Below are positions 1 through 64,000 of a stretch of DNA of 64,000 bases, piece by piece. How positions within the stretch are numbered: the first letter of the stretch is position 1; the number at the start of each line of letters is the position of its first letter. Origin of the DNA: Candidatus Omnitrophota bacterium (GTDB taxonomy: Bacteria; Omnitrophota; Gorgyraeia; 1-14-0-20-64-10); the NCBI GenBank assembly GCA_023818695.1, contig JAMWCF010000002.1:66-64065 (forward strand), in the 5' to 3' direction. The notes beneath the pieces are model-generated. The model was not told the origin of the DNA, made no database searches, and was given only the letters and a program-made list of their open reading frames with translations. The position numbers were made by a program, and so were the translations under genes.

Positions 1-3000
1 GGAATCCGCCGTCGGGGGGGGAGACGGTGAACACGGGATCCGGGCTGTTTCCGATCAAGGGATCGCTGGACCTGACCGCCCCGGATGGAGGGGAGTCCTG
101 GGATGTTGGCAACACTTATCAGATCACCTGGACGAAGAAGGGAGATTTCGCCGGGGCGGGACACACGGTTCGGCTGGAATACGCCCCGGATGGCAACTCC
201 ACCTCCCCGACCTGGGCGACGATCCCCGGGGCCGCCGTTCTGCCGGCCGCCAACCTGTCTTTCGATTGGTACATCGATGAGACGACCGCCACCAGCCTCA
301 ACGGAAAGGTCCGGATTATCGACAACCTGGATAGCACGGTCAACTCCCCTTCCAACCTGGTTTTCACGGTCAAGGGACAGGTGATCCTGACACAGCCGAA
401 TCCAGACCAGAATGGCATCGTTCTTTTGGTTGGAGACGCCTACGAAATCAAGTGGTCGAAGTTCGGCAACGTGGCCAACCTCAACCTCTATTACTCGACC
501 GATAACGGCTCCAACTACCCGAACCAGATCAACAGCAGTCCGGTCAACGCAGGACTTGGTGCCTTCCCGTGGCCGGGGGGAATTCCGGACCAGATCGGGG
601 ACCAGCTGAAGATCAAGATCGTCGATGCCGATAACCCGAACGTCTTCGACACCTCCAATGTGCCGTTTACCATCAAGGGGAAACTGATTCTGACCTACCC
701 GAATGGAACCGAGAACTTCCAGGTAAACGATACCGTCAACATCCAGTGGACCCCGACCGGTTCCCTTGGCAACATTAAGATTGAATATTCCCCGAACGCC
801 GGGACAACCTGGACCACGATCAACGGATCGACCCCGGCCGCTGATGGCAACGAGAACTGGACGATCGCGCCGACCACCACCACCTCCAACACCGCCCTGA
901 TTCGGCTGACCTCCAACCACATCAATCCCGCTCTGGTGGTGTCGGACGTGTCGGACGGGATCTTCACCGTCCGGGGCGTCGTGGATGTGACCTACCCGAA
1001 CGCAGGGACGGAGATTTGGTTCCCTGGAGATAACCCGGCCATCACCTGGACCACCGCCGGCCAGATCAACAACGTTTCAATCGATTATTCGATCAATAAC
1101 GGTTCAAGCTGGACCAACATCACCCCCTCCTTTTCGGCGGCTGCCGGATCGTATAACCTGTGGACTATCCCCGACACCGCCCTGACGACACAGGGCCGAA
1201 TCCGGGTCACCGATGTGGACAACGGAGCGGTGACAGACCAGTCGGCCAACCCGTTCAAGATCCGGGGGAAACTGCGGGTGGATGCCCCGACGACGGGAGA
1301 GATGGTCGTCGTTGGCAACACCTATCAGATCAAATGGACCCGATGGGGAAACTTTCCGACGGTGGATATCGAATACAGCACCGACGGCGGGTCGACCTAC
1401 AGTTTCTGCAGGGATTCCTTGAACAACGAGGCCAATGCCTACGATGCCTCGCAGGGAGCGACCGGTTTCCCCTGGAAGGTGCCGGATTCCCTGGGGGGGA
1501 ACACAAAGATCCGGATCACAGCTGATTCCGGGCCGGAGCCGGGGGTGGTGATGGCGGAAACCGGTCTCTTCAAGATTGTGGGCGCCTTGACCATCAGCAG
1601 GCCGAACAGCAGCGACAAATGGCTGGTGCAGTCCCAGAACAACATCACCTGGAGCCGGACCGGTTCCATCGCTTACGCCCGTCTGCAGTATTCCACCAAC
1701 GGCGGCTCCAGCTACACCCTGATCATCGATCAGACGGCGGCGGACGCCCTCTCCTATCCCTGGACGATCCCCAACAACCCGGGAATTGTTTCCACCAACG
1801 CGGCGGTGAAGATCACCGACTACAATGAACCGGCGGTCTTCGACGTCTCGGATATTTTCACGATCCTGCCGGCCTACACGGTGACTCGGCCGGCTGACGG
1901 GGCGGTGGAGAAGCTGGTGGTGGGGACGCCCTTCAACATCACATGGACAAAACTTGGCGATAACCCGAGGGTCAAGATCACCTATTCGATCAACGGAACC
2001 GATTTCAACCCGATCGCAGAGACCGAGGAGGGAACCAACGATGACGGTATTGTCACCAACGACGGCTCCTTCTCCTGGATCGTTCCGGACGATTGGCAGG
2101 GAGGGTCCGGTCTAACGACCAACGGGCGGATCCGGGTGGCTTATTCCGATGCCCCGGCCGACTCTTTCGACGACTCGGATGTCTTCTATATCAACGCCGG
2201 CTTCACCGTAGTGGCTCCGAACAGTTCCGCCGACAAGTGGGATATCGGGAGCCAGCAGTTCGTCCGCTGGACCACAACAAGCACGCATGTCCCGCAGGTC
2301 AAGATCTTCTATTCCACCGATGGAGGGTCCACCTACCCGAACCTGCTGACGGCCGCTGCGGACAACACCGGTCCGATCAGCCAGGAGCGGACGTGGGAGT
2401 GGAACCCGGTGGACGGTCCGATCACCTCCCAGTTTCGGGTGAGGGTGGAGGACGCCAACGAGTCAACCGCCTTTGACACATCCAACTTCAACGCCAAGAT
2501 CAAGGCCTTCTTCCAGGTGCTGAACCCCAACGGCAACGCCGCCGGCACGCAGAACTTCATCGTGGGGACCAATGACGCCAGCACCCAGATCGGCTGGACA
2601 TGGAACGGCGCCGTGCCGGAAGCGAAGGTGGAGTATTCCACCGACGGCGGCTCGACCTGGGGTCCGATCGTAGAGAGTTACAACACACCGAACGACGGCA
2701 TCGTGCTCAACGACGGTTCCCAGCCCTGGACGATTCCGGATAATATCTCCCCGACGGTGAAGGTCAAGGTCGGTTCCCCCACCGATTTCGACGCCTATGA
2801 CGTCTCGGACTACAACTTCAAGATCCGGGGGAACTTCACGCTCACCAGGCCGACGACCGGCGCTGAGCGGTTCAAAATCGGGCTGTCCGACACCATCGAA
2901 TGGACGACGGTCGGCAACATCACACAGGTCCAGCTGATCGCCTACTCCACCGATCCGAACGATCCGGACTTCCGGGATGCTTCCAATAACGTTTACACCT

Positions 3001-5471
3001 TGGCCAACCCCTACGTGATCGAGAACAGCTGGGCCAGCACCCCCAACGGCAGCACCGTCTACACCTGGAACCCGATCCCGAACAAGGCCTCCTCGACGGT
3101 GAAGGTTCGGGTGGTCGACCCGAACGACCCGACCCTGGTCTATGATGATTCCGACAACGCCTTCCAGATCCAGGGGCACTTCATCCTGGCCAATCCGCTC
3201 TTTACCGGCATGGCGGCCCCGGTGGGCAGCACGATCAACGTCGACTGGACCTGGGGCGGCAACATGACCACCGCCTTGATTGAATACTCCACCGACGGCG
3301 GATCGAACTGGAACCCGATCAATGAGAACGAGGGGACCGCTAATGATGGCGTCGTGACCAACGATGGGCGGTACGAGTGGACGATTCCAGACACCATCTC
3401 GACGAACTCCGTGCTGCGGATTCGCCGAAACGCCACCGACTTCGAAGTGATGGATGTCTCCGGCGTTTTCAACATCCACGGGAATTTCACCCTCACCTCG
3501 CCGGTCGGCGGGGAGCGGTTCATCGTCAACAAACCGACCTCCATCACGTGGGACTGGAACGGCACCATGAGCACGGTCAAGATCGAATACTCCGTGGATG
3601 GCGGCACCACCTGGAATCCGATCAATGAGAGCGTGCTGACCCCGGATGACGGCATTGTCACCAACGGGTCCGGCTCCAGCGGCTCCACCGGATACACCTG
3701 GACGGTGCCGGACGACTGGACCACGACGGCCAAGATCCGGATTTCCAATCCGGACGATCCGAACTACGGGTACAGCATTTCACCCGCCGTCTTCGATATC
3801 GACTATTACCTCATTCAATGGACCGTCCGCGACGCTCTATCCAACGCTCATATCACCGGTGCCAGCGTTTCCTCGACCGACGGCTGGGTCGAATCGGGCC
3901 TTTCCTCCGCGGTCAACCCGATCACCTGGCTCCATGCCGGGGGCGGGCAGGGGCATCCCTACGGTTCCTACACGGCCACCTGGACCCATCCGGAGTATGG
4001 GCCCAAGTCGATACCGTTCGTCGCCAACAGCGACCAAAGCATCACGGTCTACCTGGAGTCGGTGGTTGTGCACGTCTATGATGCGAACACCCAGTACGTC
4101 TATGATCCGGTGGCGAATGTGCTCGATATGCAGTCCACGCTGATCCGCGACGGCAACGCGATTGTCCCGACGGGGCAGACCTCCGGGAAGGTGGCCATCT
4201 ATGAGAAAGACGCGGCGGGCACTGATTCCACCCTTCTGTGGTCGGCGCAGATAGGGGACCACGCGACAAATCCCATCTCCCCGACCGCGCTGCCGGGCAA
4301 CCCGAACGTGGGCTACTACTACTTCAAATGGACCGGGACGACCCTCCAGGCCGGCAAGACGTACACCATCGTGACCTCCATCACCAACATCCTGGGCGGG
4401 ATCTTCAATACGCCCAAGACGTTCAGTGTCAACACGGAGAAGAAACTGGTGGACACCGAAGCGGCGGCGGTCGCTGCCCAGGCTAAGGTTGACGCGGTGC
4501 TGGGAACAACGCCTCTGCCCACCCTGATAGCGCAGGCGGAGCAGAACATCGTGACTGCCGTTGAGGCCAAGCTGGATGAAGGTGTCGTTGAGGTCAAGGC
4601 CGCGGCGCAGGAAGTTCGGGACGCCAAGGACGAGTTTGAGACGGCGGCTAATGAGATCCTGACCAGCATGGAGGAGACCGCTGCGAAGGCGGATGCCGCG
4701 ACCGTCCAGCTGCAGGAGACGGCGGCTGAAGCGGAATTGACCCAGAAGAAGAATGCCGCCACCTTGAGCCTGCCGAAGGATGTTTTGTCCGGCACCGAGG
4801 CGTCCATCCGGTTCCAGGCGGCCGAAGGGGGGCTGACGCCACTTGTCACTATCAAGGACCATAAGGGGAACATCCTGGTCAACGCTTTTCCGATGAGCCC
4901 CAGCATCGATGAAGAGTCCCTCTACGTCTTCGACTTTGACACCGCGAAATTCGCCTCCCAGCTGACGCCCGGCAAGCCGTTCAGCGTGACCGTCAACGAG
5001 TCCAAATACGGGTCATTCCGGTTTGGGGACGTTCTGATGACCGCCACCACCCTTGACGCGGTCGCAGCGGCGGCGTCAAGCGAAAGCGGTGTCAAGCGGG
5101 TGGCCAACGACATCATGGAGACGTTGAACCAGATGCGCAGCCAGATCGTCGGGGACACCGATGTATCCGTCGCACTGCAATCTTTGAATTCGAAGGTAGA
5201 CCGGTTGCCGGCCTTAATAGCCCAGGAGAGCGATAAGACGAAGTCGGCCCGGACTATCAACCAGATCGCCCAGCAGTTGAAAGACCTGGGCGGCGATCTA
5301 GGGGTAGACATCGGGACCCTGGTCGCCCAGAAGCTGGAGGAGTCTCCCTCCATGAAACAGGTTGTGAAGTCCACCGATCTGATTCAGGGGGCGGTGGAGG
5401 TGGTTCAGGGCGTGATCGAACAGAAGCTTGGAGGGACCGAAGATGTGGTCGTCAACCTGGTCGTTTCATAA
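1..5471 (+). CDS. Giant repeat-rich surface/adhesin-like protein, 5' end probably cut by the window edge
   Basis: ORF 27..5471 (1814 aa) stays open in the same frame back to base 3. The N-terminus has no signal peptide and begins with the tail of a repeat unit (F-P-I-K-G), so the gene likely starts upstream. It has 12 tandem beta-rich units, each with an Asp-box-like Y-S-x-D-G-G-S-T-W motif and ending F-x-I-x-G. After the repeats come a beta-rich segment, an Ala/Glu-rich coiled-coil-like stretch (EKKLVDTEAAAVAAQAKVDAV...) and a helical tail. Confidence 0.75.
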   Translation, partial: NPPSGGETVNTGSGLFPIKGSLDLTAPDGGESWDVGNTYQITWTKKGDFAGAGHTVRLEYAPDGNSTSPTWATIPGAAVLPAANLSFDWYIDETTATSLNGKVRIIDNLDSTVNSPSNLVFTVKGQVILTQPNPDQNGIVLLVGDAYEIKWSKFGNVANLNLYYSTDNGSNYPNQINSSPVNAGLGAFPWPGGIPDQIGDQLKIKIVDADNPNVFDTSNVPFTIKGKLILTYPNGTENFQVNDTVNIQWTPTGSLGNIKIEYSPNAGTTWTTINGSTPAADGNENWTIAPTTTTSNTALIRLTSNHINPALVVSDVSDGIFTVRGVVDVTYPNAGTEIWFPGDNPAITWTTAGQINNVSIDYSINNGSSWTNITPSFSAAAGSYNLWTIPDTALTTQGRIRVTDVDNGAVTDQSANPFKIRGKLRVDAPTTGEMVVVGNTYQIKWTRWGNFPTVDIEYSTDGGSTYSFCRDSLNNEANAYDASQGATGFPWKVPDSLGGNTKIRITADSGPEPGVVMAETGLFKIVGALTISRPNSSDKWLVQSQNNITWSRTGSIAYARLQYSTNGGSSYTLIIDQTAADALSYPWTIPNNPGIVSTNAAVKITDYNEPAVFDVSDIFTILPAYTVTRPADGAVEKLVVGTPFNITWTKLGDNPRVKITYSINGTDFNPIAETEEGTNDDGIVTNDGSFSWIVPDDWQGGSGLTTNGRIRVAYSDAPADSFDDSDVFYINAGFTVVAPNSSADKWDIGSQQFVRWTTTSTHVPQVKIFYSTDGGSTYPNLLTAAADNTGPISQERTWEWNPVDGPITSQFRVRVEDANESTAFDTSNFNAKIKAFFQVLNPNGNAAGTQNFIVGTNDASTQIGWTWNGAVPEAKVEYSTDGGSTWGPIVESYNTPNDGIVLNDGSQPWTIPDNISPTVKVKVGSPTDFDAYDVSDYNFKIRGNFTLTRPTTGAERFKIGLSDTIEWTTVGNITQVQLIAYSTDPNDPDFRDASNNVYTLANPYVIENSWASTPNGSTVYTWNPIPNKASSTVKVRVVDPNDPTLVYDDSDNAFQIQGHFILANPLFTGMAAPVGSTINVDWTWGGNMTTALIEYSTDGGSNWNPINENEGTANDGVVTNDGRYEWTIPDTISTNSVLRIRRNATDFEVMDVSGVFNIHGNFTLTSPVGGERFIVNKPTSITWDWNGTMSTVKIEYSVDGGTTWNPINESVLTPDDGIVTNGSGSSGSTGYTWTVPDDWTTTAKIRISNPDDPNYGYSISPAVFDIDYYLIQWTVRDALSNAHITGASVSSTDGWVESGLSSAVNPITWLHAGGGQGHPYGSYTATWTHPEYGPKSIPFVANSDQSITVYLESVVVHVYDANTQYVYDPVANVLDMQSTLIRDGNAIVPTGQTSGKVAIYEKDAAGTDSTLLWSAQIGDHATNPISPTALPGNPNVGYYYFKWTGTTLQAGKTYTIVTSITNILGGIFNTPKTFSVNTEKKLVDTEAAAVAAQAKVDAVLGTTPLPTLIAQAEQNIVTAVEAKLDEGVVEVKAAAQEVRDAKDEFETAANEILTSMEETAAKADAATVQLQETAAEAELTQKKNAATLSLPKDVLSGTEASIRFQAAEGGLTPLVTIKDHKGNILVNAFPMSPSIDEESLYVFDFDTAKFASQLTPGKPFSVTVNESKYGSFRFGDVLMTATTLDAVAAAASSESGVKRVANDIMETLNQMRSQIVGDTDVSVALQSLNSKVDRLPALIAQESDKTKSARTINQIAQQLKDLGGDLGVDIGTLVAQKLEESPSMKQVVKSTDLIQGAVEVVQGVIEQKLGGTEDVVVNLVVS
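57..3810 (+). repeat. 12 in-frame tandem coding repeats of ~300-315 nt (~100-105 aa) inside the giant surface protein
   Basis: Recurrent protein pattern W-x-x-G-x-x-x-x-I-x-W ... [IL]-x-Y-S-x-D-G-G-x-x-W ... W-x-[IV]-P-D ... [KR]-[IV]-[RK]-[IV] ... D-x-S-D-x-x-F-x-I-x-G. The 12 Asp-box-like cores are LEYAPDGNS, LYYSTDNGSNY, IEYSPNAGTTW, IDYSINNGSSW, IEYSTDGGSTY, LQYSTNGGSSY, ITYSINGTDF, IFYSTDGGSTY, VEYSTDGGSTW, IAYSTDPNDP, IEYSTDGGSNW and IEYSVDGGTTW. The copies are diverged rather than recent identical duplicates. Confidence 0.8.
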
Positions 5472-6285
5472 AACATCCGCCCTTTCGGCGTTGCTCTTCA
5501 TGGCGCTGACGGTTTTACCGGCCCAGCCAGCCGCCTCGGCCGAGGAGGCCAGCAGGGAGCCAGTCTCTTTCCGGGTGGTGGCGGTGAACCCCTCCGCGAC
5601 CAAGGCCCAGCAGGTGCCGGTGAAGATTTATCTCCCCCAGGAGGTCACGCCGAAGGATGTGATCGATTCAGGCGAGCTGGACCTGGAGTACGACGATGTG
5701 AAGTCGACCTACTACGTCTACAAGGACGCGGTCCAGCTGGCCCCGCAGGAGACGAAGATCTTCGAGGTCCTTGTCAAAGACGTCTGGATGGTTCCCCAGG
5801 CGGAGCTGGACGCCCTGCGCAACCATGCCCGCCTGGTGCTCAAGCGCCTGGAGCCGTCCGAATTCTACCAGTCCGGTAAGGCCCTGTTCGACGCCCTCGA
5901 CGAACGGCTGGCCGGCATCGAGCAGACGCAGAACGACGAGACATTGAGCCGGAAACAGCGGATCGGCGCCTACCGCCTTTCTCTGGAGGCGATCGAGAAG
6001 GTCAAGGAGGATGTTGCCAAGATGGAGAAGCTCCTGACCTTCACCGGCGGGGTGCCGGTTCCTGAAATGCTGGAGGAGTCAAAGATCAAATCAGACGCGC
6101 CGTCGACAAAGACGACGTGGATGCTGATCATCATGATTCTTATTTTCTTAGGATGTTTGGGAGGGCTGTTCTTCTGGACGTGGCACCGCAAGGCGCAGGA
6201 GGAAAAGAGCATCGGCGTCTTGAAGCAGGGCGTTTTCGGTTCGGAGGAGCAGCCGAACCCAGAAAATAGAGGGAAAGCGGCATGA
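5443..6285 (+). CDS. Secreted, C-terminally membrane-anchored protein of unknown function
   Basis: ORF 5428..6285. The ATG at 5443 gives MWSSTWSFHKTSALSALLFMALTVLPAQPAASA, which looks like a signal peptide. There is a central helical region and one C-terminal TM helix (WMLIIMILIFLGCLGGLFFWTW). It overlaps the upstream gene end (5471), and its stop overlaps the next start (ATGA at 6282-6285). Confidence 0.6.
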   Translation: MWSSTWSFHKTSALSALLFMALTVLPAQPAASAEEASREPVSFRVVAVNPSATKAQQVPVKIYLPQEVTPKDVIDSGELDLEYDDVKSTYYVYKDAVQLAPQETKIFEVLVKDVWMVPQAELDALRNHARLVLKRLEPSEFYQSGKALFDALDERLAGIEQTQNDETLSRKQRIGAYRLSLEAIEKVKEDVAKMEKLLTFTGGVPVPEMLEESKIKSDAPSTKTTWMLIIMILIFLGCLGGLFFWTWHRKAQEEKSIGVLKQGVFGSEEQPNPENRGKAA

Positions 6286-6515
6286 TTCTGGATGTCGTTA
6301 TTTTGGGGCCTGACCGCTCCTTATTCGAAGGCAGGGCTTCGCGCGTCATATGTCCCGGTGAGCAAGGCGTATTCGAAATAGGTCCTTTCCATCGGCCGCT
6401 GGTGAGCCGACTTTTCCCGGGCGCTGTTATCGTTGACGACAAATCCCTGCCGATTCATCGGGGAGTAGTGAAGGTCGAAAAGAATCGGGTCACCGCTTTG
6501 GTGGAGCCGGTCTGA
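6282..6515 (+). CDS. atpC: F-type ATPase epsilon-like subunit, beta-sandwich domain only (77 aa)
   Basis: MILDVVILGPDRSLFEGRASRVICPGEQGVFEIGPFHRPLVSRLFPGAVIV...GVVKVEKNRVTALVE follows the canonical epsilon N-terminal pattern (I-V-T-P-x ... G-x-x-G-I-L-P-x-H-x-P-L ... G-x-V ... G-G-F-x-E-V ... V-T-I-L-A). The C-terminal helical hairpin is absent. Confidence 0.55.
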   Translation: MILDVVILGPDRSLFEGRASRVICPGEQGVFEIGPFHRPLVSRLFPGAVIVDDKSLPIHRGVVKVEKNRVTALVEPV

Positions 6516-6580
6516 ACGACGTTCCGATCGTCCCGCCGTTTCCCTCAAAGACAAAACGTGAAAAACCGGAGGAAAGGTGC

Positions 6581-6808
6581 GTGAGCAGGAATTTCGCTCT
6601 GACCGTTATCTTTTCTTTGTGCGTCATGGGTCCGATGCTGGTGATGGCCGCCGCCGGTTTCGCCAGCATCTCAGCGCTGGGGAGGAACCCCTCCAGCGCG
6701 CCGAAGATCCTGACGGCCATGGTGATGACGCTGCTGTGCGCCGAGGCGCTGGCGATCATCGCTTTCCTCGTGGTGTGGCAGCTGTTCGCGCCGGGGCGGG
6801 GAGGGTGA
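6581..6808 (+). CDS. atpE: F-type ATPase c subunit (75 aa, two TM helices)
   Basis: The hairpin of two hydrophobic helices joined by the polar loop ALGRNPSSAPK resembles the R-Q-P-E loop. A conserved carboxylate sits in helix 2 (LLCAEALAIIAFLV). GGAGGA lies upstream of the GTG start. Confidence 0.7.
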   Translation: MSRNFALTVIFSLCVMGPMLVMAAAGFASISALGRNPSSAPKILTAMVMTLLCAEALAIIAFLVVWQLFAPGRGG

Positions 6809-6809
6809 G

Positions 6810-7541
6810 ATGACCCTCTTGGCCCCTGTGCTGGTTCTGTTGTTCATCGGGGGACTTCTGTTCCTGGTAATGCGCCATGTCCTGACCCGCCATTTCACCC
6901 AGGCGACGGGGCACCTCTACACCTTGAGCCAGGAGACGTTGGCCCAGCAGGAGACGCTGAAAAAGAAGATGCTGGAGGGGGACCGCCACTACCAGGAGCA
7001 GCTGGCGAAGGCGCAGGAGGAGGGGAACAAGATCAAAAACAGGATCCTCTCGGAGGCCGAGTTGGCCAAACAGCAGGTCATCGACGAGGCCCGGCGGGAA
7101 GCGGAACGGATCGTCCAGCAGGCGCTGCAGACGAGGCAGGCGCTTCAGAAGGAGTTGTCCGAGTCGATGGAATCCAAGGCGGTGGAGTGGGCCGGCCAGC
7201 TTTTGGAGGGGGCTCTGCCGGAAGAGCTGCGGGAAGCGGCGCACGCCCAGTGGGTGGACGGCCTGATGAAGAACGGGCTGGTCAAGACGGAGGGTTTGAG
7301 CCAGAAATCAAAGGTGGATAAGGCCAAGGTTGTTTCCGCCTTTCCCCTGACGCCCGCCCAGAAAAAGCTGTTGGGCAGCCGATTGCAGGAGGCGATGGGG
7401 CTGGAGGTCAAGCTGGAAGAGGAAGTGGACGCCCGTCTGGTGGCTGGGCTCGTGATCACGCTCGGAGATCTGGTTTTCGACGGCTCCCTGGCGAGCCGGT
7501 TGAAGGAGATAGCGCGGCATGCTCAAAATCGAATCCAGTGA
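6810..7541 (+). CDS. atpF: F-type ATPase b subunit fused to a delta (OSCP)-like C-terminal segment
   Basis: N-terminal TM helix (LLAPVLVLLFIGGLLFLVM), then a long charged coiled coil (EAELAKQQVIDEARREAERIVQQA). The C-terminus KVVSAFPLTPAQKKLLGSRLQEAMGLEVKLEEEVDARLVAGLVITLGDLVFDGSLASRLKEI matches the typical delta-subunit C-terminal pattern (V-D-P-x-L-I-G-G-x-x-I-x-V-G-D-x-V-x-D-G-S). Confidence 0.6.
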   Translation: MTLLAPVLVLLFIGGLLFLVMRHVLTRHFTQATGHLYTLSQETLAQQETLKKKMLEGDRHYQEQLAKAQEEGNKIKNRILSEAELAKQQVIDEARREAERIVQQALQTRQALQKELSESMESKAVEWAGQLLEGALPEELREAAHAQWVDGLMKNGLVKTEGLSQKSKVDKAKVVSAFPLTPAQKKLLGSRLQEAMGLEVKLEEEVDARLVAGLVITLGDLVFDGSLASRLKEIARHAQNRIQ

Positions 7542-9008
7542 AATCCGGCCTTCGCCGCCGGCCTTCGATGTCCGGGAGGTGGGGAGGGTGGTTTCCGTCC
7601 GCGAATTCATCGCGAAGGTGCGGGGGCTGCCTTCCTGCCGGAATGGCCAGAAGGTCCAGTTCTCTTATGGAGACCCGGGGATGATCATGGGGTTCACGGA
7701 GGATGCCGTCTTGGTGCTTGTCTTCGGGAACAAGGCGCGCCTGCATGCGGGCTGCGAGGTCTATTCCCGCCAGGAGCCGTTCTGCGTGCCGGTGGGGGAG
7801 GAATTCGTGGGCAGGGTGGTCACCTCTTTGGGCGAGCCGGTCGACGGCCTGGGGTCCATCAAGGCGGCCGGCATGAACCCGATTTTCAGGGACGCGCCTG
7901 GGGTCATGGAGCGGGAGCCGGTGAACAACCCGTTGGAGACCGGCGTGCGGATCATCGATTCCTGCTTTCCGATCGCCAAGGGGCAGAGACAGCTGATCAT
8001 CGGCGACCAGATGACCGGCAAAACGACCATCGTGACCGACACGATCCTCAACCAGAAAGGCAAGAACGTCATCTGCATCTACTGCGCGGTCGGACAGAGC
8101 CAGTCCGCTTTCCAGAAGACCATGAAACTGTTGAGGGAGAAAGACGCCCTGGATTACACCACCGTCATCGCGGGGACCGCCTCTGCTCCACTGGCGGAGC
8201 AGTTTCTGGCGCCGTATTCGGCGGCCGCCATGGCCGAATATTTCGCCTCCCTGGGAAGGGACGTCTTCGTGGCCTTCGATGACTTGAGCAAGCACGCCTG
8301 GGCCTACCGCCAGCTTTCGCTGTTGCTGGAGAGACCGCCCGGGCGGGAGGCCTATCCGGGCGACATCTTCTACATCCATTCGCAGCTTCTCGAACGGGCC
8401 GGAAAGTTCATCAGGGAGCTGGGAGGCGGGACCATCACCTTTTTCCCGATCGTTGCCACCATCCAGGGGGATATCACCGGCTACATCCAGACCAACATCA
8501 TCTCCATCACCGACGGCCAGCTGTACTTGAATACCTCCCTTTTTCAGAAGGGGTTCAAGCCGGCCATCGATGTGGGACTCTCTGTCTCCCGCATCGGGAA
8601 CAAGGCGCTCTCGTCGGCGATGAAGGAGGTGATCGGGAAACTTCGCCTGGAGTACCTGCAGTTTCAGGAACTGCAGCGGATGACGACCCTCAAGGCGGAT
8701 CTCTCCTCCGAGGCGGAGACCCGTTTGAGAAGAGGGGAACTGGTGAACCTGTTTTTCACCCAGCCGAAATCCAAGCCGGCCGCCCTGGCCGACCAGGTCC
8801 TTTTCCTGTACGGGATCCGCAGCGGCCTGCTGGATGCCGTCCCGCAGATTTGGAGTCGGTTCAAGGAGGAGGCGGGCGGCTGGATGCGGCGGGTTCACCC
8901 GGAGATCATGCGGGAGATTCAGGAGAAGCAGGCACTGGCGCCCGAATTGAAGCAGAAGATGAATGAGGCCCTGCTGGAGTTTATCCAGGACACGGGGGTG
9001 CCGACGAA

Positions 9009-9012
<4 letters not shown>
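7519..9012 (+). CDS. atpA: F1 ATPase alpha subunit
   Basis: 497 aa. Walker A is GDQMTGKT (canonical GDRQTGKT). Other matches are IYCAVGQ, FDDLSKHAWAYRQLSLLLERPPGREAYPGDIFYIHSQLLERA and ITDGQLYL. It overlaps the b/delta gene by 23 nt. Confidence 0.9.
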
Positions 9013-11719
<2,707 letters not shown>

Positions 11720-11730
<11 letters not shown>

Positions 11731-13384
11731 GCGGATCGAAGAACTGCTGCTGAAGAAAAAATGGCTTTCCGATGAGCAGTTGCAGGAGGCCCAGCGGGAA
11801 CAGCGGGCTTCAAAAGTTCCTCTGGGGACGATCCTCGTGCAGAAGGGGTTGATCAGCCCGGAACAGCTGGCTCAAGCTCTGGCGGAACAGTACAAGATGC
11901 CTTTTGTCTCCTTGAGGGAGATGGAGATCAGCAGGGAGGCGGTGGACCAGGTCCCCGTGAAGGTCGCTCTCCATTTCAAGATCGTCCCGGTCCGTCTGGA
12001 AAACGGGGTCTTGACCGTCGCGATCTCGAATCCCCAGGATGTTCGGCTGCTGGATGATCTGCGGGTGGCGTTGCAGGGGCGGTTCTCCATAAATCCGGTG
12101 CTGGCGACGGAGGAGGAGATCGGCCAGGCCCTGAAGAGAAATTACGGCGTCGGAGCAGAGACGGTGGATCAGATCCTGGCCGGCCAGCGGCCGGGGGCCG
12201 CCGAGACGGCCGGGGACGAGGCGATCGAAAACATCCAGGAGCTTGCCGGGGACGCCTCCGTCATCAAACTGGTCAACCAGCTGATTCTGGAGGCCCACGC
12301 CAGGAGGGCCACCGACATCCACCTGGAGCCGTACCGGGAGAAGATCAAGTTGAGGTACCGGATCGACGGGATCCTCCATAACATCGATGTTCCGCCCACC
12401 ATCCGCCAGCTCTTTCCGGCGATCATTTCCAGGGTCAAGGTTCTCTCGAATTTGAGTCTGGTCGAAAGGCGGCTTCCGCAGGACGGCAGGGCCAGCGTCA
12501 AGATTGGGGAGGAAAAGCTGGATTTGAGGATCTCCATCCTGCCGAGCTCTCGGGGCGAAAGCATCGTCGTTCGGATTCTCCCGAACCAGCGGATGATCGG
12601 GTTGAAGGATCTGGGGTTCCGGGAGGAGGACCTGCGGATGCTGGAGGCGATCGTCAGGAAGCCGCACGGGCTCGTCTTTGTGACCGGCCCGACCGGTTCC
12701 GGCAAGACGACGACGCTTTACGCCTGTTTGAATACCATCAACTCGGATGACAGGAAGATCATTACCATCGAGGACCCGGTGGAATACGAAATGGAGGGGG
12801 TCACCCAGGTCCAGGTCAATCCGGCCATCGGGCTGACCTTCGCGCAGGGGTTGAGAAGCATGCTCCGCCACGACCCCGACGTCATGATGGTCGGAGAGGT
12901 TCGGGACACGGAAACGGCCGAACTGGCCATCCGGATCGCGCTGACCGGACACCTGGTCCTTTCCACCATCCATACCAACGACGCTACCAGCGGGATCAGC
13001 CGGCTGATCGATATGGGGATCGATCCCTATCTGATCACCTCTTCGGTGGAATGCATCGTGGCCCAACGGCTTGTCCGGCTGCTCTGTCCGGAGTGCAAGG
13101 TGGCCGGCGCCTCCTCCCTGCCGGGGATGGAAAAGGCGTTTCAAGCCAAAGGGTGTCGGGCATGCCATCGGACTGGATTCCGGGGCCGGACGGCGATTTA
13201 TGAGTTTTTCCTCCTCTCCCAGCAGATCAAGGATCTTATCCTCCAAAGGTCTTCGGCGGACGCCATCCGCAAGGCGGCCATCGAGCTGGGAATGCAGCCG
13301 ATGAGGGAGATGGGCTGGGAGAAAGTGAAGGCCGGCTTGACCACCCTGGATGAAGTGTTGAGAGCGACTCAGGATGAGAAGTGA
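11720..13384 (+). CDS. gspE: Type II secretion / type IV pilus assembly ATPase (GspE/PilB family)
   Basis: 554 aa. There is an N-terminal MshEN-like motif (PLGTILVQKGLISPEQLAQALAEQ) and Walker A GPTGSGKTTT. Also present are the Asp box, Walker B (MMVGEVRD), the His box (LVLSTIHTND) and a tetracysteine cluster (CPECK...CRACHRTGFRGR). Confidence 0.9.
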
Positions 13385-14604
13385 GGCGCAAAGACATCAT
13401 GCCTGCTTACCGGTATGTCGCTAAAAAGGGGCCGCAGGAGCTGATCGAGGGGATCCTGGAGGCGGATACCCGCGCCAATGTTCTCACCCAGCTGGTAAAC
13501 CGGGGCTACACGCCGGTGGAGGTGACGGAGGCCTCCGGCTCTTCCGATTCGGCGGCGGTCAGCCGGGTCAAGGTTCCCGTCAGGGAGCTGAACCACGTGA
13601 CCCGCCAGCTGGCCTCCCTGGTCCGGTCGCAGGTTCCGATCCTGCGGGCCTTGCGGGTGATCGGCGACCAGACGAGCCATCCGAAAATCCGGGCCGTCAT
13701 CCGGAAGATCGAGGAAGACGTCCGTCAGGGGAATACCGTCGCCCAGGCCATGGGACGATACCCCCGCGTCTTTCCCCCCCTCTACACGAGTTTGGTCCAT
13801 TCCGGAGAGATCGGCGGCATGCTCGAGGAGGTGCTGGACCGTCTGGTCCAGCAAGCGGACAGGGAGGAGGCCCTGATGGGGAAGGTTCGCTCGGCGCTGA
13901 TCTACCCTTTTTTTGTGGCCGGGGTGGGAATCCTGACGGTCCTTTTCCTGCTCTCCTTCGTGATGCCAAGAATCGTCCGGTTGTTCGACAATTTTGAAGG
14001 GGTCCTCCCGTTACCCACCCGCATTTTGTTGACGTTGTCCGATTGGGTTTGCAATCCTTCATTTTGGGGTATATTAGGGGGAGCCGTTTTCTGTTTTTTT
14101 GTCGGGCTTCGGATTCTCGGAGAGAGGGGATACCTGGTGCGGGACCGGCTGATTCTGAAGCTGCCCCTCATCGGGCCGATGATAAAGCAGGTGGAACTGG
14201 CCCGATTCGCCAGATCTTTCGGGCTCCTGCTGGATCATGGGATCCCGATCCTGCATGCCACGGAGATCGCGGTGCCGGTCGTCGGCCACCGGGTGATCCG
14301 GATGCAGTTGAGCCGGCTTTCCGGCGGTTTGAAGGATGGTCAGCTGTTGTCGGCCTGCTTGAAGGGGATGCCGGTCGCCACGCCGTTTTTAGTCAACACG
14401 GTGGCCGTTGGGGAGGAGTCAGGCAAAGTGGGGGAAGCGCTGATGGAGGTCGCCGGTTTCTATGAGAAGGAGGCCGATCGCACCCTCGGGACGCTGGCCA
14501 CTCTCCTGGAGCCGACCGTCATTCTGCTCGTCGGCGCCATCGTCGGTTTCATCGTCATGGCTGTTTTGCTGCCTATTTTCGAGTTGAGCTCCATTGTCCG
14601 TTAA
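13381..14604 (+). CDS. gspF: Type II secretion / type IV pilus platform protein (GspF/PilC family)
   Basis: There are two GspF-type repeats with TM segments. MPAYRYVAKKGPQELIEGILEAD is a typical family N-terminus, so the ATG at 13399 is the more likely start. The GTG at 13381 would give a GTGA overlap with gspE. Confidence 0.85.
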   Translation: MRRKDIMPAYRYVAKKGPQELIEGILEADTRANVLTQLVNRGYTPVEVTEASGSSDSAAVSRVKVPVRELNHVTRQLASLVRSQVPILRALRVIGDQTSHPKIRAVIRKIEEDVRQGNTVAQAMGRYPRVFPPLYTSLVHSGEIGGMLEEVLDRLVQQADREEALMGKVRSALIYPFFVAGVGILTVLFLLSFVMPRIVRLFDNFEGVLPLPTRILLTLSDWVCNPSFWGILGGAVFCFFVGLRILGERGYLVRDRLILKLPLIGPMIKQVELARFARSFGLLLDHGIPILHATEIAVPVVGHRVIRMQLSRLSGGLKDGQLLSACLKGMPVATPFLVNTVAVGEESGKVGEALMEVAGFYEKEADRTLGTLATLLEPTVILLVGAIVGFIVMAVLLPIFELSSIVR

Positions 14605-15580
14605 ACGGTTGTCATTCCTTGGCGCGCTTCTTTTCGCCGCCGTTCTTTCTACCAGCGGGCCCGCGGAGCCGGTTGAAGATCCCTCTGCCGCTGACCCGGC
14701 CGGCGAGATCTTCGGCACGCCGGTCCCTTTGTCCAACTACCAGTTTGCCAGGAGAGTGACCGCCATGTTCCCCAGGCCATGGGGGGCGAACAGCGCTTCG
14801 GCCGAGGAGCAGGAGCGTTTCACCTGGGAAAACCTGATTCTGCACTTTGAAGGCCACCGCCGCGGGATCACCGTCTCGGATGACGAACTGGAGCGGCAGA
14901 TCAACGAATTTTTGAAGGGAAACAAGCAAACCTTCACCCGCCGGGGCGATCCGGATGCCTACCAGAAATGGGTGAAGGAATACATCGGGGAAACGCCGGA
15001 TCTCTTCGAAAACCAAACCCGTTATCTGGTCCAGATCGCGAAGGTCCGGGACCTGATCTGGAACGATGTTCAAGTGACGGTGACAGAAGAGGAGATGCAG
15101 CAGGAATTCTTGAACGAAAAGCATCATGTCGGCGGCGAGATGGTCATCTTCGACTCCCGAGAGGAGGCGCAGGCCTTTTACGAAAAACACAAGAGCCGGC
15201 GTGCCTGGGAGAAGATGAAGGCCGCAGACAGGAAGAAGCCGGAGAAAGAGCGCCGGGTCCGGCCCGTCAGCACCATGACGCTGGAGGCCTACATCGAGCT
15301 GTGGGGGATCCCGAAGGAACAGATATACGCCTTTCACGCCGGCGAGATCGGTTCGGTCGCACCTCCTATGCCGTTTGGGTCCTCCCAGTGGTGCGTCTAC
15401 CGACTGCTGGACAAAAGGTCAGGGGATCTCGCCGATTTCCCGAAGGAGCGGGACCGGTATAGGGAGCAGATCGATTACAAGAATCGTCTGAAGGCCCAGC
15501 GCGCGAAGATCGACGAGCTTATCGCCTCGGCGAACCTGAAGGTTTTTGTGGACCGGGATTCTGCGGCAGGCGGATCTTGA
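14594..15580 (+). CDS. Secreted protein, weakly SurA/PpiD-N-terminal-chaperone-like; function uncertain
   Basis: Signal peptide MSVKRLSFLGALLFAAVLSTSGPA. The helical, charged body has segments reminiscent of SurA_N-type chaperones (ITVSDDELERQINEF; RYREQIDYKNRLKAQRAKIDELIASANLKVFVD). No PPIase motif is seen. The 3' end overlaps the convergent kinase gene by 62 nt. Confidence 0.4.
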   Translation: MSVKRLSFLGALLFAAVLSTSGPAEPVEDPSAADPAGEIFGTPVPLSNYQFARRVTAMFPRPWGANSASAEEQERFTWENLILHFEGHRRGITVSDDELERQINEFLKGNKQTFTRRGDPDAYQKWVKEYIGETPDLFENQTRYLVQIAKVRDLIWNDVQVTVTEEEMQQEFLNEKHHVGGEMVIFDSREEAQAFYEKHKSRRAWEKMKAADRKKPEKERRVRPVSTMTLEAYIELWGIPKEQIYAFHAGEIGSVAPPMPFGSSQWCVYRLLDKRSGDLADFPKERDRYREQIDYKNRLKAQRAKIDELIASANLKVFVDRDSAAGGS

Positions 15581-16784
15581 ACGAGGTTCCATTCCCGGCT
15601 TCGCTCTGAACTGCGATCGTCCCTCCGTGACCCTCCACCAGGGCCTTCGTGATGAAAAGCCCCAAGCCGAGCCCGCCGGTTTTCCTCTCGTGGATTCCTC
15701 CGATCGACCGGAAAGAGTCGAAAAGGGAGGGGAGCGCTTCATGGGGGATCCCCTTGCCGGTGTCGGTGATCCGGATTTCCAGTTCGTTGTCGTCCGCCGC
15801 CGCGCTGATGGAGACCTTTCCGCCTGAATCGGTGGCCTGCACGGCGTTTTCGATCAGGTAGACGAGGCCCTGCTGGAGGTGGCGCTTGTCGGCCTTCCAG
15901 GTCAATCCGTGGGGGATCTGCCCCTTTTCCAGCCGGACCCCCTTGCCGTCGGCCGCCGGCCGCTGGGCGATCTCGGTCTCGGACAACAGCTGATCAATGT
16001 CCACGGTTTCGAAGGAGAAGGCGAGTTTGCCGGTGATCACCTGCGTCGCCAGCAGGACTTTGTCCAGGAGATGGTGGAGCCGATCGACGTTCTGCGAGAC
16101 GGTCCCCAGGAATTCGGTCTGCTCCGCGTTGACCGGGCCCAGCGCCCCTTCCGAGAGGAGACTCACCCCTTCCCGGATCACCGTCAGAGGGATCCTCAAT
16201 TCATGGGAGATGATGGAGAGCAGCTCGTTCTTCGAGCGGTCCGCCTCCTGGAGGCGCTCCACGAGCAGGGCGTTGCGAAGCGCCGCCTGAAGCTGGTCCA
16301 CGACGGTTTGGATGGCGTGGATGTCCTGTTCGTTGAAGATGTTCTGCTGGGCGCTGAAGATCGACAGGATTCCCCCCGTCGTTCCCCCGATCGTCATCGG
16401 GAAGGAAAGATGGGAGCGGATGCTTCCGATCGGTCCGGAGCCGGTGGTGCCGAAATCGTCTTCCGTCATGACGGCAACTGAGTCTTCATCAAAATGTTTC
16501 TGCGTCTTTTCGGAGGCGGTCCGCAGTATCTGGCGGGAGATGTTGGTCATGTCGACCTGGGAGATCGGGGCGAACCGGGTCAGGAACAGCTTGCGGGGTT
16601 CCGCCAGGAAAATTCCGCACAGGGCGATGGGAAAGGTTTGCTTCAGATAGGAGGCGACGTGCCGGATCATCTGCCTGGTCTGGAGGGTGGCGCGCAGGAG
16701 GCGGCCGATCTCGTTGACCGTCTTGATCTCTTCCTTCAGCAGGGCGATCTGGGATTTCAGCTCCGCCGGCGTCACGTCAGGCAT
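15519..16784 (-). CDS. Cytoplasmic GAF-domain sensor histidine kinase
   Basis: 421 aa with no TM helix. A GAF-like N-terminal half is followed by H-box SHELRIPLTVIREG, an N-box (LIENAVQAT) and G-boxes (DTGKGIP, GGLGLGL). Confidence 0.85.
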   Translation of the reverse strand: MPDVTPAELKSQIALLKEEIKTVNEIGRLLRATLQTRQMIRHVASYLKQTFPIALCGIFLAEPRKLFLTRFAPISQVDMTNISRQILRTASEKTQKHFDEDSVAVMTEDDFGTTGSGPIGSIRSHLSFPMTIGGTTGGILSIFSAQQNIFNEQDIHAIQTVVDQLQAALRNALLVERLQEADRSKNELLSIISHELRIPLTVIREGVSLLSEGALGPVNAEQTEFLGTVSQNVDRLHHLLDKVLLATQVITGKLAFSFETVDIDQLLSETEIAQRPAADGKGVRLEKGQIPHGLTWKADKRHLQQGLVYLIENAVQATDSGGKVSISAAADDNELEIRITDTGKGIPHEALPSLFDSFRSIGGIHERKTGGLGLGLFITKALVEGHGGTIAVQSEAGNGTSFKIRLPQNPGPQKPSGSPRR

Positions 16785-16790
16785 GAGTGG

Positions 16791-16819
16791 ATTATATCAG
16801 CCGGTCAGCCGGTTGGCCA
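16791..16819 (-). promoter_or_regulatory. Candidate sigma70-like promoter abutting the kinase start codon (possible leaderless mRNA)
   Basis: On the minus strand there is TGGCCA (16819-16814), a 17-nt spacer and a perfect TATAAT (16796-16791). The -10 ends only 6 nt before the ATG (16784-16782), and no Shine-Dalgarno sequence fits in between. Confidence 0.3.
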
Positions 16820-16838
16820 GACGGCCGGCGGGCCGGGG

Positions 16839-17213
16839 TTCACAGACACGCTCGGCCGGCCCGGCGTGCCGGCCTCGCTCGGTTTTCTCGGTCGCTCTCC
16901 GGCCTTCCTGAACAGGCGCAAACGAAAATTCGACCCCGACGAATAAGAGGAAGCCGGAACCGTGCCCGCTGCCTCGAAAAACGGTCTGCTCACCCCGATC
17001 CCGCCGGCCGGTGTGCCGGATACCCGGCGGTGCTGGGGCCCCCGCGAGGGGTTGGCCCGCGCGCGGACGCTCATGAGGCCGGGGCGGGCACGGTGTCCCC
17101 GGCGGACTTTCCGTTGGGGGACGAGCCCGGCCGAATGCGCGAGTGAGGCTTGCCTCGCTGGGGTAGGCCGAACGGTCCGCGGCGGGCCAACCCGAAGCAG
17201 GGGTGGCACCGCT
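16839..17213. repeat. Copy 1 of a bipartite GC-rich intergenic element, split by a ~280-nt hairpin-rich insertion (possible structured RNA)
   Basis: Block 1 (16839-16870, ttcacagacacgctcggccggcccggcgtgcc) and block 2 (17170-17213, gaacggtccgcggcgggccaacccgaagcaggggtggcaccgct) match 26000-26031 and 26044-26087 at 29/32 and 41/44 positions. The intervening DNA is non-coding by composition, flanked by 8-nt direct repeats gcctcgct (16872-16879 and 17152-17159) and full of short GC stems. Confidence 0.6.
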
Positions 17214-17340
17214 GGATGCCGGCAACCAGCAACAAGCGACTAGCAACGGGCCGCCGTCTTAAGGTATTATGGTGACTGGAGATCAGAGAAGCCAGATGAG
17301 TCTACCGACAGCATACTGTCTCACCTGCGGAGGGTAGCGG

Positions 17341-20300
17341 GTGCTCCGTTTTTCGCAGGGGCGGAGAGTGGCTTTTCCCATTCTCCTGCTCTGTCTCTTT
17401 CTCACGGTTCTCTTCTGGCGGTACACCGCCTACAACACCGCCCGCGAAGCGAGGCGGAAATTCCAGGATGCCGTTGACGCCTCCCATCAGCTGATCAAAA
17501 GCCGGCTGGATCTCTGTCTGAATGCCCTCTACGGCTACCAGGGACTTTTCGCCGCCAGCCAGACCGTCACCAGGCAGGAGTTTGCGGCTTACTCGAAGGG
17601 GATCGACCTCCGGCAGAATTACCCCGGCCTTTCTTCCGTCAGCTTCGTGGAAAGGGTTCCCGCCGACAGGAAAGCGGAATTCCTTCAGAGGGTCCGGACC
17701 GACACCAGCGTCAATCCGGAGGGCTTCGGCCAGTTTTCCATCTACCCGGTCGGCTCGAGGGAAGAGTACTGGGTCGTTAATTACATCGAGCCGTTTCAGG
17801 GACACGAGGAGGCACACGGTTTCGATTTTTCGACCGAACCGGTCCGCAGAGCGGCGCTTGAAAAGGCCTGGCAGACAGGCAAACCGACCGCCACAGGCCG
17901 GATCTCCCTGCTGACCGGCACCGGCAACCGGGCCGGATTCCTGGTCTTCCTGCCGGTCTTCCCGCCGGAGAGCCCGGATCTGCCGCTTGAAGAGCGCCGC
18001 CAGCAGCTCAAAGGTTTCATCGTCGGAGAGTTCCACGTCTTAGAGCTGTTCCGCGAGCTTTCCAGCCGCCCCCACTTTGCGCCACGCGTCGATTTCGAGA
18101 TTTTCGACGGCCAGGGGCTGACCGACCAGCACCTCCTTTACGACCACCGGAAAGGGCAGAGGACCTGGGTGCCGGATTACCGCCCCCGTTTTTCCCAGCA
18201 GAGGACGCTGGCGGTGGCGGACCAGCAGTGGCGCCTCTCCTTCGCCGCGATGCCGGGGTTCGGCCTGACGGAGGCCAAGGAGGGGCTGCCGATCCTCGTC
18301 CTGTGCGCGGGGATCGTCTTCAGCTTCCTTCTTTTCGGGATCGTTTATTCGCTCTCCTCGTCCCGCATCCGTTCGATGAGTTTGGCCGAGCGAATGACGC
18401 GGGAGTTCAAGGAGAGTGAAGAGCGCTACCGCCTGATGGCGGAAAACTCCACGGACATGATCTCCCGGCACACCCCCACCGGCATCTATCTTTACGCCTC
18501 TCCCGCCTCCAAAAACCTGACCGCTTACGAACCCCAGGAGTTGACCGGCCACGCGATGCAGGAGTTCATTCACCCTCAGGACCTGCCGAAGGTGGAAACG
18601 GTGATGTCGGCGGCTTCGGGGGAGGACGTTTTCACGATCCGGTACAGGGTTCGCCGGAAGGATGGCGGGATGCTGTGGGTGGAGACGACCTGCCGGCGCG
18701 TTCGCGATCCCCAAACGAAGGCGGTCCGGGAGATCATCGCCGTCTCCAGGGATATCAGCGACCGACAGAAGACGGAAAAGGAGTTGGCCCGGTTGGCCGC
18801 CTTCCCGGAGGAAAATCCCAACCCGGTCATTGAGCTGGATGAGGAGGGGGCTATCTCCTACCTGAACCAGGCCGCTAAATCGCAGTTCCCAAAACTCCTG
18901 GATCAAGGGCTTCGCCACCCAATCCTGGAGGGGGTGGTGCTGGCGGCCGCGGAGCTGGAAAAGGGGGAGCGGCGGTCATTGGAGAGGGAGGTCCAGGTCG
19001 GCGAGTCGGTCTTTGAGGAGCTGATTTCCCTCGTTCCCGAAAGCCGCTCCATCCGCATCTACGCGCTGGATGTCACGCATCGAAAACGGTTCGAACGCCA
19101 GCGCCAGGAACAGGCGCGGCAGCTCGAAAAAACGAACAAGGAGCTGGTTCACCAGCAGAAGATCATGCAGCAGCTGCTGGCGGATCTGCAGTCGTCCAAG
19201 AGCCAGCTGGAGGCCTCCAACAAGAAGCTGGCAGAACTGCTCTCCGTGAAGGATGAGTTCGTGGCGAAGGTCAGTCACGAATTGAGGACCCCGTTGACGG
19301 CGATCAAAGAGGGGGTCCGCCTCCTGCTGGATTCCGCGCTGGGGCCTGTCAATGAGGAACAGGTCGATTTCCTCAAGACGATCGAGGAGAGTATCGATCG
19401 GCTCGCCGAGCTGATCAACAATCTCCTGGACCTCTCGAAGCTGCAGGCGGGCCGTCTGCGGCTGGTCCGGCAGAAGGTCAGCATCCAGGAGCTGATCGAA
19501 TCCACCATCCGCAGCTACAGGATGATCGCCGGCTCCCGGAGATTGACCGTCGAGTGCGGCGTGGTGCCGGCGGTCTTCGCCGATCCGAACCGGATCCTGC
19601 AGGTTCTGGGCAACCTTTTTTCAAACGCTATCAAGTTCACCGGCGAGCGCGGCAACATCGTTTTTTCCGTTGATGTCCGGGACGGGCAGGTGGCCGTCTC
19701 GGTCAAAGACGACGGTCCGGGCATTTCCGAAGAGGACCTCAAGAAGCTGTTTCAGAAGTTTTCGCAGGTCGGGGATGCAGCCAGCCAGACGCGCGGAACC
19801 GGTTTAGGGCTGGCGTTGTGCAAGGAGCTGGTGGAGCTGCACGGAGGATCCATCGGCGTCACATCCGAGCTCGGCACGGGGACCGTTTTTACCTTCACGC
19901 TGCCGATCTATACATCGGAAATGGCCCTGGAGAAATCTTTCGAGCAGCTTGTGGAATCCGCCGGCCGGGCCGAGAACGAGGTGGTCGCCTTGATCGTGGT
20001 CGACCTGGCGCAGTTCACCGGTCCCTTAGCCGCCGCCAAGGAATGGGACCCGGCGACCTGCGCTCAAAAAGTCGTCGACCTGGCTAGGTCCCATCTGAAA
20101 AGGAACGATGTCGTTATGGAGATCGGCAGCCACTCGGGCGTCGTGCTGCTCTCCGCCCAGTCGGCCGGGATCGCGTCGGTGGCCCAGCGGTTGAAGAAAC
20201 TTTTGGCGGAGTGGCTCATGTCGACCGCGTCGTTGAAGATGCTTCCGGACATCCGAATCGGGACGGCCGTCTACCCGGAGGACGGTTTGGACGTCATGAC

Positions 20301-20355
20301 GCTGCTGGCCAAGGCGAATTCCGCTCTTCAGGCGGCCAGCGGAAAGCACGCGTGA
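17341..20355 (+). CDS. CHASE-PAS hybrid-architecture sensor histidine kinase with a degenerate GGDEF-like C-terminal domain
   Basis: 1004 aa.
- N-terminal TM helix, then a periplasmic CHASE-like domain (YWVVNYIEPFQGHEEAHGFDFSTEPVRRAALEKAWQTGKPTATGRISLL), then a second TM helix.
- PAS domain (EERYRLMAENSTDMISRH...) and a coiled coil.
- H-box SHELRTPLTAIKEG and HATPase motifs (DDGPGIS, GTGLGLALCKELVELHGG).
- A C-terminal ~170 aa segment shaped like a GGDEF domain but with IGSHSGVVLL in place of GGDEF. Confidence 0.85.
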   Translation: MLRFSQGRRVAFPILLLCLFLTVLFWRYTAYNTAREARRKFQDAVDASHQLIKSRLDLCLNALYGYQGLFAASQTVTRQEFAAYSKGIDLRQNYPGLSSVSFVERVPADRKAEFLQRVRTDTSVNPEGFGQFSIYPVGSREEYWVVNYIEPFQGHEEAHGFDFSTEPVRRAALEKAWQTGKPTATGRISLLTGTGNRAGFLVFLPVFPPESPDLPLEERRQQLKGFIVGEFHVLELFRELSSRPHFAPRVDFEIFDGQGLTDQHLLYDHRKGQRTWVPDYRPRFSQQRTLAVADQQWRLSFAAMPGFGLTEAKEGLPILVLCAGIVFSFLLFGIVYSLSSSRIRSMSLAERMTREFKESEERYRLMAENSTDMISRHTPTGIYLYASPASKNLTAYEPQELTGHAMQEFIHPQDLPKVETVMSAASGEDVFTIRYRVRRKDGGMLWVETTCRRVRDPQTKAVREIIAVSRDISDRQKTEKELARLAAFPEENPNPVIELDEEGAISYLNQAAKSQFPKLLDQGLRHPILEGVVLAAAELEKGERRSLEREVQVGESVFEELISLVPESRSIRIYALDVTHRKRFERQRQEQARQLEKTNKELVHQQKIMQQLLADLQSSKSQLEASNKKLAELLSVKDEFVAKVSHELRTPLTAIKEGVRLLLDSALGPVNEEQVDFLKTIEESIDRLAELINNLLDLSKLQAGRLRLVRQKVSIQELIESTIRSYRMIAGSRRLTVECGVVPAVFADPNRILQVLGNLFSNAIKFTGERGNIVFSVDVRDGQVAVSVKDDGPGISEEDLKKLFQKFSQVGDAASQTRGTGLGLALCKELVELHGGSIGVTSELGTGTVFTFTLPIYTSEMALEKSFEQLVESAGRAENEVVALIVVDLAQFTGPLAAAKEWDPATCAQKVVDLARSHLKRNDVVMEIGSHSGVVLLSAQSAGIASVAQRLKKLLAEWLMSTASLKMLPDIRIGTAVYPEDGLDVMTLLAKANSALQAASGKHA

Positions 20356-20729
20356 AGATCCTTCTGGTCGACGATGAGCCGAGCATCGTCAAGATGGTGG
20401 GCAAGCGTCTTGAGATCGCCGGTTTTCAGGTGGTCGTCGCCATGGACGGGGAGGAGGCGCTTCAGAAGGCCAGTTCCGAAAAACCGGATCTGATTATTCT
20501 GGATTTCATGCTGCCCAAAAAAAACGGCTATGAGGTCTGTTCTCTTTTGAAGAAGGATCAGCGGTACCAGAAGATCCCCGTACTTCTTTTCACGGCGAAG
20601 GCGGCCGAGGAGGGGGAGAAGATCGGGGCCGGCTGCGGCGCCGACGGTTATATCCGCAAGCCGTTCCAGGCCCAGGAGTTTTTGGACACTATTCACGGCC
20701 TTATCGGGAAATCAAAGGGGAGTGTCTGA
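20352..20729 (+). CDS. Single-domain response regulator (REC only)
   Basis: The GTG at 20352 overlaps the kinase stop (GTGA). VKILLVDDEPSIVKMV...PDLIILDFMLPKKNGYEV...PVLLFTAKA...GADGYIRKPF carries the DD, D, T and K receiver residues. The ORF-track start at 20211 lies inside the kinase gene and is unlikely. Confidence 0.85.
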   Translation: MKILLVDDEPSIVKMVGKRLEIAGFQVVVAMDGEEALQKASSEKPDLIILDFMLPKKNGYEVCSLLKKDQRYQKIPVLLFTAKAAEEGEKIGAGCGADGYIRKPFQAQEFLDTIHGLIGKSKGSV

Positions 20730-20736
20730 AAAAACA

Positions 20737-21177
20737 ATGAAAATGAGAAAAAAGAAGGGGTTCACCCTCATCGAACTTATGCTGGTGATTGTGATCATCG
20801 GCGCGCTGGTCGCCATGGTCGTTCCCAAACTGGCGGGCCGCTCCGAACAGGCCCGCCGGACGGCGGCGGAAGCCGACATTAAGGGAAACTTGAGTTTGGC
20901 GCTGCGGCTTTATGAGGTGGACAACGGCCGCTATCCCACCACCGAACAGGGGCTTAAGGCGCTCCTTGAAAAGCCGGCCGCCCCACCGCTGCCGACCAAC
21001 TGGAAGGGCCCCTACATTGAACAAGAGCCGGTTGATCCGTGGGGAAAACCTTACAACTATCGGTATCCGGGGACCCATCCGCCCCGGGATTACGATCTTT
21101 TTTCCTATGGTCCCGATGGGGTGCAAAGCGATGACGACGTCACGAACTGGGGGCAGGCGACAAGCGAAGGTAAATAA
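20737..21177 (+). CDS. gspG: Type II secretion major pseudopilin (GspG family)
   Basis: The prepilin leader and cleavage site are MKMRKKKG/FTLIELMLVIVIIGAL. GspG-type motifs include EADIKGNLSLALRLYEVDNGRYPTTEQGLKAL, the C-terminal DPWGKPYNYRYPG and the tail SYGPDGVQSDDDVTNW. Confidence 0.85.
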   Translation: MKMRKKKGFTLIELMLVIVIIGALVAMVVPKLAGRSEQARRTAAEADIKGNLSLALRLYEVDNGRYPTTEQGLKALLEKPAAPPLPTNWKGPYIEQEPVDPWGKPYNYRYPGTHPPRDYDLFSYGPDGVQSDDDVTNWGQATSEGK

Positions 21178-21575
21178 TGACCAGGTGCCAGAGGGGGTTG
21201 ACGCTGATCGAGGTGCTGGGGGCGATCGTGCTGATCGCCATCGCGGGGGTGGGATCGCTCCAGGCCCTGGCGGCCATTTCGCGGGCCATCCAGACGGCCG
21301 AAAGCCGGGTGATCGCCTATCAGTTCGCCAGCTCCAAGTTCGGGGATCTGCAGGTCACATTTTTTGAAAAACGCTCTTTCGACATCTCGGAAGAGGGCTC
21401 TTTCCGGCAGGGTGGAATCGAGTATCGCTGGTTTGCCCGGGCCGAAGAGGTTGAAGAGGGTACTTCGTTGGGGCAGCTTTCAGTGGGTGTCGACTGGGGC
21501 GCGGGCAGGGGAGCCGGAAATTACGGGATCACGATGTTTCTCTTGCAGCGGCCGGAGGAGGCGGCGGGGGAGTGA
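21177..21575 (+). CDS. Minor pseudopilin (GspH/GspI-like)
   Basis: The N-terminal prepilin-type motif is QRG/LTLIEVLGAIVLIAIAG. It is 132 aa, and its start overlaps the gspG stop. Confidence 0.65.
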   Translation: MTRCQRGLTLIEVLGAIVLIAIAGVGSLQALAAISRAIQTAESRVIAYQFASSKFGDLQVTFFEKRSFDISEEGSFRQGGIEYRWFARAEEVEEGTSLGQLSVGVDWGAGRGAGNYGITMFLLQRPEEAAGE

Positions 21576-22168
21576 AGCCAAGAACCGGTTTTACGCTGGT
21601 GGAGCTGCTGGTGTCCGTGACGCTGGTCGCCATGATCACCGGCGTCACCGTTTCGATCGTCATGGGGGGATTCAGGGTTTGGGACCGGTGGAGGGAATAT
21701 TCCGGGCGGCATCTGCAGGTCCGTCTGGCGCTGGAGGAGTTCAGCCGAGATCTTCGCAACATGCACCGGTTCCGACCCATCCCCTTGGACGGGCGGTACG
21801 ATCAGATTTCTTTCCCCGCTCTTCTGGAGTTTGACACAAGGGAGGGGAAAAGGGTCCTCGACATAGGCAGGGTCGCTTATTTTTTCAACGACGCCGCGGG
21901 GACGTTATCTCGATCCGAACATTCCTACAGAGGTTTAAGCGGCTCCTCCATTCGCGATGGGGAAAAGATCATTGTGGAAGGGATCGACAGGGTCCGTTTC
22001 TTTTTTTATAAGCCGGAGGCGATGGGCGGGACCGGCTGGACCGATGCCTGGGATGAAAAGGAAGAGAATTTTTCGCCGCAAGCCATCAAGCTGGAGATTG
22101 GGTACACCCCTTATGACAAAAAAGAGATGGTGCAGCAGTCCGTCGTGGTCATTATTCCCACGTCGTGA
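21572..22168 (+). CDS. Minor pseudopilin (GspJ-like)
   Basis: The prepilin-type N-terminus is MKPRTG/FTLVELLVSVTLVAMITG. It is 198 aa, with a GTGA-type overlap with the upstream gene. Confidence 0.65.
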   Translation: MKPRTGFTLVELLVSVTLVAMITGVTVSIVMGGFRVWDRWREYSGRHLQVRLALEEFSRDLRNMHRFRPIPLDGRYDQISFPALLEFDTREGKRVLDIGRVAYFFNDAAGTLSRSEHSYRGLSGSSIRDGEKIIVEGIDRVRFFFYKPEAMGGTGWTDAWDEKEENFSPQAIKLEIGYTPYDKKEMVQQSVVVIIPTS

Positions 22169-23102
22169 GAGCGGTTCAGTCTTCATTCTTGCTGTTTGGG
22201 CGGTCACGCTGTTGAGTTTCATGGCGGTGGCGATCGGCGTGAACGTGGAGGCCATGCTCGGGTTTGTCAGGCGTCTGGAGAAGCAATCCCGGGTTTATTA
22301 CCGGTTAGCCGGGGGGCCGCATTGGGTGCTGATGGTTTTGTCCCAGGATGATACGCCCGGATACGACAGCGCCGAAGAGACGATGTTTCTCCTGAAAGAA
22401 TGGGCTGTGCTGCGGGACCCCGATGTGAAGGTGGAGACGGAGCAGGAGTTTTTGCCGGATGAAGACGGGAAGATCAACCTGAACACGGCGCCGGAGGATG
22501 TCTTGAAGCGTCTCTTCCACCGGGCCGGCGTGGAAGATCCCGCCATGATAACCGATTCGATCATTGACTGGAGAGACGAAGACGACGACGCCCGTCCCTA
22601 TGGGGCTGAAGATTTTTACTATCAGACGCTGCCCGAACCGTACGAATGCAAAGACGAAGCGTTCGAGTCGGTGGAGGAGCTTCTGCTGGTCAGGGGGATG
22701 AGTTTCGATCTCTGGGAAAGGGTGAAGAGTTCCATCACTGTCTATGGTTCGGGAAGCGTGAATATGAACACGGCCAGCGAGGAGACCCTGGCTGTGATGG
22801 GCCTGTCGGAGCCGGCCGTCTCGGCCATTGTCGTTTATAAAGCAGGGGAGGATGACCGCCTGGGGACGCCGGACGACAGAGTTTTCACCTCCACCCAGCA
22901 GATACTCATGGAAATGGACCAAAAGGTTCCGATCGAAGATCAAAATCGGCTGGCCCAGTTTGTCCAGGACGGTTTTCTGGGTGTGACATCGCAAGCGTAC
23001 ATTTTTTCGGCCCGCGGGGAGTTGACGTCCGAGAAAGACAGGAGGTCCCTGTGGGCTGTCGTGGACCGCGCAGGCCGGATCGCGGCCTGGCGGGAGGGAT
23101 AA
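22113..23102 (+). CDS. GspK-like minor pseudopilin
   Basis: The hydrophobic N-terminus RRESGSVFILAVWAVTLLSFMAVAIG is GspK-like (RGSALLxVLW). Two helix-hairpin-helix-like segments are present (INLNTAPEDVLKRLF; VNMNTASEETLAVMGLSEPAVSAIVVYK). I chose the ATG at 22113; the ORF-track start at 21957 would overlap the previous gene by 212 nt. Confidence 0.6.
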   Translation: MTKKRWCSSPSWSLFPRRESGSVFILAVWAVTLLSFMAVAIGVNVEAMLGFVRRLEKQSRVYYRLAGGPHWVLMVLSQDDTPGYDSAEETMFLLKEWAVLRDPDVKVETEQEFLPDEDGKINLNTAPEDVLKRLFHRAGVEDPAMITDSIIDWRDEDDDARPYGAEDFYYQTLPEPYECKDEAFESVEELLLVRGMSFDLWERVKSSITVYGSGSVNMNTASEETLAVMGLSEPAVSAIVVYKAGEDDRLGTPDDRVFTSTQQILMEMDQKVPIEDQNRLAQFVQDGFLGVTSQAYIFSARGELTSEKDRRSLWAVVDRAGRIAAWREG

Positions 23103-23111
23103 AGGCGGCTG

Positions 23112-24662
23112 ATGGAGGATCAGGGAAAAGAGAAAAAGGGGGGCGGTCAAACAGCGGCGGACCGGAAACCGGTTCCGGCCAAACCGGTCCAGCGTTCCTT
23201 GAGGGTTTTGCCGGGCTGCAGGAGCGTCGTTTCCCTGGACAGCCAGTGGTTTAAGCTGGTGTACACCCTGCCGGGGCCGCAGGGACGGGTCATCCACCGC
23301 TTTTTCGCCGAATCGATCACCGGCTTGAGCGACGCCCAGATCGCGAAGCTTCTCGCGGAGAAATTGGGCCGGTCGGCCGGCTTCGATCCCGGCCGAGTCA
23401 CGATCGCCAACCCATCCCAGTTCACCACCATCCGGCTCACCGACCTGCCCTCGGTCGATCCCGCCGAGATTCGGCAGATTGTCGACCTGCAAGCCGAACG
23501 GTACACCCCCTACGCCAAAGAGGAGATACTCGCCGGCTTCAAGATCGTCGGACAGGGGAAAACCGGCTATTCCCATGTCCTGATCGCGATTTCCCACCGG
23601 GACGTCGTCCAGCGGACCGTTTCGGTGCTGGACAGCATCGGATGGATGGCGGTTCATGTTGGGGCCGACCTGGAGGGATTGGTCAACTGGTTCCGCCTGG
23701 TCAAGGCAGGCAAGGGGGCCGGCTTTACGGAAAAGACGGTCGTTCTTGTCGATGTGGATTGGAACAATTCAACGGTGGTGGTTCTTCAGGGAGGGCAGCC
23801 GGTTTTCCACCGCTCCATCGAATGCGGAGCGGCCCACCTGGCCGCCGACGCCGTGGCAGGGACCGCCACCTTGACGGGAGAGCTCCAGCGCTCTCTGGAG
23901 GCCCTGGAGGGGGAGGAAGGGGTTTTGCCCCCTTCCGAAATCGTCTTGAGCGGCCTGGCCGAGCGCCGGCCGGCCCTCCAGACCGATCTCCAGCGGGATC
24001 TCAAACTGCCGGTGACCATCGTCAGCACCTTTTCCAAGCCGATTCCGATCCATGGCAGCGCCGCTTCCCAGCCAAACACGGCCCGCGTTTCCTTCTCCGG
24101 GCTGATCGGTTTGGCTCTGGGGTCGACCGACGTTGATTTGACGCCGCAGCCGGTCAAACTGCGTCTGGCGTTCGAAAGCCGATCGCGGGCTCTGGTCATG
24201 CTGGGCGGTCAGCTGGTTGTGCTCCTGCTGCTGCTGACCTGCTGGGGGCTGGAAAAGATGATCAAGGTGGAGCGCTACGCCGCGAGGATCGAACGCCAGG
24301 AGCTCGCTATTCGGGCCAATGCCCGCGGTCTGGCCAAGGCCCTGGACCAGATCGGCGTCGTTCAAGACCGTCTCACGATGAGGGGCAAGCTGCTCGAGGT
24401 CACCTCCGCGGTGACGAAGGTTCTGCCGCCGGAAATCCGCCTGGAGTCGATCGCGTTCACAGCGAACGAAAGCGTCATTCTGAAAGGGGTCTCCTCGGAG
24501 CTTCCTAAGGTTTACGAATTGACGAACGGTTTGGGCAAGCTGCCTGATTTTTCAAGCGTGACGGCCAGGCGGACCGCCAAACGCAGGGAAGGAGAGCAGA
24601 GCGTGACCGATTTCGAGATCGAGTGCCTGCTGAACGTTCCTGGGAAGGGGGCGTCGCCGTGA
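23112..24662 (+). CDS. PilM-like actin-fold domain fused to a TM helix and PilN-like periplasmic segment (GspL-like architecture)
   Basis: 516 aa. The cytoplasmic PilM-like half includes VVLVDVDWNNSTVVVLQGGQPVFHRSIECGAAHL. It is followed by a TM helix (ALVMLGGQLVVLLLLLTCWGL), a coiled segment and a small C-terminal alpha/beta domain. Confidence 0.6.
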   Translation: MEDQGKEKKGGGQTAADRKPVPAKPVQRSLRVLPGCRSVVSLDSQWFKLVYTLPGPQGRVIHRFFAESITGLSDAQIAKLLAEKLGRSAGFDPGRVTIANPSQFTTIRLTDLPSVDPAEIRQIVDLQAERYTPYAKEEILAGFKIVGQGKTGYSHVLIAISHRDVVQRTVSVLDSIGWMAVHVGADLEGLVNWFRLVKAGKGAGFTEKTVVLVDVDWNNSTVVVLQGGQPVFHRSIECGAAHLAADAVAGTATLTGELQRSLEALEGEEGVLPPSEIVLSGLAERRPALQTDLQRDLKLPVTIVSTFSKPIPIHGSAASQPNTARVSFSGLIGLALGSTDVDLTPQPVKLRLAFESRSRALVMLGGQLVVLLLLLTCWGLEKMIKVERYAARIERQELAIRANARGLAKALDQIGVVQDRLTMRGKLLEVTSAVTKVLPPEIRLESIAFTANESVILKGVSSELPKVYELTNGLGKLPDFSSVTARRTAKRREGEQSVTDFEIECLLNVPGKGASP

Positions 24663-25213
24663 AAAAGCTGAAATTTTCCATCCCGAAGATCAAATGGGGA
24701 CGCCGGGAAAAAATCCTGGGAACGGCGTGCGCCGCGATGATCTCCCTTGTTTTTATGGACCGCTTGGCAATCACCCCCTGGTTGCAGCGGATGGAATACC
24801 TCCGGGAGAACCTGGATTCCCTGGAGCAGACCCTGCTGACGGAGCAGCGGCTTTTGGCCAGGGAAAAGATGGTGCGCGACCATCTGGAACGGTTCAAAAA
24901 GTATCTCGTTCCGGTTTCAGACCCGGGCCTTCAGATGGCCACCTTCCTGAAGGAGATACAGAAGCTGGCGGATGAGCATCAGATCGCTTCGCTGGAGATC
25001 AAGCCGCAGGAGGGGGAGGTCAACGATCTGTTCCAGATTTACATCTTTGATCTGCAGGGAGAGGGAGATTTCCGGCAGTGGATTCGCTTCGTCCATGCGA
25101 TCGAATCCTCCCCGTCCCTCTTCCAGGTGGAACGGGCCAGGGTGGGCGTGAAAGAAAAACAGGAGGGGGTCCTAGACATCACCCTGCGCCTGACAGCCAT
25201 CTCCTTCAGGTAG
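24659..25213 (+). CDS. GspM/PilO-like bitopic assembly protein
   Basis: The GTG at 24659 overlaps the upstream stop (GTGA). It has one TM helix (ILGTACAAMISLVFM), a coiled coil and a small C-terminal domain. The call rests on size, topology and position only. Confidence 0.45.
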   Translation: MKKLKFSIPKIKWGRREKILGTACAAMISLVFMDRLAITPWLQRMEYLRENLDSLEQTLLTEQRLLAREKMVRDHLERFKKYLVPVSDPGLQMATFLKEIQKLADEHQIASLEIKPQEGEVNDLFQIYIFDLQGEGDFRQWIRFVHAIESSPSLFQVERARVGVKEKQEGVLDITLRLTAISFR

Positions 25214-25222
25214 CTCAAGAGT

Positions 25223-25876
25223 TTAAAGCCAGCCGCGGCGGTTTAAATCCGCCTCGATGTCGTGGAAGGTGGCGTAGGCAACCGCCGGAATTTTTTGCGT
25301 TGCGCACCAGGCCGCCAGTTCATCCTTCGCGAAGGTCAACCCCGCCACTTCGGCGGCGCAACGGTCGGTGACGCCGTTACCCACAAAGACGGTGAAATAT
25401 CCCTGTTCTTTCCACGCTTTGACGGCGTCCGCTTTGCAGTGGCCGCAGTTGTCGCAGGCGGCCGACGGGTGGGGGTATTCCACACGCCACGACCCATTGT
25501 CGCGGACCAGCCGGTTTGCCAGGTACGGAACAGGCCACAGGCCGTGCCGCTGCATGACCGTTTCGACGCAGAGGTCGAATCCACCGCTCAAGAGGACGAC
25601 CGGAATGCCGCTGTTTCTCATCCGGCTGAAGAACGGGGGGAACCCGGCGTCTAGGGCCACCCGTTCGCTCAACAGGTTTTTCAGTTGATGAAGATCCGCC
25701 CGGACGGAGCTCATCTCCTGCCGGAGACCTTCCCGGATCGACAAGGTTCCCGCGACGACCTGATCCTGGACGGATCGCCAGGAGGCGGAACCGTACCTGT
25801 CCAGGATCTCCACGAGGGTATCCTGCTTCGTCACGGTGCCGTCAAAATCGCATGCGATCAAAAGCGGCTGCTTCAT
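25223..25876 (-). CDS. HAD-IB phosphatase, MtnX-like (2-hydroxy-3-keto-5-methylthiopentenyl-1-phosphate phosphatase family)
   Basis: 217 aa. Motif I is IACDFDGTVT, then TLSIREG, LLSGGFD, a Cys cluster (CDNCGHCK) and motif IV (VGNGVTDRCAA...FAKDEL). From memory, this architecture parallels Bacillus MtnX. AAGGAG lies 6 nt upstream of the ATG. Confidence 0.7.
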   Translation of the reverse strand: MKQPLLIACDFDGTVTKQDTLVEILDRYGSASWRSVQDQVVAGTLSIREGLRQEMSSVRADLHQLKNLLSERVALDAGFPPFFSRMRNSGIPVVLLSGGFDLCVETVMQRHGLWPVPYLANRLVRDNGSWRVEYPHPSAACDNCGHCKADAVKAWKEQGYFTVFVGNGVTDRCAAEVAGLTFAKDELAAWCATQKIPAVAYATFHDIEADLNRRGWL

Positions 25877-25902
25877 GTTCTCCTTGCATTCACAAGGTGG
25901 TT

Positions 25903-25932
25903 ATTATCCCGGCCGACACAATCTCTTGTCAA
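25903..25932 (-). promoter_or_regulatory. Candidate sigma70-like promoter for the HAD phosphatase gene
   Basis: On the minus strand there is TTGACA (25932-25927), an 18-nt spacer and GATAAT (25908-25903). This sits ~27 nt upstream of the ATG with an AAGGAG RBS in between. Confidence 0.35.
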
Positions 25933-25999
25933 TCCTTTCCTGCCCATGCGAGGGGGTCCATATGCAGTACGAGTCCCGCCATTCGTCCGGCGGCCGGAG

Positions 26000-26087
26000 T
26001 TCGCAGATACGCTCGGCTGGCCCGGCGTGCCCGCTCTCTCGAAGAACGGTCCGCGGCGGGACACCCCGAAGCAGGGGTGGCACCGTT
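26000..26087. repeat. Copy 2 (compact form) of the bipartite GC-rich intergenic element
   Basis: ttcgcagatacgctcggctggcccggcgtgcc (26000-26031) and gaacggtccgcggcgggacaccccgaagcaggggtggcaccgtt (26044-26087) are separated by only 12 nt. The element contains the hairpin CACCCC-GAAGCA-GGGGTG. It lies between two divergent candidate promoters. Confidence 0.6.
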
Positions 26088-26100
26088 GCGGTTGCGGAAA

Positions 26101-26129
26101 TTGACCCGCTACCCTGGGGATGGTAGACT
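26101..26129 (+). promoter_or_regulatory. Candidate sigma70-like promoter for the sugar ABC transporter operon
   Basis: TTGACC (26101-26106), a 17-nt spacer and TAGACT (26124-26129). AAGGAG at 26153-26158 precedes the TTG start at 26166. Confidence 0.35.
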
Positions 26130-26165
26130 AAATGCCTTCCGACGTTTATTGCCAAGGAGTGAAGG

Positions 26166-28412
26166 TTGATACGACTTCGAAACAGCTTCCGAAAACTCTT
26201 TATCCTGTCTGTTTTATCCGCTTTTCTTATCTTCTTTTCGCCCCTGCTCTATCCTTCGCCTGCTTTTTCAGAGGTCACCATCGATTTCTGGGAGTTTGTC
26301 GTCGGCGAAGAGCTGATGCGCTCTCTCCTGGACAAGTTCGAGCGGCAGAACCCGGGGATCAAGGTCCGATTCCAGCAGCTTTCATGGGACTACGGATTGA
26401 ACAAACTCATCACCGCCATCGCGGCGGGCAACGCCCCCGATCTCGTGGAGCTTGGGACCGACTGGGTGCCCCAGTTCTCCTCCTCGGGGATTTTACGGGA
26501 CATCACAGAGAAGGTGGAGCCGATCCGGGATCAATATCTCCTGTGGGATCCGGTCACCTACAAGGGGCGGGTTTATGGCATTCCTTGGCTGGCCGGCACG
26601 CGGATCCTTTTCTACAACCGAGCTCTTTTCGCCAAAGCGGGTCTGAATCCGGACAGGCCCCCCGCTACCTGGGAGGAGCTTCTGCACGCCGTCAAGGCGG
26701 TGGATGCCTTGGGGCCGGAGATCTACGGGTTCGGCATCCATGTGGCGGAGCCATATGCTCCCTGGCAGCAATTCCTGCCTTTTGCCTGGGGCAACGGGGC
26801 CGATGTGCTGGATAAGGAGTGGACCCGTCCGCTTCTGGACGAACCGCCGATGGTGGAGGCGCTGAACTTCTACGCTTCCCTAAAGCCGTACTCCCTGGTG
26901 GATCGCCAGTCCCAGGTCAACCAACTTTTCGCCGAGGGCAAGGTCGGCGTTCAGATCTCCGGTTCCTGGAACTTCGCTCTGATCCCCCGCATGAACCCGA
27001 CCCTCAATTTCGGCATCGGCCTGCTTCCAAAGCCGGCCGCCAACAAAGGGACCCCGGCCTCTTTTGCCGGCGGCGAGATGTTGGTGATTCTCAAGCAGTC
27101 CCGTCATCCGGAGGAGGCCTTAAAGCTGGCCCTCTTCCTGATCCAGGAGGAGCAGGCGATGGCGATCGTCGAGGCCCAGCGCAATATCGTTCCAACGACC
27201 AAATCGGCGATCCAGCATCCCTATTACCAGACCCATCCCGAACAACGGGTCATGTTTGAACAGGCCCGTTTCGCCGTTGCCCCCCCGGCCCATCCGAACT
27301 GGGTGAAGATGGAGGAAAAGATTACCCGGATGATCGAAGAGGTGATTCTGAACAACCGGCCCCCCGAGAAGGTCTTAAAGGAAACGGCGGCGCAGATCAC
27401 TCCGCTTCTGTCCCCAGAGGAAATACGAGGAACGGTCAGCGACATCGTTGTTTTCGGCGGGGTCCTGCTCTGCTTCGCCGGGGCTGGGGTCGTCTCCTGC
27501 GTCCTGCGGCGCCGCAAGGGCCCCGCGAAGCGGGTGAAGCACAGCTTTTACAGTCTTTCCACCAGCGCCATATTCCTCGCCCCATGGCTCATCACCTTCC
27601 TCTGCTTCAGTCTGGTCCCCCTTCTGCACTCATTGGTCTTGAGTTTCTGCAGGTACAACCTCTTGAGTTCCGACATAACGTTCGTCGGATTGAGGAATTT
27701 TTGGGATGTCATTCGGGACAAAGAATTTCGGGACGCGCTGGGACACACGATCTTTTTCGCGGTCGGGACGATTCCGTTCACGATGATGCTGGCGCTGTTC
27801 GCCGCGGTGCTGATCAACACGAAGATCCCGTTCAAGCGGCTTTACCAGGCCGGGCTGTTTTTGCCGGTGGCGACCTCCGTGATCGTCATCTCGATGATCT
27901 TCACCTACCTGTACGCCCCGGACGGCCTCATCAACAAGGCGCTGGAGATGCTGCACCTGCCGGTCCCCTCGCCCAGCTGGCTGCTCAACACGCAGCTGGC
28001 GCTTCCTGCCATCATGATCATGAACATCTGGTCCAGCTTCGGCTATTACATGGTCCTGTTCCTGGCTGGCCTGCAGACGATTCCGGTGGAGCTTTACGAG
28101 GCCGCCTCCATCGACGGGGCCAACGAATGGGAAAAGTTCAGGCACATCACGCTGCCGCAGCTGCGCCCCATCATCCTGCTGGCGACCGTCATCAACACGA
28201 TCCACACCTTCCAGGTTTTTCCAGAGATCTTCGCCATGACCCAGGGCGGGCCCTTGGGGGCCACCACTACCGTTGTCTGGTATCTTTACCAGGCCGGTTT
28301 TTCCAGGTTTGAAATGGGCAAGGCGGCGGCGGTCGGGTACATGCTCTTCCTGATCACCATGTGCTTTTCCTGGGTCCAGATGCGGATGTTCAAGTATGAG
28401 GAGCCGACCTGA
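26166..28412 (+). CDS. Fusion of an ABC sugar-binding protein (family-1 SBP) with a MalF/UgpA-type permease
   Basis: 748 aa.
- Signal peptide, then an SBP-like half (ITIDFWEFVVGEE...KFERQNPGIKVRFQQLSWDYGLNKLITAIAAGNAPDLVELGTDWVPQF).
- A TM linker (IVVFGGVLLCFAGAGVVSCVL).
- A six-helix permease half with the EAA loop EAASIDGANEWEKFRHITLPQLRP. Confidence 0.8.
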   Translation: MIRLRNSFRKLFILSVLSAFLIFFSPLLYPSPAFSEVTIDFWEFVVGEELMRSLLDKFERQNPGIKVRFQQLSWDYGLNKLITAIAAGNAPDLVELGTDWVPQFSSSGILRDITEKVEPIRDQYLLWDPVTYKGRVYGIPWLAGTRILFYNRALFAKAGLNPDRPPATWEELLHAVKAVDALGPEIYGFGIHVAEPYAPWQQFLPFAWGNGADVLDKEWTRPLLDEPPMVEALNFYASLKPYSLVDRQSQVNQLFAEGKVGVQISGSWNFALIPRMNPTLNFGIGLLPKPAANKGTPASFAGGEMLVILKQSRHPEEALKLALFLIQEEQAMAIVEAQRNIVPTTKSAIQHPYYQTHPEQRVMFEQARFAVAPPAHPNWVKMEEKITRMIEEVILNNRPPEKVLKETAAQITPLLSPEEIRGTVSDIVVFGGVLLCFAGAGVVSCVLRRRKGPAKRVKHSFYSLSTSAIFLAPWLITFLCFSLVPLLHSLVLSFCRYNLLSSDITFVGLRNFWDVIRDKEFRDALGHTIFFAVGTIPFTMMLALFAAVLINTKIPFKRLYQAGLFLPVATSVIVISMIFTYLYAPDGLINKALEMLHLPVPSPSWLLNTQLALPAIMIMNIWSSFGYYMVLFLAGLQTIPVELYEAASIDGANEWEKFRHITLPQLRPIILLATVINTIHTFQVFPEIFAMTQGGPLGATTTVVWYLYQAGFSRFEMGKAAAVGYMLFLITMCFSWVQMRMFKYEEPT

Positions 28413-29704
28413 TGCGTGAACGGCTGGCGATCCTGGCGGCGGTCAGCGTGCTGACCGTCATGCTGGCGATGACGCTCGCCCCGCTGGTGCTGATGTTTTA
28501 CACCTCGGTCAAGCCGACCGGCACCCTGTTCCAGCGTTCGGAGGAGATCCTGGTGGCCGATTTCGAAGTTGGCCAGCTCAACTCGATCGGCGGGCCTTTT
28601 GCCGTGACGGCGCAGGGGACGTCCAAGGTGGAGATGGCTTTCCTGCCGCCGGAACCGGTCGTCCGGCAGAACAGAAGGTTGAGCATCCGTTATGAGAAGG
28701 GGGATGGCCCGGCCCGCTGGTCCACCCGAATCTCGCAGGACATGAGAAAATTTTCCTTCCTGGAGTTCAGCGCGAAGGGGGAGGTCGGCGGGGAGAGCTT
28801 TACCATCGAGCTGGCCGACATCAAGGGCCGAAGCACCGGGCTGGGGCTGCAGAAATTCCTGCGGGGCGGGCTGAAAACCTCCTGGGAGACGATCCGGATT
28901 CCGGTGGAGGCCTTCAACCTGACGGTTTTGACCCCCAGCTTGCCGGAGAGCCAGGCGGAGGACCTGGTCTTCAGTTTCGACGAAGGGGCCGGCACCTTCT
29001 ACGTGGACGACGTGAAGCTGATTTTCAAGAAGTGGACCTACAACAATTATTGGGACGTCCTGATCAGCGGGCCGTTTGGCCGGTACTCCTGGAACTCCTT
29101 CTTCATCGCCATCGCCGTGACCTTCGGGAACCTCCTTTTTTCCACCATGGTGGGGTACGCCTTCGCCAGGCGGGAGTTCCCCTTCAAGAAGCTGATGTTC
29201 TTCATGATCGTGGGGTCCATCGCCATCCCGCCGCAGGTCCTGATGGTGCCGGTTTTCATCCTGATGAAGCACCTGGGGTGGCTGAACACCTACTGGGCCC
29301 TGATCGTCCCAAACCTGGTGGCCCCCTTCAACATCTTCCTGATGCGGCAGTACATCTCGAAGCTGCCGCTGGCTGTGGAAGAGGCGGCCCGCATCGACGG
29401 GGCTTCGGAATACCAGATCTTCACGCGGGTGATCATTCCGCTTTCCCAGCCGGCTCTGGCCGTGGTGGGGATCAATACCTTCATGGGGTCTTGGAACACC
29501 TTCCTTTATCCCTTCCTGTTGACCAACACGGTCGAGATGCGGACCCTGCCGGTCGGTCTGGCCCTCTACAAATCCCTGCACGGGGTCGATTGGGTCCACC
29601 TGATGGCCGGCTCCGCGATCACAGCCCTGCCTGTCATCGTCGTCTTCCTCTGTTTCCAGCGCTACATCATCGAAGGGTTGACCCGGGGTTCCACGGTTGG
29701 CTAA
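28412..29704 (+). CDS. MalG/UgpE-type ABC sugar permease with a ~170-aa extracytoplasmic insert after TM1
   Basis: 430 aa. TM1 (LAILAAVSVLTVMLAMTLAPLVLMF) is followed by a soluble beta-rich insert (aa ~30-205) ending GTFYVDDVKLIF, which looks like a carbohydrate-binding-module-like strand pattern. The permease core follows, with the EAA loop EEAARIDGASEYQIFTRVIIPLSQPAL. Confidence 0.8.
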   Translation: MRERLAILAAVSVLTVMLAMTLAPLVLMFYTSVKPTGTLFQRSEEILVADFEVGQLNSIGGPFAVTAQGTSKVEMAFLPPEPVVRQNRRLSIRYEKGDGPARWSTRISQDMRKFSFLEFSAKGEVGGESFTIELADIKGRSTGLGLQKFLRGGLKTSWETIRIPVEAFNLTVLTPSLPESQAEDLVFSFDEGAGTFYVDDVKLIFKKWTYNNYWDVLISGPFGRYSWNSFFIAIAVTFGNLLFSTMVGYAFARREFPFKKLMFFMIVGSIAIPPQVLMVPVFILMKHLGWLNTYWALIVPNLVAPFNIFLMRQYISKLPLAVEEAARIDGASEYQIFTRVIIPLSQPALAVVGINTFMGSWNTFLYPFLLTNTVEMRTLPVGLALYKSLHGVDWVHLMAGSAITALPVIVVFLCFQRYIIEGLTRGSTVG

Positions 29705-30941
29705 CTGGTTCCTGGGGAGGGTCGTGACCGGCTCCGGTGTGGTGGAGAAGGGAGCGGTCGGGATCGACGGTGAGAGGGTTATCTACGCCGGCCCTGCGTC
29801 CGGCGCCTCCAGGGATCCGCGGGAGATCTGTCAGCCGGTCGAGGGGTGGATTACGCCTGGGCTGATCGACCTGCACATTCATGGAGCCGGCGGACGGGAC
29901 CTCATGGAAGGGACCGTCGAAGCGGTGCGGGCCGTCGCCGGCACCCTGGCGGCCCACGGCACCACCGGTTTCCTGGCGACCAGCGTCGTCTGCCGGCGGG
30001 ATGAAGAGAACCGTCATCTGGAAGCGGCCGCCGAGCTGTTTTCACAGGCCACGGAGGGGGCGGAGGTCCTGGGGATCCATGTGGAGGGACCATATGTGAA
30101 CCCCGCCAGGGCGGGGTTAATTCGGCGGGAGAGGATTTGGCCGCCGGACCGGACCGATCTTCAGAGGATCCTCCGTTTGAGTCGAAACCGCCTGAAGATG
30201 ATGACGCTGGCCCCTGAATTGCCGAAGGCGCTGGAGCTGATTCCCGCTTTGGAGGATGCCGGGGCGATCGGCTCCATGGGCCACACCGAGGCCTCTTTTG
30301 AGCAGGCGAAGACCGGGTTTTCCCGCGGGGTCCGCCATGTCACCCATCTTTACAACGCCATGAGAGGACTGCATCACCGGGAACCGGGTGCTCTGGGGGC
30401 GGTCCTGACCGATCACCGGGTGACGGCCCAGCTGATCACCGACGGGGTGCACGTCCATCCGGAGGTCCTGCGGTGGACGACAAAGGTCCTTTCGGCCGAT
30501 GCGCTGGTGTTGATCACCGACGCCCTCCCGTCGGCAGGCCTGCCGGACGGGATCTACGCCTATGACGGTCGGTCCTACGAATCGAAGAACGGCTCCGCGT
30601 GGCACCATGAGGGGCCTGACCACGATGACCGACAAGTAGCCGCAAAGCGGTCGAAGGAAATGGCTGCGCTTCCTTTGAGCGCAGACCACAGATTATTTGG
30701 AACGACGATTCTGCTGGATGAGATGGTCCGCAGGGCGGTTCGGCTGGCAGGGGTCAGTTTTCCGGAAGCGGTCCGGATGGCCAGCGCCAACCCGGCCAGA
30801 ACGCTGGGCCTTGAAAAGGAGATCGGCTCGCTGGAGAAGGGGTGCCGGGCCGATCTGGTATTGTGGGATTCCGGCTACCGGGTGACTGAAACGATCATGC
30901 GGGGCAAAACCGTCTGGAAGCGGACCGAATCCAATGCTTAA
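29697..30941 (+). CDS. nagA: N-acetylglucosamine-6-phosphate deacetylase
   Basis: PGLIDLHIHGAGG, GIHVEGPYVNP, GHTEASFEQ, VTHLYNAM and the C-terminal GSLEKGCRADLVLWD match the NagA amidohydrolase pattern. There is a ~25-30 aa charged insertion (HHEGPDHDDRQVAAKRSKEMAALPLSADHR) before the LAGS-equivalent segment. The start (TTG 29697) is uncertain. Confidence 0.8.
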   Translation: MANWFLGRVVTGSGVVEKGAVGIDGERVIYAGPASGASRDPREICQPVEGWITPGLIDLHIHGAGGRDLMEGTVEAVRAVAGTLAAHGTTGFLATSVVCRRDEENRHLEAAAELFSQATEGAEVLGIHVEGPYVNPARAGLIRRERIWPPDRTDLQRILRLSRNRLKMMTLAPELPKALELIPALEDAGAIGSMGHTEASFEQAKTGFSRGVRHVTHLYNAMRGLHHREPGALGAVLTDHRVTAQLITDGVHVHPEVLRWTTKVLSADALVLITDALPSAGLPDGIYAYDGRSYESKNGSAWHHEGPDHDDRQVAAKRSKEMAALPLSADHRLFGTTILLDEMVRRAVRLAGVSFPEAVRMASANPARTLGLEKEIGSLEKGCRADLVLWDSGYRVTETIMRGKTVWKRTESNA

Positions 30942-31938
30942 ACTGGGCGTCAGCTACTACGGCAACCGGATTCCCTGGCGGGTTCGGGAAGACCTGAAGG
31001 TGATCCGGGAAGCGGGCTGCAATTACATCGTGCTCACCTTCAGCGAAGAGGATGTGGAGTTTTACCAGGGGGCCTTTCAGGAGATCGTCAAAGCCTGCCA
31101 TGAGGAGGGACTGGAGGTTTGGATGGACCCCTGGGCGGTGGGGCAGGCCTTCGGCGGGGAGACCTACTCGAGTCTGGTTGCCAAAAACCTTGCTGTGCGG
31201 CAGGTCAATACCCACGGGGAATCCCTGGCGATCGCCTGTCCAAACCATCCGGCTTTCCGCGATTATCTCCTGAAGTGGATCCAGGCCGCCAAAAAGGCGG
31301 GAGCTGACGTCCTTTTTTGGGATGAGCCCCATTTTATGATCTACCCGGAACCGGACGCCCAGTATCCGGCCAAGCTGTGGGCCTGCTGCTGCGGCGTCTG
31401 TCAGGCCCTTTTTGAGAGGAAAACGGGTCAGGAGATGCCCCAGCTGCTGACACCGGAGGTCCGGCTTTTCAAAGAGGATTGCCTTGTCGCGACGACCCGG
31501 TTTCTCTGCGAGGCCACCGTTGAAAACGGGATGAAGGCCTCCGTTTGTCTTCTGCCTTTCGAGAATTCATCCACCGTCAACGATTGGTCCAAGATCGCCT
31601 CCCTTCCGGCCCTCTGGTCGATCGGAACCGACCCCTACTGGCGTCCGCACCAGAGCGATGTGGAGCAGTTCGTCGGCAGGTTCGCCAGGCGGATCAAAGA
31701 GCTAGCCGACCGCTACCGGAAGGAGCCCCATCTGTGGATCCTGAATTTCAAGATCCCTAAAGGGGAGGAGCGAACGATCCGGACCGCCATCGAAACCGGC
31801 TATCAGGCGGGTATCCGCAACTTCGCCGCCTGGAGTTATTACGGGGCCTCCTATATATCGATCCGGGCGGAAGATCCGCAGGCCGTTTGGAAAACATTAA
31901 CCGAATGTTACCAGGAGCTTTTGAAGCGGCCCTCTTAA
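30934..31938 (+). CDS. TIM-barrel glycoside-hydrolase-like protein, family not recognised
   Basis: 334 aa. The alternating beta/alpha pattern (LGVSYYG..., NYIVLTF, LEVWMDPW, ACPNHPAFRDYL, VLFWDEPHF, HLWILNF, FAAWSYYG) suggests an (alpha/beta)8 barrel. A C-C-C-G-V-C cluster is present at aa ~151-156. The functional call is weak. Confidence 0.35.
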   Translation: MLKLGVSYYGNRIPWRVREDLKVIREAGCNYIVLTFSEEDVEFYQGAFQEIVKACHEEGLEVWMDPWAVGQAFGGETYSSLVAKNLAVRQVNTHGESLAIACPNHPAFRDYLLKWIQAAKKAGADVLFWDEPHFMIYPEPDAQYPAKLWACCCGVCQALFERKTGQEMPQLLTPEVRLFKEDCLVATTRFLCEATVENGMKASVCLLPFENSSTVNDWSKIASLPALWSIGTDPYWRPHQSDVEQFVGRFARRIKELADRYRKEPHLWILNFKIPKGEERTIRTAIETGYQAGIRNFAAWSYYGASYISIRAEDPQAVWKTLTECYQELLKRPS

Positions 31939-32058
31939 GAGGTTTGGTTATTTCTGCCCGATATTTTCGTTGACAAGAGGGGAAGCCACAGGGGAAGATA
32001 ATAGCCGTTGTTCCGCAGCTCACCTTAATAACCTTTTCAAAACAGAAGGGGCATTCCA

Positions 32059-33264
32059 GTGGTTCGCGGCGTTGAAACAGATGAACATTCACTCACGGAG
32101 CGTGAACGTAAAAACGTTTCGATCTTGGAAGCGATCAAGCGGTACGGGCCAATCTCCCGCACCGACATCTCGAAGCTGACGAAGCTGAACATCGTGACGG
32201 TCTCCAATTACGTGAACAGCTTCATCGAACAGGGGATCGTCATCGAAAAGGGGCTCGACATCTCTTCCGGCGGCCGGCGTCCCACCATCGTGGTTCTCAA
32301 CCCCAAGTCGGCCTATGTGATCGGGCTTGATTTGGGAGTTTTTTACATCAATGCCGTTCTCGCGGACCTGGAGGGGGCGGTGGTGGCCTCCTCCAAGACC
32401 CCTCGTCCCCGGGATACCGCCGATAATGTCGTAAAAGCCGTCGTGGAGCAGATTGAAAAGGTGGTCCAGCAGTCCAATCTGGACATCAAGAAGATACGGG
32501 GAATCCAGATCGGAGCCTCCGGCGTCATCGACCGGGAGGTCGGCACGATCCGCTGCACCGAGGGGGTCGCCTCCATTTACGTGCCGATTACCACGATTCT
32601 GCAGGAAAAGTTCAAAATACCGGTGAAGTTGGATCACGACGTGACCACCGCCGCCTACGGGGAGTGGTCCCTGGGGGCGGGAACCGACGTCGACATCATG
32701 CTCTTCATGTTCTCCGGGGTCGGCTGCGGCATGATCATCAACGGCGAGATCTATCACGGCAGCAGCGGAACCGCCGGCGAGGTTTCCATCAAGGAGCAGG
32801 CCGATGTGACCGACGTCTGGATTGGCAACATCTCGGCGCTCAAGCCGTGGGCCGCCCATCTGGGGATCCCGGATGAGGCCAAGGAGCAGATCAAGGCGGG
32901 CGCCGTTTCCAGGATCTCCGATCTGGTCAAGGGCAAGCTCGATGAGATCAAGCTGGAAACCGTTTTCCAGGCGCTCAAGGACGGGGATAAACTCGCCTCC
33001 GAAGTGGTTCAGAAAGCGGGCGAGCGGCTGGGTGTCCGCGTCGCTTTTCTGGTCAACCTGATGAATCCGGGAGCCGTTGTGATCGGCGGAGGCATCGAAG
33101 CGGCCGGGCCGGTGCTCATCGAGGCGATCAAGAAGATGATCCGCATGTATTCGTTTGAAGAGATGGCTAACGCCGTGAAAATCGTGCCGGCCCGACTGGG
33201 GGACAACAGCGTCGCCTTGGGGGCGGCTTCCCTGGTGATTCGGGACGTTTTCGCCGGTTTATAA
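32059..33264 (+). CDS. ROK-family transcriptional regulator (NagC/Mlc/XylR-like)
   Basis: 401 aa. The N-terminal winged helix-turn-helix is SILEAIKRYGPISRTDISKLTKLNIVTVSNYVNSFIEQGIV. The ROK sugar-kinase-like body includes VIGLDLGVFYINAVLAD and GSSGTAGEV. Confidence 0.8.
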   Translation: MVRGVETDEHSLTERERKNVSILEAIKRYGPISRTDISKLTKLNIVTVSNYVNSFIEQGIVIEKGLDISSGGRRPTIVVLNPKSAYVIGLDLGVFYINAVLADLEGAVVASSKTPRPRDTADNVVKAVVEQIEKVVQQSNLDIKKIRGIQIGASGVIDREVGTIRCTEGVASIYVPITTILQEKFKIPVKLDHDVTTAAYGEWSLGAGTDVDIMLFMFSGVGCGMIINGEIYHGSSGTAGEVSIKEQADVTDVWIGNISALKPWAAHLGIPDEAKEQIKAGAVSRISDLVKGKLDEIKLETVFQALKDGDKLASEVVQKAGERLGVRVAFLVNLMNPGAVVIGGGIEAAGPVLIEAIKKMIRMYSFEEMANAVKIVPARLGDNSVALGAASLVIRDVFAGL

Positions 33265-33323
33265 ACAGATCCCGCCGATCCTGCCTGAAGCGAATCAATC
33301 ACAAGAGAAAGAAAAGGGAGACC

Positions 33324-35747
33324 ATGAAATACGGAGATTTCAGCAAAGACGGACGCGAATTCATCATCACCAACCCGGCCACGCCGAGGCCCTGGTTTAA
33401 TTATCTTTTCAACGACATCTATCATTGTTTGATCTCGCAGACGGGGGGCGGTTTTTCCTACCTTCGAGACCCGAAATATTACCGCATCCACCGCTGGGAT
33501 CATTTAAGCTCCGACCGCGCCGGCCGGTACATCTACATCAAGGAAAAGTCAAAAGGGAAGCTCTGGACCCTCAACTGGCAGCCGAGCCGCCAGAAGCTCG
33601 ACAAATGGGAAGCGCGGCATGGTTTCGGCTACACGACGATCTCCTCGAGCTACCAGGGGATCCAGGGATCGGTCACCTATTTCGTCACGCAGGAGGCGCC
33701 GGTGGAAATCTGGCTGGTTTCGCTGACCAACACCGGCCGTTCCGCCAGGACGCTGCAGGTCTATCCCTTCGTCGACCTGATCTGCGGCGACGTTGCCCTG
33801 GAGACCCATTACCGGAATATCCTGTGCCTCTACAACGAATCTTATTTCGACAAGGCGGTCCAGGCGATCGTTTCCTTCAAGCAGCCGTTCAAGTCCTGGC
33901 ACAAGCCGGGCTACGGCTTTTTCGCCGCCAGCTTCAAGACGGAAAGTTTCGAATGCCGGCGGGAGGCCTTCGTGGGTCCCTACGGCGATCTGGATGATCC
34001 GGTAGGGCTGAAGGCCGCACGGCTCTCCAACAAAGGGGCCCGAGGAGAGGACATGGTCGGCGTTCTTCAGACGACCCTCTCCCTGAAGCCAGGAGAAACG
34101 AAAGAGTTTGTGGTGGTTTCCGGCATCACCGACAACAAGGCGGATGTCCCGTCGCTGGTCAAGCGCTTCCGCTCCGTCGGCGTGGCCAAAAAGGAGCTGG
34201 AGGCCATCAAGGCCTACTGGAAAAGGCACCTCGAGCAGGTTTGGGTGGAGACCCCGGACCCGAAATTCAATCTGATGGTCAATCTCTGGGGGAAGTACCA
34301 GCTTTACGCCATCACCCATTGGCGCGGCACCTCCCATTATCATGGGGCAGAAGGGGGACAGGGATACCGGGACACCGCCCAGGACGTGGAAGGGCTCTTG
34401 AGCGCCGACTTGAGCACCGCCCGGGCCAAGCTGGAGCGGCTCCTTTTCTACCAGTACGAAAGCGGTCACGCCGTTTCTGGCTTCTCCGAGGTAGAGGGCA
34501 CCTGGGAAAATCAGGGGGTTCAGGGGGTGCTTAAGAAGGCCGATGTGGCGGTCTGGCTGCCTTACAGCGTCGTCTCCTACATCAAAGAAACAGGAGACAT
34601 ACAGTTCCTTGAGAAGGTGATTCCCTTCCACGACAAGGGGGAGGCGACCGTTTACGAGCATATTTTGAGGGCGGTTCGCTTCATCTACGAGGCGCGCGGC
34701 GAGCACGGCCTTCCGCTGATCGGCCATGCCGATTGGAACGACGCCTATGACCACGTCGGGATCAAGGGCAAAGGAGAATCGGTCTGGCTGGGGATGGCGC
34801 TTGTCAGAGCCGCCAAACAGGTGAAGGAGCTGGCGGAGTTTCTGGGCGACGAGGCGGTCGCCAGGGAGATGCAGCAGAAGGCGGACGAGCTGACCCGGAT
34901 CATCAACGAGGTCGGCTGGGATGGTTCCTGGTACCTGGCCGCCTTCAACGACACCGGCCGGCGGATTGGCTCCCAGCAGAACAAGGAGGGAAAGGTCCCT
35001 CTGAACTCCCAGACCTGGGCCATCTTGAGCGGCGTTGTTCCACCCCAGCGGTTGGCCAGCATCCTCAATAAGATCGACAAGTATCTCGATACCCCGTATG
35101 GACCGGCCCTTTTCCTGCCCAGCTACACGGAGTTCAATCCGGGGATCGGGCGGGTGACCTCCTTCTGCCCGGGGACGAAGGAAAACGCGGCGGTCTTCTC
35201 CCACGCCTGCGCTTTCAAGGTGGTGGCGGACTGCACCATCAAAAGGGCGGACAAGGCGTACGAGACCTTCTCGAAGCTGATGCCGATCTCCAAGGCGAAG
35301 CAGGATCACGACAAATACAAGGTGGAGCCCTATGTTTGGGCCGAGTACGTGATCGGTCCGGGAGCTGGGGAGCGTTTCGGCGAGGGGGCTTTCACCTGGA
35401 ACACCGGGACGACCCCCTGGATGTATGTGGCGGCCACTGAGTGGATTTTAGGGGCCCGGAGGGAGTTCAAGGGGCTGCTGATCGATCCCTGCATCCCGAA
35501 GAGCTGGAAAGAGGCGACTATCCGCAGACCGTTCCGGGGCGCCGTTTATGAGATCACCATCAAGAACCCCATGGGGGTATCCTCCGGCGTCCGGGCACTG
35601 ACGGTGGACGGCAAGCCGATCCGGGGGACGTTGATCCCAGTCCACGGCGACGGCAAGACGCACCGGGTGGAGGTTGTTTTGGGTAAAGGGGGATCCAATC
35701 ACTCCCACAGAACGGCCGGCAAAAGGGTGCTCTCGCGAATCTCGTAA
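33324..35747 (+). CDS. GH94 disaccharide phosphorylase (cellobiose / N,N'-diacetylchitobiose phosphorylase family)
   Basis: 807 aa. The N-terminus MKYGDFSKDGREFIITNPATPRPWFNYL and the catalytic-region motif LPLIGHADWNDAY match the family as I recall it. The size is typical. A chitobiose substrate is inferred only from the neighbouring nagA and ROK genes. Confidence 0.8.
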   Translation: MKYGDFSKDGREFIITNPATPRPWFNYLFNDIYHCLISQTGGGFSYLRDPKYYRIHRWDHLSSDRAGRYIYIKEKSKGKLWTLNWQPSRQKLDKWEARHGFGYTTISSSYQGIQGSVTYFVTQEAPVEIWLVSLTNTGRSARTLQVYPFVDLICGDVALETHYRNILCLYNESYFDKAVQAIVSFKQPFKSWHKPGYGFFAASFKTESFECRREAFVGPYGDLDDPVGLKAARLSNKGARGEDMVGVLQTTLSLKPGETKEFVVVSGITDNKADVPSLVKRFRSVGVAKKELEAIKAYWKRHLEQVWVETPDPKFNLMVNLWGKYQLYAITHWRGTSHYHGAEGGQGYRDTAQDVEGLLSADLSTARAKLERLLFYQYESGHAVSGFSEVEGTWENQGVQGVLKKADVAVWLPYSVVSYIKETGDIQFLEKVIPFHDKGEATVYEHILRAVRFIYEARGEHGLPLIGHADWNDAYDHVGIKGKGESVWLGMALVRAAKQVKELAEFLGDEAVAREMQQKADELTRIINEVGWDGSWYLAAFNDTGRRIGSQQNKEGKVPLNSQTWAILSGVVPPQRLASILNKIDKYLDTPYGPALFLPSYTEFNPGIGRVTSFCPGTKENAAVFSHACAFKVVADCTIKRADKAYETFSKLMPISKAKQDHDKYKVEPYVWAEYVIGPGAGERFGEGAFTWNTGTTPWMYVAATEWILGARREFKGLLIDPCIPKSWKEATIRRPFRGAVYEITIKNPMGVSSGVRALTVDGKPIRGTLIPVHGDGKTHRVEVVLGKGGSNHSHRTAGKRVLSRIS

Positions 35748-35825
35748 TCCGGCATATTTTTCTGACTTTAAAGTCGTCTTCTTCAGAAAAATCGTTAGGA
35801 AGCGTGCCTCCTAATAATCACAATA

Positions 35826-35866
35826 TTATATATTATAATAAGTTAAGACTTATTATTAATATATAA
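35826..35866. promoter_or_regulatory. Near-perfect AT-only inverted repeat inside a ~140-nt AT-rich island upstream of the giant-gene operon
   Basis: The left arm ttatatattataataagt (35826-35843) and right arm acttattattaatatataa (35848-35866) flank a 4-nt spacer, with a one-base indel between the arms. The surrounding DNA (35750-35885) is strongly AT-rich in an otherwise GC-rich window and holds two further small hairpins (35757-35791 and 35795-35814). Confidence 0.5.
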
Positions 35867-35923
35867 TAAATCCAGATATTCTCCTTGACTTTTTCAAAGC
35901 GCCCCACTATACTTCAAAGTAAC

Positions 35924-37741
35924 ATGGAAAGCACACCCCAACCCATACTCCAACCCCGAGTGGGAAGGGAGAAAAGGGCACCATTTCCTCTCATCATCGC
36001 GACGGCCATGGCGGTCGCCGTCACCCCTTGCTTGCCTTTCTCTTTATCCCACGCGGCTGAAGAAGAGCAGACGACCACTTTCTGGGAGCACCACGGGAAG
36101 GTGGAGGAACCGTCCGCGGCAGGTCAGGCGACCGCCGACAAACCGGAACTGCCCAAGGAGAAGGTTCCCCTGACCATGGAAAACCTGCGGGTGCCGGTGC
36201 AGTACGGAACGATCAAGGTCACCCACAGTTCCCGCGAACCGATCATCATCCATATTCAGGATGCCCACGCCAATTACAACGCCCAGAAGAATCTCTCCAG
36301 CATCCTCGAATACCTCATCGTCGCTCACGGCCTTTCCCTGGTCCTGGTGGAGGGGGGATCCCGCAACGACTCCCTTTCCTATATGCGCGCTTATGCCCCG
36401 ATCGAGAAAAGGATCCAGGTGGCGGAGGAGTTCCTCAAAAGCGGCAAAATCTCCGGCGAAAATTACCTGGACCTGACCACCGATTATGAATTCACGGTGT
36501 ATGGGATTGAAAAGCCGGAGCTTTATGACCAGAACATGGAATCGTTCTTCACGGTGGAGAAGGTTCAGCCGGAGGCCCTCGAGGCGATGAAAGGGTTCCA
36601 GCAGGCGGTCGCTCTCCTGAAGGAGCGGCTCTATCCGAACGAAGTGAAGGACCTGGAGGGCCGGGAACTGGAAGTCCAGGCCGGACGGATTCCGCTGGCC
36701 AAGCATTATCAGGCGCTCGCGGAAGAGGCGTCGAAGCGCAGTGTGGCCCTTCAGGAGGTGGAATATCCAAACCTGCTTCGATTCTTGAAGGCGAGCCGCC
36801 TGGAGGCGGAGCTGGATTTCAAGAAGGTCGAGGACGAGCGAACGAAATTTCTGGACGCATTGACCCGCAACCTGCCCCAGGCGGAGATGGACCGGCTTCT
36901 GAAGCAGAGCTTGGAATTGAAGGACGGATTGATCAGCCCCGCCACCTTTTACGGCCATTTGAAAGTCCATGTGAAGCCGGAGCAGGCGGCCGATTACCCG
37001 ACGCTGACCTCCTATATAGAGTATCTGGGTCTTTTCGAGGAGATCGATCACGCCGCTCTCTTCAGCGAAGTGGAGAAGATCAGCGCCAGGGTGAAAGAGA
37101 GCTACTTCACGAACAAGGACCAGCGGTCTCTGGCCCTGGTGGCCAAGGATGTCTCCGTCCTGGCGGACCTTCTGGAGCTGAAGCTGACCCCCGAAACATA
37201 CGATTATTACGCCTCCCACAAGAATGAGTTCAAAGCGGAGAAGTGGGCGGAGATTCTGCGCTCTCTCGGAGAGGACCAGAAGCCGCCCCTGACATTCCGG
37301 CTGGTCCCGGGGCCCCTCAACGCCGCCAAGCCGGCGATGGGCTCTTTCTACGAGGTGGCCCGCAAGAGGGACATGGCGATGGTCGAAAACGCCCTTAAGC
37401 GAATCAAGGAGTTCAACGTTCCGGCGGCGGTTCTGATCGCCGGCGGTTTTCACACCCCGATCTTCGAGAAGATCTTCAGGGACAAGAAAGTCTCCTACGC
37501 CGTGGTGGCCCCGAAGGTAGGCAAGGTGACCAAAGAGGACACCGAGAAATACCACCGGGTGCTGAAAGAGACCTATGTGCCGATGTCGGAGACCTACCGC
37601 AAGAAGATGGGCATCCCGGTGGGGCCCAACCTGAGGGCTGACAACGCCGGGGAACAGCAGTCCAAACAGTCTGGCACCGATGAAGTCCGCCCGATCGCTT
37701 TGATCGAGGCCAAGGGTGCCGATTTCGCCGTATCCGATTAA
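35924..37741 (+). CDS. Exported protein with Tiki/TraB/ChaN/GumN-superfamily-like signature; function uncertain
   Basis: ORF 35885..37741; the ATG at 35924 is preferred. The hydrophobic N-terminal segment is FPLIIATAMAVAVTPCLPFSLSHA. An N-terminal motif IIIHIQDAHANYNAQ...SLVLVEGG and a C-terminal motif AAVLIAGGFHTPIF resemble the paired GxxH-type motifs of that superfamily (from memory, unverified). The middle is long and helical. Confidence 0.45.
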   Translation: MESTPQPILQPRVGREKRAPFPLIIATAMAVAVTPCLPFSLSHAAEEEQTTTFWEHHGKVEEPSAAGQATADKPELPKEKVPLTMENLRVPVQYGTIKVTHSSREPIIIHIQDAHANYNAQKNLSSILEYLIVAHGLSLVLVEGGSRNDSLSYMRAYAPIEKRIQVAEEFLKSGKISGENYLDLTTDYEFTVYGIEKPELYDQNMESFFTVEKVQPEALEAMKGFQQAVALLKERLYPNEVKDLEGRELEVQAGRIPLAKHYQALAEEASKRSVALQEVEYPNLLRFLKASRLEAELDFKKVEDERTKFLDALTRNLPQAEMDRLLKQSLELKDGLISPATFYGHLKVHVKPEQAADYPTLTSYIEYLGLFEEIDHAALFSEVEKISARVKESYFTNKDQRSLALVAKDVSVLADLLELKLTPETYDYYASHKNEFKAEKWAEILRSLGEDQKPPLTFRLVPGPLNAAKPAMGSFYEVARKRDMAMVENALKRIKEFNVPAAVLIAGGFHTPIFEKIFRDKKVSYAVVAPKVGKVTKEDTEKYHRVLKETYVPMSETYRKKMGIPVGPNLRADNAGEQQSKQSGTDEVRPIALIEAKGADFAVSD

Positions 37742-37777
37742 AAACCGTATTCATTCGATAGGTCAAAACTAACTGCA

Positions 37778-40700
37778 ATGTTAAATAAGTCAATAGAGAG
37801 AAAATATAAGAAAATGAAAACCGAAAACAGGACGACGATCACCTCCGTTTTCGCCGCTGTCACGGCGGCATCTTTCATTCTGACTCAAGTTATCCCGGCC
37901 TGGGCGCTGCGTCCGCAAGGGGCCTCCAGCCCCACCGTCCGGCAGCTTCTGCAGGCCGGTCTGGAAGAGCCGGGCGAGGCCGTCAGTCCCGTCATAATGA
38001 ACCCGAGGGTGAACGCGGCCTGGCAATCGCTGGCTTCAAGGGCCGCCAGACCGGACACGGGGCAGCCCGCCTCCACGCGCGAAATCCTCTGGGATATCAT
38101 GACCCAGATGGGGGTGGTCGATCCGGAACTGGCCGCCGCTCTGCCGGCCCGGCAGGTCCTGGATGAGCAGCTGGCGCAGATGATTCTGACCGCGCCGGGA
38201 CAGAACTGTCTGACCTGCGCCGCCCACGTCGTGGCCAACGCCTCCTTCTCCAGCAATGAGCAGACCTTGCCGGAGCCCTCGCAATCCGCCTGGTTCAACC
38301 AGAACGAGTTTCTGACGGCCCTTTTGATTACGCTGGACCTTTTGAACCACGGCCGGATCCTGTCCATCCCCGGTGAGGACGGCCATGTCCGCCTGGCGAA
38401 TTCCCTCTTGTCGGTGAAGGAAGCGCTGGAGGTGCTCCAGCGGAGACTTCCAGCGGAACGGCACCGGGACTGGACCGCCAGCCGGGTCAGCGCCAAGGAC
38501 CTTCAGCAGCTCCTGTCGCAGGGGGCCACCGTGGTGGCCCATGTCGGAGGGAACCACTTCGTTCACGTTCTCGGCATCGAACGGGGAGAGGTGATCTATT
38601 CCGAACCGGCCGTTGACCGCCTGGACGGCCAGCAGAGAAAGCCGATGGATGAGTTCCTCTCCTGGTGGAAGGGCAGAAGCAACGAGGGGGTCGTCCTCAT
38701 CGACCGGGCCGCGCCGGAAGGGCGGGAGGCGCTCACCGAGAATCAGATGCGTGGGATCATCGGCTGCTGCGGCATCAACTCCGTTTTCGGTCAGTACGGC
38801 GGTATTCGTTCCATTTTAGACGCGGTTTTGCGCCTGAAGTACCGGGCCCCGGACAACACAGGCATCGCCGTCATCTCCGAGGACGGCTACAGGGTGGTCA
38901 AGGCGGGCAAGGACGTGCACGGCCAGGGAGACGGCGGGCCGGATACGATGATCGAGTACATGTATTCCCACCCGATCTATCCGGAAGGTTTTCCACAGCC
39001 GTTCACCATCGTTCCGGGCAACTCATACCAGCCGGACCAAGGTGTCGTTCAGGCGATCCAGGAGTTCATTGACAGAGGCCGCGACGCCTGGAGGCGGTCA
39101 CGGCAGACCTCGAACGCCCAGGAACGGGTGGCGCTCCGGCAGCAGGCAGCCGGTTTCTGGGCCGAGGCCCGCCGCCGGGAGAGAGACTGGCTCATCAGGT
39201 CGGCTGTGCATCAGGCCAGAATGCAGGGGTTTGATCTTCTGCGTGAAGAGGGATTACTGGAGTTTGTTCCCACTCCGACCGACGCGCAGCAGGGCAACTG
39301 GCCCCTGCACGATCTGACCCAAACGCCGTTAAGGGACCTTTTTGAAGGGCGGGTGAGCGTCCAGGCCGGCCGCGTGGGCGGCGTCTGGGCGGGCGATCAG
39401 TTTCTCATCCGGCACGATGAACTGCCGGCGATGGTTAAGGAGATCGGACGTCTCTTCGACCTGACCCCGGAATTCGTCCGGATCTTCCTCAGGGCGGAGC
39501 TGGTCCGCTCCCTGCAGGAGGCAAGGGGATTGCCGGCCGGCAAGGCCCAGGAGATCCTGAAGGTTTACGATCTGCTCTCCAACCGGGCCCTGGCCGGCCA
39601 GATAGAGTCCAAGCACCAGGAGCGGTGGGATGAGGTGATGGACTATTTGGTGGGCCGGTGGCTTTGGATCCCGTCCGACTACAACGTCGATACGGTCCGG
39701 CACACCTTCCGGATGCAGATGGCCTTGATCGGCATGTTTCAGGTCAACGCGCAGTGGCGCGCCGAGGTCGAACGCCGTTTTGAGGAGCGGGTGCCGGGAA
39801 AGGACAAGGACTGGCTGAAATACTGGAAGCGGGAAAGGGATTTGAACACACCGGGCCATGCCTATGCCGCGCTGGTCGACTGGTTCCATGACTGGGCTCA
39901 CGAGCAGAAGGTCGATGTTACCACCCCGGAAGGGGCGGTCGTCGAGGTGCCGCTCCTTGCAAACGAGGTCTACGAGCATATTGTCCAGATCCGTACCCAG
40001 CAGAGGAACACCACCGTCTTCAGCCCGACTCAGCCGACGAAGGGGACCTATCAGCGGGGCTACTCCCTGGGCACCGTGAATGAGGCGACCGTCCGTCTGA
40101 TGGGGGAGGTCATCGTCGGTCACGGCCGGTGGGCCATGACCGGAGATCCCAGCCGGTGGAACGCCCATCCCCACAATACCCAGACCCGCGTTGTCGCCCA
40201 CAACGGGCAGGTGAAGGGGACCACCAACAGCGCTTTGAGGAAAGAGCATAAGGAAGCTCACACCCAGCCGGGGCCGGAAGCCGCCCAGTTCAAGCCTTAC
40301 GAAGCGTATTACTGGGAGGAGGAGGCGACCCCGTCGGGAAAGGCCCGCTACGAGATCGTCACCGACACGCGGACGATCGTCGTCCACTGGGACTATGTGG
40401 CCAAGCAGTTCGAGGTGGACAAATCGGCCGGCCGCGTGCAGGCCGACGGCCTGACGGTCAAGACCGACGTCCCGGGACAGCTCAACCAGAACCGAAACGA
40501 GTTCAACCGAGCCGAGGCCTGGAACAGGGTGGTGGAGAACCTGCGCCGGCAGGGTCGCAAGAACATCAGCGTGGACGAGGTGGCTTTCCGGGTGGCCCTG
40601 ATGGAGATGCAGGACGGTTCCGAGCTGGGAGTGAACGCCAGCAGTCTCCACAATCCGCTGGTCAACTACGTGGTCAGCCACGACCGGCCGGTAGACATCG

Positions 40701-43700
40701 TCCTCCTGGGTGACCGGATCCTCGTGACCTCCGACTACGCCGCCGGCATCGCCCTTTTCCCGGCGCCGGAGGTGGCCCAGGCGGCCCAGACCCTTTCCCA
40801 AATGCAGCAGGATCTTTTGAGGACGCTGGAGCAGTTCCGTGAGCTGCGCGCCTCCGGCCAATATACGGAGGAGATGTATGTCGAGGAGGTCAAAGAAGCC
40901 CTCGCCGATTATGAGAGAAGGGCCGATCCAATCCGGAAGAAATACCAGGTAGATGTCTACCACCTGAAGGAGCTGAACAAGTTCGCCCGGATCACCCGGC
41001 GCGTCGATGAGAAGGGCCAGGCCCGGCTCAACATCGACATCACCCACCTCGACGGCTCCCCCTTGTCCGAGAATGAGGTCAAGAACGAGGCCCGTCTGAA
41101 GAAGGAGACGGTTTCTCCCGAGCTGGGCGTCAAGGGGTCCTACCGGACCTTCATGGAGCTGCACATCGATGAGATCCCAAAGATCCTCCTGGATAACGCC
41201 GTTTCCTACATGACCATCACGGGAGGGCAGGCGACCGCCGTCAACATCCCGACCATAAAAGTCGACAACCTGCGGCAGCGGTTTGGACAGAACCTGCAGA
41301 ACTTGAAGCGGCTCTTCCTGATCGGGGTGGGAAGCTCCTGGCGGGATGCCAAGGTGGCGGAACAGCTGTTCCGCCAGCTTCTGCCCGGCGTGGAGATTCT
41401 GGTCTACGACCCGGTGGAGATCCAGAACCTTGGTATCAAGCTGAATCCCGAAACGGACCTGGCCATCGGCATGAGCTGGTCCGGTACGACGGCCTCCATG
41501 GTGAAGCTTTTCGAAGGGTTTTCCAAGGAAGGGATCGCCATGATGGCGGTGACCGGGAAGCCCGGCTCGACCCTGGCCCAGCTGGGGTCGGACAGCGCCG
41601 GCATGATCGACGTCAAGTCCGGCCCGGAGGCCTCCGTGGCGACGACGAAAGGGTTCGAGTCGGTTCTCTATTGCCTTTGTCTGACCGGCGTCCAATTGAG
41701 CCAGGTCCAGGGGGATCCCTCTCTGGAGCAGGAACGGCGGCTTTTCGTGCAGGATCTCTGGAGAGTGGTGGATCATGTCCACAGCCTGATTGTTGAGCCC
41801 GGCAAGCAGGGGGCGCAGCGGGTGTTGGACAGCAGCGAGGATGTGGATTCCCTCGTCAACCGGGTCGCCCGCACCTGGAAAAACAGGCAGAAGGTCCTGG
41901 TGATCGGCAGCCGCAACAATCCGGTCTACATCGAAGGTGAACTGAAGGCAGAGGAGATCGCCTGGCTGGTCGGCAAGGCGGCCGACATCAGCGATGAGAG
42001 CTGGCGGAACCTTGTTGCCCGGACCGGGGATCCGAATGTTCCGGAGGCGGAACGGGTCGCCACCATCTTCAACATGACCGATCCGGCCCGGTTGGACGAG
42101 TTTATGAGAGCGATCCAGGAGGTGACAGACGCTGGCATCCAGGTGGTGGTCCAGACCTTTGATAAGGACAACAAGCATCTGGCAGCACTGCAACAGCTCC
42201 AGCGGGAGGGAAAGATCGAGCTGGTGATCGTTCCCCGGGTGCGCCTGACCCTGCAGGGTCTGGTGGATGCCCCGCTCTTCTTCCGGTTCTCCCTGGCGCT
42301 GGCCCGGGCGCGCGGGTTGACGGATGCCAACATCGACAATTCCCGCAACCTGGCCAAATCGGTCGTGGTCAGCGGCGCCCGCTCCCTCCAGGAGCTGGTC
42401 CGCACCTCGGCTGCCCGGTACGTCACGATCCAGGAGCAGGCCGGGTATGTTGGAGACGCGGGAAGTAAGTTCAACGCCTACCGACGGCAGATGCCGAGGA
42501 TCTGGGCCAGTCTGCAGTCCGGGCGGGTCCAGGCGATTGCCAGACTGCCCGTTCTCCTCAATGCCGCCGTGAACCGCTGGTTGGAGCCAGGGGCCTCCAG
42601 CATTTTGGCCCAGCCCGCCGACAGGGACCGGGCCCAGAAGCTCCTTGAAGGGTTTATCCAGGCCGCCAAGGCGCCCAAACCGGCGGCGCGGGTGGTGATC
42701 GTGACGGACGAGGAGGCGACCCAATACGCCGGCGAAGCCGCCGTGGGCCCTCTGGGTTCCAGGGAGGTGGTGGTTTCAGGCGAACATTCCGACCTGTACA
42801 ATCCGGACAAAGGGGTCCGCGTCAGGGTCGGGGGCTGGTATTACAGGGTCTTCTATGATCAGGCCCAGAGCCGGTACCGGATCCGGTACGTGCCGGAACT
42901 GAACCCGTTCGCCCAGGGACAGCAGCCGGTCGACACCGACATCACGATCGCCTCGGGACAGGCCTCGGTGATCATCAACGGCCGGGAGTATCAGGTGGAT
43001 CCGCGCTCTTTTGACGTCGATAAAGGCCAGCTGGTCTCCGGCCTTCAGATGAAGGCCTCACAACCGGATCTGCTGCTGGCGGGGACGGAGAACGTCAAGG
43101 TCTACCGCAGCGTCGACCAGGGGATCGATCAGATGGTGGACCAGGGAACGATGGTGGTCCTGGTTTCCCGGGGCCGCAACCGGGGCGCCGCCAACGTCCA
43201 GGTCCCGCCGATCCCATCGGCGCTCACAATGCGATCCCCCCGGGATCTGCCACGGAACCCGGATGAGCAGCCGGAAGACAACATGGTAGCGCTGGCCCAG
43301 CGATTGCGGGACCGCGGCGTGCCTTTTATCACCATCACGGATGATGTTTCCCGCCTGAATGACCCGCAGTTGGACCCGACGCGGGTGACGCACCTGCCGC
43401 TGGGGACAGATGTGGACGACATCAACCTTTATTCCCTCACCTATCTGGGGCTCTTGACGATCGGGGCCCGTGTGGGTGAACTGCTCGGGCGCGACACGGC
43501 CGATTTTCAGGCCTCTTTGAAGACGGTGCCCGGCATGGTGGCCCAGCTGGTGAGCGACCAGTCCATCCGCCGGCAGATGGAAGATCTTCTGCGGGTGCTC
43601 AAGCAGTACCGGAAGATCCACATCATCGGGGGAGGACAGGCCGACGGCAAAGAGTTTGCCCGCCTCCTTTCCATGAACGGCATCTTTGCCGAAGCGCAGC

Positions 43701-46700
43701 TCAACGATTCGGCCTGGCACGGTCCGCTGGCCGCCGTGGACCCGAACCGGCGCAAATACGCGGATCAACCCAGCGATCCGGGATACCGGTTCAAGTACGG
43801 CGTCAACGGCGCCTATTCGCTGGACAACGATACCCTGGTGGTCTTCCTGATGACCGACAGCAAATTCTCCGATTCCTCCATCACCGACGCGCAGGTGTAC
43901 GATTCCAGGAACGGCCGCTTCCTTCTGGTGACATTGCGTGACAACGCCCGGAAACCGGGAGTTGGAGAGCCGCCGAACCTAGTCCGGCGCTCCATCGTCG
44001 AAGCGGGGCCCGTCAAGATATCGCCGATCGGGGAAGCGGAGGTGAACGACCCGAACCTGCAGAATCCGGAGGGGATCTTCTCTATCCCGAACGCTCCCGA
44101 TGCCTTGGGGAACTTCAACGTGGCGGCCTTCGCGGCCCTTTTCAGCGAAGGTTTCCGGGATTTCCACAACCAGGCCGTCGCGGATGGGCCGAAAGACCCT
44201 CCCTCCAGATTCCGTCCATCCGGCTACACCGGCCCGACGCCGACTCCCGCTGTGGACGTTCCGAGCGATTTCCTCCGGCAGCGGATTCGCCCCGAGGCGC
44301 TGCGCCAGCTCGGAGATTCCGGCCTGGGGGACCTGTACCGGATGTACCAGGCCGTCGTGCAGACCGACCAGCCGCAGGTTCGGTTATACCAGGACATCCA
44401 TGACCCGAACCGGACCGCCATCACCATTGCCGTGTGGGACCGCCGGGGTTTGCTGGGGGAGATCGGGGATGCGATCTCTAGGCAGGGGATCAGCATCGAT
44501 AACGATATCAGCGACAACTATCCGGAGCAGGCGTCGGCCGGGAAGAACCGGGTGGCTTTCTTCCTGATCGATGTGCAGCAGCCGCTGTCAGCGGTTCAGC
44601 AAACGGGGGTAGAGCAAGCCATCAGGAAGACCCTGGTTATCCAGCCGGTCGAAGCGGCGCTCATGGCGCAGTATGGGGTTCGCCTCTCCGAGGATGAGAT
44701 TCGGTCGCTGGTGCAGGCCTATCATACTTACTCGGAAGAGGCACCGCTGGCCGCCGGGGCCGGACCATTGCCCGTTCACGTGGAGTTCGGGGAGCACCCA
44801 AGAGCCGCCAACCGGGCCAGACTGTATCTGGTCGGGCCGTCTCGGAATGCCCCGGCGCAGTTCATCCAGGAGGTGTTGAATCAGAGCAAAATCGCAGGCG
44901 TTGTCACTTTCGCGGAAAGATTCCAATACGGCAGTCAAACTCCAGCGGTGACGCTGGCCGTGGCCGAGGTGGAGATGTCGCCGGAGGATTTGTCGAGAAG
45001 CGGGATCCGGGAAGCGCTGGTTCAGAGCTTCCAGGTCTTCTCCGCCGGTTTGGAAGGGCAGTACATCAGCTGGCAGGAGGAGGTGGACAACCACGATCCG
45101 ATCGCCGCCATCCAGACCGCGATCCGGGATTCCACCTTCCTGCGCGCCATCCGTGACGTGAACGTCACGACAGCGCCGGACCGGTGGCGGGCAGCGGAGC
45201 GGTTGAGGGTTTTGCGGCCGGCAGAGATCGAGCAGCTTCAGCGCCAGGGCAACTGGGCGGAGGATTGGTCCCGGGTCCGGATCGCTTCGACGATGACGGC
45301 GGATAACCTGGAGCTGATCCGGAAGAACGAATTCCACGGCGACATCGAGATCGGCCACATCGACGCCGGGACGGTCACCCTGCCGGATAAGGCGAAGAAG
45401 TCAAGGGGGATCGTCGGCTCCGAGCTACGTAACGTCCGCTTGGGATCGAACGTGGCAATCCACCAGGCCGACATCACCAACTACGTCATCAAGCAGAACG
45501 CCGTCGTGGTCGGCACCCGTCTGGTTGCCGATCCGGAGACGACTTTCGGTCTCCAGCAGGCCTATGAGATCGAGAACGAAGCGGGCCGTCGGGAGCTTTT
45601 GGTCTATCCGGAGCTGACCCTCCAGGGGGCGGAGAATCTGGCCGCCCGGCTGCTTTCCGACAAGAAGCTGGCTGCCGATTACCAGGAACAGCATGACCGG
45701 TACGTTCGCCTGGCCAAGTCCAAGTGGGGCATCGTCGAAGAGGACGCCGTGGTCGACCGGGTGGCCGGCGATATCGTGAACACCTATATCGGCAGGGGGG
45801 CCGTCATCGAGCAGGCCCAGCATATCAAGGAAACGGTGATCCTCACCGGTTTCACGCCGGTCGAGTTGAAGGAGCTGCAGGATCTGGCCAGCGGCGCCGT
45901 GACCAGACCGACGCTCCTGCCCGGTCTCGCTTTGAGGACGCTGGAGGTAGCGCCCAAGGTCAAGAAGAACGCCCTGAAGGCTTTGCGCGAGAACCCCGAG
46001 GTCGCCATGGCCCTGTTGCTCAAGGACCAGCGACCGGTCATCAAGAGCGCCGCTCAGATCCAGTTCGCGGTGATCAAGCAGGGGGTCCATGTTGCCTCCG
46101 CGGCCCAGCTAGTCAAGATCTTCGCGGACGAGCACTCCACTTTCGAAGAATCGGTGAACGTGACCAACATGTATGCCGGTCCGGACAGCTTCTTTGCGAA
46201 GGGGGAGTTCGGCTCGGTTCTGGCGGAGGCCTTCGTGGTCAGCCATCACAAGGGAGCTTTGAGTCTCGGCAACCTGCTTCGGCTGGGGATCAACATCGGA
46301 TCTGCGGGGCAGACCTCCAACCACGATGGCTACGGGCCGGACCAGGAGGCAATCATCGCCCGGGGGACTTTCATCGGGACCGGCGTCATCTTCGTCTACC
46401 CGATTAACCTGGACAAGTCGCCCCATTCGCTGCTGCAGACCCAGATTAAGCTGTCTCCCAGACAGAAGGTGACTTTCCCCGCCATGCTGATGGGCAAGCC
46501 GGATCCGGGGGTCCTCTCGCAGATCGGTGCCAGGTACCGGGACTACAACGAGGTGGTGCCCGGCTGGGTGCTCGACAGGATGCCGTACCTCCTTTTTCGG
46601 AACCAGGACAAGTGGCAGGCCCGGCAGAACGCGCTCCGGTACCAGTTCGATTTCAACATCCTCCAGCCGGACATCGTGGACTGGATGCGAGAGGCGAGGG

Positions 46701-47869
46701 CCAACCTGAACGTGGTCTCCCCCGGCCAGGAGCAGGATTACTACATCGGCGAGCAGGGGAACCAGCAAAGACCGATCGGCATCCAGGGTCTCGGCAACAA
46801 CTATCTCCAGGAGAAGAACCGGAAGCAGGGAATCGAGATCTACACCCGGTTTATCCGGTACTATGCCCTCCAGGCCCTTTACAGGCAATTGGACCGCCTC
46901 CTTGAAGCGGGTCAACTGACGGCGGCCAACGTCAACGCCCTGATCACGCAACCGTCGGATGACCGCCGGTGGGAGCATGCCCGGCGGACGCTGATCCAGG
47001 AGTTGGCCGGCCAACCGCTTAGCTCCATCCTGGACAATGCGGCCGATCAGTCCGGCCTAGTCCAGATCCAGCAGAGGATTCTCAACGATACCATCCAGGA
47101 CCTGGACAATCGCACCACCGCCTTCAACGAGCTGATGGGGCCGGGGGGAGCCGGGGTGATGGTGCCGGCGGAAGCAAACAAGTTTGTCCGGGATGTTTTG
47201 AGGCCTGACACGGAACGACTTACCGCCCGGGTGGGGGAGATCGTTCCGGCCCTGACCGCTGCCGGAGCCAACATCGAAGTGCCTGTGATCTCGGCGGGTC
47301 TGGAAGGGGAACCGGTTTTGGATACACCGGCGCCGACGGTCATCGGGTTGCCGCCTGTCACGTCCGGCACCGCGGTGGATATCGCCGAGCAGAGAGCTCC
47401 CACCGGTTTCGACTGGATCATCCGGCGGGGTTCTTTGCCGGAGGCCAGATCACAACTGGGTTCGGTGGGGGTTGTGGCCAGTAACGCGGCCGACCGACGC
47501 GGTTTGGCGCTGGGGTTGGCCTTGATGCGGGCGGTGACCGCCGACGGCCAGCCGGTCCCGGTCGCGTTTGTCGTGGAGACGGCGAATCAGAAAGCCACCC
47601 TTATCGAGATGGGAGTCACCTCCACATCGATCTTCCAGGCGGGGTTGGAAGGGGAGTATCCCAGTGTGGAAGACGCCAACAGGGCGGCCAACCAGTGGTT
47701 GACCATCGCCTATGGTGTGGGACAGGTGGTGGAGCTTGGAGTCACCCAAAGAATTCTCCAGACTCTTCAGCAGATTCTGGCGAACATCTTCAAAGTTGTG
47801 TTGACGCCCGAGTCGTTGGCGGTCTGGGAGCGGTTCGTGGGAGACGCCACCTTGGCGCTGCAGGCGTAA
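37778..47869 (+). CDS. Giant multi-enzyme protein A (3363 aa): anchor/leader, C39/papain-like peptidase, expanded GlmS-like module, extra SIS-like domains, ACT pair, hexapeptide/LbH region, shared C-terminal domain
   Basis: A single uninterrupted ORF. Motifs are listed in the domain-level features below. The alternative start at M13 (37814) gives MKTENRTTITSVFAAVTAASFILTQVIPAWA. Confidence 0.85.
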   Translation: MLNKSIERKYKKMKTENRTTITSVFAAVTAASFILTQVIPAWALRPQGASSPTVRQLLQAGLEEPGEAVSPVIMNPRVNAAWQSLASRAARPDTGQPASTREILWDIMTQMGVVDPELAAALPARQVLDEQLAQMILTAPGQNCLTCAAHVVANASFSSNEQTLPEPSQSAWFNQNEFLTALLITLDLLNHGRILSIPGEDGHVRLANSLLSVKEALEVLQRRLPAERHRDWTASRVSAKDLQQLLSQGATVVAHVGGNHFVHVLGIERGEVIYSEPAVDRLDGQQRKPMDEFLSWWKGRSNEGVVLIDRAAPEGREALTENQMRGIIGCCGINSVFGQYGGIRSILDAVLRLKYRAPDNTGIAVISEDGYRVVKAGKDVHGQGDGGPDTMIEYMYSHPIYPEGFPQPFTIVPGNSYQPDQGVVQAIQEFIDRGRDAWRRSRQTSNAQERVALRQQAAGFWAEARRRERDWLIRSAVHQARMQGFDLLREEGLLEFVPTPTDAQQGNWPLHDLTQTPLRDLFEGRVSVQAGRVGGVWAGDQFLIRHDELPAMVKEIGRLFDLTPEFVRIFLRAELVRSLQEARGLPAGKAQEILKVYDLLSNRALAGQIESKHQERWDEVMDYLVGRWLWIPSDYNVDTVRHTFRMQMALIGMFQVNAQWRAEVERRFEERVPGKDKDWLKYWKRERDLNTPGHAYAALVDWFHDWAHEQKVDVTTPEGAVVEVPLLANEVYEHIVQIRTQQRNTTVFSPTQPTKGTYQRGYSLGTVNEATVRLMGEVIVGHGRWAMTGDPSRWNAHPHNTQTRVVAHNGQVKGTTNSALRKEHKEAHTQPGPEAAQFKPYEAYYWEEEATPSGKARYEIVTDTRTIVVHWDYVAKQFEVDKSAGRVQADGLTVKTDVPGQLNQNRNEFNRAEAWNRVVENLRRQGRKNISVDEVAFRVALMEMQDGSELGVNASSLHNPLVNYVVSHDRPVDIVLLGDRILVTSDYAAGIALFPAPEVAQAAQTLSQMQQDLLRTLEQFRELRASGQYTEEMYVEEVKEALADYERRADPIRKKYQVDVYHLKELNKFARITRRVDEKGQARLNIDITHLDGSPLSENEVKNEARLKKETVSPELGVKGSYRTFMELHIDEIPKILLDNAVSYMTITGGQATAVNIPTIKVDNLRQRFGQNLQNLKRLFLIGVGSSWRDAKVAEQLFRQLLPGVEILVYDPVEIQNLGIKLNPETDLAIGMSWSGTTASMVKLFEGFSKEGIAMMAVTGKPGSTLAQLGSDSAGMIDVKSGPEASVATTKGFESVLYCLCLTGVQLSQVQGDPSLEQERRLFVQDLWRVVDHVHSLIVEPGKQGAQRVLDSSEDVDSLVNRVARTWKNRQKVLVIGSRNNPVYIEGELKAEEIAWLVGKAADISDESWRNLVARTGDPNVPEAERVATIFNMTDPARLDEFMRAIQEVTDAGIQVVVQTFDKDNKHLAALQQLQREGKIELVIVPRVRLTLQGLVDAPLFFRFSLALARARGLTDANIDNSRNLAKSVVVSGARSLQELVRTSAARYVTIQEQAGYVGDAGSKFNAYRRQMPRIWASLQSGRVQAIARLPVLLNAAVNRWLEPGASSILAQPADRDRAQKLLEGFIQAAKAPKPAARVVIVTDEEATQYAGEAAVGPLGSREVVVSGEHSDLYNPDKGVRVRVGGWYYRVFYDQAQSRYRIRYVPELNPFAQGQQPVDTDITIASGQASVIINGREYQVDPRSFDVDKGQLVSGLQMKASQPDLLLAGTENVKVYRSVDQGIDQMVDQGTMVVLVSRGRNRGAANVQVPPIPSALTMRSPRDLPRNPDEQPEDNMVALAQRLRDRGVPFITITDDVSRLNDPQLDPTRVTHLPLGTDVDDINLYSLTYLGLLTIGARVGELLGRDTADFQASLKTVPGMVAQLVSDQSIRRQMEDLLRVLKQYRKIHIIGGGQADGKEFARLLSMNGIFAEAQLNDSAWHGPLAAVDPNRRKYADQPSDPGYRFKYGVNGAYSLDNDTLVVFLMTDSKFSDSSITDAQVYDSRNGRFLLVTLRDNARKPGVGEPPNLVRRSIVEAGPVKISPIGEAEVNDPNLQNPEGIFSIPNAPDALGNFNVAAFAALFSEGFRDFHNQAVADGPKDPPSRFRPSGYTGPTPTPAVDVPSDFLRQRIRPEALRQLGDSGLGDLYRMYQAVVQTDQPQVRLYQDIHDPNRTAITIAVWDRRGLLGEIGDAISRQGISIDNDISDNYPEQASAGKNRVAFFLIDVQQPLSAVQQTGVEQAIRKTLVIQPVEAALMAQYGVRLSEDEIRSLVQAYHTYSEEAPLAAGAGPLPVHVEFGEHPRAANRARLYLVGPSRNAPAQFIQEVLNQSKIAGVVTFAERFQYGSQTPAVTLAVAEVEMSPEDLSRSGIREALVQSFQVFSAGLEGQYISWQEEVDNHDPIAAIQTAIRDSTFLRAIRDVNVTTAPDRWRAAERLRVLRPAEIEQLQRQGNWAEDWSRVRIASTMTADNLELIRKNEFHGDIEIGHIDAGTVTLPDKAKKSRGIVGSELRNVRLGSNVAIHQADITNYVIKQNAVVVGTRLVADPETTFGLQQAYEIENEAGRRELLVYPELTLQGAENLAARLLSDKKLAADYQEQHDRYVRLAKSKWGIVEEDAVVDRVAGDIVNTYIGRGAVIEQAQHIKETVILTGFTPVELKELQDLASGAVTRPTLLPGLALRTLEVAPKVKKNALKALRENPEVAMALLLKDQRPVIKSAAQIQFAVIKQGVHVASAAQLVKIFADEHSTFEESVNVTNMYAGPDSFFAKGEFGSVLAEAFVVSHHKGALSLGNLLRLGINIGSAGQTSNHDGYGPDQEAIIARGTFIGTGVIFVYPINLDKSPHSLLQTQIKLSPRQKVTFPAMLMGKPDPGVLSQIGARYRDYNEVVPGWVLDRMPYLLFRNQDKWQARQNALRYQFDFNILQPDIVDWMREARANLNVVSPGQEQDYYIGEQGNQQRPIGIQGLGNNYLQEKNRKQGIEIYTRFIRYYALQALYRQLDRLLEAGQLTAANVNALITQPSDDRRWEHARRTLIQELAGQPLSSILDNAADQSGLVQIQQRILNDTIQDLDNRTTAFNELMGPGGAGVMVPAEANKFVRDVLRPDTERLTARVGEIVPALTAAGANIEVPVISAGLEGEPVLDTPAPTVIGLPPVTSGTAVDIAEQRAPTGFDWIIRRGSLPEARSQLGSVGVVASNAADRRGLALGLALMRAVTADGQPVPVAFVVETANQKATLIEMGVTSTSIFQAGLEGEYPSVEDANRAANQWLTIAYGVGQVVELGVTQRILQTLQQILANIFKVVLTPESLAVWERFVGDATLALQA
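38180..38707 (+). other. Domain in giant A: C39/papain-like cysteine peptidase fold (candidate)
   Basis: The candidate nucleophile context is APGQNCLTCAAHVVAN (Cys144, codon 38207-38209). The downstream segment VVAHVGGNHFVHVLGIERGEVIYSEPA (His260, codon 38555-38557) parallels the C39 pattern Q...C-G ... H-[FY]-V-V-L ... D-P. Confidence 0.45.
38762..42376 (+). other. Domain in giant A: GlmS-like (glutamine--fructose-6-phosphate aminotransferase) module, about twice canonical length
   Basis: - GATase-II motifs: GIIGCCGINSVFG...LRLKYRAPDNTGIAV, GHGRWAMTGDPSRWNAHPH and RVVAHNGQV.
- SIS motifs: SYRTFMELHIDEIP, LFLIGVGSSWRDAKVA, LAIGMSWSGTTAS, SGPEASVATTKGFES and IEGELKAEEIA.
- The GlmS C-terminal signature NSRNLAKSVVV (canonical PRNLAKSVTVE) is present.
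- About 400 aa are inserted between the first and second glutaminase motifs. Confidence 0.75.
44378..45040 (+). other. Domain in giant A: pair of ACT-like small-molecule-binding domains (candidate)
   Basis: TAITIAVWDRRGLLGEIGDAISRQGISIDNDIS...RVAFFLIDV follows the ACT beta-alpha-beta-beta-alpha-beta pattern. A second, weaker unit is ARLYLVGPSRNAPAQFIQEVLNQSKIAGV...AVTLAVAEVEM. Confidence 0.4.
45065..47290 (+). other. Domain in giant A: left-handed beta-helix / hexapeptide-type region resembling DUF4954-type proteins
   Basis: It starts right after SAGLEG (45041-45058). LRPAEIEQLQRQGNWAEDWSRVRIA...NEFHGDIEIGHIDAG...GSELRNVRLGSNVAIHQADITNYVIKQNAVVVGTRLV shows hexapeptide-like periodicity. The assignment to DUF4954 is from memory and unverified. 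Confidence 0.4.
47291..47869 (+). other. Shared C-terminal domain, copy in giant A
   Basis: It begins at SAGLEG (47291-47308) and ends ...VWERFVGDATLALQA-stop. It aligns with 59976-60467 over ~160 aa at roughly two-thirds identity by eye. Confidence 0.8.
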
Positions 47870-47881
47870 TTCGAATTTCCT

Positions 47882-47911
47882 GGGCCGGCGGGTTTGGTCC
47901 TTCGCCGGCCC
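47882..47911 (+). terminator. GC-rich stem-loop between giant genes A and B (no U-tract)
   Basis: GGGCCGGCG (47882-47890) pairs perfectly with CGCCGGCCC (47903-47911) around a 12-nt loop, 13 nt after the stop codon. It is followed by AT-rich DNA up to the next start. Without a T-run it may be an attenuator or processing/stability element rather than a terminator. Confidence 0.3.
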
Positions 47912-47984
47912 ATCCATATGAAGCAGGACAACGCGGAGGATTTTTTGTATCCTGTAATTTAATAGTATTTAATTTTTGATTTTC

Positions 47985-50900
47985 ATGATGGAGAGAACGA
48001 GTCGGCATCATTTCATAAACCGCATAAGTGCCTGGCTCCTTATCCAGGCGCTTATTTTATCTCCGGCTTCCGTGCCGGTTTTCGGGACGGATGATCGGGC
48101 CCTTTCCGGCCAGACCCTGCGGGTCCAGCAGCCGGAAGGGGAGGCGGTCCGTTCACAGATCGGCAGCCGTTTGGCGGCTTCCGCCGGGCTTGAAGAGAAC
48201 TTAGTGGTCCAGCCGTACCGCGGTTTCACCACCAGAGTCCGCCGGGTGACCGACAAGGGCCTGCAGGTGGCCAAGCGGGAAGTGGGGGAGCTGATCGGGA
48301 CAACCTCCATCGATCTGGCAAGCGGCACCGTGGCAAACGCCCAGTTGGCCGCCGGGACAGGGGCCGCGGACCAGAACGGTTTGAATGCCGTCCGGGTGGT
48401 GGAGTGGACACAGAGCGGACTCCAGTGGCTCCTCGCCCACCAGGATTTGCCCGCGGTGACACGGCTTCTGCAGCGCCTCCAGGATAAGGACAAAACTTTT
48501 CCGGTCGAGTTGAGAGCCAATCACGCCAACACGCTTGATTTCACCGACCAGGAAGCGGCCATCCGTCTGGACACGACCATCGGCTCTGAGCTCCAAGAGC
48601 CCCAATACAGCGGCGGAAGGACCCTTCTTTACGCCGTCGGCCTTTTCCATGAGTTGGCCCAGGCCGCCGGCTTCACACCGAGGGAAGCGGCCCACCTGGT
48701 GCTGAACATTTACACCGGCATGACAACCGCCGAGAGGCAGCAGCTCCAGGCCGTTTTGAGGACGCCGGTGATCGACCACGGCGATACCTGGGCGCTGTTT
48801 CTGGAGGACGCCACCCGGCTGCCCGCCCCGGAACTGGCTGAATACGCCGGGGTGGACTCCTTGACGCTGGAGGAGCGGTTGGATGGAGAGCCGGACGCGC
48901 AGCAGCAAGGCCGGATGCTGGCGGTCCGGAACCACCGGGACCGGTGGGTTTCCTGGATGATGGGACAGACAATGGTCGACCTGCCGTACGACCGGCTGGC
49001 GTTCCGCCGCGCCATGGAGATCCAAAACGTCGAGGAGAAACGCCAGGCCTCCTATCAGGTCATCCGGAACTTCGACCGGGATGTGGAGGCGGACAATGCC
49101 AGGCGCGTGGGGGCGATCGTCCGGGAGCAGTGGCTGCCGGAAGAGTTCCCGTATCCGGTCCTTTTGGCCGGACGGGAGAGCCGGGCCTTCGGCAACCAGG
49201 CCTTTCTTTTCGCCAACAGCGGCTACGCCTTGAAAACGACCGATGTCGCCGAGGCGGCGCAGGCGCTGATGGAGATCGCCAAGGCGCACGCTCTGGAGCG
49301 GGAACTTCAGCAGGTCATCGAGACAGCCCCGCCGTGGGCTCAAGGGGAGCTCACGAAATCGGTTCGCCAGATCAAAGAGCTTTTGGCTCATCTGGGACCC
49401 GGCACCGGCCGAATCCGCCAGCTGATCTTCGGGCCGGGCACGGTAGTGGCTATGACCCAGTTCAGCGGGGCCCTGCAGCAGCTGCGTGAAAACCTGGAGA
49501 TCTTCTATAACCAGGCGAGGGTTGCCCTGCGCCAGTCCCAGCAGAGGACGGTCAAGACGTCCCAGGAGGGGATCGGCCGGCGGCTTCAGCGGGAGGATGT
49601 GTCGGCCGGTTTCGCCCGGGCCCAACAGGAGCTTTCCCGTTTTGCCGGCGAATCTGGACTGGTGGCGCTGGCGATCAACCGTTTGGAAGAGGCGATGCTG
49701 AAGGCCGAAACGTACGCCGCCGCCTACAGCGTCCTGATGCAGAGGCCTTCCAGGACCGGATCCGAGAAATTCAAGGGCAACGAATTGGAGGAGAAACCGG
49801 AGCAGGAGGAGGCCCTCCGGAAGCTGGTCCGTCTGGGGGGACAAAACACCTATATGAGCCCCAGCTACGAGTGGGTGGCCGAAGCGACCGACATCATCGA
49901 AGCGGCCCCGCTGTTCATTTATGAGCGGACCATTGAGATGGACGGCAAGCATGTGACTGTCTTCGAGGTGGATCAGGAGGGGTTGGAGCAGACGATCCGC
50001 CAGATGGCCGACTACTGGGCCCAGAACATCGAGAAGACGATTGACTCCGAACATCTGGCCTTGGCCCGCGAGGTCGTGGTTCTGTCCAATGGGGCCCTTG
50101 CCGATGCGGCGCGGCTTTTGATCCAGACCGGGCTGCCGGCGGAGGCCGCTTATCGGCAGGTCCTCGCCGAATCGGCGCCGCAGCAGCAAGGTCTGTTGGG
50201 TCAGGTTGCCCGGGTCGCCGCCTGGCTGGCCGCCGAGTATAACAAGCGGGCCGAGAAGATCGAAGCCCGTGTTGAAGAGGCGTGGAGCCGGCAGAATTTC
50301 ATTGGACGGATGGAGGCGCTGCGCCTTGAGGTGATCGGCGATCCCTCCAAAGGAAATTATCCGGACCGGGCCCGACAGGCCGTCGGCCGGGCCGATCGGG
50401 CCTCGACATCTCTCCAGAAGGAAACCGAGCGGCTTCTGCCCAATGCTTTGATGCGGCAGAGGCCTCTGCCGGCTTTCCATCTTCTGACCACGGAGGCGCC
50501 CGGCCTGGTGGAAGGGTTCATCCAGACCGTTCTGGAAGAAGAGATGGCGCTGCGCAATGTGGTTCGGGCCAACGACTTTGAAAACGAGGTCAAGGAGAGA
50601 GAGCGCCGGTATGCCCGCCTGATCCAGGAGATCGGATGGCGGGTGATCCAGGAGTTCGGGTATGAGCCGATCGTCGCCCAGTATGAGGCGCAGGGGATGA
50701 CCCGCCCCCAGGCGATCTCTCAAGTTGTCGGGGACCATCTGCCGATCCAGCAGGAGGTGGCGCGGCTGGCGGTTCTGATCGAGCTGGCCGAGACGGACGC
50801 GCAGGCGCAGGGGACCACATTCACCTTCAATGCCGCCCAGCCGAACATTCCGTGGGTTGCCAACCTCCTGAGCAACGCGGCGACGCTGACCGGTTTCCAG

Positions 50901-53900
50901 GCGCAAGCCCGCCAGCAGGTTTGGCAGCGCAACCAGCTGGATTCGGACTTCGTGAAAAGGGTCGCTCAGCTGACTCAGCAGCTCCAGTCCGAAACGCAGG
51001 CAATCGCGCAGGCGATCCAGGAATCGGAGATTTACCGGCGGGAGTTCGAAGCGACCGTCGAGTGGCTGGCCCGCCGCGAGGCGCTGGACCGGCTTGATCA
51101 GGAGAAACCGGCCCTGCAGATTCAAAACCGGTTTCGGCACTGGTACCGGGCCCACACCGCCTTGGGCAGGACCACAGCCCGCAGAGAGACCGTGGCGGCC
51201 CACAACCTCCACGCCGCCATGAGCGATCCGCGGCACGCCTATTCCAGCGGGACGACTCTGGACACCAAGGACGGGAAATTCCGGCCGACAGGCGGGCGCA
51301 AGCGGTACCACCTGATCTACGCCCCGAGCCGCGTGAACCTCGGCAAGGGGGAGCGGGCCTCCGTGGAGATCTGGCCGCAGTGGGTCGGGGTGGCCGATCC
51401 GCTGGCCGCCGCCCACGCCAAGCGCTTTTACGAATTGATGAACTTCAATCCGCAGATCCGGACCGTGAAAGAGGCGGAGAACCTGAAAGTTTCCGAGAAC
51501 CAGTGGACCGCCATGATTCGGGCCGTGCGCAACGTGCAGGCCTATTTCGTCACCCGTTTGGGATATGGGGACATCGAGGATCTCGCCTTCCAGTTCAACC
51601 AGCGGGGCGGACTGCCGGTGGCAGCCGTCAAGGAGCCGGAATCTTATTCGGCGGGGCCCACCACCGGCTACTGCATCCCGAAGGATCTGTTGTTCAAGCT
51701 TTTCGTTGCCACCCTCCAGGATTCTAGGAAGCTCGCCCAGATCGGCGTGCCGGCCCATCTGCATCCTGTGGTCCAGAGGATGATAGTTCGTATCGCCGCC
51801 AGGCAGGGGGATTTTGAGACAACCGGCGAGTGGGAGCAGTGGGCGGTCGAGGAGCTGCTGTCCGCTCAGGCCCTGCAGGCGATCTTCAAACCGGCCGAGG
51901 CGAGCCAGCTTCAGAAGATCTTTTCCTCTTACGTGGAGGTGACCGGCGGGGCGGTGATCTTCCATATCACCAAGCTGTCCCAGATCCTCCAGACCACCGG
52001 CATGCCCAGCCCCCTGCTGGCCCACGGCAGCAACTTGCACGCTGCCTTGTGGAGCAACTGGGCCGACCGAAGCTTGACTCTGCCGGCGGAGGAGGTCAAC
52101 CGCTCCGTTGTTTTCAGCATGACCCGGGATATCCCGGAGTCGGCGGCGGAAGCCCGGCGGCTTAACCCGGAGGCAGGCGTGGTTCCCGAGCAGCAGCTAC
52201 GGGTCCATTTCTTCGGCACCTACAAGGGGGACGAGGACGAAGCCCCCCCGCCGGACGTCCGCTATTCTTGGACGATGCGGGCCTTCATGATCATGAGCGG
52301 GTACGGCAGGGAGGTGGCGCTGTCCCTCAACGCCGAGGGCCAGCTGTTGGCCCGCTTGAGCTGGGAGGGATTCCGGCCCGATTCCGATGACCCGGAAGAC
52401 GTCAAGGTGACGCGGTATCTTGCCAGGGAATTCGTCGGGCAGGATCAGTTTGCTCCGGAGCACGATGAGATCATCAAGCGCCTGAAAGCCGCCTTCCCGC
52501 CGCACACCACCGTCGGCGACATCACCGTGACCGTTGTGCCGGGTGTTTCGTCCGAAGACCTGCTTGGGTTCAGCGCCGAGACCGCCACCCTCTTGGGGAA
52601 CGAGGCGACCCAAGCCCAGGAATTGCTTCAGTCGAGAGGGATCTCGGTGGAGCAGATGCGGGCCAACGCCGTCCTGCGGCGGCAGTTTCCGGAAGAATGG
52701 ATCCCGCTCAACGATCTCTCCGGACCGGAACAGGATCTGATCAAAAAAGCGATCGGCGGGCAGATCCATCCGCTGGTCCTGCGCTTGAGGGGACCGGGGG
52801 ACGATTTCAAGAGGGATCTGCAGGGGCAGGACGTTGTTGTCTTTTCCGTCACCCATCCGGAGATCATGCAGATGGACCCGGCCCATTTAAGGGACCTGAT
52901 GCTGACCGGCCGTCCGCAGAGCGCCCTCTGCACGCTGGATTTCGTCGCGCAGGGGCGGCATCGGGTCTGGTTCGACCGGGACATCATGCTCTGGTACGCG
53001 GCGGGCCGGGGCGTGGATTCAGAAGGTCGGCCGATCGCCGACTGGCGGCAGAGGGACGCGAAAGGCCGCAAATCGGTTTACCGGGCTTTCGGCTGGGGGG
53101 CGCAGGAGTTCAGGCCTTTGCTGGGCACCGATCTGCGGGATGAGGTGATCCGGCAGGAGCGCCGGGCCACGGATCTGTTCGAAGTTTTGCGCCGGGTGGC
53201 CAACGCCCGCACAGCAGATCTGCCGAAGGCGATCGAGCGGTTCAAAGCCGCCTACCGGGAGAGTTTCCCGCCCGATAAGATCGCCATCGAGGCCGATCTG
53301 GCCCGTCAGTATGAGCAGCAACTCCTTATGAACAAACGCTTCAAATCAAGGGACCGGATCATCCGCCAGGCGTTTGAAGATATCGCCACCGGCATGCCGG
53401 CCGAGCAATTCGGCGTCGTTCATTGGCTTTCCACCGGCGGGCTCTTCCTGCTCAACGGCGCTCCCCAAGCGCAGCAGGAAGAGGTGCTTGGCGTCATCCG
53501 GACCGCGCAGAAGAGGATGCAGGGTGTCAACAATTCCGCGGGCCTCGAGGAGAGCGAACTGGTGGCCCTGCTAATCAAACCGCAGCTGACCGCCGCGGCC
53601 ATCCAGCTGACCGAAAGGAAAGGGGAGATGTTCTCGGTCAAGGCCAGCGAGACGGTGGTGGAGAAAGCGGTGGCCCGCCGAAAAGGACTGGCTCTGCAGG
53701 CGGCCCGCCAGGCGGCCGTGAGATCGCGCGAACAGGGGTTCCATTCGGTGGAATCGCTGACCGCCATCGGTCAGGTCGATGGGGCTCTGCAGGCAGGCCG
53801 ACAGAACGTTCTCTCGATCATCGGGGATCTTGAATCCGGCGTTCCGGTCGATTCCTCATCGGTTCACCGGCGGGTCGGTGTGGTGATGGGGCACACCGTG

Positions 53901-56900
53901 CAGGTCCTGCGGCGCTTGGCCGAGGACCTGGTGCAGGATGAAAAGGAGCGCCAGCGGATCCGGCGTCAGATTGCCGCCTTGACGCAGGGGCGGGAGTTGA
54001 GCTCCCGGGTATGGAACTCCTTCGGTGGGACTTACGAGGATTCGGGGATCCTGGCCCGGCTCTTCGAGCTGGCCGGGGAGGCCAACCGGCCCGCGGTTCT
54101 GGCGGCTATGGAGCTTCTCTACACCTCGCTGGCCCTGGAACGGACCGCCGATTTCCTGGTCCTGCCCGCAGAGGATGTGGATGAGCGCCTCCTTTATCGA
54201 GCCGCCGCCGGCTTCTTCGCGGAAACGATCGACGACCATTTCTATGAATACAACCCCTGGGCTCTTGATCCAAAGAGGGCATCTACCTTTGTCGGCCTCT
54301 ATGACGACCTCGGTGTCCTGAAGCCGGAGCACCGGGAGGAGGTCTACGGCCTCTCCTGGAGCCATCACCGAGTCCTTTACCAGTATTTTCGGTACCTGTT
54401 CCTGAACAAGACCGGCTTCAAGGACCTTTCCACCGCCGATCAGGATCTTCTGCTGGGGCGGGTCCAGATCGGGGATTCCGCCGAGCAGGACCAGCTGACC
54501 GTCCAGGCAGTCGGCGCCAGCGCGCCCGGCCGTTATGAACGGTTGTGGCGGGCCTACGGCCAGTTCCGGGAGCTGGCCTTTGTGCGCAACGACGGTTTCG
54601 CGATCCCCGTGGCCTTCGAGAACCTGGATGCCGACGATCCGGAGATCCTCAATGCTTCCCGCAAGGTGAACCATGCCTTCTTGAGCGGTGTGGGGCGGAC
54701 CCATTATTCCAGGGCCTTAATGGAGGCGGGCCATCTTGGCGAGAACATCTTCATCACCCGCGATGGGGTGGTGGCCACCCCCGCGGGAGCCAGAGGGGCG
54801 GTTCTGCAGATCAGCGACGCCCATTTCTGGCTGACGCCGGGCCGGTACCGGCATGCCCTGATCCGTTACAAAGGAATGAGTCCAACGGAGGCCGATCAGC
54901 AGATCGCAGCGGATATGAAAGCAGGCCGGATCACCCCGAAAGGGATCCGGGTGGCTGCCCGGTTCGCCAGGCCGGTCACCGTCGGATCGGTCGTGGCTCT
55001 CCATCACCATTACCAGGAGCTGGAGCTGGCCAAGGTCGGTTATCCGGCCACCGACAAATCGCCGGTTCTCTTCGAGTACACTTATGACAAGTCTCTTTAT
55101 CCATCCGCTTACAATCCTCCGGACCAGACCGGGGTCAACCTGCCGCCGGAGGTCGACTGGCACGCACAGGACACGCAGCAACTTCCGATGGCCACGGCGA
55201 AGCAGCGGATCAGGGATCTGGTCCGGCCGTTCGCCGAGGAGCACGGCATCATCGTGGCCAAGGGGTCCGCAGAGTCCGGCGCCAGGAACTTCAAGCGGTT
55301 CGACATCCTCGTCAACGGCCAGGTGGATGAGCAGGTTCTGCAGGAAGCGGTTGATTTCATCTATGAGGTTTCCAAGGGACAGAACGTCACGATCCAGCGG
55401 GCGATCATCGTCACGCCGTTGTCCTGGATGGACCCCACCGCCATCGAGCAGTTCGTGGAGCGGCAGATCAGGGACTGGTCGGTGCCGGTCAACCTGGAGC
55501 GGCATCCGAAGAGCTGGGTCTATGGCACCCTGCGCGTGATTCTGTCCGCCGGCATGCCGAAGGATCTAGCGAAACTGGATGATCCGGCCAACTGGCAGGC
55601 CTCCCACTGGATCAGTTTGAACAGCTTGCAGGTGGCCACTAACGTCGGCCGTCAGGGGACTTTGGAGATGCTTCAGCCGGAGATGGTCCGGCCGGAGTTC
55701 CGGCAGACCTTTATCCAGGAGCTTGAAAAAGCCGGCCGGCAGGTGATGGCCGCCACCGCTAGGTACGCCAAGCATTACTGGGACACGGTCTATGTACCGG
55801 CTTACACCCAGAAATACGGCCACCCGCCTCAGGAGTTCGACGCCGTCGGGGTGCCGTACTGGTGGCCGAGATACTTGATGCTGGATTTCTTGCCGGAACC
55901 GATTTGGGCCAAAAACGGCCAGCCGGTGCAGGGGGCAAGGGTGATGGATGTCATCCCCGGCGATCCGAAGAAGGGGACGCCAAGCCGGTTCACGCTAGCC
56001 GATTCCACCGGCGAGATTTTTGAAGGGCAGATCTTGGGATTCAAATTCTGGCTGCTGGAGCCGAACGTCGGGATCGGTTTGTGGCCGAACTACTGGCGCC
56101 GGGAAGAGGTGCATGAAAGGGGCCGGGCGAAAGCGCTGGGGCAGCCGATGGATTGGTCCCGCGTGGGGGTCAGCGATCGGATCGTTTTGAACAATTACCT
56201 GGCCGCGGGCGAAGCGTTCCTGCGTGCCAAATTCGGAGATGATCATTTCGGGCCGGGCGGGCCGCAGCGGGGAGGGCCGGACCCGTTCGTGCCGCCGTCC
56301 GTCACCTCGCCGACAGCGAGCCAGCCGCTGATGGCAACCTCCACCCCCATGCAGCACGGCGTCGAAACCGTTCAGCAGGCCGGCGCGGCGACCATCGGGT
56401 CGGCCCAGATGAGCCGCATTTTCGTGGAGGCGGCCCTTCGTGCCATGGCGGCCCCTATGGAGTCGCTCCGCCTGGAAACCCCGGAGGTTTTGCTGGACCG
56501 CATCAACCAATGGCTGGCCGATCCGGCTCGCGTTCAGGAATTCCCGCAGGGGGTAGGGGTTTCCGTGACCCACGAACAAGTCGACCAAGCGTTGAGCGAC
56601 TCGGTCTACAGGGGGCGGGTTGCCGAGCTGACGCTGGACCGGATTCTCTCCGAATCTGTGGCGCCCCAGGTGGATATCCTGCCGGAACCGCTATCCGCCG
56701 CCGCGACAGCACAGCTGATGCCTCACCTGTTGACCTTCGGTGTTGTCACCGGCAAGCGGGCCGTGATGAACCATCACATTTATCCCTGGGCGGCAGGCCG
56801 CGGTAACGCCCCTGTCAATGTCGTGGGCGTCCATGAGGAATGGTTGACCCCCGATGGCAGGGTTTCCCGGGCGGTTGTCTGGAAGGAAGAGGCGGGCCGG

Positions 56901-59900
56901 TTTGTCGAGGTCTCATTCCAGGAACCGGTGGCGCTGACCCATGCTTTTGTGGTGGAGCTTCTCCCGGACGATGAGCCAGGCCGGCATCAGCAATTGAACG
57001 ACCGACTTGAAAAAGCCGGCGTCCAGCTGATCAACCCGGCGCTGCGATCCGGCCTGCGTCTGGATGACAAGGGATGGATCGCCGAGAACCTGCCGGCTGA
57101 CATGACCGAAACGCTGGTCCGGGTGATGCCGGCCGGGATGGATTCCTCCTATCGTTATTCATTCGCACGGGAGGTGTTGGCACAGAGTCCGCGGGGCGTG
57201 ATTGTCAAACCGACGCCTGGCACCGAAGGCCATGGGGTGAGGTGGTTTCAGGATGCCTCCGGTGTGCTGGATTACCTCAATTCGTTCAAGGGAAAGAGCG
57301 GCGTCCTGATCAGTCCGTTCCGCGGGAATGTGACCTATCAGGGCAGGCCGGTTGTCCTGCGGTTCAACGTGATCAACGGGCGTGTGACCACCGCGACCGC
57401 CGTGGTTGGCGAGGCGGGAGGCAAAATCGCTTCGCTCGGGCAGGGAGGGACGGTGGAGCCGCTGCAGGAGGTCCTGGCCGACCTGCGGGATGAGACCGGT
57501 CAGCCGGTCTCGATCACCGCCGGGGTTTGGGAGGCGCTGCGGTTAAGGGCCCAGGAAGCGGCCCGTCGAGCCGACATCGGCATCGTGGGAGTGGATATGG
57601 TGCTTGAATCCAGCCCACAGGCCGGAGTCCAGGGGATCATCGTGGAGATGAACGCCCGGCCCGGCATCCTGGTCTTCGGGGAGCGGGTGACCTTTCCGGA
57701 GGATGGCCCCATCGAGAGCCAGCCGGCGCCGGTGACTGACTCCCATTTCTGGTCCTCTTTAACCGTGCCGGGGCGTCCTTGGTCTCCCGCGGCCGAATCC
57801 CTGCGCCGGGTGCTGGTCATCTGCGATGACCCGGTCGTGCGCGGACACATCCTGACCGTGATGGCGCGGCGGCATCCCTGGGTCCATGTCGAGGCGGTCA
57901 GTAACCTGACCCAGGCCATCGCTTACTTAGAAGGGGTCAACAACGGCGAGCAGCCGATTCCCGATCTTATTCTGGACCAGTCCTCCGAAAGCGGCCGGCT
58001 GGTCGGCCCCAGTTCGGAACTCTGGCTTGAGTTCCTGCGTCACCAGAGCAGGATGAATATCCCTTACGCCGTAGGCGGGCCGGTCGGCGAATACGACCTG
58101 GACAGCAGCGTCTCCATGATGCGGGGAATGACGGAGACCTTCACCCTCTCCCAGTGGCAGCAGATTCTGGCCGACCCGGTCAAGAGTGGGTTTCGGTCGG
58201 CCCTCTCTCGGTTCGTCCCGGTTGAAAGATTGAACGTCGAAATCGAGCGTGTTCGGCGGTTGGTGGATGAAGCCGCCGCCCGGAACGTTTCCCTGGGGGG
58301 CAACGCCGCGGAGCCGCTGTTCAAGGCGGATGCCCGGGTGGCCCTCTCCTTTTCGCCGGGCCGGGTCCGGTTCTTCATGGGCCACTCCGATATTCGGGGG
58401 ATCGGCGGGCAGACGATCAACGCCGCCACAAACTACGGGATGTGGGCCTTGACGCAGGTGATCGAGGACCCACAGGGTCGCGTCGTGGCCGACAACCTGG
58501 ATCCGCAGTATGGTTTCTATGAATTCAACTTGAACGGCCCCGATTCCCTGCCGCCGGCCGGCATCTCTTCGGTTCGTCCGGATTGGCTGGCTTGGGCCGA
58601 GGCCCACGCGGATGCCGACAAGTGGCATGGGTTGCCCAGAGCGGTGATCGCCCTGATCCGGACCGATATGCTGGACCCGCAAGGGCAGCGGCGGATCTAC
58701 TTCCAAGGCAAAGGGATCCGGTTCTTCTTGGGTGAGAGCGACCTTCCGGTCGGCAAGGGGCTCTCCTCCTCCTCGGCCCTTCCGGCGGTCTTTTACCGGG
58801 GTATCCAGCAGTTCCTGCCCCCCTTCCTGCGCCTGCGCGGGAAGGGGCTCAATGACCTCGATTACGCCGCTTACGTCGTGGGCGACCGGGCCGGCACCGC
58901 CGACATGACCGCCATCAATATGGGGCGGGTCGGCGAGGTCTCGGTGCTGAAATCTTTCCCTGAAGAGCAGGGCGAAACGGTCAAACTGCCTTCCGATTTC
59001 CGGTTTTTTGTGGTCGATTCCGGCGTGAAGCGGATCGACGCCCCTGACCAACCGACGCAGGTGAAAAACTTCGCCGCTTTCATCAAATCGATGACCGGCA
59101 TGGGGCCTTCTTTGGCGGCTGTTTGGCTGCGGCGCCAGGCACGCGTCGACACAGCGCTGGCGGATCTTGAATCGATTTTAATGCATGAGCCGGCGGGGCA
59201 TCCGTTCGGGCTGTTGCGGGAGTTGACAGAGGCGGGCGTGATCACGAAGCCGCAGTACGCGGATATGGTCGGTGGGACCACACCGCAGGCGCGAGGGGAA
59301 TTCGTCAGGGGCCTTTTGGAGCTGATCCCGAACGATCAGACGCTGGGACAGCTCCGGCAGGCCATTGAGCAGACTCCCAATAGCAACGACCTTCTCCAGG
59401 CTTTCGACGGGCTCTTAGCTGGCTTCACCCCGCTGGGGGCCCACCAGATTCCGGTCGACGCCCCGGATAAGGATCAGCAGCTTCATGCGCTTCGTCTGAA
59501 TTCGGTCATTCCTCTGCGGCAGCTGGCCGCCTACGGGATTTTCGAGATCGGGCGCGGGTTGGATTATGTGGAATCGGCTAAGGCGGGGGACACCCGCAGA
59601 CTGATTAAGCTGATGCGCAAGGCGCATGACGGGGATAGGGCGGTTTGGACGCTGGGGCCCGGCGACACCCTGGTGCCGACCGCGTGGGGCCAGACCAACC
59701 CGCCGGAGGCCTTCTTCCGGTCCTTGCCGGAAATTGATGCGATGATCGACGAGTTTCAGACGGCGATGGACGGGCAGTTCGGCGAAAACGCCGCCGCTGG
59801 CCGGATCATGGCGGCCGGTCTGGGCGGCGCTGTAGCCGTCGGTGTTGTGGCCGAGGCGTATGAGGCGGCCAAGCAATGGTTCGCCGCGTACAACGGCGGC

Positions 59901-60467
59901 CGCGAAGTGATCGATGTGGAGCCCAGCGGCGGCGCTACCGGCATCGGCGTCCGGACCGATCTGAAAACCGCTCCCTCAGCCGGGTTGGAAGGGCAGCCGG
60001 TTGCCGTTGCCGACTGGGTTGTCGCCAAAGGTTCTTTGCCATCGGCGAAGACGGAAGTTCCCTCTATTGGAGTGATTGCCGGGACCGCCGATCCTCGTGG
60101 GTTGGCCTACGGAGTGGCCCTGACTCGGGCCGTTACTCCGGACGGCCAGCCGGTTCCGGTCGTCTTTGTCGTCGCCACCGACGGACAGAAAGCCAAACTG
60201 CAGGAGATGGGAATCACCTCCGGCTCGATCTTTCAAGCGGGGCCGGAAGGGGAATACCCGACCGTCGAGGCCGCTTCCCGGGCTGCTTCCCAGTGGCTTT
60301 CCACCGCCTACGGGGTCGGGCAGGTGGTGGAACTGGGGGTGACGCGGCGGATTGTGATGACCCTCCAACAGATTCTGGAGAACCTTTTTGGCATCAAGCT
60401 GGTATCGGAAGCGTTGGCTGTCTGGGAACAGTTCGTCGACCAGGCCACATTGGCCCTCCAGGCGTAA
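47985..60467 (+). CDS. Giant multi-enzyme protein B (~4160 aa): anchor/leader, ~1100 aa unassigned helical region, nucleotide-sugar dehydrogenase-like module, two ATP-grasp-like modules, REC-like domain, GHMP sugar-kinase module, shared C-terminal domain
   Basis: A single uninterrupted ORF (the track gives TTG 47976). The ATG at 47985 or 47988 gives MMERTSRHHFINRISAWLLIQALILSPASVPVFG. Motifs are in the domain-level features below. Confidence 0.85.
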   Translation: MMERTSRHHFINRISAWLLIQALILSPASVPVFGTDDRALSGQTLRVQQPEGEAVRSQIGSRLAASAGLEENLVVQPYRGFTTRVRRVTDKGLQVAKREVGELIGTTSIDLASGTVANAQLAAGTGAADQNGLNAVRVVEWTQSGLQWLLAHQDLPAVTRLLQRLQDKDKTFPVELRANHANTLDFTDQEAAIRLDTTIGSELQEPQYSGGRTLLYAVGLFHELAQAAGFTPREAAHLVLNIYTGMTTAERQQLQAVLRTPVIDHGDTWALFLEDATRLPAPELAEYAGVDSLTLEERLDGEPDAQQQGRMLAVRNHRDRWVSWMMGQTMVDLPYDRLAFRRAMEIQNVEEKRQASYQVIRNFDRDVEADNARRVGAIVREQWLPEEFPYPVLLAGRESRAFGNQAFLFANSGYALKTTDVAEAAQALMEIAKAHALERELQQVIETAPPWAQGELTKSVRQIKELLAHLGPGTGRIRQLIFGPGTVVAMTQFSGALQQLRENLEIFYNQARVALRQSQQRTVKTSQEGIGRRLQREDVSAGFARAQQELSRFAGESGLVALAINRLEEAMLKAETYAAAYSVLMQRPSRTGSEKFKGNELEEKPEQEEALRKLVRLGGQNTYMSPSYEWVAEATDIIEAAPLFIYERTIEMDGKHVTVFEVDQEGLEQTIRQMADYWAQNIEKTIDSEHLALAREVVVLSNGALADAARLLIQTGLPAEAAYRQVLAESAPQQQGLLGQVARVAAWLAAEYNKRAEKIEARVEEAWSRQNFIGRMEALRLEVIGDPSKGNYPDRARQAVGRADRASTSLQKETERLLPNALMRQRPLPAFHLLTTEAPGLVEGFIQTVLEEEMALRNVVRANDFENEVKERERRYARLIQEIGWRVIQEFGYEPIVAQYEAQGMTRPQAISQVVGDHLPIQQEVARLAVLIELAETDAQAQGTTFTFNAAQPNIPWVANLLSNAATLTGFQAQARQQVWQRNQLDSDFVKRVAQLTQQLQSETQAIAQAIQESEIYRREFEATVEWLARREALDRLDQEKPALQIQNRFRHWYRAHTALGRTTARRETVAAHNLHAAMSDPRHAYSSGTTLDTKDGKFRPTGGRKRYHLIYAPSRVNLGKGERASVEIWPQWVGVADPLAAAHAKRFYELMNFNPQIRTVKEAENLKVSENQWTAMIRAVRNVQAYFVTRLGYGDIEDLAFQFNQRGGLPVAAVKEPESYSAGPTTGYCIPKDLLFKLFVATLQDSRKLAQIGVPAHLHPVVQRMIVRIAARQGDFETTGEWEQWAVEELLSAQALQAIFKPAEASQLQKIFSSYVEVTGGAVIFHITKLSQILQTTGMPSPLLAHGSNLHAALWSNWADRSLTLPAEEVNRSVVFSMTRDIPESAAEARRLNPEAGVVPEQQLRVHFFGTYKGDEDEAPPPDVRYSWTMRAFMIMSGYGREVALSLNAEGQLLARLSWEGFRPDSDDPEDVKVTRYLAREFVGQDQFAPEHDEIIKRLKAAFPPHTTVGDITVTVVPGVSSEDLLGFSAETATLLGNEATQAQELLQSRGISVEQMRANAVLRRQFPEEWIPLNDLSGPEQDLIKKAIGGQIHPLVLRLRGPGDDFKRDLQGQDVVVFSVTHPEIMQMDPAHLRDLMLTGRPQSALCTLDFVAQGRHRVWFDRDIMLWYAAGRGVDSEGRPIADWRQRDAKGRKSVYRAFGWGAQEFRPLLGTDLRDEVIRQERRATDLFEVLRRVANARTADLPKAIERFKAAYRESFPPDKIAIEADLARQYEQQLLMNKRFKSRDRIIRQAFEDIATGMPAEQFGVVHWLSTGGLFLLNGAPQAQQEEVLGVIRTAQKRMQGVNNSAGLEESELVALLIKPQLTAAAIQLTERKGEMFSVKASETVVEKAVARRKGLALQAARQAAVRSREQGFHSVESLTAIGQVDGALQAGRQNVLSIIGDLESGVPVDSSSVHRRVGVVMGHTVQVLRRLAEDLVQDEKERQRIRRQIAALTQGRELSSRVWNSFGGTYEDSGILARLFELAGEANRPAVLAAMELLYTSLALERTADFLVLPAEDVDERLLYRAAAGFFAETIDDHFYEYNPWALDPKRASTFVGLYDDLGVLKPEHREEVYGLSWSHHRVLYQYFRYLFLNKTGFKDLSTADQDLLLGRVQIGDSAEQDQLTVQAVGASAPGRYERLWRAYGQFRELAFVRNDGFAIPVAFENLDADDPEILNASRKVNHAFLSGVGRTHYSRALMEAGHLGENIFITRDGVVATPAGARGAVLQISDAHFWLTPGRYRHALIRYKGMSPTEADQQIAADMKAGRITPKGIRVAARFARPVTVGSVVALHHHYQELELAKVGYPATDKSPVLFEYTYDKSLYPSAYNPPDQTGVNLPPEVDWHAQDTQQLPMATAKQRIRDLVRPFAEEHGIIVAKGSAESGARNFKRFDILVNGQVDEQVLQEAVDFIYEVSKGQNVTIQRAIIVTPLSWMDPTAIEQFVERQIRDWSVPVNLERHPKSWVYGTLRVILSAGMPKDLAKLDDPANWQASHWISLNSLQVATNVGRQGTLEMLQPEMVRPEFRQTFIQELEKAGRQVMAATARYAKHYWDTVYVPAYTQKYGHPPQEFDAVGVPYWWPRYLMLDFLPEPIWAKNGQPVQGARVMDVIPGDPKKGTPSRFTLADSTGEIFEGQILGFKFWLLEPNVGIGLWPNYWRREEVHERGRAKALGQPMDWSRVGVSDRIVLNNYLAAGEAFLRAKFGDDHFGPGGPQRGGPDPFVPPSVTSPTASQPLMATSTPMQHGVETVQQAGAATIGSAQMSRIFVEAALRAMAAPMESLRLETPEVLLDRINQWLADPARVQEFPQGVGVSVTHEQVDQALSDSVYRGRVAELTLDRILSESVAPQVDILPEPLSAAATAQLMPHLLTFGVVTGKRAVMNHHIYPWAAGRGNAPVNVVGVHEEWLTPDGRVSRAVVWKEEAGRFVEVSFQEPVALTHAFVVELLPDDEPGRHQQLNDRLEKAGVQLINPALRSGLRLDDKGWIAENLPADMTETLVRVMPAGMDSSYRYSFAREVLAQSPRGVIVKPTPGTEGHGVRWFQDASGVLDYLNSFKGKSGVLISPFRGNVTYQGRPVVLRFNVINGRVTTATAVVGEAGGKIASLGQGGTVEPLQEVLADLRDETGQPVSITAGVWEALRLRAQEAARRADIGIVGVDMVLESSPQAGVQGIIVEMNARPGILVFGERVTFPEDGPIESQPAPVTDSHFWSSLTVPGRPWSPAAESLRRVLVICDDPVVRGHILTVMARRHPWVHVEAVSNLTQAIAYLEGVNNGEQPIPDLILDQSSESGRLVGPSSELWLEFLRHQSRMNIPYAVGGPVGEYDLDSSVSMMRGMTETFTLSQWQQILADPVKSGFRSALSRFVPVERLNVEIERVRRLVDEAAARNVSLGGNAAEPLFKADARVALSFSPGRVRFFMGHSDIRGIGGQTINAATNYGMWALTQVIEDPQGRVVADNLDPQYGFYEFNLNGPDSLPPAGISSVRPDWLAWAEAHADADKWHGLPRAVIALIRTDMLDPQGQRRIYFQGKGIRFFLGESDLPVGKGLSSSSALPAVFYRGIQQFLPPFLRLRGKGLNDLDYAAYVVGDRAGTADMTAINMGRVGEVSVLKSFPEEQGETVKLPSDFRFFVVDSGVKRIDAPDQPTQVKNFAAFIKSMTGMGPSLAAVWLRRQARVDTALADLESILMHEPAGHPFGLLRELTEAGVITKPQYADMVGGTTPQARGEFVRGLLELIPNDQTLGQLRQAIEQTPNSNDLLQAFDGLLAGFTPLGAHQIPVDAPDKDQQLHALRLNSVIPLRQLAAYGIFEIGRGLDYVESAKAGDTRRLIKLMRKAHDGDRAVWTLGPGDTLVPTAWGQTNPPEAFFRSLPEIDAMIDEFQTAMDGQFGENAAAGRIMAAGLGGAVAVGVVAEAYEAAKQWFAAYNGGREVIDVEPSGGATGIGVRTDLKTAPSAGLEGQPVAVADWVVAKGSLPSAKTEVPSIGVIAGTADPRGLAYGVALTRAVTPDGQPVPVVFVVATDGQKAKLQEMGITSGSIFQAGPEGEYPTVEAASRAASQWLSTAYGVGQVVELGVTRRIVMTLQQILENLFGIKLVSEALAVWEQFVDQATLALQA
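51300..52905 (+). other. Domain in giant B: UDP-glucose/GDP-mannose dehydrogenase-family-like module with insertions
   Basis: - HLIYAPSRVNLGKGE resembles PERVxPG.
- The central helix is EAENLKVSENQWTAMIRAVRNVQAYFV.
- The catalytic-Cys motif is GPTTGYCIPKDLL (canonical GFGGSCFPKD; Cys codon 51672-51674).
- The C-terminal domain pattern is VHFFGTYKGDEDEAPPPDVRYS ... DVVVFSVTHPEI.
- No clear N-terminal GxGxxG was found. Confidence 0.55.
55180..56240 (+). other. Domain in giant B: ATP-grasp-like module 1 (candidate)
   Basis: EHGIIVAKGSAESGARNFKRF (K-x-G-S-x-x-G), RAIIVTPLSW and FWLLEPNVGIGLW (E-x-N-type loop) are present. The pattern is weaker than in module 2. Confidence 0.4.
56760..57690 (+). 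other. Domain in giant B: ATP-grasp module 2
   Basis: PRGVIVKPTPGTEGHGVRWF, GVLISPFRG...LRFNVINGRV and GIVGVDMVLE...GIIVEMNARPG follow the RimK/glutathione-synthetase-type ATP-grasp pattern. Confidence 0.6.
57801..58170 (+). other. Domain in giant B: receiver (REC)-like domain embedded between ATP-grasp and kinase modules
   Basis: LRRVLVICDDPVVRGHILTVMARRH...VEAVSNLTQAIAYLEG...PDLILDQ carries the acidic pair and the Asp at the expected spacing of a receiver fold. Downstream T/K positions are unclear. Confidence 0.45.
58320..59960 (+). other. Domain in giant B: GHMP sugar-kinase module (galactokinase-like)
   Basis: The galactokinase-type signature is SPGRVRFFMGHSDIRGIGGQTINAAT (canonical GRVNLIGEHTDY). 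The GHMP ATP-binding motif is LPVGKGLSSSSALP (canonical PxGSGLGSSAA). Confidence 0.65.
59976..60467 (+). other. Shared C-terminal domain, copy in giant B
   Basis: It begins at SAGLEG (59976-59993) and ends ...VWEQFVDQATLALQA-stop. It is a paralogue of 47291-47869. Confidence 0.8.
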
Positions 60468-60480
60468 TGGGACGGAACGC

Positions 60481-63400
60481 ATGACAGAAAAAAAATCCAT
60501 CAACCAGGCGGTGAAACTGATCGCGTGGGTGTTAATGCACGCCCTTGTTGTGACCCAGGCGTGCCCTGCATCCGTCTGGTCCGCTCCTGCCCATTCGGCT
60601 GATGGGCAGACCCTGCGGGTTCAGCAACCGGAAAGCGATGTGAGCCGCGCGCAGATCGCCGGCCGGCTCGCCGCCAGCGCCGGCCTGGAGGAGTTGACCC
60701 CCGCCAAGCTGATCGACGGCTGGAGCGGGTTCTCCCAGCCGGACCGCAAGCGTCTCGGGGACCAGCTTCGCCGCCTCGCCGACAAACCGACCCTCGCCCG
60801 CCTGGTGGAGTACGCCCAGAATTCGATCAATCCCCCGTACACCCTTTATGAGCTGTTGGCCAAGGTTCTCGGCCAGCCGATACCGGTGGTCCAGGCGATG
60901 GTCGAGGGGCTCAACCCTTCGGCCTACCGGCCGCCGCAGACGATTTCGATCGGGGAATCCCACCCTATCCTGTGGAACGCCGACGAGGTCCGGCAGCATC
61001 TGGAGAACACCGTCATTGTCATCGCTGCAGGCGGCGGCGGCGCCCGCTTTAAGCGAAGTTTGTGGACCAAGCTGCGGGAACAGCTGGAGCGCAACCACCG
61101 TTTGGAGAAGCCGACCGTCATGGTGGGACCCTCCGGGACGAGCCCGGTGGTGCATACTTTGGAGGAGATTTCGGAGCTGGCCCGGTTGGTCGGCGCCAAG
61201 AACGTCCGGGTGGTTGTCGTCGCCTCCCCCGACAGCATGGAGGCGGTCCAGGGGGATATCAAGAAGAACAGCCGCTTCGTCGATCCTAAACGGGTCAAGG
61301 TGCGGGTGACCGAACAGAAGACCCACCCCAGCTTTCACACGACTTCAGGGAAGATCCTGACCACCACGGACGAGCAGGGCAGGCCTGTCCTTTTGAGGAA
61401 CCCCAACGGCACCTACGGCGCCTTTTCAGCCGGTTATGAGCTGGCAAAGAAGGAAGGGTTCGCGGCGGGAAAATCTTGGCTCGTCCTTTACGGGGATGAT
61501 CCGGTTCTCAACTCCGGCGATTTCATCGCCCGGGTCCTGACCATCGGAAAGGATCTGGATGTCGCCCCGATCGTCACCAGGAAGATCTCCCGGACGAACC
61601 CGGTGGGCGGGACCCTGGTTGACGTGGAGCTGTCTCCGGGGCTGGTCCTTCCTTTGATCATCGAGAAGGCGGAGAGGGAGCCGAACGCCGCCGCCGGGAT
61701 TCCCGGCTTGCCGGCCTTCAACCAGGTGGAGGATGCGGCGGCCCAGACCGGCAACGACCCGTTCGGGTTCAACACCGGCGTCATGAAGCTGTCGGCTCGC
61801 GCGGCGGAGGTAGCCGGCGGCCTGATCCTGCCGATCCGCCACGCCGACCGGGAGAGGGACGACTTGCCCGGAAACATGCGCCGGAACATGGAGCTTTTCG
61901 CCACCCATATTCCCACCTATGTCATCGGCACGCATCCCGAGATGACCTACCGGCCACTGCAGGTGGAACTGGAGCAGTACGGAGCGACGAAAGATTACGG
62001 AAAGGTGGTGGAGGCGAACCTCTCCCGGGATGCCCGGAGCCGCCAGCGGTTGAACCAACTGCTGCAGGCGGCGCCCGCCGTGCAGGTGCAGATCGGGGAG
62101 AATGTTTACCTGGATATCCGCCCCAGCTTCCAGGGTTTTAAAGGAAAGGGAACTTTGGAGCTGAAGGGTCCGATGGGGGTTGTCCTCTCCCGCGACGGCC
62201 TGACCGCCGTCCGGATCATCGAGCGGCATGCCGAGGGAAACAATCATCCCCTCTATGCCGACCCGGGGCAGGGTCAGCAGATCATCGCGGCCACAAACGG
62301 GATCATCGACCTGACAGGCGATCAGGTTGTGGACGGCTCGCAGATTTTTGCCGGTCAGGAAGAGCCGGTTCAGATCTTAAAGAGCTACTTCCCGGACCAG
62401 CTCCAGGGGCCGGGCGAAAAGCCGTTCTGGATGCAGGGGTTGACCCCGGTGGACACCCTGGCGCAGATCATCCCGGCGGCGCAGCTCGACAGCAATTCTG
62501 AAATCTGGATCCTGGGCGGTGGGGACGGCCGGGTCGGGATTGCCGCCGCGGTCCTGGCCAAGGTGAAAAAGGCGGTTTTTGTGGAAGTCGACGATGGTGC
62601 GCTTGCGGCAATCCACGCGGCAGCAGACCATTTTGTCGGCTTGGGACTGGTCAACCGATCCCAGATCGGGATTATGCAGGCCAATATATTTTCTCCCGAT
62701 TTTCAGGTCGGCCCTGACGCCACCCACATCTACCACACTGTCGGGGGTGCCTATAACCCGGAGGGGCACGGGGCCGAACAGGTCATTCCCAAAAATGTTT
62801 TCCCCCAGGTGATCGAAAAGATCAAACAGGCCCCCGTTGGAACGAGAGTCATCTTTTATCTCGGCGCGGAGGGGGAGGTTCCTCATTATTATGAACAGGC
62901 GGTCATATCTTCCGGTTTGAACCCCTGGTTTGTTTCCGGGTTGGACCAGAACATCGTCCAGATCTACCGGGTCCCGTCCGCCGGGCTGGAGCAGATGCCG
63001 CCCTCTCCCATCACCGGTTGGATCGCGGCAGATCTGGGCAACGGCTGGCGCCGCCTGCTGTACCAGCTCCAGAACGGGGACGCCTGGTTCGGGGGTTTGG
63101 TCCGAAACGACGTGCCGGACTCCCAGATCGATGACACCGCTTATATTTCACCCAGCAGCACCGTGGAAGGGAAAGCATCCCGCCTGGAGGCGGGAGCCGT
63201 TGTCAAGGACGGCAGCGCGGTCGTCGATTCGGTCATCCAGCGTAACGCCCATCTGATTGCTTCAATCGCGGAGTCGGCGCGCATCCGTCCCATGGCGGCG
63301 CTGAAAGGGGCCGTTGTTCGTCCGGCCTACGAGGAGGATGATTGGTCCTACAGCGGGGCGACCTCTTCCGATCCCCGGTTGTCGGTGAAGCACCATGAGG

Positions 63401-64000
63401 TCACTTACGAGGGTTATATCTACCGGGTGGAGGTGGAGGCCGCCGCCCTCGTTGAGTCTTCGGATGTCCAGGGTTCCTTCATCGGCAAAAAATCTGTCGT
63501 GCAGGGAAGCGCGATCGTCATCAGCCAGCTCGGTGACGAGACCGATTCCCATAGAGTCAAGTGGAGTTTGGTCACCGCGCCGGCCGGGCATCTGCAGGTG
63601 CAGGGAATCCAGCGGCTGCCGGGGAGGGAGATCCCGGCCGCCACCGAGATTTCCGAAACCGCCATCCTGGGGGTGTCGGACATCGATTACCGGGGCACGC
63701 AGTTTTCCATCCGGAACACCGGCTACACCGAGATGGTGGCGCTCAACCGGATCCCGCTGGCCTCCTATTTCGGGAAAAACCTTTCCTTCGCCTGGTATCC
63801 CAAGCAGGTCCCGCCCCTGATGCTGCTGGGAGACGGGGCGATCTTTTCCATCTTTGCCGGCGCCCCCAACCCGCAGAGCATTAAGACCGACGGTACCCCG
63901 ACGCCGGGCGTCATTACCAGGATCAGCGGCGCTCCGGGTGAGCAGACCAGCCAGCATGGCCGGATCGTGGCCGATCCGATGACGGTGGTGGCCGGCTTCA
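60481..64000 (+). CDS. Giant multi-enzyme protein C, 3' end beyond the window (at least 1173 aa): anchor/leader, GlmU-like nucleotidyltransferase, spermidine-synthase-like Rossmann domain, hexapeptide/LbH region
   Basis: This ORF is not in the supplied track, presumably because it has no stop in the window.
- I translated frame 1 from the ATG at 60481 to 63999 by hand and found no stop codon.
- The N-terminus is MTEKKSINQAVKLIAWVLMHALVVTQACPASVWSAPAHSADGQTLRVQQPESDVSRAQIAGRLAASAGLEE, nearly the same leader as giant B.
- Other motifs: NTVIVIAAGGGGARF, WLVLYGDDPVL and FNTGVMKL (GlmU/NTP-transferase-like, ~61006-61800); EIWILGGGDGRVGIAAAVLAKVKKAVFVEVDDGAL (spermidine-synthase-type GGGDG, ~62490-62610); hexapeptide-like ISPSSTVEGKASRLEAGAVVKDGSAVVDSVIQRNAHLIASIAESARI (~63140-63290). 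Confidence 0.85.
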   Translation, partial: MTEKKSINQAVKLIAWVLMHALVVTQACPASVWSAPAHSADGQTLRVQQPESDVSRAQIAGRLAASAGLEELTPAKLIDGWSGFSQPDRKRLGDQLRRLADKPTLARLVEYAQNSINPPYTLYELLAKVLGQPIPVVQAMVEGLNPSAYRPPQTISIGESHPILWNADEVRQHLENTVIVIAAGGGGARFKRSLWTKLREQLERNHRLEKPTVMVGPSGTSPVVHTLEEISELARLVGAKNVRVVVVASPDSMEAVQGDIKKNSRFVDPKRVKVRVTEQKTHPSFHTTSGKILTTTDEQGRPVLLRNPNGTYGAFSAGYELAKKEGFAAGKSWLVLYGDDPVLNSGDFIARVLTIGKDLDVAPIVTRKISRTNPVGGTLVDVELSPGLVLPLIIEKAEREPNAAAGIPGLPAFNQVEDAAAQTGNDPFGFNTGVMKLSARAAEVAGGLILPIRHADRERDDLPGNMRRNMELFATHIPTYVIGTHPEMTYRPLQVELEQYGATKDYGKVVEANLSRDARSRQRLNQLLQAAPAVQVQIGENVYLDIRPSFQGFKGKGTLELKGPMGVVLSRDGLTAVRIIERHAEGNNHPLYADPGQGQQIIAATNGIIDLTGDQVVDGSQIFAGQEEPVQILKSYFPDQLQGPGEKPFWMQGLTPVDTLAQIIPAAQLDSNSEIWILGGGDGRVGIAAAVLAKVKKAVFVEVDDGALAAIHAAADHFVGLGLVNRSQIGIMQANIFSPDFQVGPDATHIYHTVGGAYNPEGHGAEQVIPKNVFPQVIEKIKQAPVGTRVIFYLGAEGEVPHYYEQAVISSGLNPWFVSGLDQNIVQIYRVPSAGLEQMPPSPITGWIAADLGNGWRRLLYQLQNGDAWFGGLVRNDVPDSQIDDTAYISPSSTVEGKASRLEAGAVVKDGSAVVDSVIQRNAHLIASIAESARIRPMAALKGAVVRPAYEEDDWSYSGATSSDPRLSVKHHEVTYEGYIYRVEVEAAALVESSDVQGSFIGKKSVVQGSAIVISQLGDETDSHRVKWSLVTAPAGHLQVQGIQRLPGREIPAATEISETAILGVSDIDYRGTQFSIRNTGYTEMVALNRIPLASYFGKNLSFAWYPKQVPPLMLLGDGAIFSIFAGAPNPQSIKTDGTPTPGVITRISGAPGEQTSQHGRIVADPMTVVAGF

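Follow-up and report, generated by a model that had tools for sequence, protein, structure and literature searches.

A structured repeat, probably of a REPIN/BIME/MITE-like kind, dispersed between genes of Omnitrophota-like bacteria

Results

Two Divergent Spacers Share Sequence Blocks

The 64,000-nt stretch of DNA analyzed here (the window) contains two spacers, at 17 and 26 kb, that lie between divergently transcribed genes; GAF and CHASE kinases flank the first and a HAD phosphatase and an ABC transporter the second, assignments of the preliminary description with which Pfam agrees (Table 1). A repeat search and blastn found two blocks in both spacers: B1 (16831-16870 versus 25992-26031, 36/40 identical) and B2 (17170-17211 versus 26044-26085, 40/42 identical). 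Their order and strand are alike at both loci, as first reported, and the identities originally given, 29/32 for B1 within 16839-16870 and 41/44 for B2 across 17170-17213, were reproduced. The gap between the blocks, described earlier as ~300 and 12 nt, measures 299 nt at the 17-kb locus (16871-17169) and 12 nt at the 26-kb locus (26032-26043). A third collinear piece is common to both (16961-16986 versus 26026-26051, 23/26; blastn). The hairpin CACCCC-GAAGCA-GGGGTG recognized in B2 lies at 26062-26079 and has one mismatch in the 17-kb copy (CAACCC). Conservation beyond chance had been proposed and is borne out: with up to three mismatches allowed, the core patterns of B1 and B2 occur at two places only in the 64 kb, and dinucleotide shuffles predict 0.02 and 0.01 chance matches, respectively. 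A template/variable repeat (TR/VR) pair of a diversity-generating retroelement, in which only template adenines would be mismatched, was rejected, the seven differences being G/A, A/G, C/T, C/T, C/A, A/C, and C/T; no reverse transcriptase was found by Pfam among the neighboring genes in the window.

Table 1. Features of the two spacers and their flanking genes in the window
Feature	Position	Strand	Remarks
GAF-HisKA-HATPase gene	15519-16784	-	Pfam
Candidate GAF kinase promoter	16791-16819	-	TGGCCA-17-TATAAT; directly past unit A 3' end; consensus scan
Unit A, complete	16822-17010	-	points at GAF kinase gene
Unit A 5' arm	17010-16984	-	
Unit A box	16969-16960	-	GCGGGCACGG
Unit A H1	16958-16898	-	expanded
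Unit A linker		-	GAGCGA, between H1 and H3
Unit A H3	16874-16854	-	GGCCGGC / ACGCCGG / GCCGGCC
Unit A 3' box + arm	16853-16822	-	GAGCGTGTCTGTGAACCCCGG...
B1	16831-16870	+	reverse complement of unit A's H3 + 3' box + arm; parsed against family consensus
Unit B, intact	17014-17224	+	points at CHASE kinase gene
Unit B 5' arm	17014-17068	+	includes hairpin CCCC-GCGA-GGGG
Unit B box	17084-17093	+	
Unit B H1	17095-17122	+	
Unit B linker	17123-17146	+	
Unit B H3	17147-17169	+	loop TCGCTGG at 17155-17161
Unit B 3' box + arm	17170-17224	+	
B2	17170-17214	+	unit B 3' box GAACGGTCC (consensus GAGCGGUGC) + closing-stem 3' strand, with small terminal hairpin
CHASE-PAS-HisKA-HATPase gene	17341-20355	+	Pfam
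HAD phosphatase gene	25223-25876	-	Pfam
HAD promoter	25903-25932	-	-35 TTGACA 25932-25927, -10 GATAAT 25908-25903; consensus scan
CCTG, possible 4-bp target-site duplication	25939-25942 and 26113-26116		single reconstruction versus relatives' empty sites
Copy 2, single internally deleted unit, ~170 nt	25943-26112	-	in HAD/ABC-transporter promoter region
Copy 2 5' arm	26088-26044	-	complement of B2
Copy 2 junction		-	GACCGTTCTTCGAGAGA, between 5' arm and fused box/H3 hairpin
Copy 2 fused box/H3 hairpin	26035-26017	-	
Copy 2 3' box + arm	26016-25985	-	complement of B1
Present transporter promoter	26101-26129	+	-35 TTGACC 26101-26106, 17-nt spacer, -10 TAGACT 26124-26129; consensus scan
SBP_bac_1 + permease fusion gene (ABC transporter)	26166-28412	+	Pfam

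The Blocks Are End Pieces of a Structured Repeat Unit

B1 and B2 are end pieces of units of one dispersed repeat family. The unit is an imperfect palindrome of ~190-220 nt in which a long closing stem surrounds a conserved apical core, with the order box GCGGGCACGG, hairpin H1, linker GAGCGAGG, hairpin H3 (loop WCGCUGG), and 3' box GAGCGGUGC. The closing-stem sequence varies from copy to copy with its complementarity kept, and the core has ~40 unpaired nucleotides that hardly change among metagenome hosts of 38-72% GC. A 3'-terminal hairpin, CCCC-GAGCA-GGGG, is found family-wide and corresponds to the B2 hairpin. Unit length varies through extra hairpins, located in H1 in unit A and present as added modules at three loci outside the window (L035, L016, and L019). 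Because the CAGCG/AGCG boxes that flank it complement the H3 loop sequence CGCUG, a pseudoknot or switch is conceivable.

How do the blocks map onto such units? The 17-kb spacer holds two back-to-back units, minus-strand A and plus-strand B (a head-to-head pair). Its 300-nt "spacer" between B1 and B2 is highly structured and contains the conserved core; the 17-kb copy also includes a B2-like arm and a core box in inverted orientation, and the folds of its two strands are far more stable than those of shuffled sequences (z = -4.3 and -6.3). The bipartite element with a variable spacer that had been proposed is therefore not upheld, as B1 and B2 come from oppositely oriented units and the core lies inside the supposed spacer. 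Unit A (CM scores of 20.8 bits in R1 and 21.3 bits, E 0.007, in R2) aligns end to end with metagenome unit L038, and its helices 16823-16847/16984-17009 appear in the MFE fold. Unit B scores 78.7 bits (R1) and 68.4 bits, E 1e-12 (R2), and is ~80% identical to metagenome unit L026 over ~190 nt. In the MFE fold its 5' arm pairs whole-length with B2 (B2 with 17024-17068); the duplex of its flanking arms reaches -82.3 kcal/mol, whereas cross-unit pairings average -52.9.

Copy 2, at 26 kb, aligns to unit A and L038 and has collinear blastn matches to the 17-kb copy; the two regions resemble each other because both carry copies of one repeat. H1 and the linker are missing from copy 2, the deletion joining at a GGCACG repeat, and they would have been lost by deletion between two such repeats. 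Its CM score of only 8.9 bits (R2) is expected, because the core is deleted.

The 26-kb Unit Lies within a Promoter

Copy 2 separates the ancestral -35 of the ABC-transporter promoter from its -10, lying exactly between the two. Excising 25943-26116 (174 nt) restores TTGTCA-18 nt-TAGACT, the promoter spacing seen in L013 and L008. Relatives keep the HAD-transporter gene pair with a 22-127-nt spacer, and at this locus, the one for which orthologous empty sites were compared, most of them lack the element. Besides the possible CCTG duplication, there are possible 7-8-bp repeats near L043 and L062, where element boundaries are uncertain. That both copies lie upstream of candidate promoters, as first described, stands for the 17-kb copy; the 26-kb copy is not simply upstream, because the transporter -35 (TTGACC) is inside inserted DNA, and the -10 (TAGACT) is ancestral. 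Relatives keep GGTAGACT of the transporter promoter, and CTTGTCAA of the HAD promoter is kept in L007, L008, L012, and L013. The palindromic TTGTCAA of the HAD -35 is the ancestral transporter -35 on the other strand (25926-25931). The insertion would thus have split an ancestral back-to-back HAD/transporter promoter, with the element end now supplying a putative -35, 17 nt ahead of the transporter's old -10. At the equivalent element end in L005 the sequence is TTGAGA-17-TAGACT, and the window and L005 insertions occupy the identical point of the promoter spacer; this common point could reflect one old event followed by decay and not recent mobility.

The Repeat Is Dispersed among Unrelated Genes

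How far does the family extend beyond the window? A pattern that constrained the box and H1 alone retrieved 55 metagenome loci (0.32 Mb), among which ~40 units have a complete core (50-88 bits), with H3 and the 3' box present even though the pattern left them free. At least two units per locus are present in L036, L046, L062, L030, and L005. Head-to-head (minus then plus) pairs, with units 100-170 nt apart from box to box, occur in L005 (twice), L056, L026, and L040, as in the 17-kb copy. Four contigs of assembly SDBU01 carry one unit each, L043 and L046 are nearly identical across the whole unit, and a lone 24-nt H1-like palindrome recurs in L005 and L007. Logan contigs, which are built at k = 31, stop exactly at block edges: the end of one, 26073, and the start of the following one, 26056, imply that a 42-nt unitig (26044-26085), coextensive with B2, was collapsed, and two others, in two samples, end at 16854. 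These breaks indicate further copies in the source community and are the indirect sign of multiple copies in the source genome itself. The blocks are common to just two loci in the window, as they would be had an intergenic fragment been duplicated locally, by chance or in a single event; yet the shuffle expectation and the assembly breaks speak against such an origin, and the homologous units in L005 and ~40 metagenome loci refute it, so that we give it almost no credence.

Units occur alone or as head-to-head pairs in intergenic spacers, beside unrelated genes (T2SS E/F, FabD/FabG, OppB/OppC, and L11, and adjoining a tmRNA gene), and no protein family recurs among their neighbors at the metagenome loci. 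Between codirectional genes they are antisense to the genes in 8/8 cases, and in operon spacers the unit occupies the entire gap, leaving no room for a promoter or terminator of its own. A riboswitch-like leader or shared module, as suggested in the preliminary description, is not borne out, given these unrelated contexts, the antisense placement, the mostly empty HAD-transporter spacers of relatives, and the position of the window units upstream of or inside promoters. Could the blocks instead be a DNA regulatory module—for instance, one to which a common transcription factor or nucleoid protein binds—that coregulates both divergent gene pairs? Both copies do fall in promoter regions of divergent genes, a protein could bind the conserved core, and B2 has TGGCAC, the sigma-54 -24 element. 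Sigma-54 promoters need GG and GC exactly 10 nt apart (TGGCAC-N5-TTGC), however, and a promoter of this type was rejected, copy 1 having them 11 nt apart and copy 2 either 7 or 13 nt apart. The family is also found inside unrelated operons of other genomes, most relatives are without the element at the orthologous HAD-transporter spacer, and blocks of 40-45 nt at 90-95% identity far exceed the length of operator sites. Such a module is, in our judgment, highly improbable.

Covarying Helices and a Nearly Invariant Core

The preliminary description had named a lack of further copies and of covariation as what would speak for a chance duplicate; many copies and clear covariation were found, which together indicate a dispersed repeat family and not a locus-specific regulator. 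Covariation is seen in H1, H3, and the closing stem, and compensatory variation is strong in both hairpins. H3 is represented by 19-30 distinct stems, 96% paired versus 56% with shuffled partners. The covariation score of 0.481 versus 0.117 was matched by 0/500 shuffles (slid controls, ≤0.145). Closing stems average -58.5 kcal/mol with their own partner versus -39.0 with the arms of other units. In H3, G.U (5) is as rare as A.C (4), which fits DNA-level palindromes without a strand signal. The model strand folds 10.7 kcal/mol better than its complement (25/27 whole units); this asymmetry hints at an RNA-level constraint, and G-rich loops could also produce it.

Is the unit, then, a functional structured nucleic acid? 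It might be the gene or module for a multicopy structured RNA (for example a ribozyme, an RNA bound by RNase III or another protein, or a guide-type RNA from an unrecognized mobile system) or a single-stranded DNA hairpin on which an undescribed recombinase acts. In the RNA case the core would be the functional part, with the closing stem only presenting it, and B1 and B2 would be 3' parts of two RNAs. Covariation in all three helices is combined with near invariance of the unpaired core segments, length varies by added hairpins as in many RNA families, the units are GC-rich islands (~0.6) in hosts of 0.38-0.45 GC, and the folding asymmetry and H3 loop/box complementarity point the same way. 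Against an RNA stand the lack of any evident promoter or terminator around the units in consensus scans of the window; the antisense orientation in operon spacers, where it is the complement of the better-folding strand that would be transcribed; the lack of G.U enrichment over A.C in H3; the retention of copy 2 without its core; and the Rfam result below. We consider this reading possible but unlikely. Were it true, the invariant core (GCGGGCACGG / GGACGAGCGAGG / WCGCUGG / GAGCGGUGC) would be the active or recognized part of a functional nucleic-acid class conserved across Omnitrophota and relatives.

Comparison with Known Families

Structured RNA families in Rfam resemble the unit in combining covarying helices with conserved unpaired nucleotides. 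In agreement with the initial impression that none of the RNA families compared by eye fits, Rfam 15 (4227 models) gave no match at gathering thresholds in the window or in ten related loci and none on units in nine metagenome loci; at E ≤ 10, matches in both window regions were at chance level, the best being DUF3268 in copy 2 only (20.9 bits versus a cutoff of 65.3). In the literature, we found no description of such a repeat.

Our preferred interpretation, which we hold to be probable, is an undescribed REPIN/BIME/MITE-like structured repeat dispersed between genes of Omnitrophota-like bacteria. Its units would spread or persist as DNA in the manner of those elements, the conserved core would probably be recognized by a protein supplied in trans, and effects on neighboring genes would be a side effect of insertion. 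The shared blocks would then reflect a spreading repeat and not common regulation of the four flanking genes. Like REP/REPIN/BIME sequences of Escherichia coli and Pseudomonas, which are mobilized by RAYT Y1 transposases, the units are intergenic (often inside operons), hairpin-forming, and noncoding; they form inverted doublets and module mosaics in both orientations, and compensatory changes between paralogous copies preserve the hairpins. Unlike the 20-40-nt palindrome of a REP, however, the unit is ~200 nt long with a branched, sequence-conserved core and is without a GTAG-type 5' motif, and its doublets are head-to-head whole units rather than the two short REPs of a REPIN. No RAYT gene, transposase, or other mobilizing candidate was seen in ~0.5 Mb of DNA flanking the units.

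The units are multicopy, noncoding, and of the 100-400 nt used to define MITEs. With hairpin MITEs (Correia/NEMIS of Neisseria, ERIC/IRU of enterobacteria, and RUP) they share the form of 100-250-nt imperfect palindromes and the coexistence of full-length and internally deleted variants; copy 2 further matches them in its insertion in a promoter region, an element end giving a promoter hexamer, and its absence from orthologous sites of relatives. MITEs, in contrast, keep terminal inverted repeats while the interior drifts, whereas here the arms vary and the interior is conserved; they have a defined target duplication, whereas CCTG is deduced in one case only; and no parent IS is known for this repeat. 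Functional RNAs, or protein-binding sites under strong constraint, more typically show such a nearly invariant unpaired core with variable arms. BOX elements of Streptococcus pneumoniae (boxA-boxB(n)-boxC) are unrelated in sequence, and their modules are tandem and co-oriented, while the variable middle here is the conserved core plus a second, inverted unit. They nevertheless resemble the repeat in their predicted stable folded structure and in having conserved end modules around a variable middle, the modular layout first described as a pair of blocks separated by 12 or 300 nt.

Two Recurrent Blocks Are Parts of Intergenic Repeat Units

The two blocks, B1 and B2, that recur in spacers near 17 kb (copy 1) and 26 kb (copy 2) are shown here to be homologous fragments of a structured intergenic repeat that is multi-copy and widespread, and copy 2 to be an insertion that now lies inside a promoter. 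Both blocks lie where the preliminary description had placed them, with strand and order common to the two copies, and Pfam returned the flanking genes that it had named (see table). Patterns made from the block cores, with three mismatches permitted, matched two sites only in the 64-kb window; shuffled sequences gave an expectation of 0.01–0.02 chance matches. Low-stringency self-comparison added a third collinear match and revealed that the 5' half of B2 also occurs inverted, and neither blastn nor a covariance-model search with filters off found further partial copies in the window.

The 300 nt between the blocks in copy 1, earlier treated as a spacer, are not mere spacer: they hold the heart of the element. 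On both strands the 17-kb spacer is much more stably folded than its shuffles (z = -4.3 and -6.3), forming two long imperfect hairpins at 16822-17010 and 17014-17224. B2 is the entire 3' strand of the latter, and the left part of B1 supplies one strand of the former. Copy 2 by itself folds unremarkably (z = -0.3 and -1.7).

The hairpins of copy 1 are two repeat units, A and B. Unit B is about 80% identical over 190 nt to a metagenome unit (L026), and unit A aligns end to end with another (L038). B2 corresponds to the 3' box (GAACGGTCC) and 3' arm of unit B, and B1 to the complement of hairpin H3, 3' box, and arm of unit A. At the pre-box junction, copy 2 reads GACCGTTCTTCGAGAGA versus GACCGTTTTTCGAGGCA in unit A; in its hairpin, the box is fused with the H3 loop at their common GGCACG. 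Mapped in this way, copy 2 is therefore a unit deprived of hairpin H1 and the linker. The "junction" CCGTGCCCGC is the reverse complement of the core box. A full-model scan of the window with filters off found no other units.

Features of the repeat and its surroundings (window positions unless a locus is named)
Feature	Position	Strand	Description
B1	16831-16870; 25992-26031		36/40 identical between copies
B2	17170-17211; 26044-26085		40/42 identical between copies
Third collinear match	16961-16986; 26026-26051		23/26
Inverted copy of B2 5' half	17049-17068		19/20
Unit A	17010-16822	-	Complete, H1 expanded
Unit B	17014-17224	+	Intact member, 68-79 bits
Copy 2 parts		-	B2 complement as 5' arm; pre-box junction; fused box/H3 hairpin; B1 complement
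Copy 1 flanks		-, +	GAF-HisKA kinase (-); CHASE-PAS kinase (+)
Copy 2 flanks		-, +	HAD phosphatase (-); solute-binding/permease fusion (+)
Promoter hexamer region TTGTCAA	25926-25932
Promoter hexamer TAGACT	26124-26129
Unit order 1			5' arm, often with CCCC-GCGA-GGGG hairpin
Unit order 2			Box GCGGGCACGG
Unit order 3			H1, GUCCsCC...GGsGGAC
Unit order 4			GAGCGAGG and linker
Unit order 5			(C/G)AGCGA
Unit order 6			H3, 7-8-bp stem of almost any sequence, loop WCGCUGG
Unit order 7			GAGCGGUGC
Unit order 8			3' arm with CCCC-GAGCA-GGGG hairpin
Short palindrome, locus L007	6509-6554; 7549-7594; 8412-8455; 9146-9189; 9925-9970

A Family with an Invariant Core and Covarying Stems

How widespread is the repeat? 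A blastn search of both copies against ten related loci gave a single borderline match (E 0.31), which led to the conserved core: window 17084-17165, in the middle of the second hairpin in copy 1, is homologous to part of a spacer in one relative (L005), where a further copy lies 4 kb away. The covariance model R1, built from these three sequences, additionally picked up weak cores in inverted orientation within L005 and within the first hairpin in copy 1. A degenerate pattern of box and H1 matched 55 metagenome loci, about 40 of which carry the full core, including the parts that the pattern left free.

The H2 pairing used in R1 (GAGYGMGG/CCKCGC) was dropped; the true covarying helix is H3. 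Across 19–30 distinct H3 stems, 96% of positions pair, versus 56% with shuffled partners. An alignment of 28 sequences scored 0.481 for covariation (versus 0.117), a score of 0.481 being reached by 0 of 500 shuffles, with slid controls at most 0.145. Within a unit, the two arms pair at -58.5 kcal/mol on average, versus -39.0 kcal/mol with arms of other units, and the unit's own partner arm ranked first in 16 of 27 cases. Further copies and covariation, the checks set by the preliminary description, were thus both found; its reading of the blocks as a shared bipartite module gave way, since they are unit parts.

Some units hold extra inserted hairpin modules with a recurrent GAGTCGGTGAG, in the linker (L035:7627-7690) or in the 3' arm (L016 and L019); as the modules sit at differing places, the family itself is mosaic. 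A short nested palindrome in L007, AAAAACGTCATTGCGA-GTCCGCCAA..TTGGCGGAC-GAAGCAATC..GTTTTT, occurs at least five times in short intergenic gaps. With the family's H1 hairpin at its centre, it resembles a miniature, REP-like or bidirectional-terminator-like form of the element.

Insertion into a Compact Divergent Promoter

For an empty-site comparison we used ten loci from Omnitrophota metagenome-assembled genomes (MAGs) with relatives of the transporter fusion (58–77% identity). The window gene (26166-28412) encodes a 748-aa fusion of SBP_bac_1 (periplasmic solute-binding) and BPD_transp_1 (ABC permease), and most of these relatives span almost all of it. The divergent HAD/transporter pair is kept in most of the ten, and in six (L006, L007, L008, L012, L013, and L014) the spacer is only 22–127 nt. 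Four of these (L007, L008, L012, and L013) share a back-to-back promoter in which CTTGTCAA, a palindromic hexamer region, is the -35 on both strands; GGTAGACT follows 17–18 nt after it in L007, L008, and L013. The corresponding site reads CTTGTAAA in L006 and is absent from L014.

Excision of 25943-26116, comprising the 170-nt element and one copy of the flanking CCTG, leaves TTGTCA-18 nt-TAGACT, with the spacing of L013 and L008 and 12 of the 18 spacer positions identical. Because excision restores the spacing of relatives, copy 2 is an insertion in a compact promoter; the CCTG on either side would be a duplication. Within the insert, TTGACC (26101-26106) lies 17 nt before the old -10, and we infer a hybrid promoter in which this element-borne hexamer replaces the -35. 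Copy 2 is a concrete case of promoter rewiring, in which a repeat split a compact back-to-back promoter and would now be supplying its -35.

In L005, one of the two closest relatives, the spacer is 538 nt long and holds an insertion of its own at the position where copy 2 sits, after TTTCCAG; an old common event or a hot spot could account for this. L005 also carries a second head-to-head unit pair (L005:13562-13943) between permease and amidohydrolase genes; these genes overlap in the window, with zero spacer, which makes another presence/absence contrast between the two. No orthologous GAF-CHASE spacer was found among the fetched loci of relatives.

Genomic Context and Spread

Hosts of the units range from 38 to 72% GC, and one low-GC neighbour protein has its named relatives in Omnitrophica, Ratteibacteria, or unclassified bacteria. 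The genes next to the units are ordinary ones with no relation to one another (T2SS E/F, FabD/FabG, OppB/OppC, L11, and a tmRNA gene), and no protein family recurs among them. Where the flanking genes run in one direction, the unit takes up the whole spacer and, in 8 of 8 cases, lies antisense to them; some of these loci are one site in different samples. Head-to-head pairs occur at six places, and units at different loci of one assembly (L043 and L046) are nearly identical over their whole length, which points to recent spread. At L025 (1370-1761 and 1875-1968), a unit lies 114 nt downstream of a tmRNA gene and on the other strand; just upstream are three tRNA matches, of which one falls under the Rfam threshold.

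Are there more copies in the source community? The nearest non-identical relative of the HAD protein is 69% identical, and exact scans with B2-derived patterns had zero matches in the genome or metagenome contig collections; the source species is therefore missing from both, and the B2 arm is lineage-specific. Logan contigs with the flanking genes all break off within B1 or B2: one stops at 26073, its successor starts at 26056, and a further pair from two samples stops at 16854. With an assembly k that we take to be 31, these breaks imply a collapsed unitig at exactly 26044-26085, which is B2, and an exact repeat from 16825, and therefore further copies in the source genome or community. At its other end, near window 10779, the Logan contig that terminates in B1 starts within a coding region; the repeat does not account for this break, which may stem from paralogous T2SS ATPase sequence or strain variation.

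Nature of the Element

The element matches no RNA family: Rfam 15 gave zero families at threshold in the window, and permissive searches of both regions only chance-level matches, so that its unclassified status held. The best of these, DUF3268 RNA, was rejected (20.9 bits versus a cut-off of 65.3, copy 2 only). Ten related loci gave no Rfam match, nor did the units at nine metagenome loci. A sigma-54 promoter was ruled out by spacing and a DGR by mismatch type. Plasmids, phages, and IMG/VR had zero matches; a six-frame translation of copy 2, used as a protein query for spurious ORFs on other copies, scored against 0 of 8000 candidates; and a literature search found no description of such an element. 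A 2023 Omnitrophota survey annotated RNAs against Rfam only (PMC10066038).

The nearest known kinds are REPIN/BIME and hairpin MITEs. Neither fits cleanly, because the unit is long, its branched core invariant, and its arms free to vary. These features keep a functional RNA or a single-stranded-DNA substrate in play as a live, though less likely, alternative. In H3, G.U and A.C are equally rare (5 versus 4), as expected of palindromes maintained at the DNA level, and the comparison gives zero signal for strand assignment. For whole units the model strand gives the better fold, by 10.7 kcal/mol (25 of 27), a predicted asymmetry that is suggestive of a strand signal, though confounded by the G-rich loops that may cause it. 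Under the mobile-repeat reading that we prefer, units would spread as DNA, and a trans-acting protein would recognise the core.

Omnitrophota are uncultured, mostly ultra-small bacteria, and to our knowledge almost nothing has been learned about the dynamics of their genomes. By breaking short-read assemblies, a structured repeat of phylum-wide occurrence accounts for MAG contig ends; it also offers a marker for strain typing. With its invariant core and covarying stems across such a GC range, it is a good candidate for a novel functional RNA or for the site that a putative mobilising enzyme recognises, and both ideas can be tested directly with the family models R1 and R2, on genomes as well as metatranscriptomes.

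Other Repeats in the Window

A perfect 10-nt inverted match, CCGCTACCCT (26106-26115 versus 17331-17340), inside a 32-nt inverted repeat of 72%, joins the right end of copy 2 with the start region of the CHASE kinase gene and is probably due to chance (E 0.15). Three copies of a 118-nt segment (65–74% identical) at 2595-3666 lie within a 1814-aa ORF (27-5471), which points to a giant protein with repeated domains. Two stretches separated by roughly 12.5 kb (47489-47788 versus 60087-60386 and 48108-48197 versus 60604-60693) are 71–73% identical and are probably paralogous genes.

Follow-up and report, generated by a model that had tools for sequence, protein, structure and literature searches.

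The window, the whole stretch of 64,000 nucleotides of Candidatus Omnitrophota DNA analysed here, has three giant genes on its plus strand, A, B, and C, which start at positions 37778, 47985, and 60481, respectively. The locus has the features of the Omnitrophota long or giant protein loci: proteins of several thousand residues with a signal peptide or transmembrane segment, sugar-metabolism modules, close homologues in Omnitrophota metagenome-assembled genomes (MAGs), and genes for an F-ATPase and a type IV pilus/T2SS as neighbours. Two of the related MAGs are recorded as Planctomycetia. A gene of 618 codons (35885..37741, plus strand) lies upstream of A; it encodes, as a protein on its own, a homologue of the module that forms the N-terminus in other Omnitrophota giants. 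In a BLASTP comparison, its product is 32% identical over 535 residues to residues 27-557 of P0018, a protein of 5085 residues (E 3e-78), and P0061 was also matched (P and L numbers denote homologues from other genomes and metagenomes). No Pfam family was found in this product.

The initial annotation had reported that the three giants share a basic N-terminus, a hydrophobic segment, an L-R-x-Q segment, and AGLEE. Translation from the three start positions recovered exactly these strings, with a single hydrophobic stretch in each: residues 1-64 of A are IPAWALRPQGASSPTVRQLLQAGLEE, residues 1-71 of B are GQTLRVQQPEGEAVRSQIGSRLAASAGLEE, and residues 1-71 of C are GQTLRVQQPESDVSRAQIAGRLAASAGLEE. 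In A, the signal-peptide-like segment comprises residues 1-43 (37778..37906), with an n-region of net charge +5 and 26 uncharged residues, and its final AWA abuts the LRPQ box (37907..37918), which reads PVWALRPGQ in the L001_g1 orthologue. The first AGLEE of A follows at residues 60-64 (37955..37969). M13 of A (37814) is an alternative start. In B, the corresponding elements are residues 1-35 (47985..48089), the LRVQ box (48117..48128), and AGLEE at residues 67-71 (48183..48197); the h-region ISAWLLIQALIL is kept in P0001, P0003, P0009, and L012. In C, they are residues 1-35 (60481..60585), the LRVQ box (60613..60624), and AGLEE at residues 67-71 (60679..60693). No further hydrophobic stretch with LRx[QP] behind it turned up in a six-frame search of the window.

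The leaders of B and C are 48% identical across 72 residues, and an all-against-all BLASTP search confined the similarity of the two giants to this region (E 3.5e-11). The two leaders differ by synonymous changes, which rules out a recent gene conversion. The same architecture heads the homologues P0001, P0002, P0003, P0005, P0009, L001_g3, L004_g2, two genes of L012, and L014; homologues in related genomes thus carry the leader, whose absence there was what the initial annotation would have counted against its proposal. This recurrence at the starts of homologues from other genomes and metagenomes argues that the leader is not a product of chance. Its hydrophobic core is unusually conserved (xAWxxxQALxx), the [L/M]RxQ box lies at the likely signal-peptidase site or a few residues beyond it, and a spacer of variable length separates the box from AGLEE. 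In my view the leader is a portable N-terminal cassette: a predicted Sec-type signal peptide comes first, then the [L/M]RxQ box, then the earliest copy of a module delimiter specific to this clade.

Which kind of export signal is this? In each of the 13 leaders compared, the net charge of the n-region is +1 to +5 (+5 in A, +2 in B, and +2 in C), the uncharged stretch spans 22-29 residues and has a tail rich in Pro, Ser, and Ala, with small residues ahead of the LRxQ box, and the flank behind the hydrophobic stretch is neutral or acidic. The hydrophobic core of B and C has about 12 residues; behind it comes a Pro/Ser/Ala c-region that contains AXA-like sites. Candidate signal-peptidase sites are AWA↓LRPQ in A, VFG↓T in B, and VWSA↓P in C, with equivalents in homologues. 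The leaders therefore resemble ordinary Sec (signal peptidase I) peptides in their tripartite n/h/c order, in the positive charge ahead of the core, and in the small residues at -3 and -1 (AWA, VWA, SFA, GSA, and ADA) which abut the LRxQ box in several of them. They differ from ordinary ones in that the core sequence, with an embedded Gln or His, is kept across paralogues and genomes, and in that a conserved LRxQ box comes after the core. It is likely, judging from the charged n-region, the hydrophobic core, and the small-residue c-region, that the leaders are cleavable Sec-type signal peptides. There is no RR ahead of the core in A, B, or C and thus no Tat twin-arginine motif (S/T-R-R-x-F-L-K); RR precedes the core only in the L012 leaders (SIRRLSAW), in a poor context. 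A lipobox ([LVI][ASTVI][GAS]C) was not found either; the leaders of A and B have no Cys, and the TQAC of C misfits the pattern. A type IV pilin-like (class III) signal (G↓F/M-T-L-x-E) was rejected, because the order is reversed: the hydrophobic stretch comes first and no hydrophobic segment follows AGLEE.

As the initial annotation had proposed, the leaders are placed ahead of enzymes. Catalytic motifs of these modules look intact, namely those of a GlmS-like amidotransferase with a SIS module and motif II of a GHMP kinase, PVGKGLSSSSAL. The majority of distant homologues, eukaryotic ones among them, lack a leader and are presumably cytoplasmic. Both observations would suit a leader that serves as a reverse signal anchor and not as an export signal, and a 2026 Omnitrophota preprint (10.64898/2026.06.07.730766) reads many long proteins as membrane-anchored with their bulk in the cytoplasm. 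I consider this improbable: a positive charge ahead of the hydrophobic stretch and a neutral or acidic flank behind it in 13 of 13 leaders is the export orientation (N-terminus inside, C-terminus outside), and short cores with AXA-like sites behind them are typical of cleavable signal peptides.

AGLEE is not restricted to the N-termini. The strict form AGLE[EG] occurs 8 times in A, B, and C, while 0.062 copies are expected from their composition (Poisson P ~5e-15). Its internal copies are at residues 2423, 3173, and 3288 of A and at residues 1852 and 3999 of B, and variants are found at residue 4085 of B (AGPEG) and at residues 624 (AGQEE) and 834 (AGLEQ) of C. The internal copies belong to a looser motif, [A/G/S]-G-[L/M]-E-[E/G], which in the window is found in the reading frames of the giants, save two minus-strand matches that are due to chance. 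In relatives from at least 6 other genomes or metagenomes, a protein has 3-9 copies: 9 in P0002, 6 in L004_g2, and 3-4 in L001_g3, P0003, and P0005. The clade sample is small, comprising the window and about 7 other genomes or metagenome bins. A logo built from 46 instances shows no variation at G and at the first E, while position 1 is A in 41, G in 3, and S in 2, and position 3 is L in 34 and M in 12; the flanks are not conserved, with P, A, S, and Q enriched on the upstream side. The codons vary synonymously at all five positions (GCC/GCG/GCT/GCA, GGC/GGT/GGG/GGA, CTG/TTG/CTT/CTC/ATG, and GAA/GAG). Since they are free to vary, selection acts on the peptide level. The literature searched, including papers on Omnitrophota giant proteins, contained no mention of the LRxQ box, the AGLEE motif, or any delimiter.

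These copies bear on the idea, put forward in the initial annotation, of a dedicated export or leader module. The module itself stands, being conserved, transferable, and built like an export signal in 13 leaders. AGLEE as its specific end does not, because the motif is also internal and occurs up to 9 times in relatives. A leader or propeptide removed at AGLEE, with no role for the motif elsewhere, would account for its location 36-73 residues from the N-terminus in the three giants and their close homologues. It is nevertheless very unlikely, since internal copies at module boundaries are kept at orthologous positions and since the motifs at leader ends align with internal ones in other genomes; the first AGLEE of B, for example, aligns with the internal junctions GGLEE at residue 629 of P0001 and AGLEE at residue 1489 of P0002. 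As the motif is repeated at internal module boundaries, whatever happens at AGLEE belongs to every boundary, and the leader just carries the first copy.

The giants are strings of enzyme modules, each behind a variable Pro/Ala-rich linker and a five-residue delimiter, closed by a shared alpha/beta C-terminal module. The spacing between the motif and the module that follows it is fixed: in seven proteins, for example, AGLEE is followed by 7 residues and [RK]GF, while insertions and deletions are found immediately upstream of the motif. In A, the delimiter AGLEG at residue 2423 (45044..45058) corresponds to AGLEE at the orthologous position (residue 2413) of L001_g1. The C-terminal module of A (47294..47866) starts with the delimiter SAGLEG (47294-47308) and ends with ATLALQA; a second AGLEG inside it (47639-47653) is not kept in orthologues. 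An AlphaFold2 model shows an alpha/beta core, with low confidence for the first 32 residues, which include the motif. The C-terminal module of B (59979..60464) is 68% identical to that of A; it likewise starts with SAGLEG (59979-59993) and contains the variant AGPEG (60237-60251). At residue 1852 of B (53538..53552), AGLEE lies in a loop whose flanks are kept family-wide, including dictyostelids. Six clade members have [AGS]G[LM]EE there, and the motif is confined to this clade, being absent from the loop in distant and dictyostelid homologues. In C, AGQEE at residues 624-628 (62350..62364) marks the end of module 1 and aligns with the same P0001 GGLEE, where the B-like core starts, and AGLEQ at residues 834-838 (62980..62994) marks the start of module 3 and aligns with the leader-end SSGMEE at residue 73 of L001_g3.

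In BLASTP comparisons between genomes, homology blocks start or stop 0-10 residues from the motif. Such block ends were found for residue 626 of P0001 and residue 64 of B, for residue 1526 of L004_g1 with residue 73 of L011_g3 and residue 62 of L009, for residue 833 of C and residue 72 of L001_g3, and for the C-terminal modules. The leader plus motif of one genome corresponds to an internal junction of another, and leaderless distant homologues start a few residues from the motif position of leader-bearing ones. Coincidence of break-points with the motif is also what is expected if the motif is a mere scar, left by shuffling of DNA cassettes at a short shared joint and without function in the protein. 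This explanation has very little to recommend it, since synonymous variation in all five codons leaves little usable DNA identity and since the peptide is kept at orthologous positions in proteins 36-66% identical while the neighbouring linkers change. I am confident of the descriptive part taken alone, that is, the anatomy and conservation of the cassette, the recurrence, strong enrichment, and fixed spacing of the motif, its coincidence with fusion and fission break-points, and selection at the peptide level.

What does the motif do? A class-II glutamine amidotransferase of the Ntn type needs its nucleophile Cys at the N-terminus for an active domain. In A, the Cys-Cys at residues 330-331 (38765..38770) opens the class-II amidotransferase fold of the GlmS-like module inside the polypeptide, so that a working domain would require one internal cut or more. 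The region IIGCCGINSVFGQ...RLKYRAPDNTG is kept in L001_g1 and has GlmS-type matches. Between the leader and this Cys lies module 1 of A (residues 66-328, 37973..38761), with GQNCLTCAAH at residue 141 and GNHFVHV at residue 258; the Cys (CLTCAAH) and His (NHFVHV) motifs are also present in L001_g1. Module 1, in A only, matches Pfam Peptidase_C39 (PF03412) with E 0.03-0.07 and 13.5-14.6 bits, below the cutoff of 22. Searches of PDB and NCBIfam did not support a C39 identity, and a single-sequence AlphaFold2 model (pLDDT 43) was too poor for use. Module 1 is possibly a C39/papain-like peptidase, which is a weak lead.

West-Roberts et al. 2023 (10.1101/2023.11.21.568195) proposed cleavage of Omnitrophota giants, stated that the cleavage points are unknown, and noted peptidase domains of the C39 and S8 types close to signal peptides. 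An S8 peptidase gene immediately follows the giant P0120 in L011. The explanation I favour, with a chance somewhat short of even, combines Sec export with later cleavage at the delimiters or close to them. The giants would be exported via Sec, with their bulk beyond the cytoplasm; a dedicated endopeptidase would cut at or beside each delimiter, so that a giant matures like a polyprotein; and the cut at the leader AGLEE would release module 1 from the signal or anchor. Against export, there is no obvious extracellular supply of ATP, glutamine, and sugar phosphates for exported enzymes. Against cutting, a short conserved motif at module starts could equally suit a binding or hinge element.

The latter is the main rival: the giants would remain intact, whether secreted or kept tethered by a signal anchor that is not cleaved, and AGLEE would be a hinge, an N-cap, or a docking site for a scaffold, a chaperone, or a modifying enzyme. 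It is a less probable explanation but a serious one. The motif holds its register relative to the downstream module and is preceded by flexible linkers, no protease is securely tied to AGLEE, many multi-domain giants work uncut, and the alpha/beta C-terminal module common to otherwise unrelated giants suggests assembly or docking. On the other hand, the downstream domains of distant homologues fold without the motif, which is thus no structural requirement; the interchange of leader-plus-motif and internal junction is easiest if the products after a cut are equivalent; and the internal amidotransferase Cys requires a free N-terminus for activity. Under export and cutting, the motif is a candidate cutting point in the giants. 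A bolder form, which I hold to be rather unlikely, makes AGLEE the site that a dedicated maturation protease recognises. Sec-exported polyproteins would be cut at every delimiter into free sugar-activating enzymes and accessory modules, which would act outside the producer, on or in a host or prey cell supplying ATP and glutamine. If true, bacteria of this clade would possess a secreted polyprotein system in which the cleavage code is defined and the modules can be exchanged freely.

Among known systems, the closest are the giant or long proteins of Omnitrophota with signal peptides or transmembrane helices and sugar-metabolism modules (Seymour 2023, PMC10066038; West-Roberts 2023; preprint 10.64898/2026.06.07.730766). 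They share the N-terminal signal, the PGM, ROK, kinase, and GlmS-type modules, and the tandem genes beside those for an F-type ATPase and a type IV pilus or T2SS, whereas the giants of the window, at 3-4 thousand residues, fall far short of the >20 kb ORFs stressed in these papers. Double-glycine leaders processed by C39 peptidases are comparable in that the [A/G/S]-G of the motif resembles the GG/GA/GS pair before the C39 cut; C39 domains near signal peptides are reported in Omnitrophota giants, with the weak, sub-threshold match in module 1 of A as a parallel. Classical double-glycine leaders, however, have no hydrophobic core and receive a single cytoplasmic cut by an ABC-transporter domain, while in the giants the conserved residues follow the putative cut (L/M-E-E) and the site is repeated. 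Polyproteins with repeated sites include those of picornaviruses, cut at 3C sites, and the Mycoplasma hyopneumoniae adhesins, cut at S/T-X-F↓X-D/E. They also have a single long product with a short recurrent motif at the boundaries of functional units; this resemblance is functional only, without sequence or protease homology. In MARTX toxins, which carry multiple effectors, a cysteine protease domain within the protein cuts between one effector domain and the next. Pfam and NCBIfam scans found no Peptidase_C80 and no glycine-rich repeats in A, B, and C, a type I secretion signal was likewise not found, and export of the three giants, unlike that of MARTX toxins, looks Sec-dependent. The two are alike as very large, exported (here putatively) proteins with interchangeable modules and linkers, whose module content varies between strains, and processing of MARTX toxins after a short Leu-containing site, which frees the modules, may be likened to the putative cutting at AGLEE.

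Three giant multi-enzyme proteins are encoded in tandem on the forward strand: A (37778-47869, 3363 aa), B (47985-60467, 4160 aa counted from the first ATG), and C (from 60481 to past the window end, at least 1173 aa). In all-against-all BLASTP, B and C are similar only in the leader (aa 1-91, E = 3.5e-11), and A and B only in the last 152 residues (68% identity). Domain scans recognised few domains: a GlmS-like module (class-II amidotransferase plus SIS) and DUF4954 in A, and a galactokinase/GHMP module in B. Since the catalytic motifs of A (HGRWA...NAHPH...HNG and SWSGTT) and of B (PVGKGLSSSSAL) look intact, the proposal of the initial annotation that cytoplasm-type enzymes stand behind a leader holds for both proteins. 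Only 13 nt separate B from C. Between A and B (47884-47911), a GC-rich hairpin (GGCCGGCGGG...CGCCGGCC) precedes an AT-rich stretch, and thus B and C may belong to a transcription unit distinct from A.

On the 5′ side of the giants, the alpha, gamma, and beta genes of an F-type ATPase directly adjoin T2SS/type IV pilus genes (GspE/PilB, GspF, PilM/N, GspK-like; 7519-24659), an arrangement reported for Omnitrophota as a symbiosis-associated locus (PMC10066038). Sugar ABC transporters, NagA-like and ROK genes, and a GH94 phosphorylase gene were also found there. A single 748-aa ORF (26166-28409) has an SBP_bac_1 extracellular solute-binding domain fused to an ABC permease domain, and the next permease (28412-29701) has a CBM30-like insert. 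A 618-aa gene (35885-37741) with its own hydrophobic N-terminus and no Pfam family encodes a homologue of the N-terminal ~530 residues found in other Omnitrophota giants (for P0018, 32% identity and E = 3e-78). In those giants, this module precedes a B-like core within one protein; the gene encodes it in free-standing form and is thereby linked to the giants.

With B aa 1-1200 as the query, full HMMER searching retrieved 119 relatives, the closest being proteins of 3600-5600 aa. Among the homologous proteins, P0002 and P0009 carry the annotation Candidatus Omnitrophota, and two related MAGs (CAYJVR01 and CAYJQV01) are recorded as uncultured Planctomycetia. The evidence described below comes from this small clade. 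The conserved core of B also has ~3900-aa dictyostelid homologues (P0004 and P0006, from Polysphondylium violaceum, KAF2076817.1, and Synstelium polycarpum) that are 38-47% identical and have neither the leader nor the AGLEE motif, which suggests transfer between bacteria and social amoebae, or contamination.

The leader strings of A, B, and C were reproduced by translation. In all three, one hydrophobic stretch follows a basic segment and precedes an LRxQ box, which reads LRPQ in A and LRVQQ in B and C. AGLEE comes next, at aa 60-64 in A and at aa 67-71 in B and C. A hydrophobic stretch followed by LRx[QP] was not found in any other reading frame of the window. The leader is kept in relatives from other genomes or metagenomes: the same architecture is present in P0001 (...ISAWVLIQALIFSP...DQTLRVQQPEG...VAGLEE), P0003 (...LSAWIVIQALLF...ADTLRAQSTEGRAQAGLEE), P0005 (...GSALRQRSDTAGLEE), P0009 (...ADALRTQSAEGAAKSGLEE), and P0002, as well as in L001_g3, L004_g2, two L012 genes, and L014. 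A profile of the B and C leaders had no match at E <= 0.01 among 5.8 billion proteins, the query being short and the database huge, and the leader had no match in the JGI metagenomes. The distant homologues, including the two dictyostelid proteins, start without a leader within a few residues of the AGLEE position of B.

In 13 of 13 leaders, the n-region has a net charge of +1 to +5. The uncharged stretch behind it spans 22-29 aa and comprises a hydrophobic core (~12 residues) and a tail of Pro, Ser, and Ala, and the next 25 residues have a net charge of at most +1. In several leaders, a classical -3/-1 site abuts the box (AWA↓LRPQ, VWA↓LRPG, SFA↓LRQS, GSA↓LRQR, and ADA↓LRTQ). By this anatomy and charge orientation, the leader is a predicted Sec signal peptide, with most of the protein predicted to lie outside. 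The problem of substrates for the enzymes would disappear with a reverse-anchor topology, which is, however, at odds with the charge distribution. The leaders have no Tat, lipobox, or pilin-type feature, and signals of the Tat, lipoprotein, and pilin types were rejected. Unusually for a signal peptide, the core sequence is conserved (xAWxxxQ/HALxx) and the LRxQ box follows the core.

The initial annotation took AGLEE as the end of a dedicated export or anchor leader, possibly removed there. The motif turned out not to be specific to the leader. A has three internal copies (aa 2423, 3173, and 3288) and B has two (aa 1852 and 3999) as well as AGPEG, a variant at aa 4085. Inside C, the motif takes the variant forms AGQEE (aa 624) and AGLEQ (aa 834), and relatives have 3 to 9 copies per protein. 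Eight strict copies were observed in the giants, against 0.062 expected from composition (P = 5e-15). Thus, the leader comprises a predicted signal peptide, the LRxQ box, and the first of the repeated module delimiters. The consensus of 46 instances is [A41 G3 S2]-G46-[L34 M12]-E46-[E42 G4]. The residue before it is small or Gln, and the flank on the upstream side varies and is enriched in Pro, Ala, Ser, and Gln; no conserved residues were found downstream across the 46 instances. For P0018, P0048, and P0061, giants of other Omnitrophota lineages, no comparable delimiter emerged from a crude 4-mer enrichment scan. Synonymous variation was seen at 5 of 5 motif codons and between the B and C leaders, indicating selection on the peptide rather than on the DNA. 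A DNA recombination joint or scar as the origin of the motif conflicts with this codon variation and was ruled out, and recent gene conversion between the B and C leaders was ruled out by their synonymous differences.

Where does the delimiter lie relative to the modules? The C-terminal module common to A and B opens exactly at SAGLEG, and that of P0001 and P0015 opens at AGLEA and AGLEE, respectively. Across genomes, BLASTP blocks end 0-10 residues from a motif. The match to B from aa 64 onwards starts at aa 626 in P0001 and at aa 1481 in P0002, so that the motif closing the leader of B corresponds to an internal junction in these proteins. C aa 1-634 matches the first 639 residues of P0001, with AGQEE in C where P0001 has GGLEE, and C aa 833-1173 matches the first module of L001_g3, with AGLEQ in C corresponding to the leader-end SSGMEE. 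In seven proteins, the spacing to the next domain is fixed (motif, 7 residues, [RK]GF), and insertions and deletions fall just upstream of the motif. At the B aa 1852 loop, both flanks are conserved family-wide, including in dictyostelids, and the motif is present in this clade only; therefore, it was installed in pre-existing linkers and is dispensable for the neighbouring folds. Its absence from distant homologues with conserved flanks rules it out as an integral part of the downstream fold. At L009 (6007-9165), a PGM-like protein of the clade ends five residues past a delimiter (...FAAGMEETAWAA*), as though a giant had come apart between two modules.

Within one genome, giants that are unrelated in other respects have a nearly identical C-terminal alpha/beta module, with 68% identity in the window (47294-47866 and 59979-60464) and 93% between the giants at L011 (5359-9993 and 1-5355). 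It ends in ATLALQA in the window giants and P0001. An AlphaFold2 model from four sequences (pLDDT 62.5) begins with a low-confidence segment of 32 residues including the motif, followed by an alpha/beta core, for which Foldseek against the PDB gave only generic alpha/beta matches, none significant (best E = 0.07, TM <= 0.36). The module had no match in GTDB genomes. This module and A module 1 had no match among 5.8 billion proteins, where 8000 word-sharing candidates were met; since local BLAST found the C-terminal module in P0001 and P0015, these negatives reflect the search tool and not true absence.

In the reading judged most likely, the giants would be exported through Sec and then cut by endoproteolysis at or next to each delimiter. 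Leader-plus-motif and internal junctions interchange in evolution, as expected if the cut products are identical, and the motif sits at the natural N-terminus of free-standing homologues. In class-II glutamine amidotransferases, activity requires the nucleophile Cys to be at the N-terminus. In A, this Cys is embedded 330 residues into the protein (CCGINSVFGQ...RLKYRAPDNTG; aa 330-331, 38765-38770, IIGCCGINS..., conserved in L001_g1), so some internal processing is needed if the domain works. The fold also seems to be split by a ~390-aa insertion before the HGRWA/NAHPH/HNG segment (aa 780-810). In the main rival explanation, the motif would stay uncut and serve for docking or as a hinge; cleavage is favoured by the interchange of junctions, the free-standing N-termini, and the buried Cys, and it has already been proposed for Omnitrophota giants by West-Roberts et al. 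(10.1101/2023.11.21.568195), who noted C39 and S8 peptidase domains near signal peptides.

Which protease would cut? For A module 1 (aa 66-328), Pfam gives a C39 match below the threshold, and Cys and His motifs are present, so that a C39 processing protease there is a lead only; PDB sequence searches and an NCBIfam scan gave the assignment no support, and an AlphaFold2 single-sequence model of A aa 57-345 was unusable (pLDDT 43). At L011, the B-like giant P0120 is directly followed by a 619-aa subtilisin gene (22122-23981) with Fervidolysin N-pro-like and Peptidase_S8 domains. Its product is a candidate processing protease in that genome, likewise as a lead only; the equivalent position falls past the window end.

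Signal peptides or TM helices and sugar-metabolism modules are already described on long Omnitrophota proteins (PMC10066038; 10.1101/2023.11.21.568195; 10.64898/2026.06.07.730766). A literature search found no mention of the LRxQ box or the AGLEE delimiter, and a full-text search for AGLEE returned unrelated papers only. On the question whether Omnitrophota giants act as single polypeptides or as cut pieces, West-Roberts et al. (10.1101/2023.11.21.568195) describe their analysis as blocked because cleavage points were lacking. An enriched, peptide-selected motif at module boundaries offers concrete, testable candidate sites. It allows the giants to be divided computationally into modules for structure prediction, predicts exact neo-N-termini to be sought in metaproteomes, and would explain how modules fuse, split, or gain a new leader without altered final products. 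Intact-looking ATP- and glutamine-dependent enzymes behind export signals also sharpen a paradox that bears on whether these bacteria deliver such enzymes to their surface or to partner cells. The giants differ from MARTX toxins in having neither a C80 protease domain nor glycine-rich repeats, and from polyproteins in that cleavage is demonstrated for the latter and predicted for the giants. It is in function that their arrangement resembles both.

Follow-up and report, generated by a model that had tools for sequence, protein, structure and literature searches.

Comparison with its homologs identifies Giant B, a protein of a Candidatus Omnitrophota bacterium, as a single-chain fusion of a widespread uncharacterised operon, since its core stands alone in other bacteria and is often followed there by separate ATP-grasp, GHMP-kinase and nucleotidyltransferase genes. 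Within the window, i.e. the whole stretch of 64,000 nucleotides that was analysed, Giant B is encoded on the + strand by an uninterrupted frame (47976-60467, with the ATG at 47985 and the stop codon at 60465-60467) and is a genuine protein of 4160 residues. A full-length collinear ortholog of ~47% identity, interrupted solely by runs of N, is present on an Omnitrophica MAG contig, and another relative, P0004, is 63% identical to Giant B. Three features have been gained in addition in the Omnitrophota-type lineage: a hydrophobic leader, AG[L/M]EE peptides at module junctions, and a C-terminal domain that neighbouring giants have in common. All members of the family bear the database name 'hypothetical' and none has been studied previously.

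Residues ~300-2760 of Giant B correspond to a stand-alone protein of ~2500 residues in other bacteria. These core-only proteins are 2437-2659 aa long and terminate exactly at the end of module M4, which closes the conserved core. The core family was found in at least 109 GTDB species genomes from many phyla, including the cultured Methyloglobulus morosus and Methylotetracoccus oryzae, and close, collinear homologs of Giant B are present in Amoebozoa, revealing a large protein family that has been missed by annotation. Among the 70 loci with downstream DNA, the gene next to the core codes for a homolog of module M5 in 31, while a GHMP kinase gene lies downstream in 22 and an NTP_transferase gene in 6. 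The M5 homolog of these loci is a separate gene of ~500 aa, and the gene boundary (31 loci) corresponds to the Pro/Gly/Ser-rich linker of Giant B. The order of genes in the operon is that of the domains in Giant B, and a sugar kinase, a nucleotidyltransferase and two ATP-grasp ligases are conserved partners of the core family. In free-living methanotrophs, Gemmatimonadota and Latescibacterota, the unfused enzymes have no leader and are encoded by conventional operon genes; since cultured methanotrophs carry the unfused operon, its function is directly testable.

The module order that the first-pass annotation had read from the sequence was recovered, with each element located where it had been placed (Table 1), and its estimate that only about half of the 4160 residues can be tied to known folds agrees with our results. 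The leader is indeed present and is common to Giant B, Giant C and P0004. The C-terminal domain is shared as had been claimed: the last 150 residues share 68% identity with the C-terminus of Giant A, and the same domain terminates P0004, P0001, P0055 and the Giant A ortholog in L005. Pattern scans for this domain in genome and metagenome contigs gave no match, which reflects a limit of the method, the P0004 contig with the domain having been in the set. As a candidate receiver, the C-terminal domain was rejected (hhalign, 3%). Searches of PDB with single sequences and with profiles of 2-3 sequences were uninformative, and a promoter/terminator scan of the spacer between Giants A and B detected no signal above chance. 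An anti-phage defence system was also considered for the Giant B family and discarded, there being no PADLOC match.

Table 1. Position of Giant B modules and of the adjacent giants in the window
Feature	Position (nt)	Strand	Description
Giant A	37778..47869	+	leader, AGLEE, papain/C39-like Cys..His segment, internal start of Ntn-type glutamine amidotransferase, GlmS-like SIS domains, DUF4954, same C-terminal domain
Leader	47985..48197	+	aa 1-71; basic N-terminus, hydrophobic aa 14-34 (hydropathy scan), conserved 'GQTLRVQQPE', first AGLEE at aa 67-71
M1	48198..51281	+	aa 72-1099; conserved N-terminal domain without known fold
M2	51282..52964	+	aa ~1100-1660; UDP-sugar dehydrogenase-like (family profile against PDB, Pfam)
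M3	52965..54314	+	aa ~1661-2110; conserved across the whole family
M4	54315..56264	+	aa 2111-2760; predicted ATP-grasp ligase module 1, enlarged by a long N-terminal extension and by insertions (AF2, Foldseek)
Pro/Gly/Ser-rich linker	56265..56480	+	aa 2761-2832; by composition; conservation falls
M5	56481..57779	+	aa 2833-3265; probable ATP-grasp ligase module 2; Mg-ATP motif 'IVEMNARPG' at aa 3219-3227
REC-like insert	57792..58154	+	aa ~3270-3390; ICDDP at aa 3279, DD 3281-3282, LILDQ at aa 3328, D3331
M7	58242..59954	+	aa ~3420-3990; galactokinase-like GHMP sugar kinase; motif II 'PVGKGLSSSSA' at aa 3588-3598
AGLEG and C-terminal domain	59979..60464	+	third junction motif AGLEG at aa 3999-4003, then domain of ~150 aa, end 'ATLALQA'
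Giant C	60478..64000	+	runs off the window; same leader and AGLEE, then module at aa 70-835

The N-terminal region, described at first as ~1100 helical residues without a recognised motif, is a conserved domain of its own. A word-index search with aa 1-1100 gave no match, a false negative since the exhaustive HMMER search retrieved 107 relatives. Conservation of M1 is strongest at aa ~300-1090, and E668, R826, T835, T836 and E851 are invariant. The AF2 model of aa 200-1100 (pLDDT 93.1, pTM 0.87) is mostly helical; its best PDB match by Foldseek (E=0.036, TM<0.1) amounts to no structural match, and the BFVD viral fold library returned nothing. M1 is, by this model, a confidently predicted domain of ~900 residues without a detectable structural relative. 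The stretch after the dehydrogenase-like module, left unassigned by the first reading, has no Pfam or PDB match either; the second AGLEE (aa 1852-1856, nt 53538-53552) is located in a variable loop of this region, M3.

For the dehydrogenase-like module M2, comparison of the family profile with PDB retrieved 4r16 (E=1.3e-13) and 3g79 (9.6e-13), covering only chain residues ~166-302. The alignment with 4r16 pairs GGfCvPKD with GGHCLPKD, and the central domain of M2 contains the catalytic-type Cys1230 in GYCIPKD (aa 1228) together with K1168 and N1172; C1230 (GxCxPKD) and the AE..K..EN motif are invariant. PF00984 scores over its cut-off in the homologs P0022 and P0018, and TIGR03026 matches Giant B itself at E=0.003. 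The GxGxxG motif, suspected to be lacking, occurs nowhere in the 4160 aa of Giant B, the PDB alignments begin at chain residue ~166-174, and AF2 predicts helices only in the 160 residues upstream of M2. The NAD-binding Rossmann domain is therefore absent, and M2 is no ordinary dehydrogenase. It probably includes the C-terminal UDP-binding domain with insertions, as suggested by collinear matches, each of them insignificant ('YKGxxxDxRxS'; 'DVVVFSVTHPE' against 'DAIVIATDHPEF').

Both ligase modules were assigned as ATP-grasp in the first reading; the assignment holds for M4 and is probable for M5. The AF2 model of M4 (pLDDT 94.4, pTM 0.92) resembles D-Ala-D-Ala ligases, VanA, DcsG, GshB and LysX in PDB (Foldseek E from 7e-7 to 4e-5, probability 1.00); there were 110 matches at E<=0.001, and the top 50 listed are all ATP-grasp ligases. 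D2634 is the same in all 41 sequences compared, and K2426, E2430, R2434, E2692 and N2694 are at least 90% conserved; their presumed roles, as the Lys and the Mg-ATP ligands, were assigned by motif position, without superposition. The profile of M5 gave 21 PDB matches at E<=1, nearly all of them ATP-grasp enzymes, with cyanophycin synthase as the best (4.7e-4), yet taken singly its matches stay below curated cut-offs. Pfam ATPgrasp_ST matches 4 of 8 members (best 8e-6) at 17-29 bits for a cut-off of 31.4, and NF010623 matches at 1.9e-4. The C-terminal E-x-N motif is present in M5, and all 8 sequences compared share N3223, R3225 and G3227. M5 was also considered as a detectable paralog of M4, and hhalign did not bear this out (0.4%).

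The assignment of M7 as a galactokinase-like GHMP kinase is borne out by Pfam, the PDB profile and motif II. The M7 tile scores 23.5 bits with GHMP_kinases_N (cut-off 22.3), and the PDB profile finds AbGHMP at 5.3e-9 and galactokinases at 3e-5. The match to TIGR00131 (2.3e-10, 40 bits) is far under the equivalog cut-off of 226.65; by these scores, M7 is galactokinase-like and not a galactokinase ortholog. A literature search for 'AbGHMP' found nothing.

On balance, we lean towards an operon fusion devoted to the ATP-dependent modification of a nucleotide-sugar, for which we infer the substrates, the order of reactions and any catalysis by M2. The conserved unit comprises the ~2500-residue core, composed of M1, M2 (with Cys/Lys/Asn kept and the NAD-binding domain lost), M3 and M4, the probable second ATP-grasp ligase M5, of the sugar-transfer-associated type, the GHMP sugar kinase M7 and, often, a sugar-phosphate nucleotidyltransferase. 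In the window, the latter may be the first module of Giant C, which has no Pfam match and is so read because of its sequence and of the NTP_transferase genes in related operons. The kinase would generate a sugar-1-phosphate and the nucleotidyltransferase would convert it into an NDP-sugar, while the dehydrogenase-like module would bind the NDP-sugar or its uronic acid form. Both ATP-grasp modules would use ATP to form acyl-phosphates, and amine or amino-acid groups would be attached to the carboxylate. The product could be an amide-decorated nucleotide-sugar or a precursor of a sugar polymer, and the REC-like insert would play no phospho-receiver role. The GlmS-like, DUF4954/GMPPB_C, PGM/PMM, ROK and GHMP modules of the neighbouring giants support this assignment, and there is a precedent for the chemistry: the ATP-grasp domain of Cj1438 amidates the C6 carboxylate of glucuronic acid (PMC11800379). 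On the other hand, M2 is devoid of the NAD-binding domain and the source of a uronic acid is not established; the leader predicts export, which is hard to square with three ATP-dependent modules; M5 stays below curated cut-offs in single matches; and M1 and M3, together ~1500 residues, carry no assigned role.

The leader, the AG[L/M]EE motif and the shared C-terminal domain hint at a processed polyprotein, in which cuts at AG[L/M]EE would release individual enzymes from the three tandem giants. A candidate for the protease is the papain/C39-like segment at the Giant A start, in analogy to the cutting that follows double-glycine-type leaders. Omnitrophota-type giants contain the strict motif 22 times in 35,028 aa, as against twice in 119,706 aa for the other family members; within the window, it is found 8 times in the giants and once in the remaining six-frame translation. 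It always follows the leader and is found at module junctions; its copies use different codons, which argues for selection on the peptide. Furthermore, an entire module has been relocated between neighbouring giants exactly at the motif (the window compared with L005 and L011). In P0004, the Giant C module is fused ahead of a B-like protein, and the tandem of A, B and a third giant recurs in L005. The Cys..His pattern of the putative protease is kept in Giant A and its L005 ortholog, and Peptidase_C39 is the sole Pfam match of this segment, at E=0.031 and 14.6 bits, below the cut-off of 22. Inside Giant A, 'C-CGINSVFG' marks the start of an Ntn-type amidotransferase, and enzymes of this class require that Cys as residue 1. 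Earlier work has proposed that Omnitrophota giants are cleaved, without known sites; here, a cut would be expected at or next to the AG/LEE boundary, as in the motif-bearing stretch LAASAGLEENLV.

Nevertheless, cleavage is a prediction from sequence, and one copy of the motif (aa 1852) falls within the conserved core, a region that other phyla have as one chain. AG[L/M]EE could instead simply link modules flexibly or act as a docking peptide or sorting signal. P0029 had been considered as a natural gene split at the second AGLEE and was set aside, as it merely ends at a contig end. A literature search for 'AGLEE' as a motif found nothing. We regard processing of the three giants as possible but tentative; it is compatible with the roles of the modules in the nucleotide-sugar reading. 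A broader version is rather doubtful: A, B and C would be bacterial polyproteins whose AG[L/M]EE is a cleavage or junction signal read by the papain/C39-like protease of Giant A, with swappable modules and with the leader and C-terminal domain directing the enzymes to a common destination (export or assembly). If it is true, it would provide the missing cleavage points of Omnitrophota giants and a ~900-residue catalytic domain of new fold common to methanotrophs and amoebae. With AG[L/M]EE, these giants in any case have their first concrete candidate sites for processing or docking.

The leader could also be a Sec signal, making Giant B an exported effector, secreted or surface-anchored, that would act outside the cell or else inside a host or prey cell, where ATP is available. 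Basic residues followed by a hydrophobic segment are found at the N-terminus of A, B, C and their orthologs, genes for type II secretion and type IV pili lie within the window, and close homologs are present in Amoebozoa. Moreover, a signal peptide or TM helix occurs in 94% of long Omnitrophota proteins, some of which have been proposed to act as extracellular effectors (bioRxiv 10.1101/2023.11.21.568195; 10.64898/2026.06.07.730766). However, the operon versions of free-living methanotrophs, Gemmatimonadota and Latescibacterota have no leader, three modules require ATP, and Giant B shows no toxin, adhesin or cell-wall-degrading domain, so that we judge such an effector unlikely.

A scaffold of pseudo-enzymes, with a structural giant built of degenerate relic modules, would agree with the loss of the NAD-binding domain of M2 and with the weak sequence matches to known families. 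However, M2, M4 and M5 keep their catalytic-type residues unchanged or almost unchanged from phylum to phylum, motif II of M7 is intact, and at least 109 species conserve the operon order, making a purely structural giant very improbable.

The first-pass annotation had also placed a receiver-like fold between ligase and kinase and had proposed built-in allosteric or phospho-control. The segment of Giant B indeed opens in a receiver-like manner, with 'RVLVICDDP', a helix and 'PDLILD', and hhalign against five real receivers places 49 columns on these CheY-like domains (P=0.002), but with a probability of 13.6% only and over the first half alone, the second half remaining unaligned. The segment (aa 3260-3450) has no match to Pfam Response_reg (PF00072) at E<=10, while a true receiver within the same window scores E=3e-26, and the family profile retrieves no receiver from PDB at E<=1. 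The acidic pair and the presumed phospho-acceptor Asp vary in orthologs of 46-68% identity: the pair is DD in Giant B and P0001, SD in P0004 and RD in CG11, and D3331 is replaced by T in P0004 and E in P0001 and deleted in CG11. Neither an invariant Thr/Ser of strand 4 nor a K-P of strand 5 appears in the four-sequence alignment. The segment is the least conserved part of Giant B, and most relatives lack it, including P0003, P0005, P0006, L010, L012 and all eukaryotic and core-only members. Of the assignments that were to survive profile or structure comparison, the ATP-grasp ones are supported (M4 by its predicted structure, M5 by profiles) and the REC-like one fails by profile: as judged from these alignments, the segment is a lineage-specific, poorly conserved linker insertion between ligase and kinase, and no receiver. 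The two histidine kinases at 15519-20355, through which ligase and kinase might have been controlled by phosphorylation, have their own receiver gene (20211-20729). With all of these results, built-in receiver control is highly implausible. A receiver-like pattern in one sequence can thus be an accident of a linker insert. The idea that the insert repeats the shared C-terminal domain within the chain was likewise rejected (hhalign, 0.2%).

Among known systems, UDP-glucose/GDP-mannose dehydrogenases, such as the UDP-ManNAcA dehydrogenase 4r16 and the NDP-GalNAcA dehydrogenase 3g79, have the same central domain as M2, including the GxCxPKD catalytic Cys and the Lys/Asn motif, and M2 retains probable remnants of their C-terminal UDP-binding domain. 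These enzymes, however, possess an N-terminal Rossmann domain with GxGxxG, in the place of which Giant B has the helical M1, and M2 is embedded in a protein of 2500 aa. M4 shares its predicted fold and Mg-ATP residues with the ATP-grasp carboxylate-amine ligases (D-Ala-D-Ala ligase/VanA/DcsG/glutathione synthetase/LysX), though it is about double the size of Ddl, carries an N-terminal extension and large insertions, and shows an identity of only 8-13%. M5, in turn, matches the C-terminal ATP-binding region of cyanophycin synthetase, RimK and GshAB; neither module reaches the cut-off of a curated ATP-grasp family. The first ~50 residues of the REC-like insert imitate CheY-like receivers (PF00072) from strand 1 with DD through helix 1, strand 2 and helix 2 to strand 3 with D, whereas in profile, acidic residues and Thr/Ser plus Lys the insert appears to lie outside that family.

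Salvage-type fusions of a sugar kinase and a pyrophosphorylase, e.g. the bifunctional L-fucokinase/GDP-fucose pyrophosphorylase, likewise tie a GHMP sugar-1-kinase to a nucleotidyltransferase, as happens here by fusion or gene neighbourhood; in the Giant B family, however, this pair is accessory to a far larger ligase core. Campylobacter jejuni Cj1438, encoded in the capsule locus together with a UDP-glucose dehydrogenase, is a multidomain protein with a C-terminal TupA-like ATP-grasp domain, and it is by its chemistry, the one proposed for Giant B, that the two are likened (PMC11800379). Cj1438 differs in that it has 776 aa, includes a GT2 domain and acts on the growing capsule chain, while Giant B has no recognisable glycosyltransferase. 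Omnitrophota giants have been described with an N-terminal signal or anchor, in tandem and with suspected post-translational cleavage (bioRxiv 10.1101/2023.11.21.568195; 10.64898/2026.06.07.730766); the main text of both papers makes no mention of ATP-grasp or GHMP domains or of a sequence motif. Giant B comes from the same lineage and has the same N-terminal signal or anchor and tandem arrangement, but with 4 kaa against 10-150 kaa it is much shorter, and it consists of enzymes of the cytoplasmic type, for which other phyla have clear single-gene counterparts.

The Giant B frame is not a chance open frame, since a collinear, full-length ortholog with about 47% identity lies on L001, a contig of the Omnitrophica MAG CG11. 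This ortholog is interrupted solely by two runs of N (9563-9626 and 9846-9996), which break its frame, so that the full-length protein is absent from databases: its first 2817 codons are not called as a gene and public protein sets carry the last 1344 aa only. Two other related proteins, P0004 (4734 aa) and P0001, show 63% identity to Giant B and 68% over the last 1025 aa, respectively. The first-pass annotation of Giant B was confirmed as an observation, with all landmarks of its domain order found in place, but its interpretation is supported only in part and its regulatory reading was wrong; the protein proves more interesting than this description. After the Giant A stop lies a GC-rich stem-loop (47883-47910, GGCCGGCG...CGCCGGCC) without a T-run, and no consensus promoter was found in the AT-rich spacer before Giant B. 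A 618-aa ORF directly 5' of Giant A (35885-37741, +) has no Pfam match. Elsewhere in the window, 27-5471 (+) encodes a 1814-aa protein in which a ~90-aa unit ('...YSTDGGSTW...') is repeated about 17 times, with a coiled-coil-like C-terminal tail; its make-up resembles that of a surface or adhesin-type protein.

Features of the window, modules of Giant B and related proteins
Feature	Position	Strand	Remarks
Giant A	37778-47869		3363 aa; flanks Giant B
Giant B	open frame 47976-60467, first ATG 47985	+	4160 aa, uninterrupted
Giant C	from 60478		flanks Giant B; runs off window
CG11 Omnitrophica ortholog of Giant B	L001, 1324-14035		GCA_002787095.1, PCVW01000064.1
ATP-grasp-like 1 (M4)	Giant B aa 2111-2760		AlphaFold2 model and Foldseek
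ATP-grasp 2 (M5)	Giant B aa 2833-3265		profile matches and motif
Junction-peptide sites	37955, 45044, 47294, 48183, 53538, 59979, 60679, 62980
CHASE-PAS-HisKA-HATPase protein	17341-20355	+	last 150 aa are a GGDEF domain, E=4e-9
Receiver gene	20211-20729	+	Response_reg E=3e-26; stand-alone; overlaps end of 17341-20355 protein
Upstream gene cluster	26166-35747		fused solute-binding/permease ABC component, permease with CBM30-like insert, amidohydrolase, ROK protein, GH94 phosphorylase
Polysphondylium violaceum homolog (P0009)			KAF2076817.1; N/S/T-rich low-complexity runs
Synstelium polycarpum homolog (P0007)			Gly/Ser-rich C-terminus, low complexity
Pelomyxa schiedti homolog (P0011)			KAH3744193.1

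A word-index search with the N-terminal region of Giant B found nothing; an exhaustive HMMER search recovered 107 relatives, of which 40 score E<=1e-30; lengths of 2400-7900 aa are frequent among them. The AF2 model of aa 200-1100, based on a 50-sequence alignment (pLDDT 93.1, pTM 0.87), is mostly helical with small sheets. Mapping onto the relatives delimits a conserved core, aa ~300-2760, composed of the N-terminal domain (M1), the dehydrogenase-like module (M2), the unassigned M3 and ATP-grasp-like 1 (M4). This core also occurs as stand-alone proteins of 2437-2659 aa terminating exactly at the end of M4. Scanning the species genomes of GTDB with a profile revealed 109 carriers of the family, including Omnitrophota, Latescibacterota, Gemmatimonadota, Armatimonadota, Acidobacteria and many Methylococcaceae; Methyloglobulus morosus KoM1 and Methylotetracoccus oryzae C50C1 are cultured carriers. 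Database names of the members are all 'hypothetical', and PADLOC, which covers anti-phage defence, gave no match. In 31 of the 70 loci with downstream DNA (3 kb fetched for each), the gene directly following the core encodes a ~500-aa homolog of ATP-grasp 2; a GHMP kinase gene and an NTP_transferase gene are present within 3 kb in 22 and 6 of the 70 loci, respectively. Since the gene order of this operon is the domain order of Giant B, the latter is a fusion of that operon.

Direct family scans of Giant B alone give weak matches: GHMP_kinases_N meets the Pfam cut-off in a tile only (23.5 vs 22.3 bits), the galactokinase model TIGR00131 (E=2e-10) stays far under its equivalog cut-off, and the ATP-grasp and NDP-sugar dehydrogenase matches are marginal. 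Module assignments are firmer with homolog-based profiles and alignments. The M4 model (41-sequence alignment, pLDDT 94.4, pTM 0.92) has 110 Foldseek matches in the PDB at E<=0.001, the best being D-Ala-D-Ala ligases, VanA, DcsG, glutathione synthetase and LysX, which bears out its ATP-grasp assignment; D2634 is invariant, and K2426, E2430, R2434, E2692 and N2694 are kept in at least 90% of sequences. For ATP-grasp 2, an 8-sequence profile matches 21 PDB chains at E<=1, nearly all ATP-grasp enzymes, including cyanophycin synthase (4.7e-4), RimK, GshAB, Ddl, CPS and ITPK1. Pfam ATPgrasp_ST is matched by four of the eight members (best 8e-6), and the 'IVEMNARPG' motif is conserved. Likewise, the galactokinase-like GHMP kinase (M7) is upheld by profile matches to AbGHMP (5e-9) and galactokinases in the PDB. 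With the family profile, M2 aligns to UDP-ManNAcA and NDP-GalNAcA dehydrogenases (E about 1e-13) over chain residues ~166-302 only, which make up the central domain and include the catalytic Cys; matches to the dehydrogenase C-terminal domain are collinear but weak, and Pfam PF00984 exceeds its cut-off in two core-only relatives. Because the match is confined to the central domain and AF2 models the preceding 160 residues as helical, the NAD-binding domain is really missing, and the GxGxxG pattern noted as lacking is absent from the entire protein.

The REC-like segment (aa ~3270-3390), previously proposed to exert phospho-control, failed every test applied here for a phospho-receiver. Response_reg does not match it at E<=10, whereas the window's own receiver gene scores 3e-26; no PDB receiver matches the family profile. 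Compared by hhalign with five classical receivers, the segment reaches a probability of 13.6%, and the alignment extends no further than the first 49 columns. In the alignment of the four proteins with the segment, the DD pair varies to SD or RD, and D3331, the candidate phospho-acceptor, is exchanged for T or E or lost by deletion. The segment is the least conserved stretch of Giant B; P0003, P0005, P0006, L010 and L012 have a linker of 25-35 residues in its place, and no eukaryotic or core-only member carries it. The two histidine kinases at 15519-20355, named in the first-pass annotation, adjoin their own receiver gene. A degenerate flavodoxin-like fold is possible for the segment; a role as phospho-receiver finds no support. 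The insert position coincides with an intergenic boundary in genomes with the unfused operon. In L011 (JACOVG010000017.1, an Omnitrophota MAG), ATP-grasp 2 is followed by 'SGLEE' and a different module ('LDAGLGNRF...PKVLAPLGG', by reading nucleotidyltransferase-like), which replaces both the insert and the GHMP kinase.

The Omnitrophota-type giants have in common a leader, basic then hydrophobic, and a peptide AG[L/M]E[E/G/Q]. A ~150-aa C-terminal domain, described earlier as shared, is indeed present in A, B, P0004, P0055 and P0001. In its strict form the motif is strongly enriched in these giants, with 22 copies in 35,028 aa vs 2 in 119,706 aa elsewhere in the family. Its codons vary from copy to copy; each leader is followed by a copy, and others mark module junctions, also in P0004-P0008, P0012, P0055 and L011. 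The opening module of Giant C (within 60478-62994) is bounded by AGLEE and AGLEQ, and in P0004, the nearest relative, the same module lies within aa 1-631, between AGLEE and GGLEE, fused ahead of the B-like protein. The third giant of the P0004 locus (L005, 24240 onward) starts right after its own SGMEE, with the module next in line in Giant C. Neighbouring giants swap modules at the motif. Following its first AGLEE, Giant A carries a papain/C39-like segment (aa 61-340, window 37958-38797; 'GQNCLTCAAHVV' ... 'GGNHFVHVLGIERGEVIYSEP'), whose sole Pfam match, Peptidase_C39, is weak (E=0.031) and whose Cys..His pattern is retained in the L005 ortholog. At ~38780-38830, 'IIGC-CGINSVFGQYGGIR' marks where an Ntn-type glutamine amidotransferase begins inside the chain. 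Such enzymes require a free N-terminal Cys, so Giant A would need cleavage for this residue to become Cys1. Cleavage of Omnitrophota giants is already a published speculation; together with the motif, the module shuffling, the C39-like segment and the internal Ntn start, it makes a polyprotein reading of the tandem giants a plausible hypothesis.

Collinear homologs of ~3300-4000 aa are found in Amoebozoa. By identity they resemble the Omnitrophota type more closely than the bacterial core-only proteins, and they have no leader, motif or C-terminal domain. This distribution suggests an old gene transfer between bacterium and eukaryote.

On balance, we lean towards ATP-dependent modification of an activated sugar as the general mechanism of Giant B; the specific chemistry, in which amines are ligated to a carboxylate, is put forward as a possibility of rather low probability. 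Activation of the sugar would fall to the kinase together with a nucleotidyltransferase; the Rossmann-less dehydrogenase-like module would bind the NDP-sugar, or else its uronate, and the two ATP-grasp modules would join amines to a carboxylate through acyl-phosphates. The neighbouring giants contain GlmS-like, DUF4954/GMPPB_C, PGM/PMM, ROK and GHMP modules, and the upstream cluster looks like a chitobiose/cellobiose-type uptake and phosphorolysis system; both fit amino-sugar chemistry. A precedent for the proposed ATP-grasp step is provided by Cj1438, with its amine ligation on glucuronate (PMC11800379).
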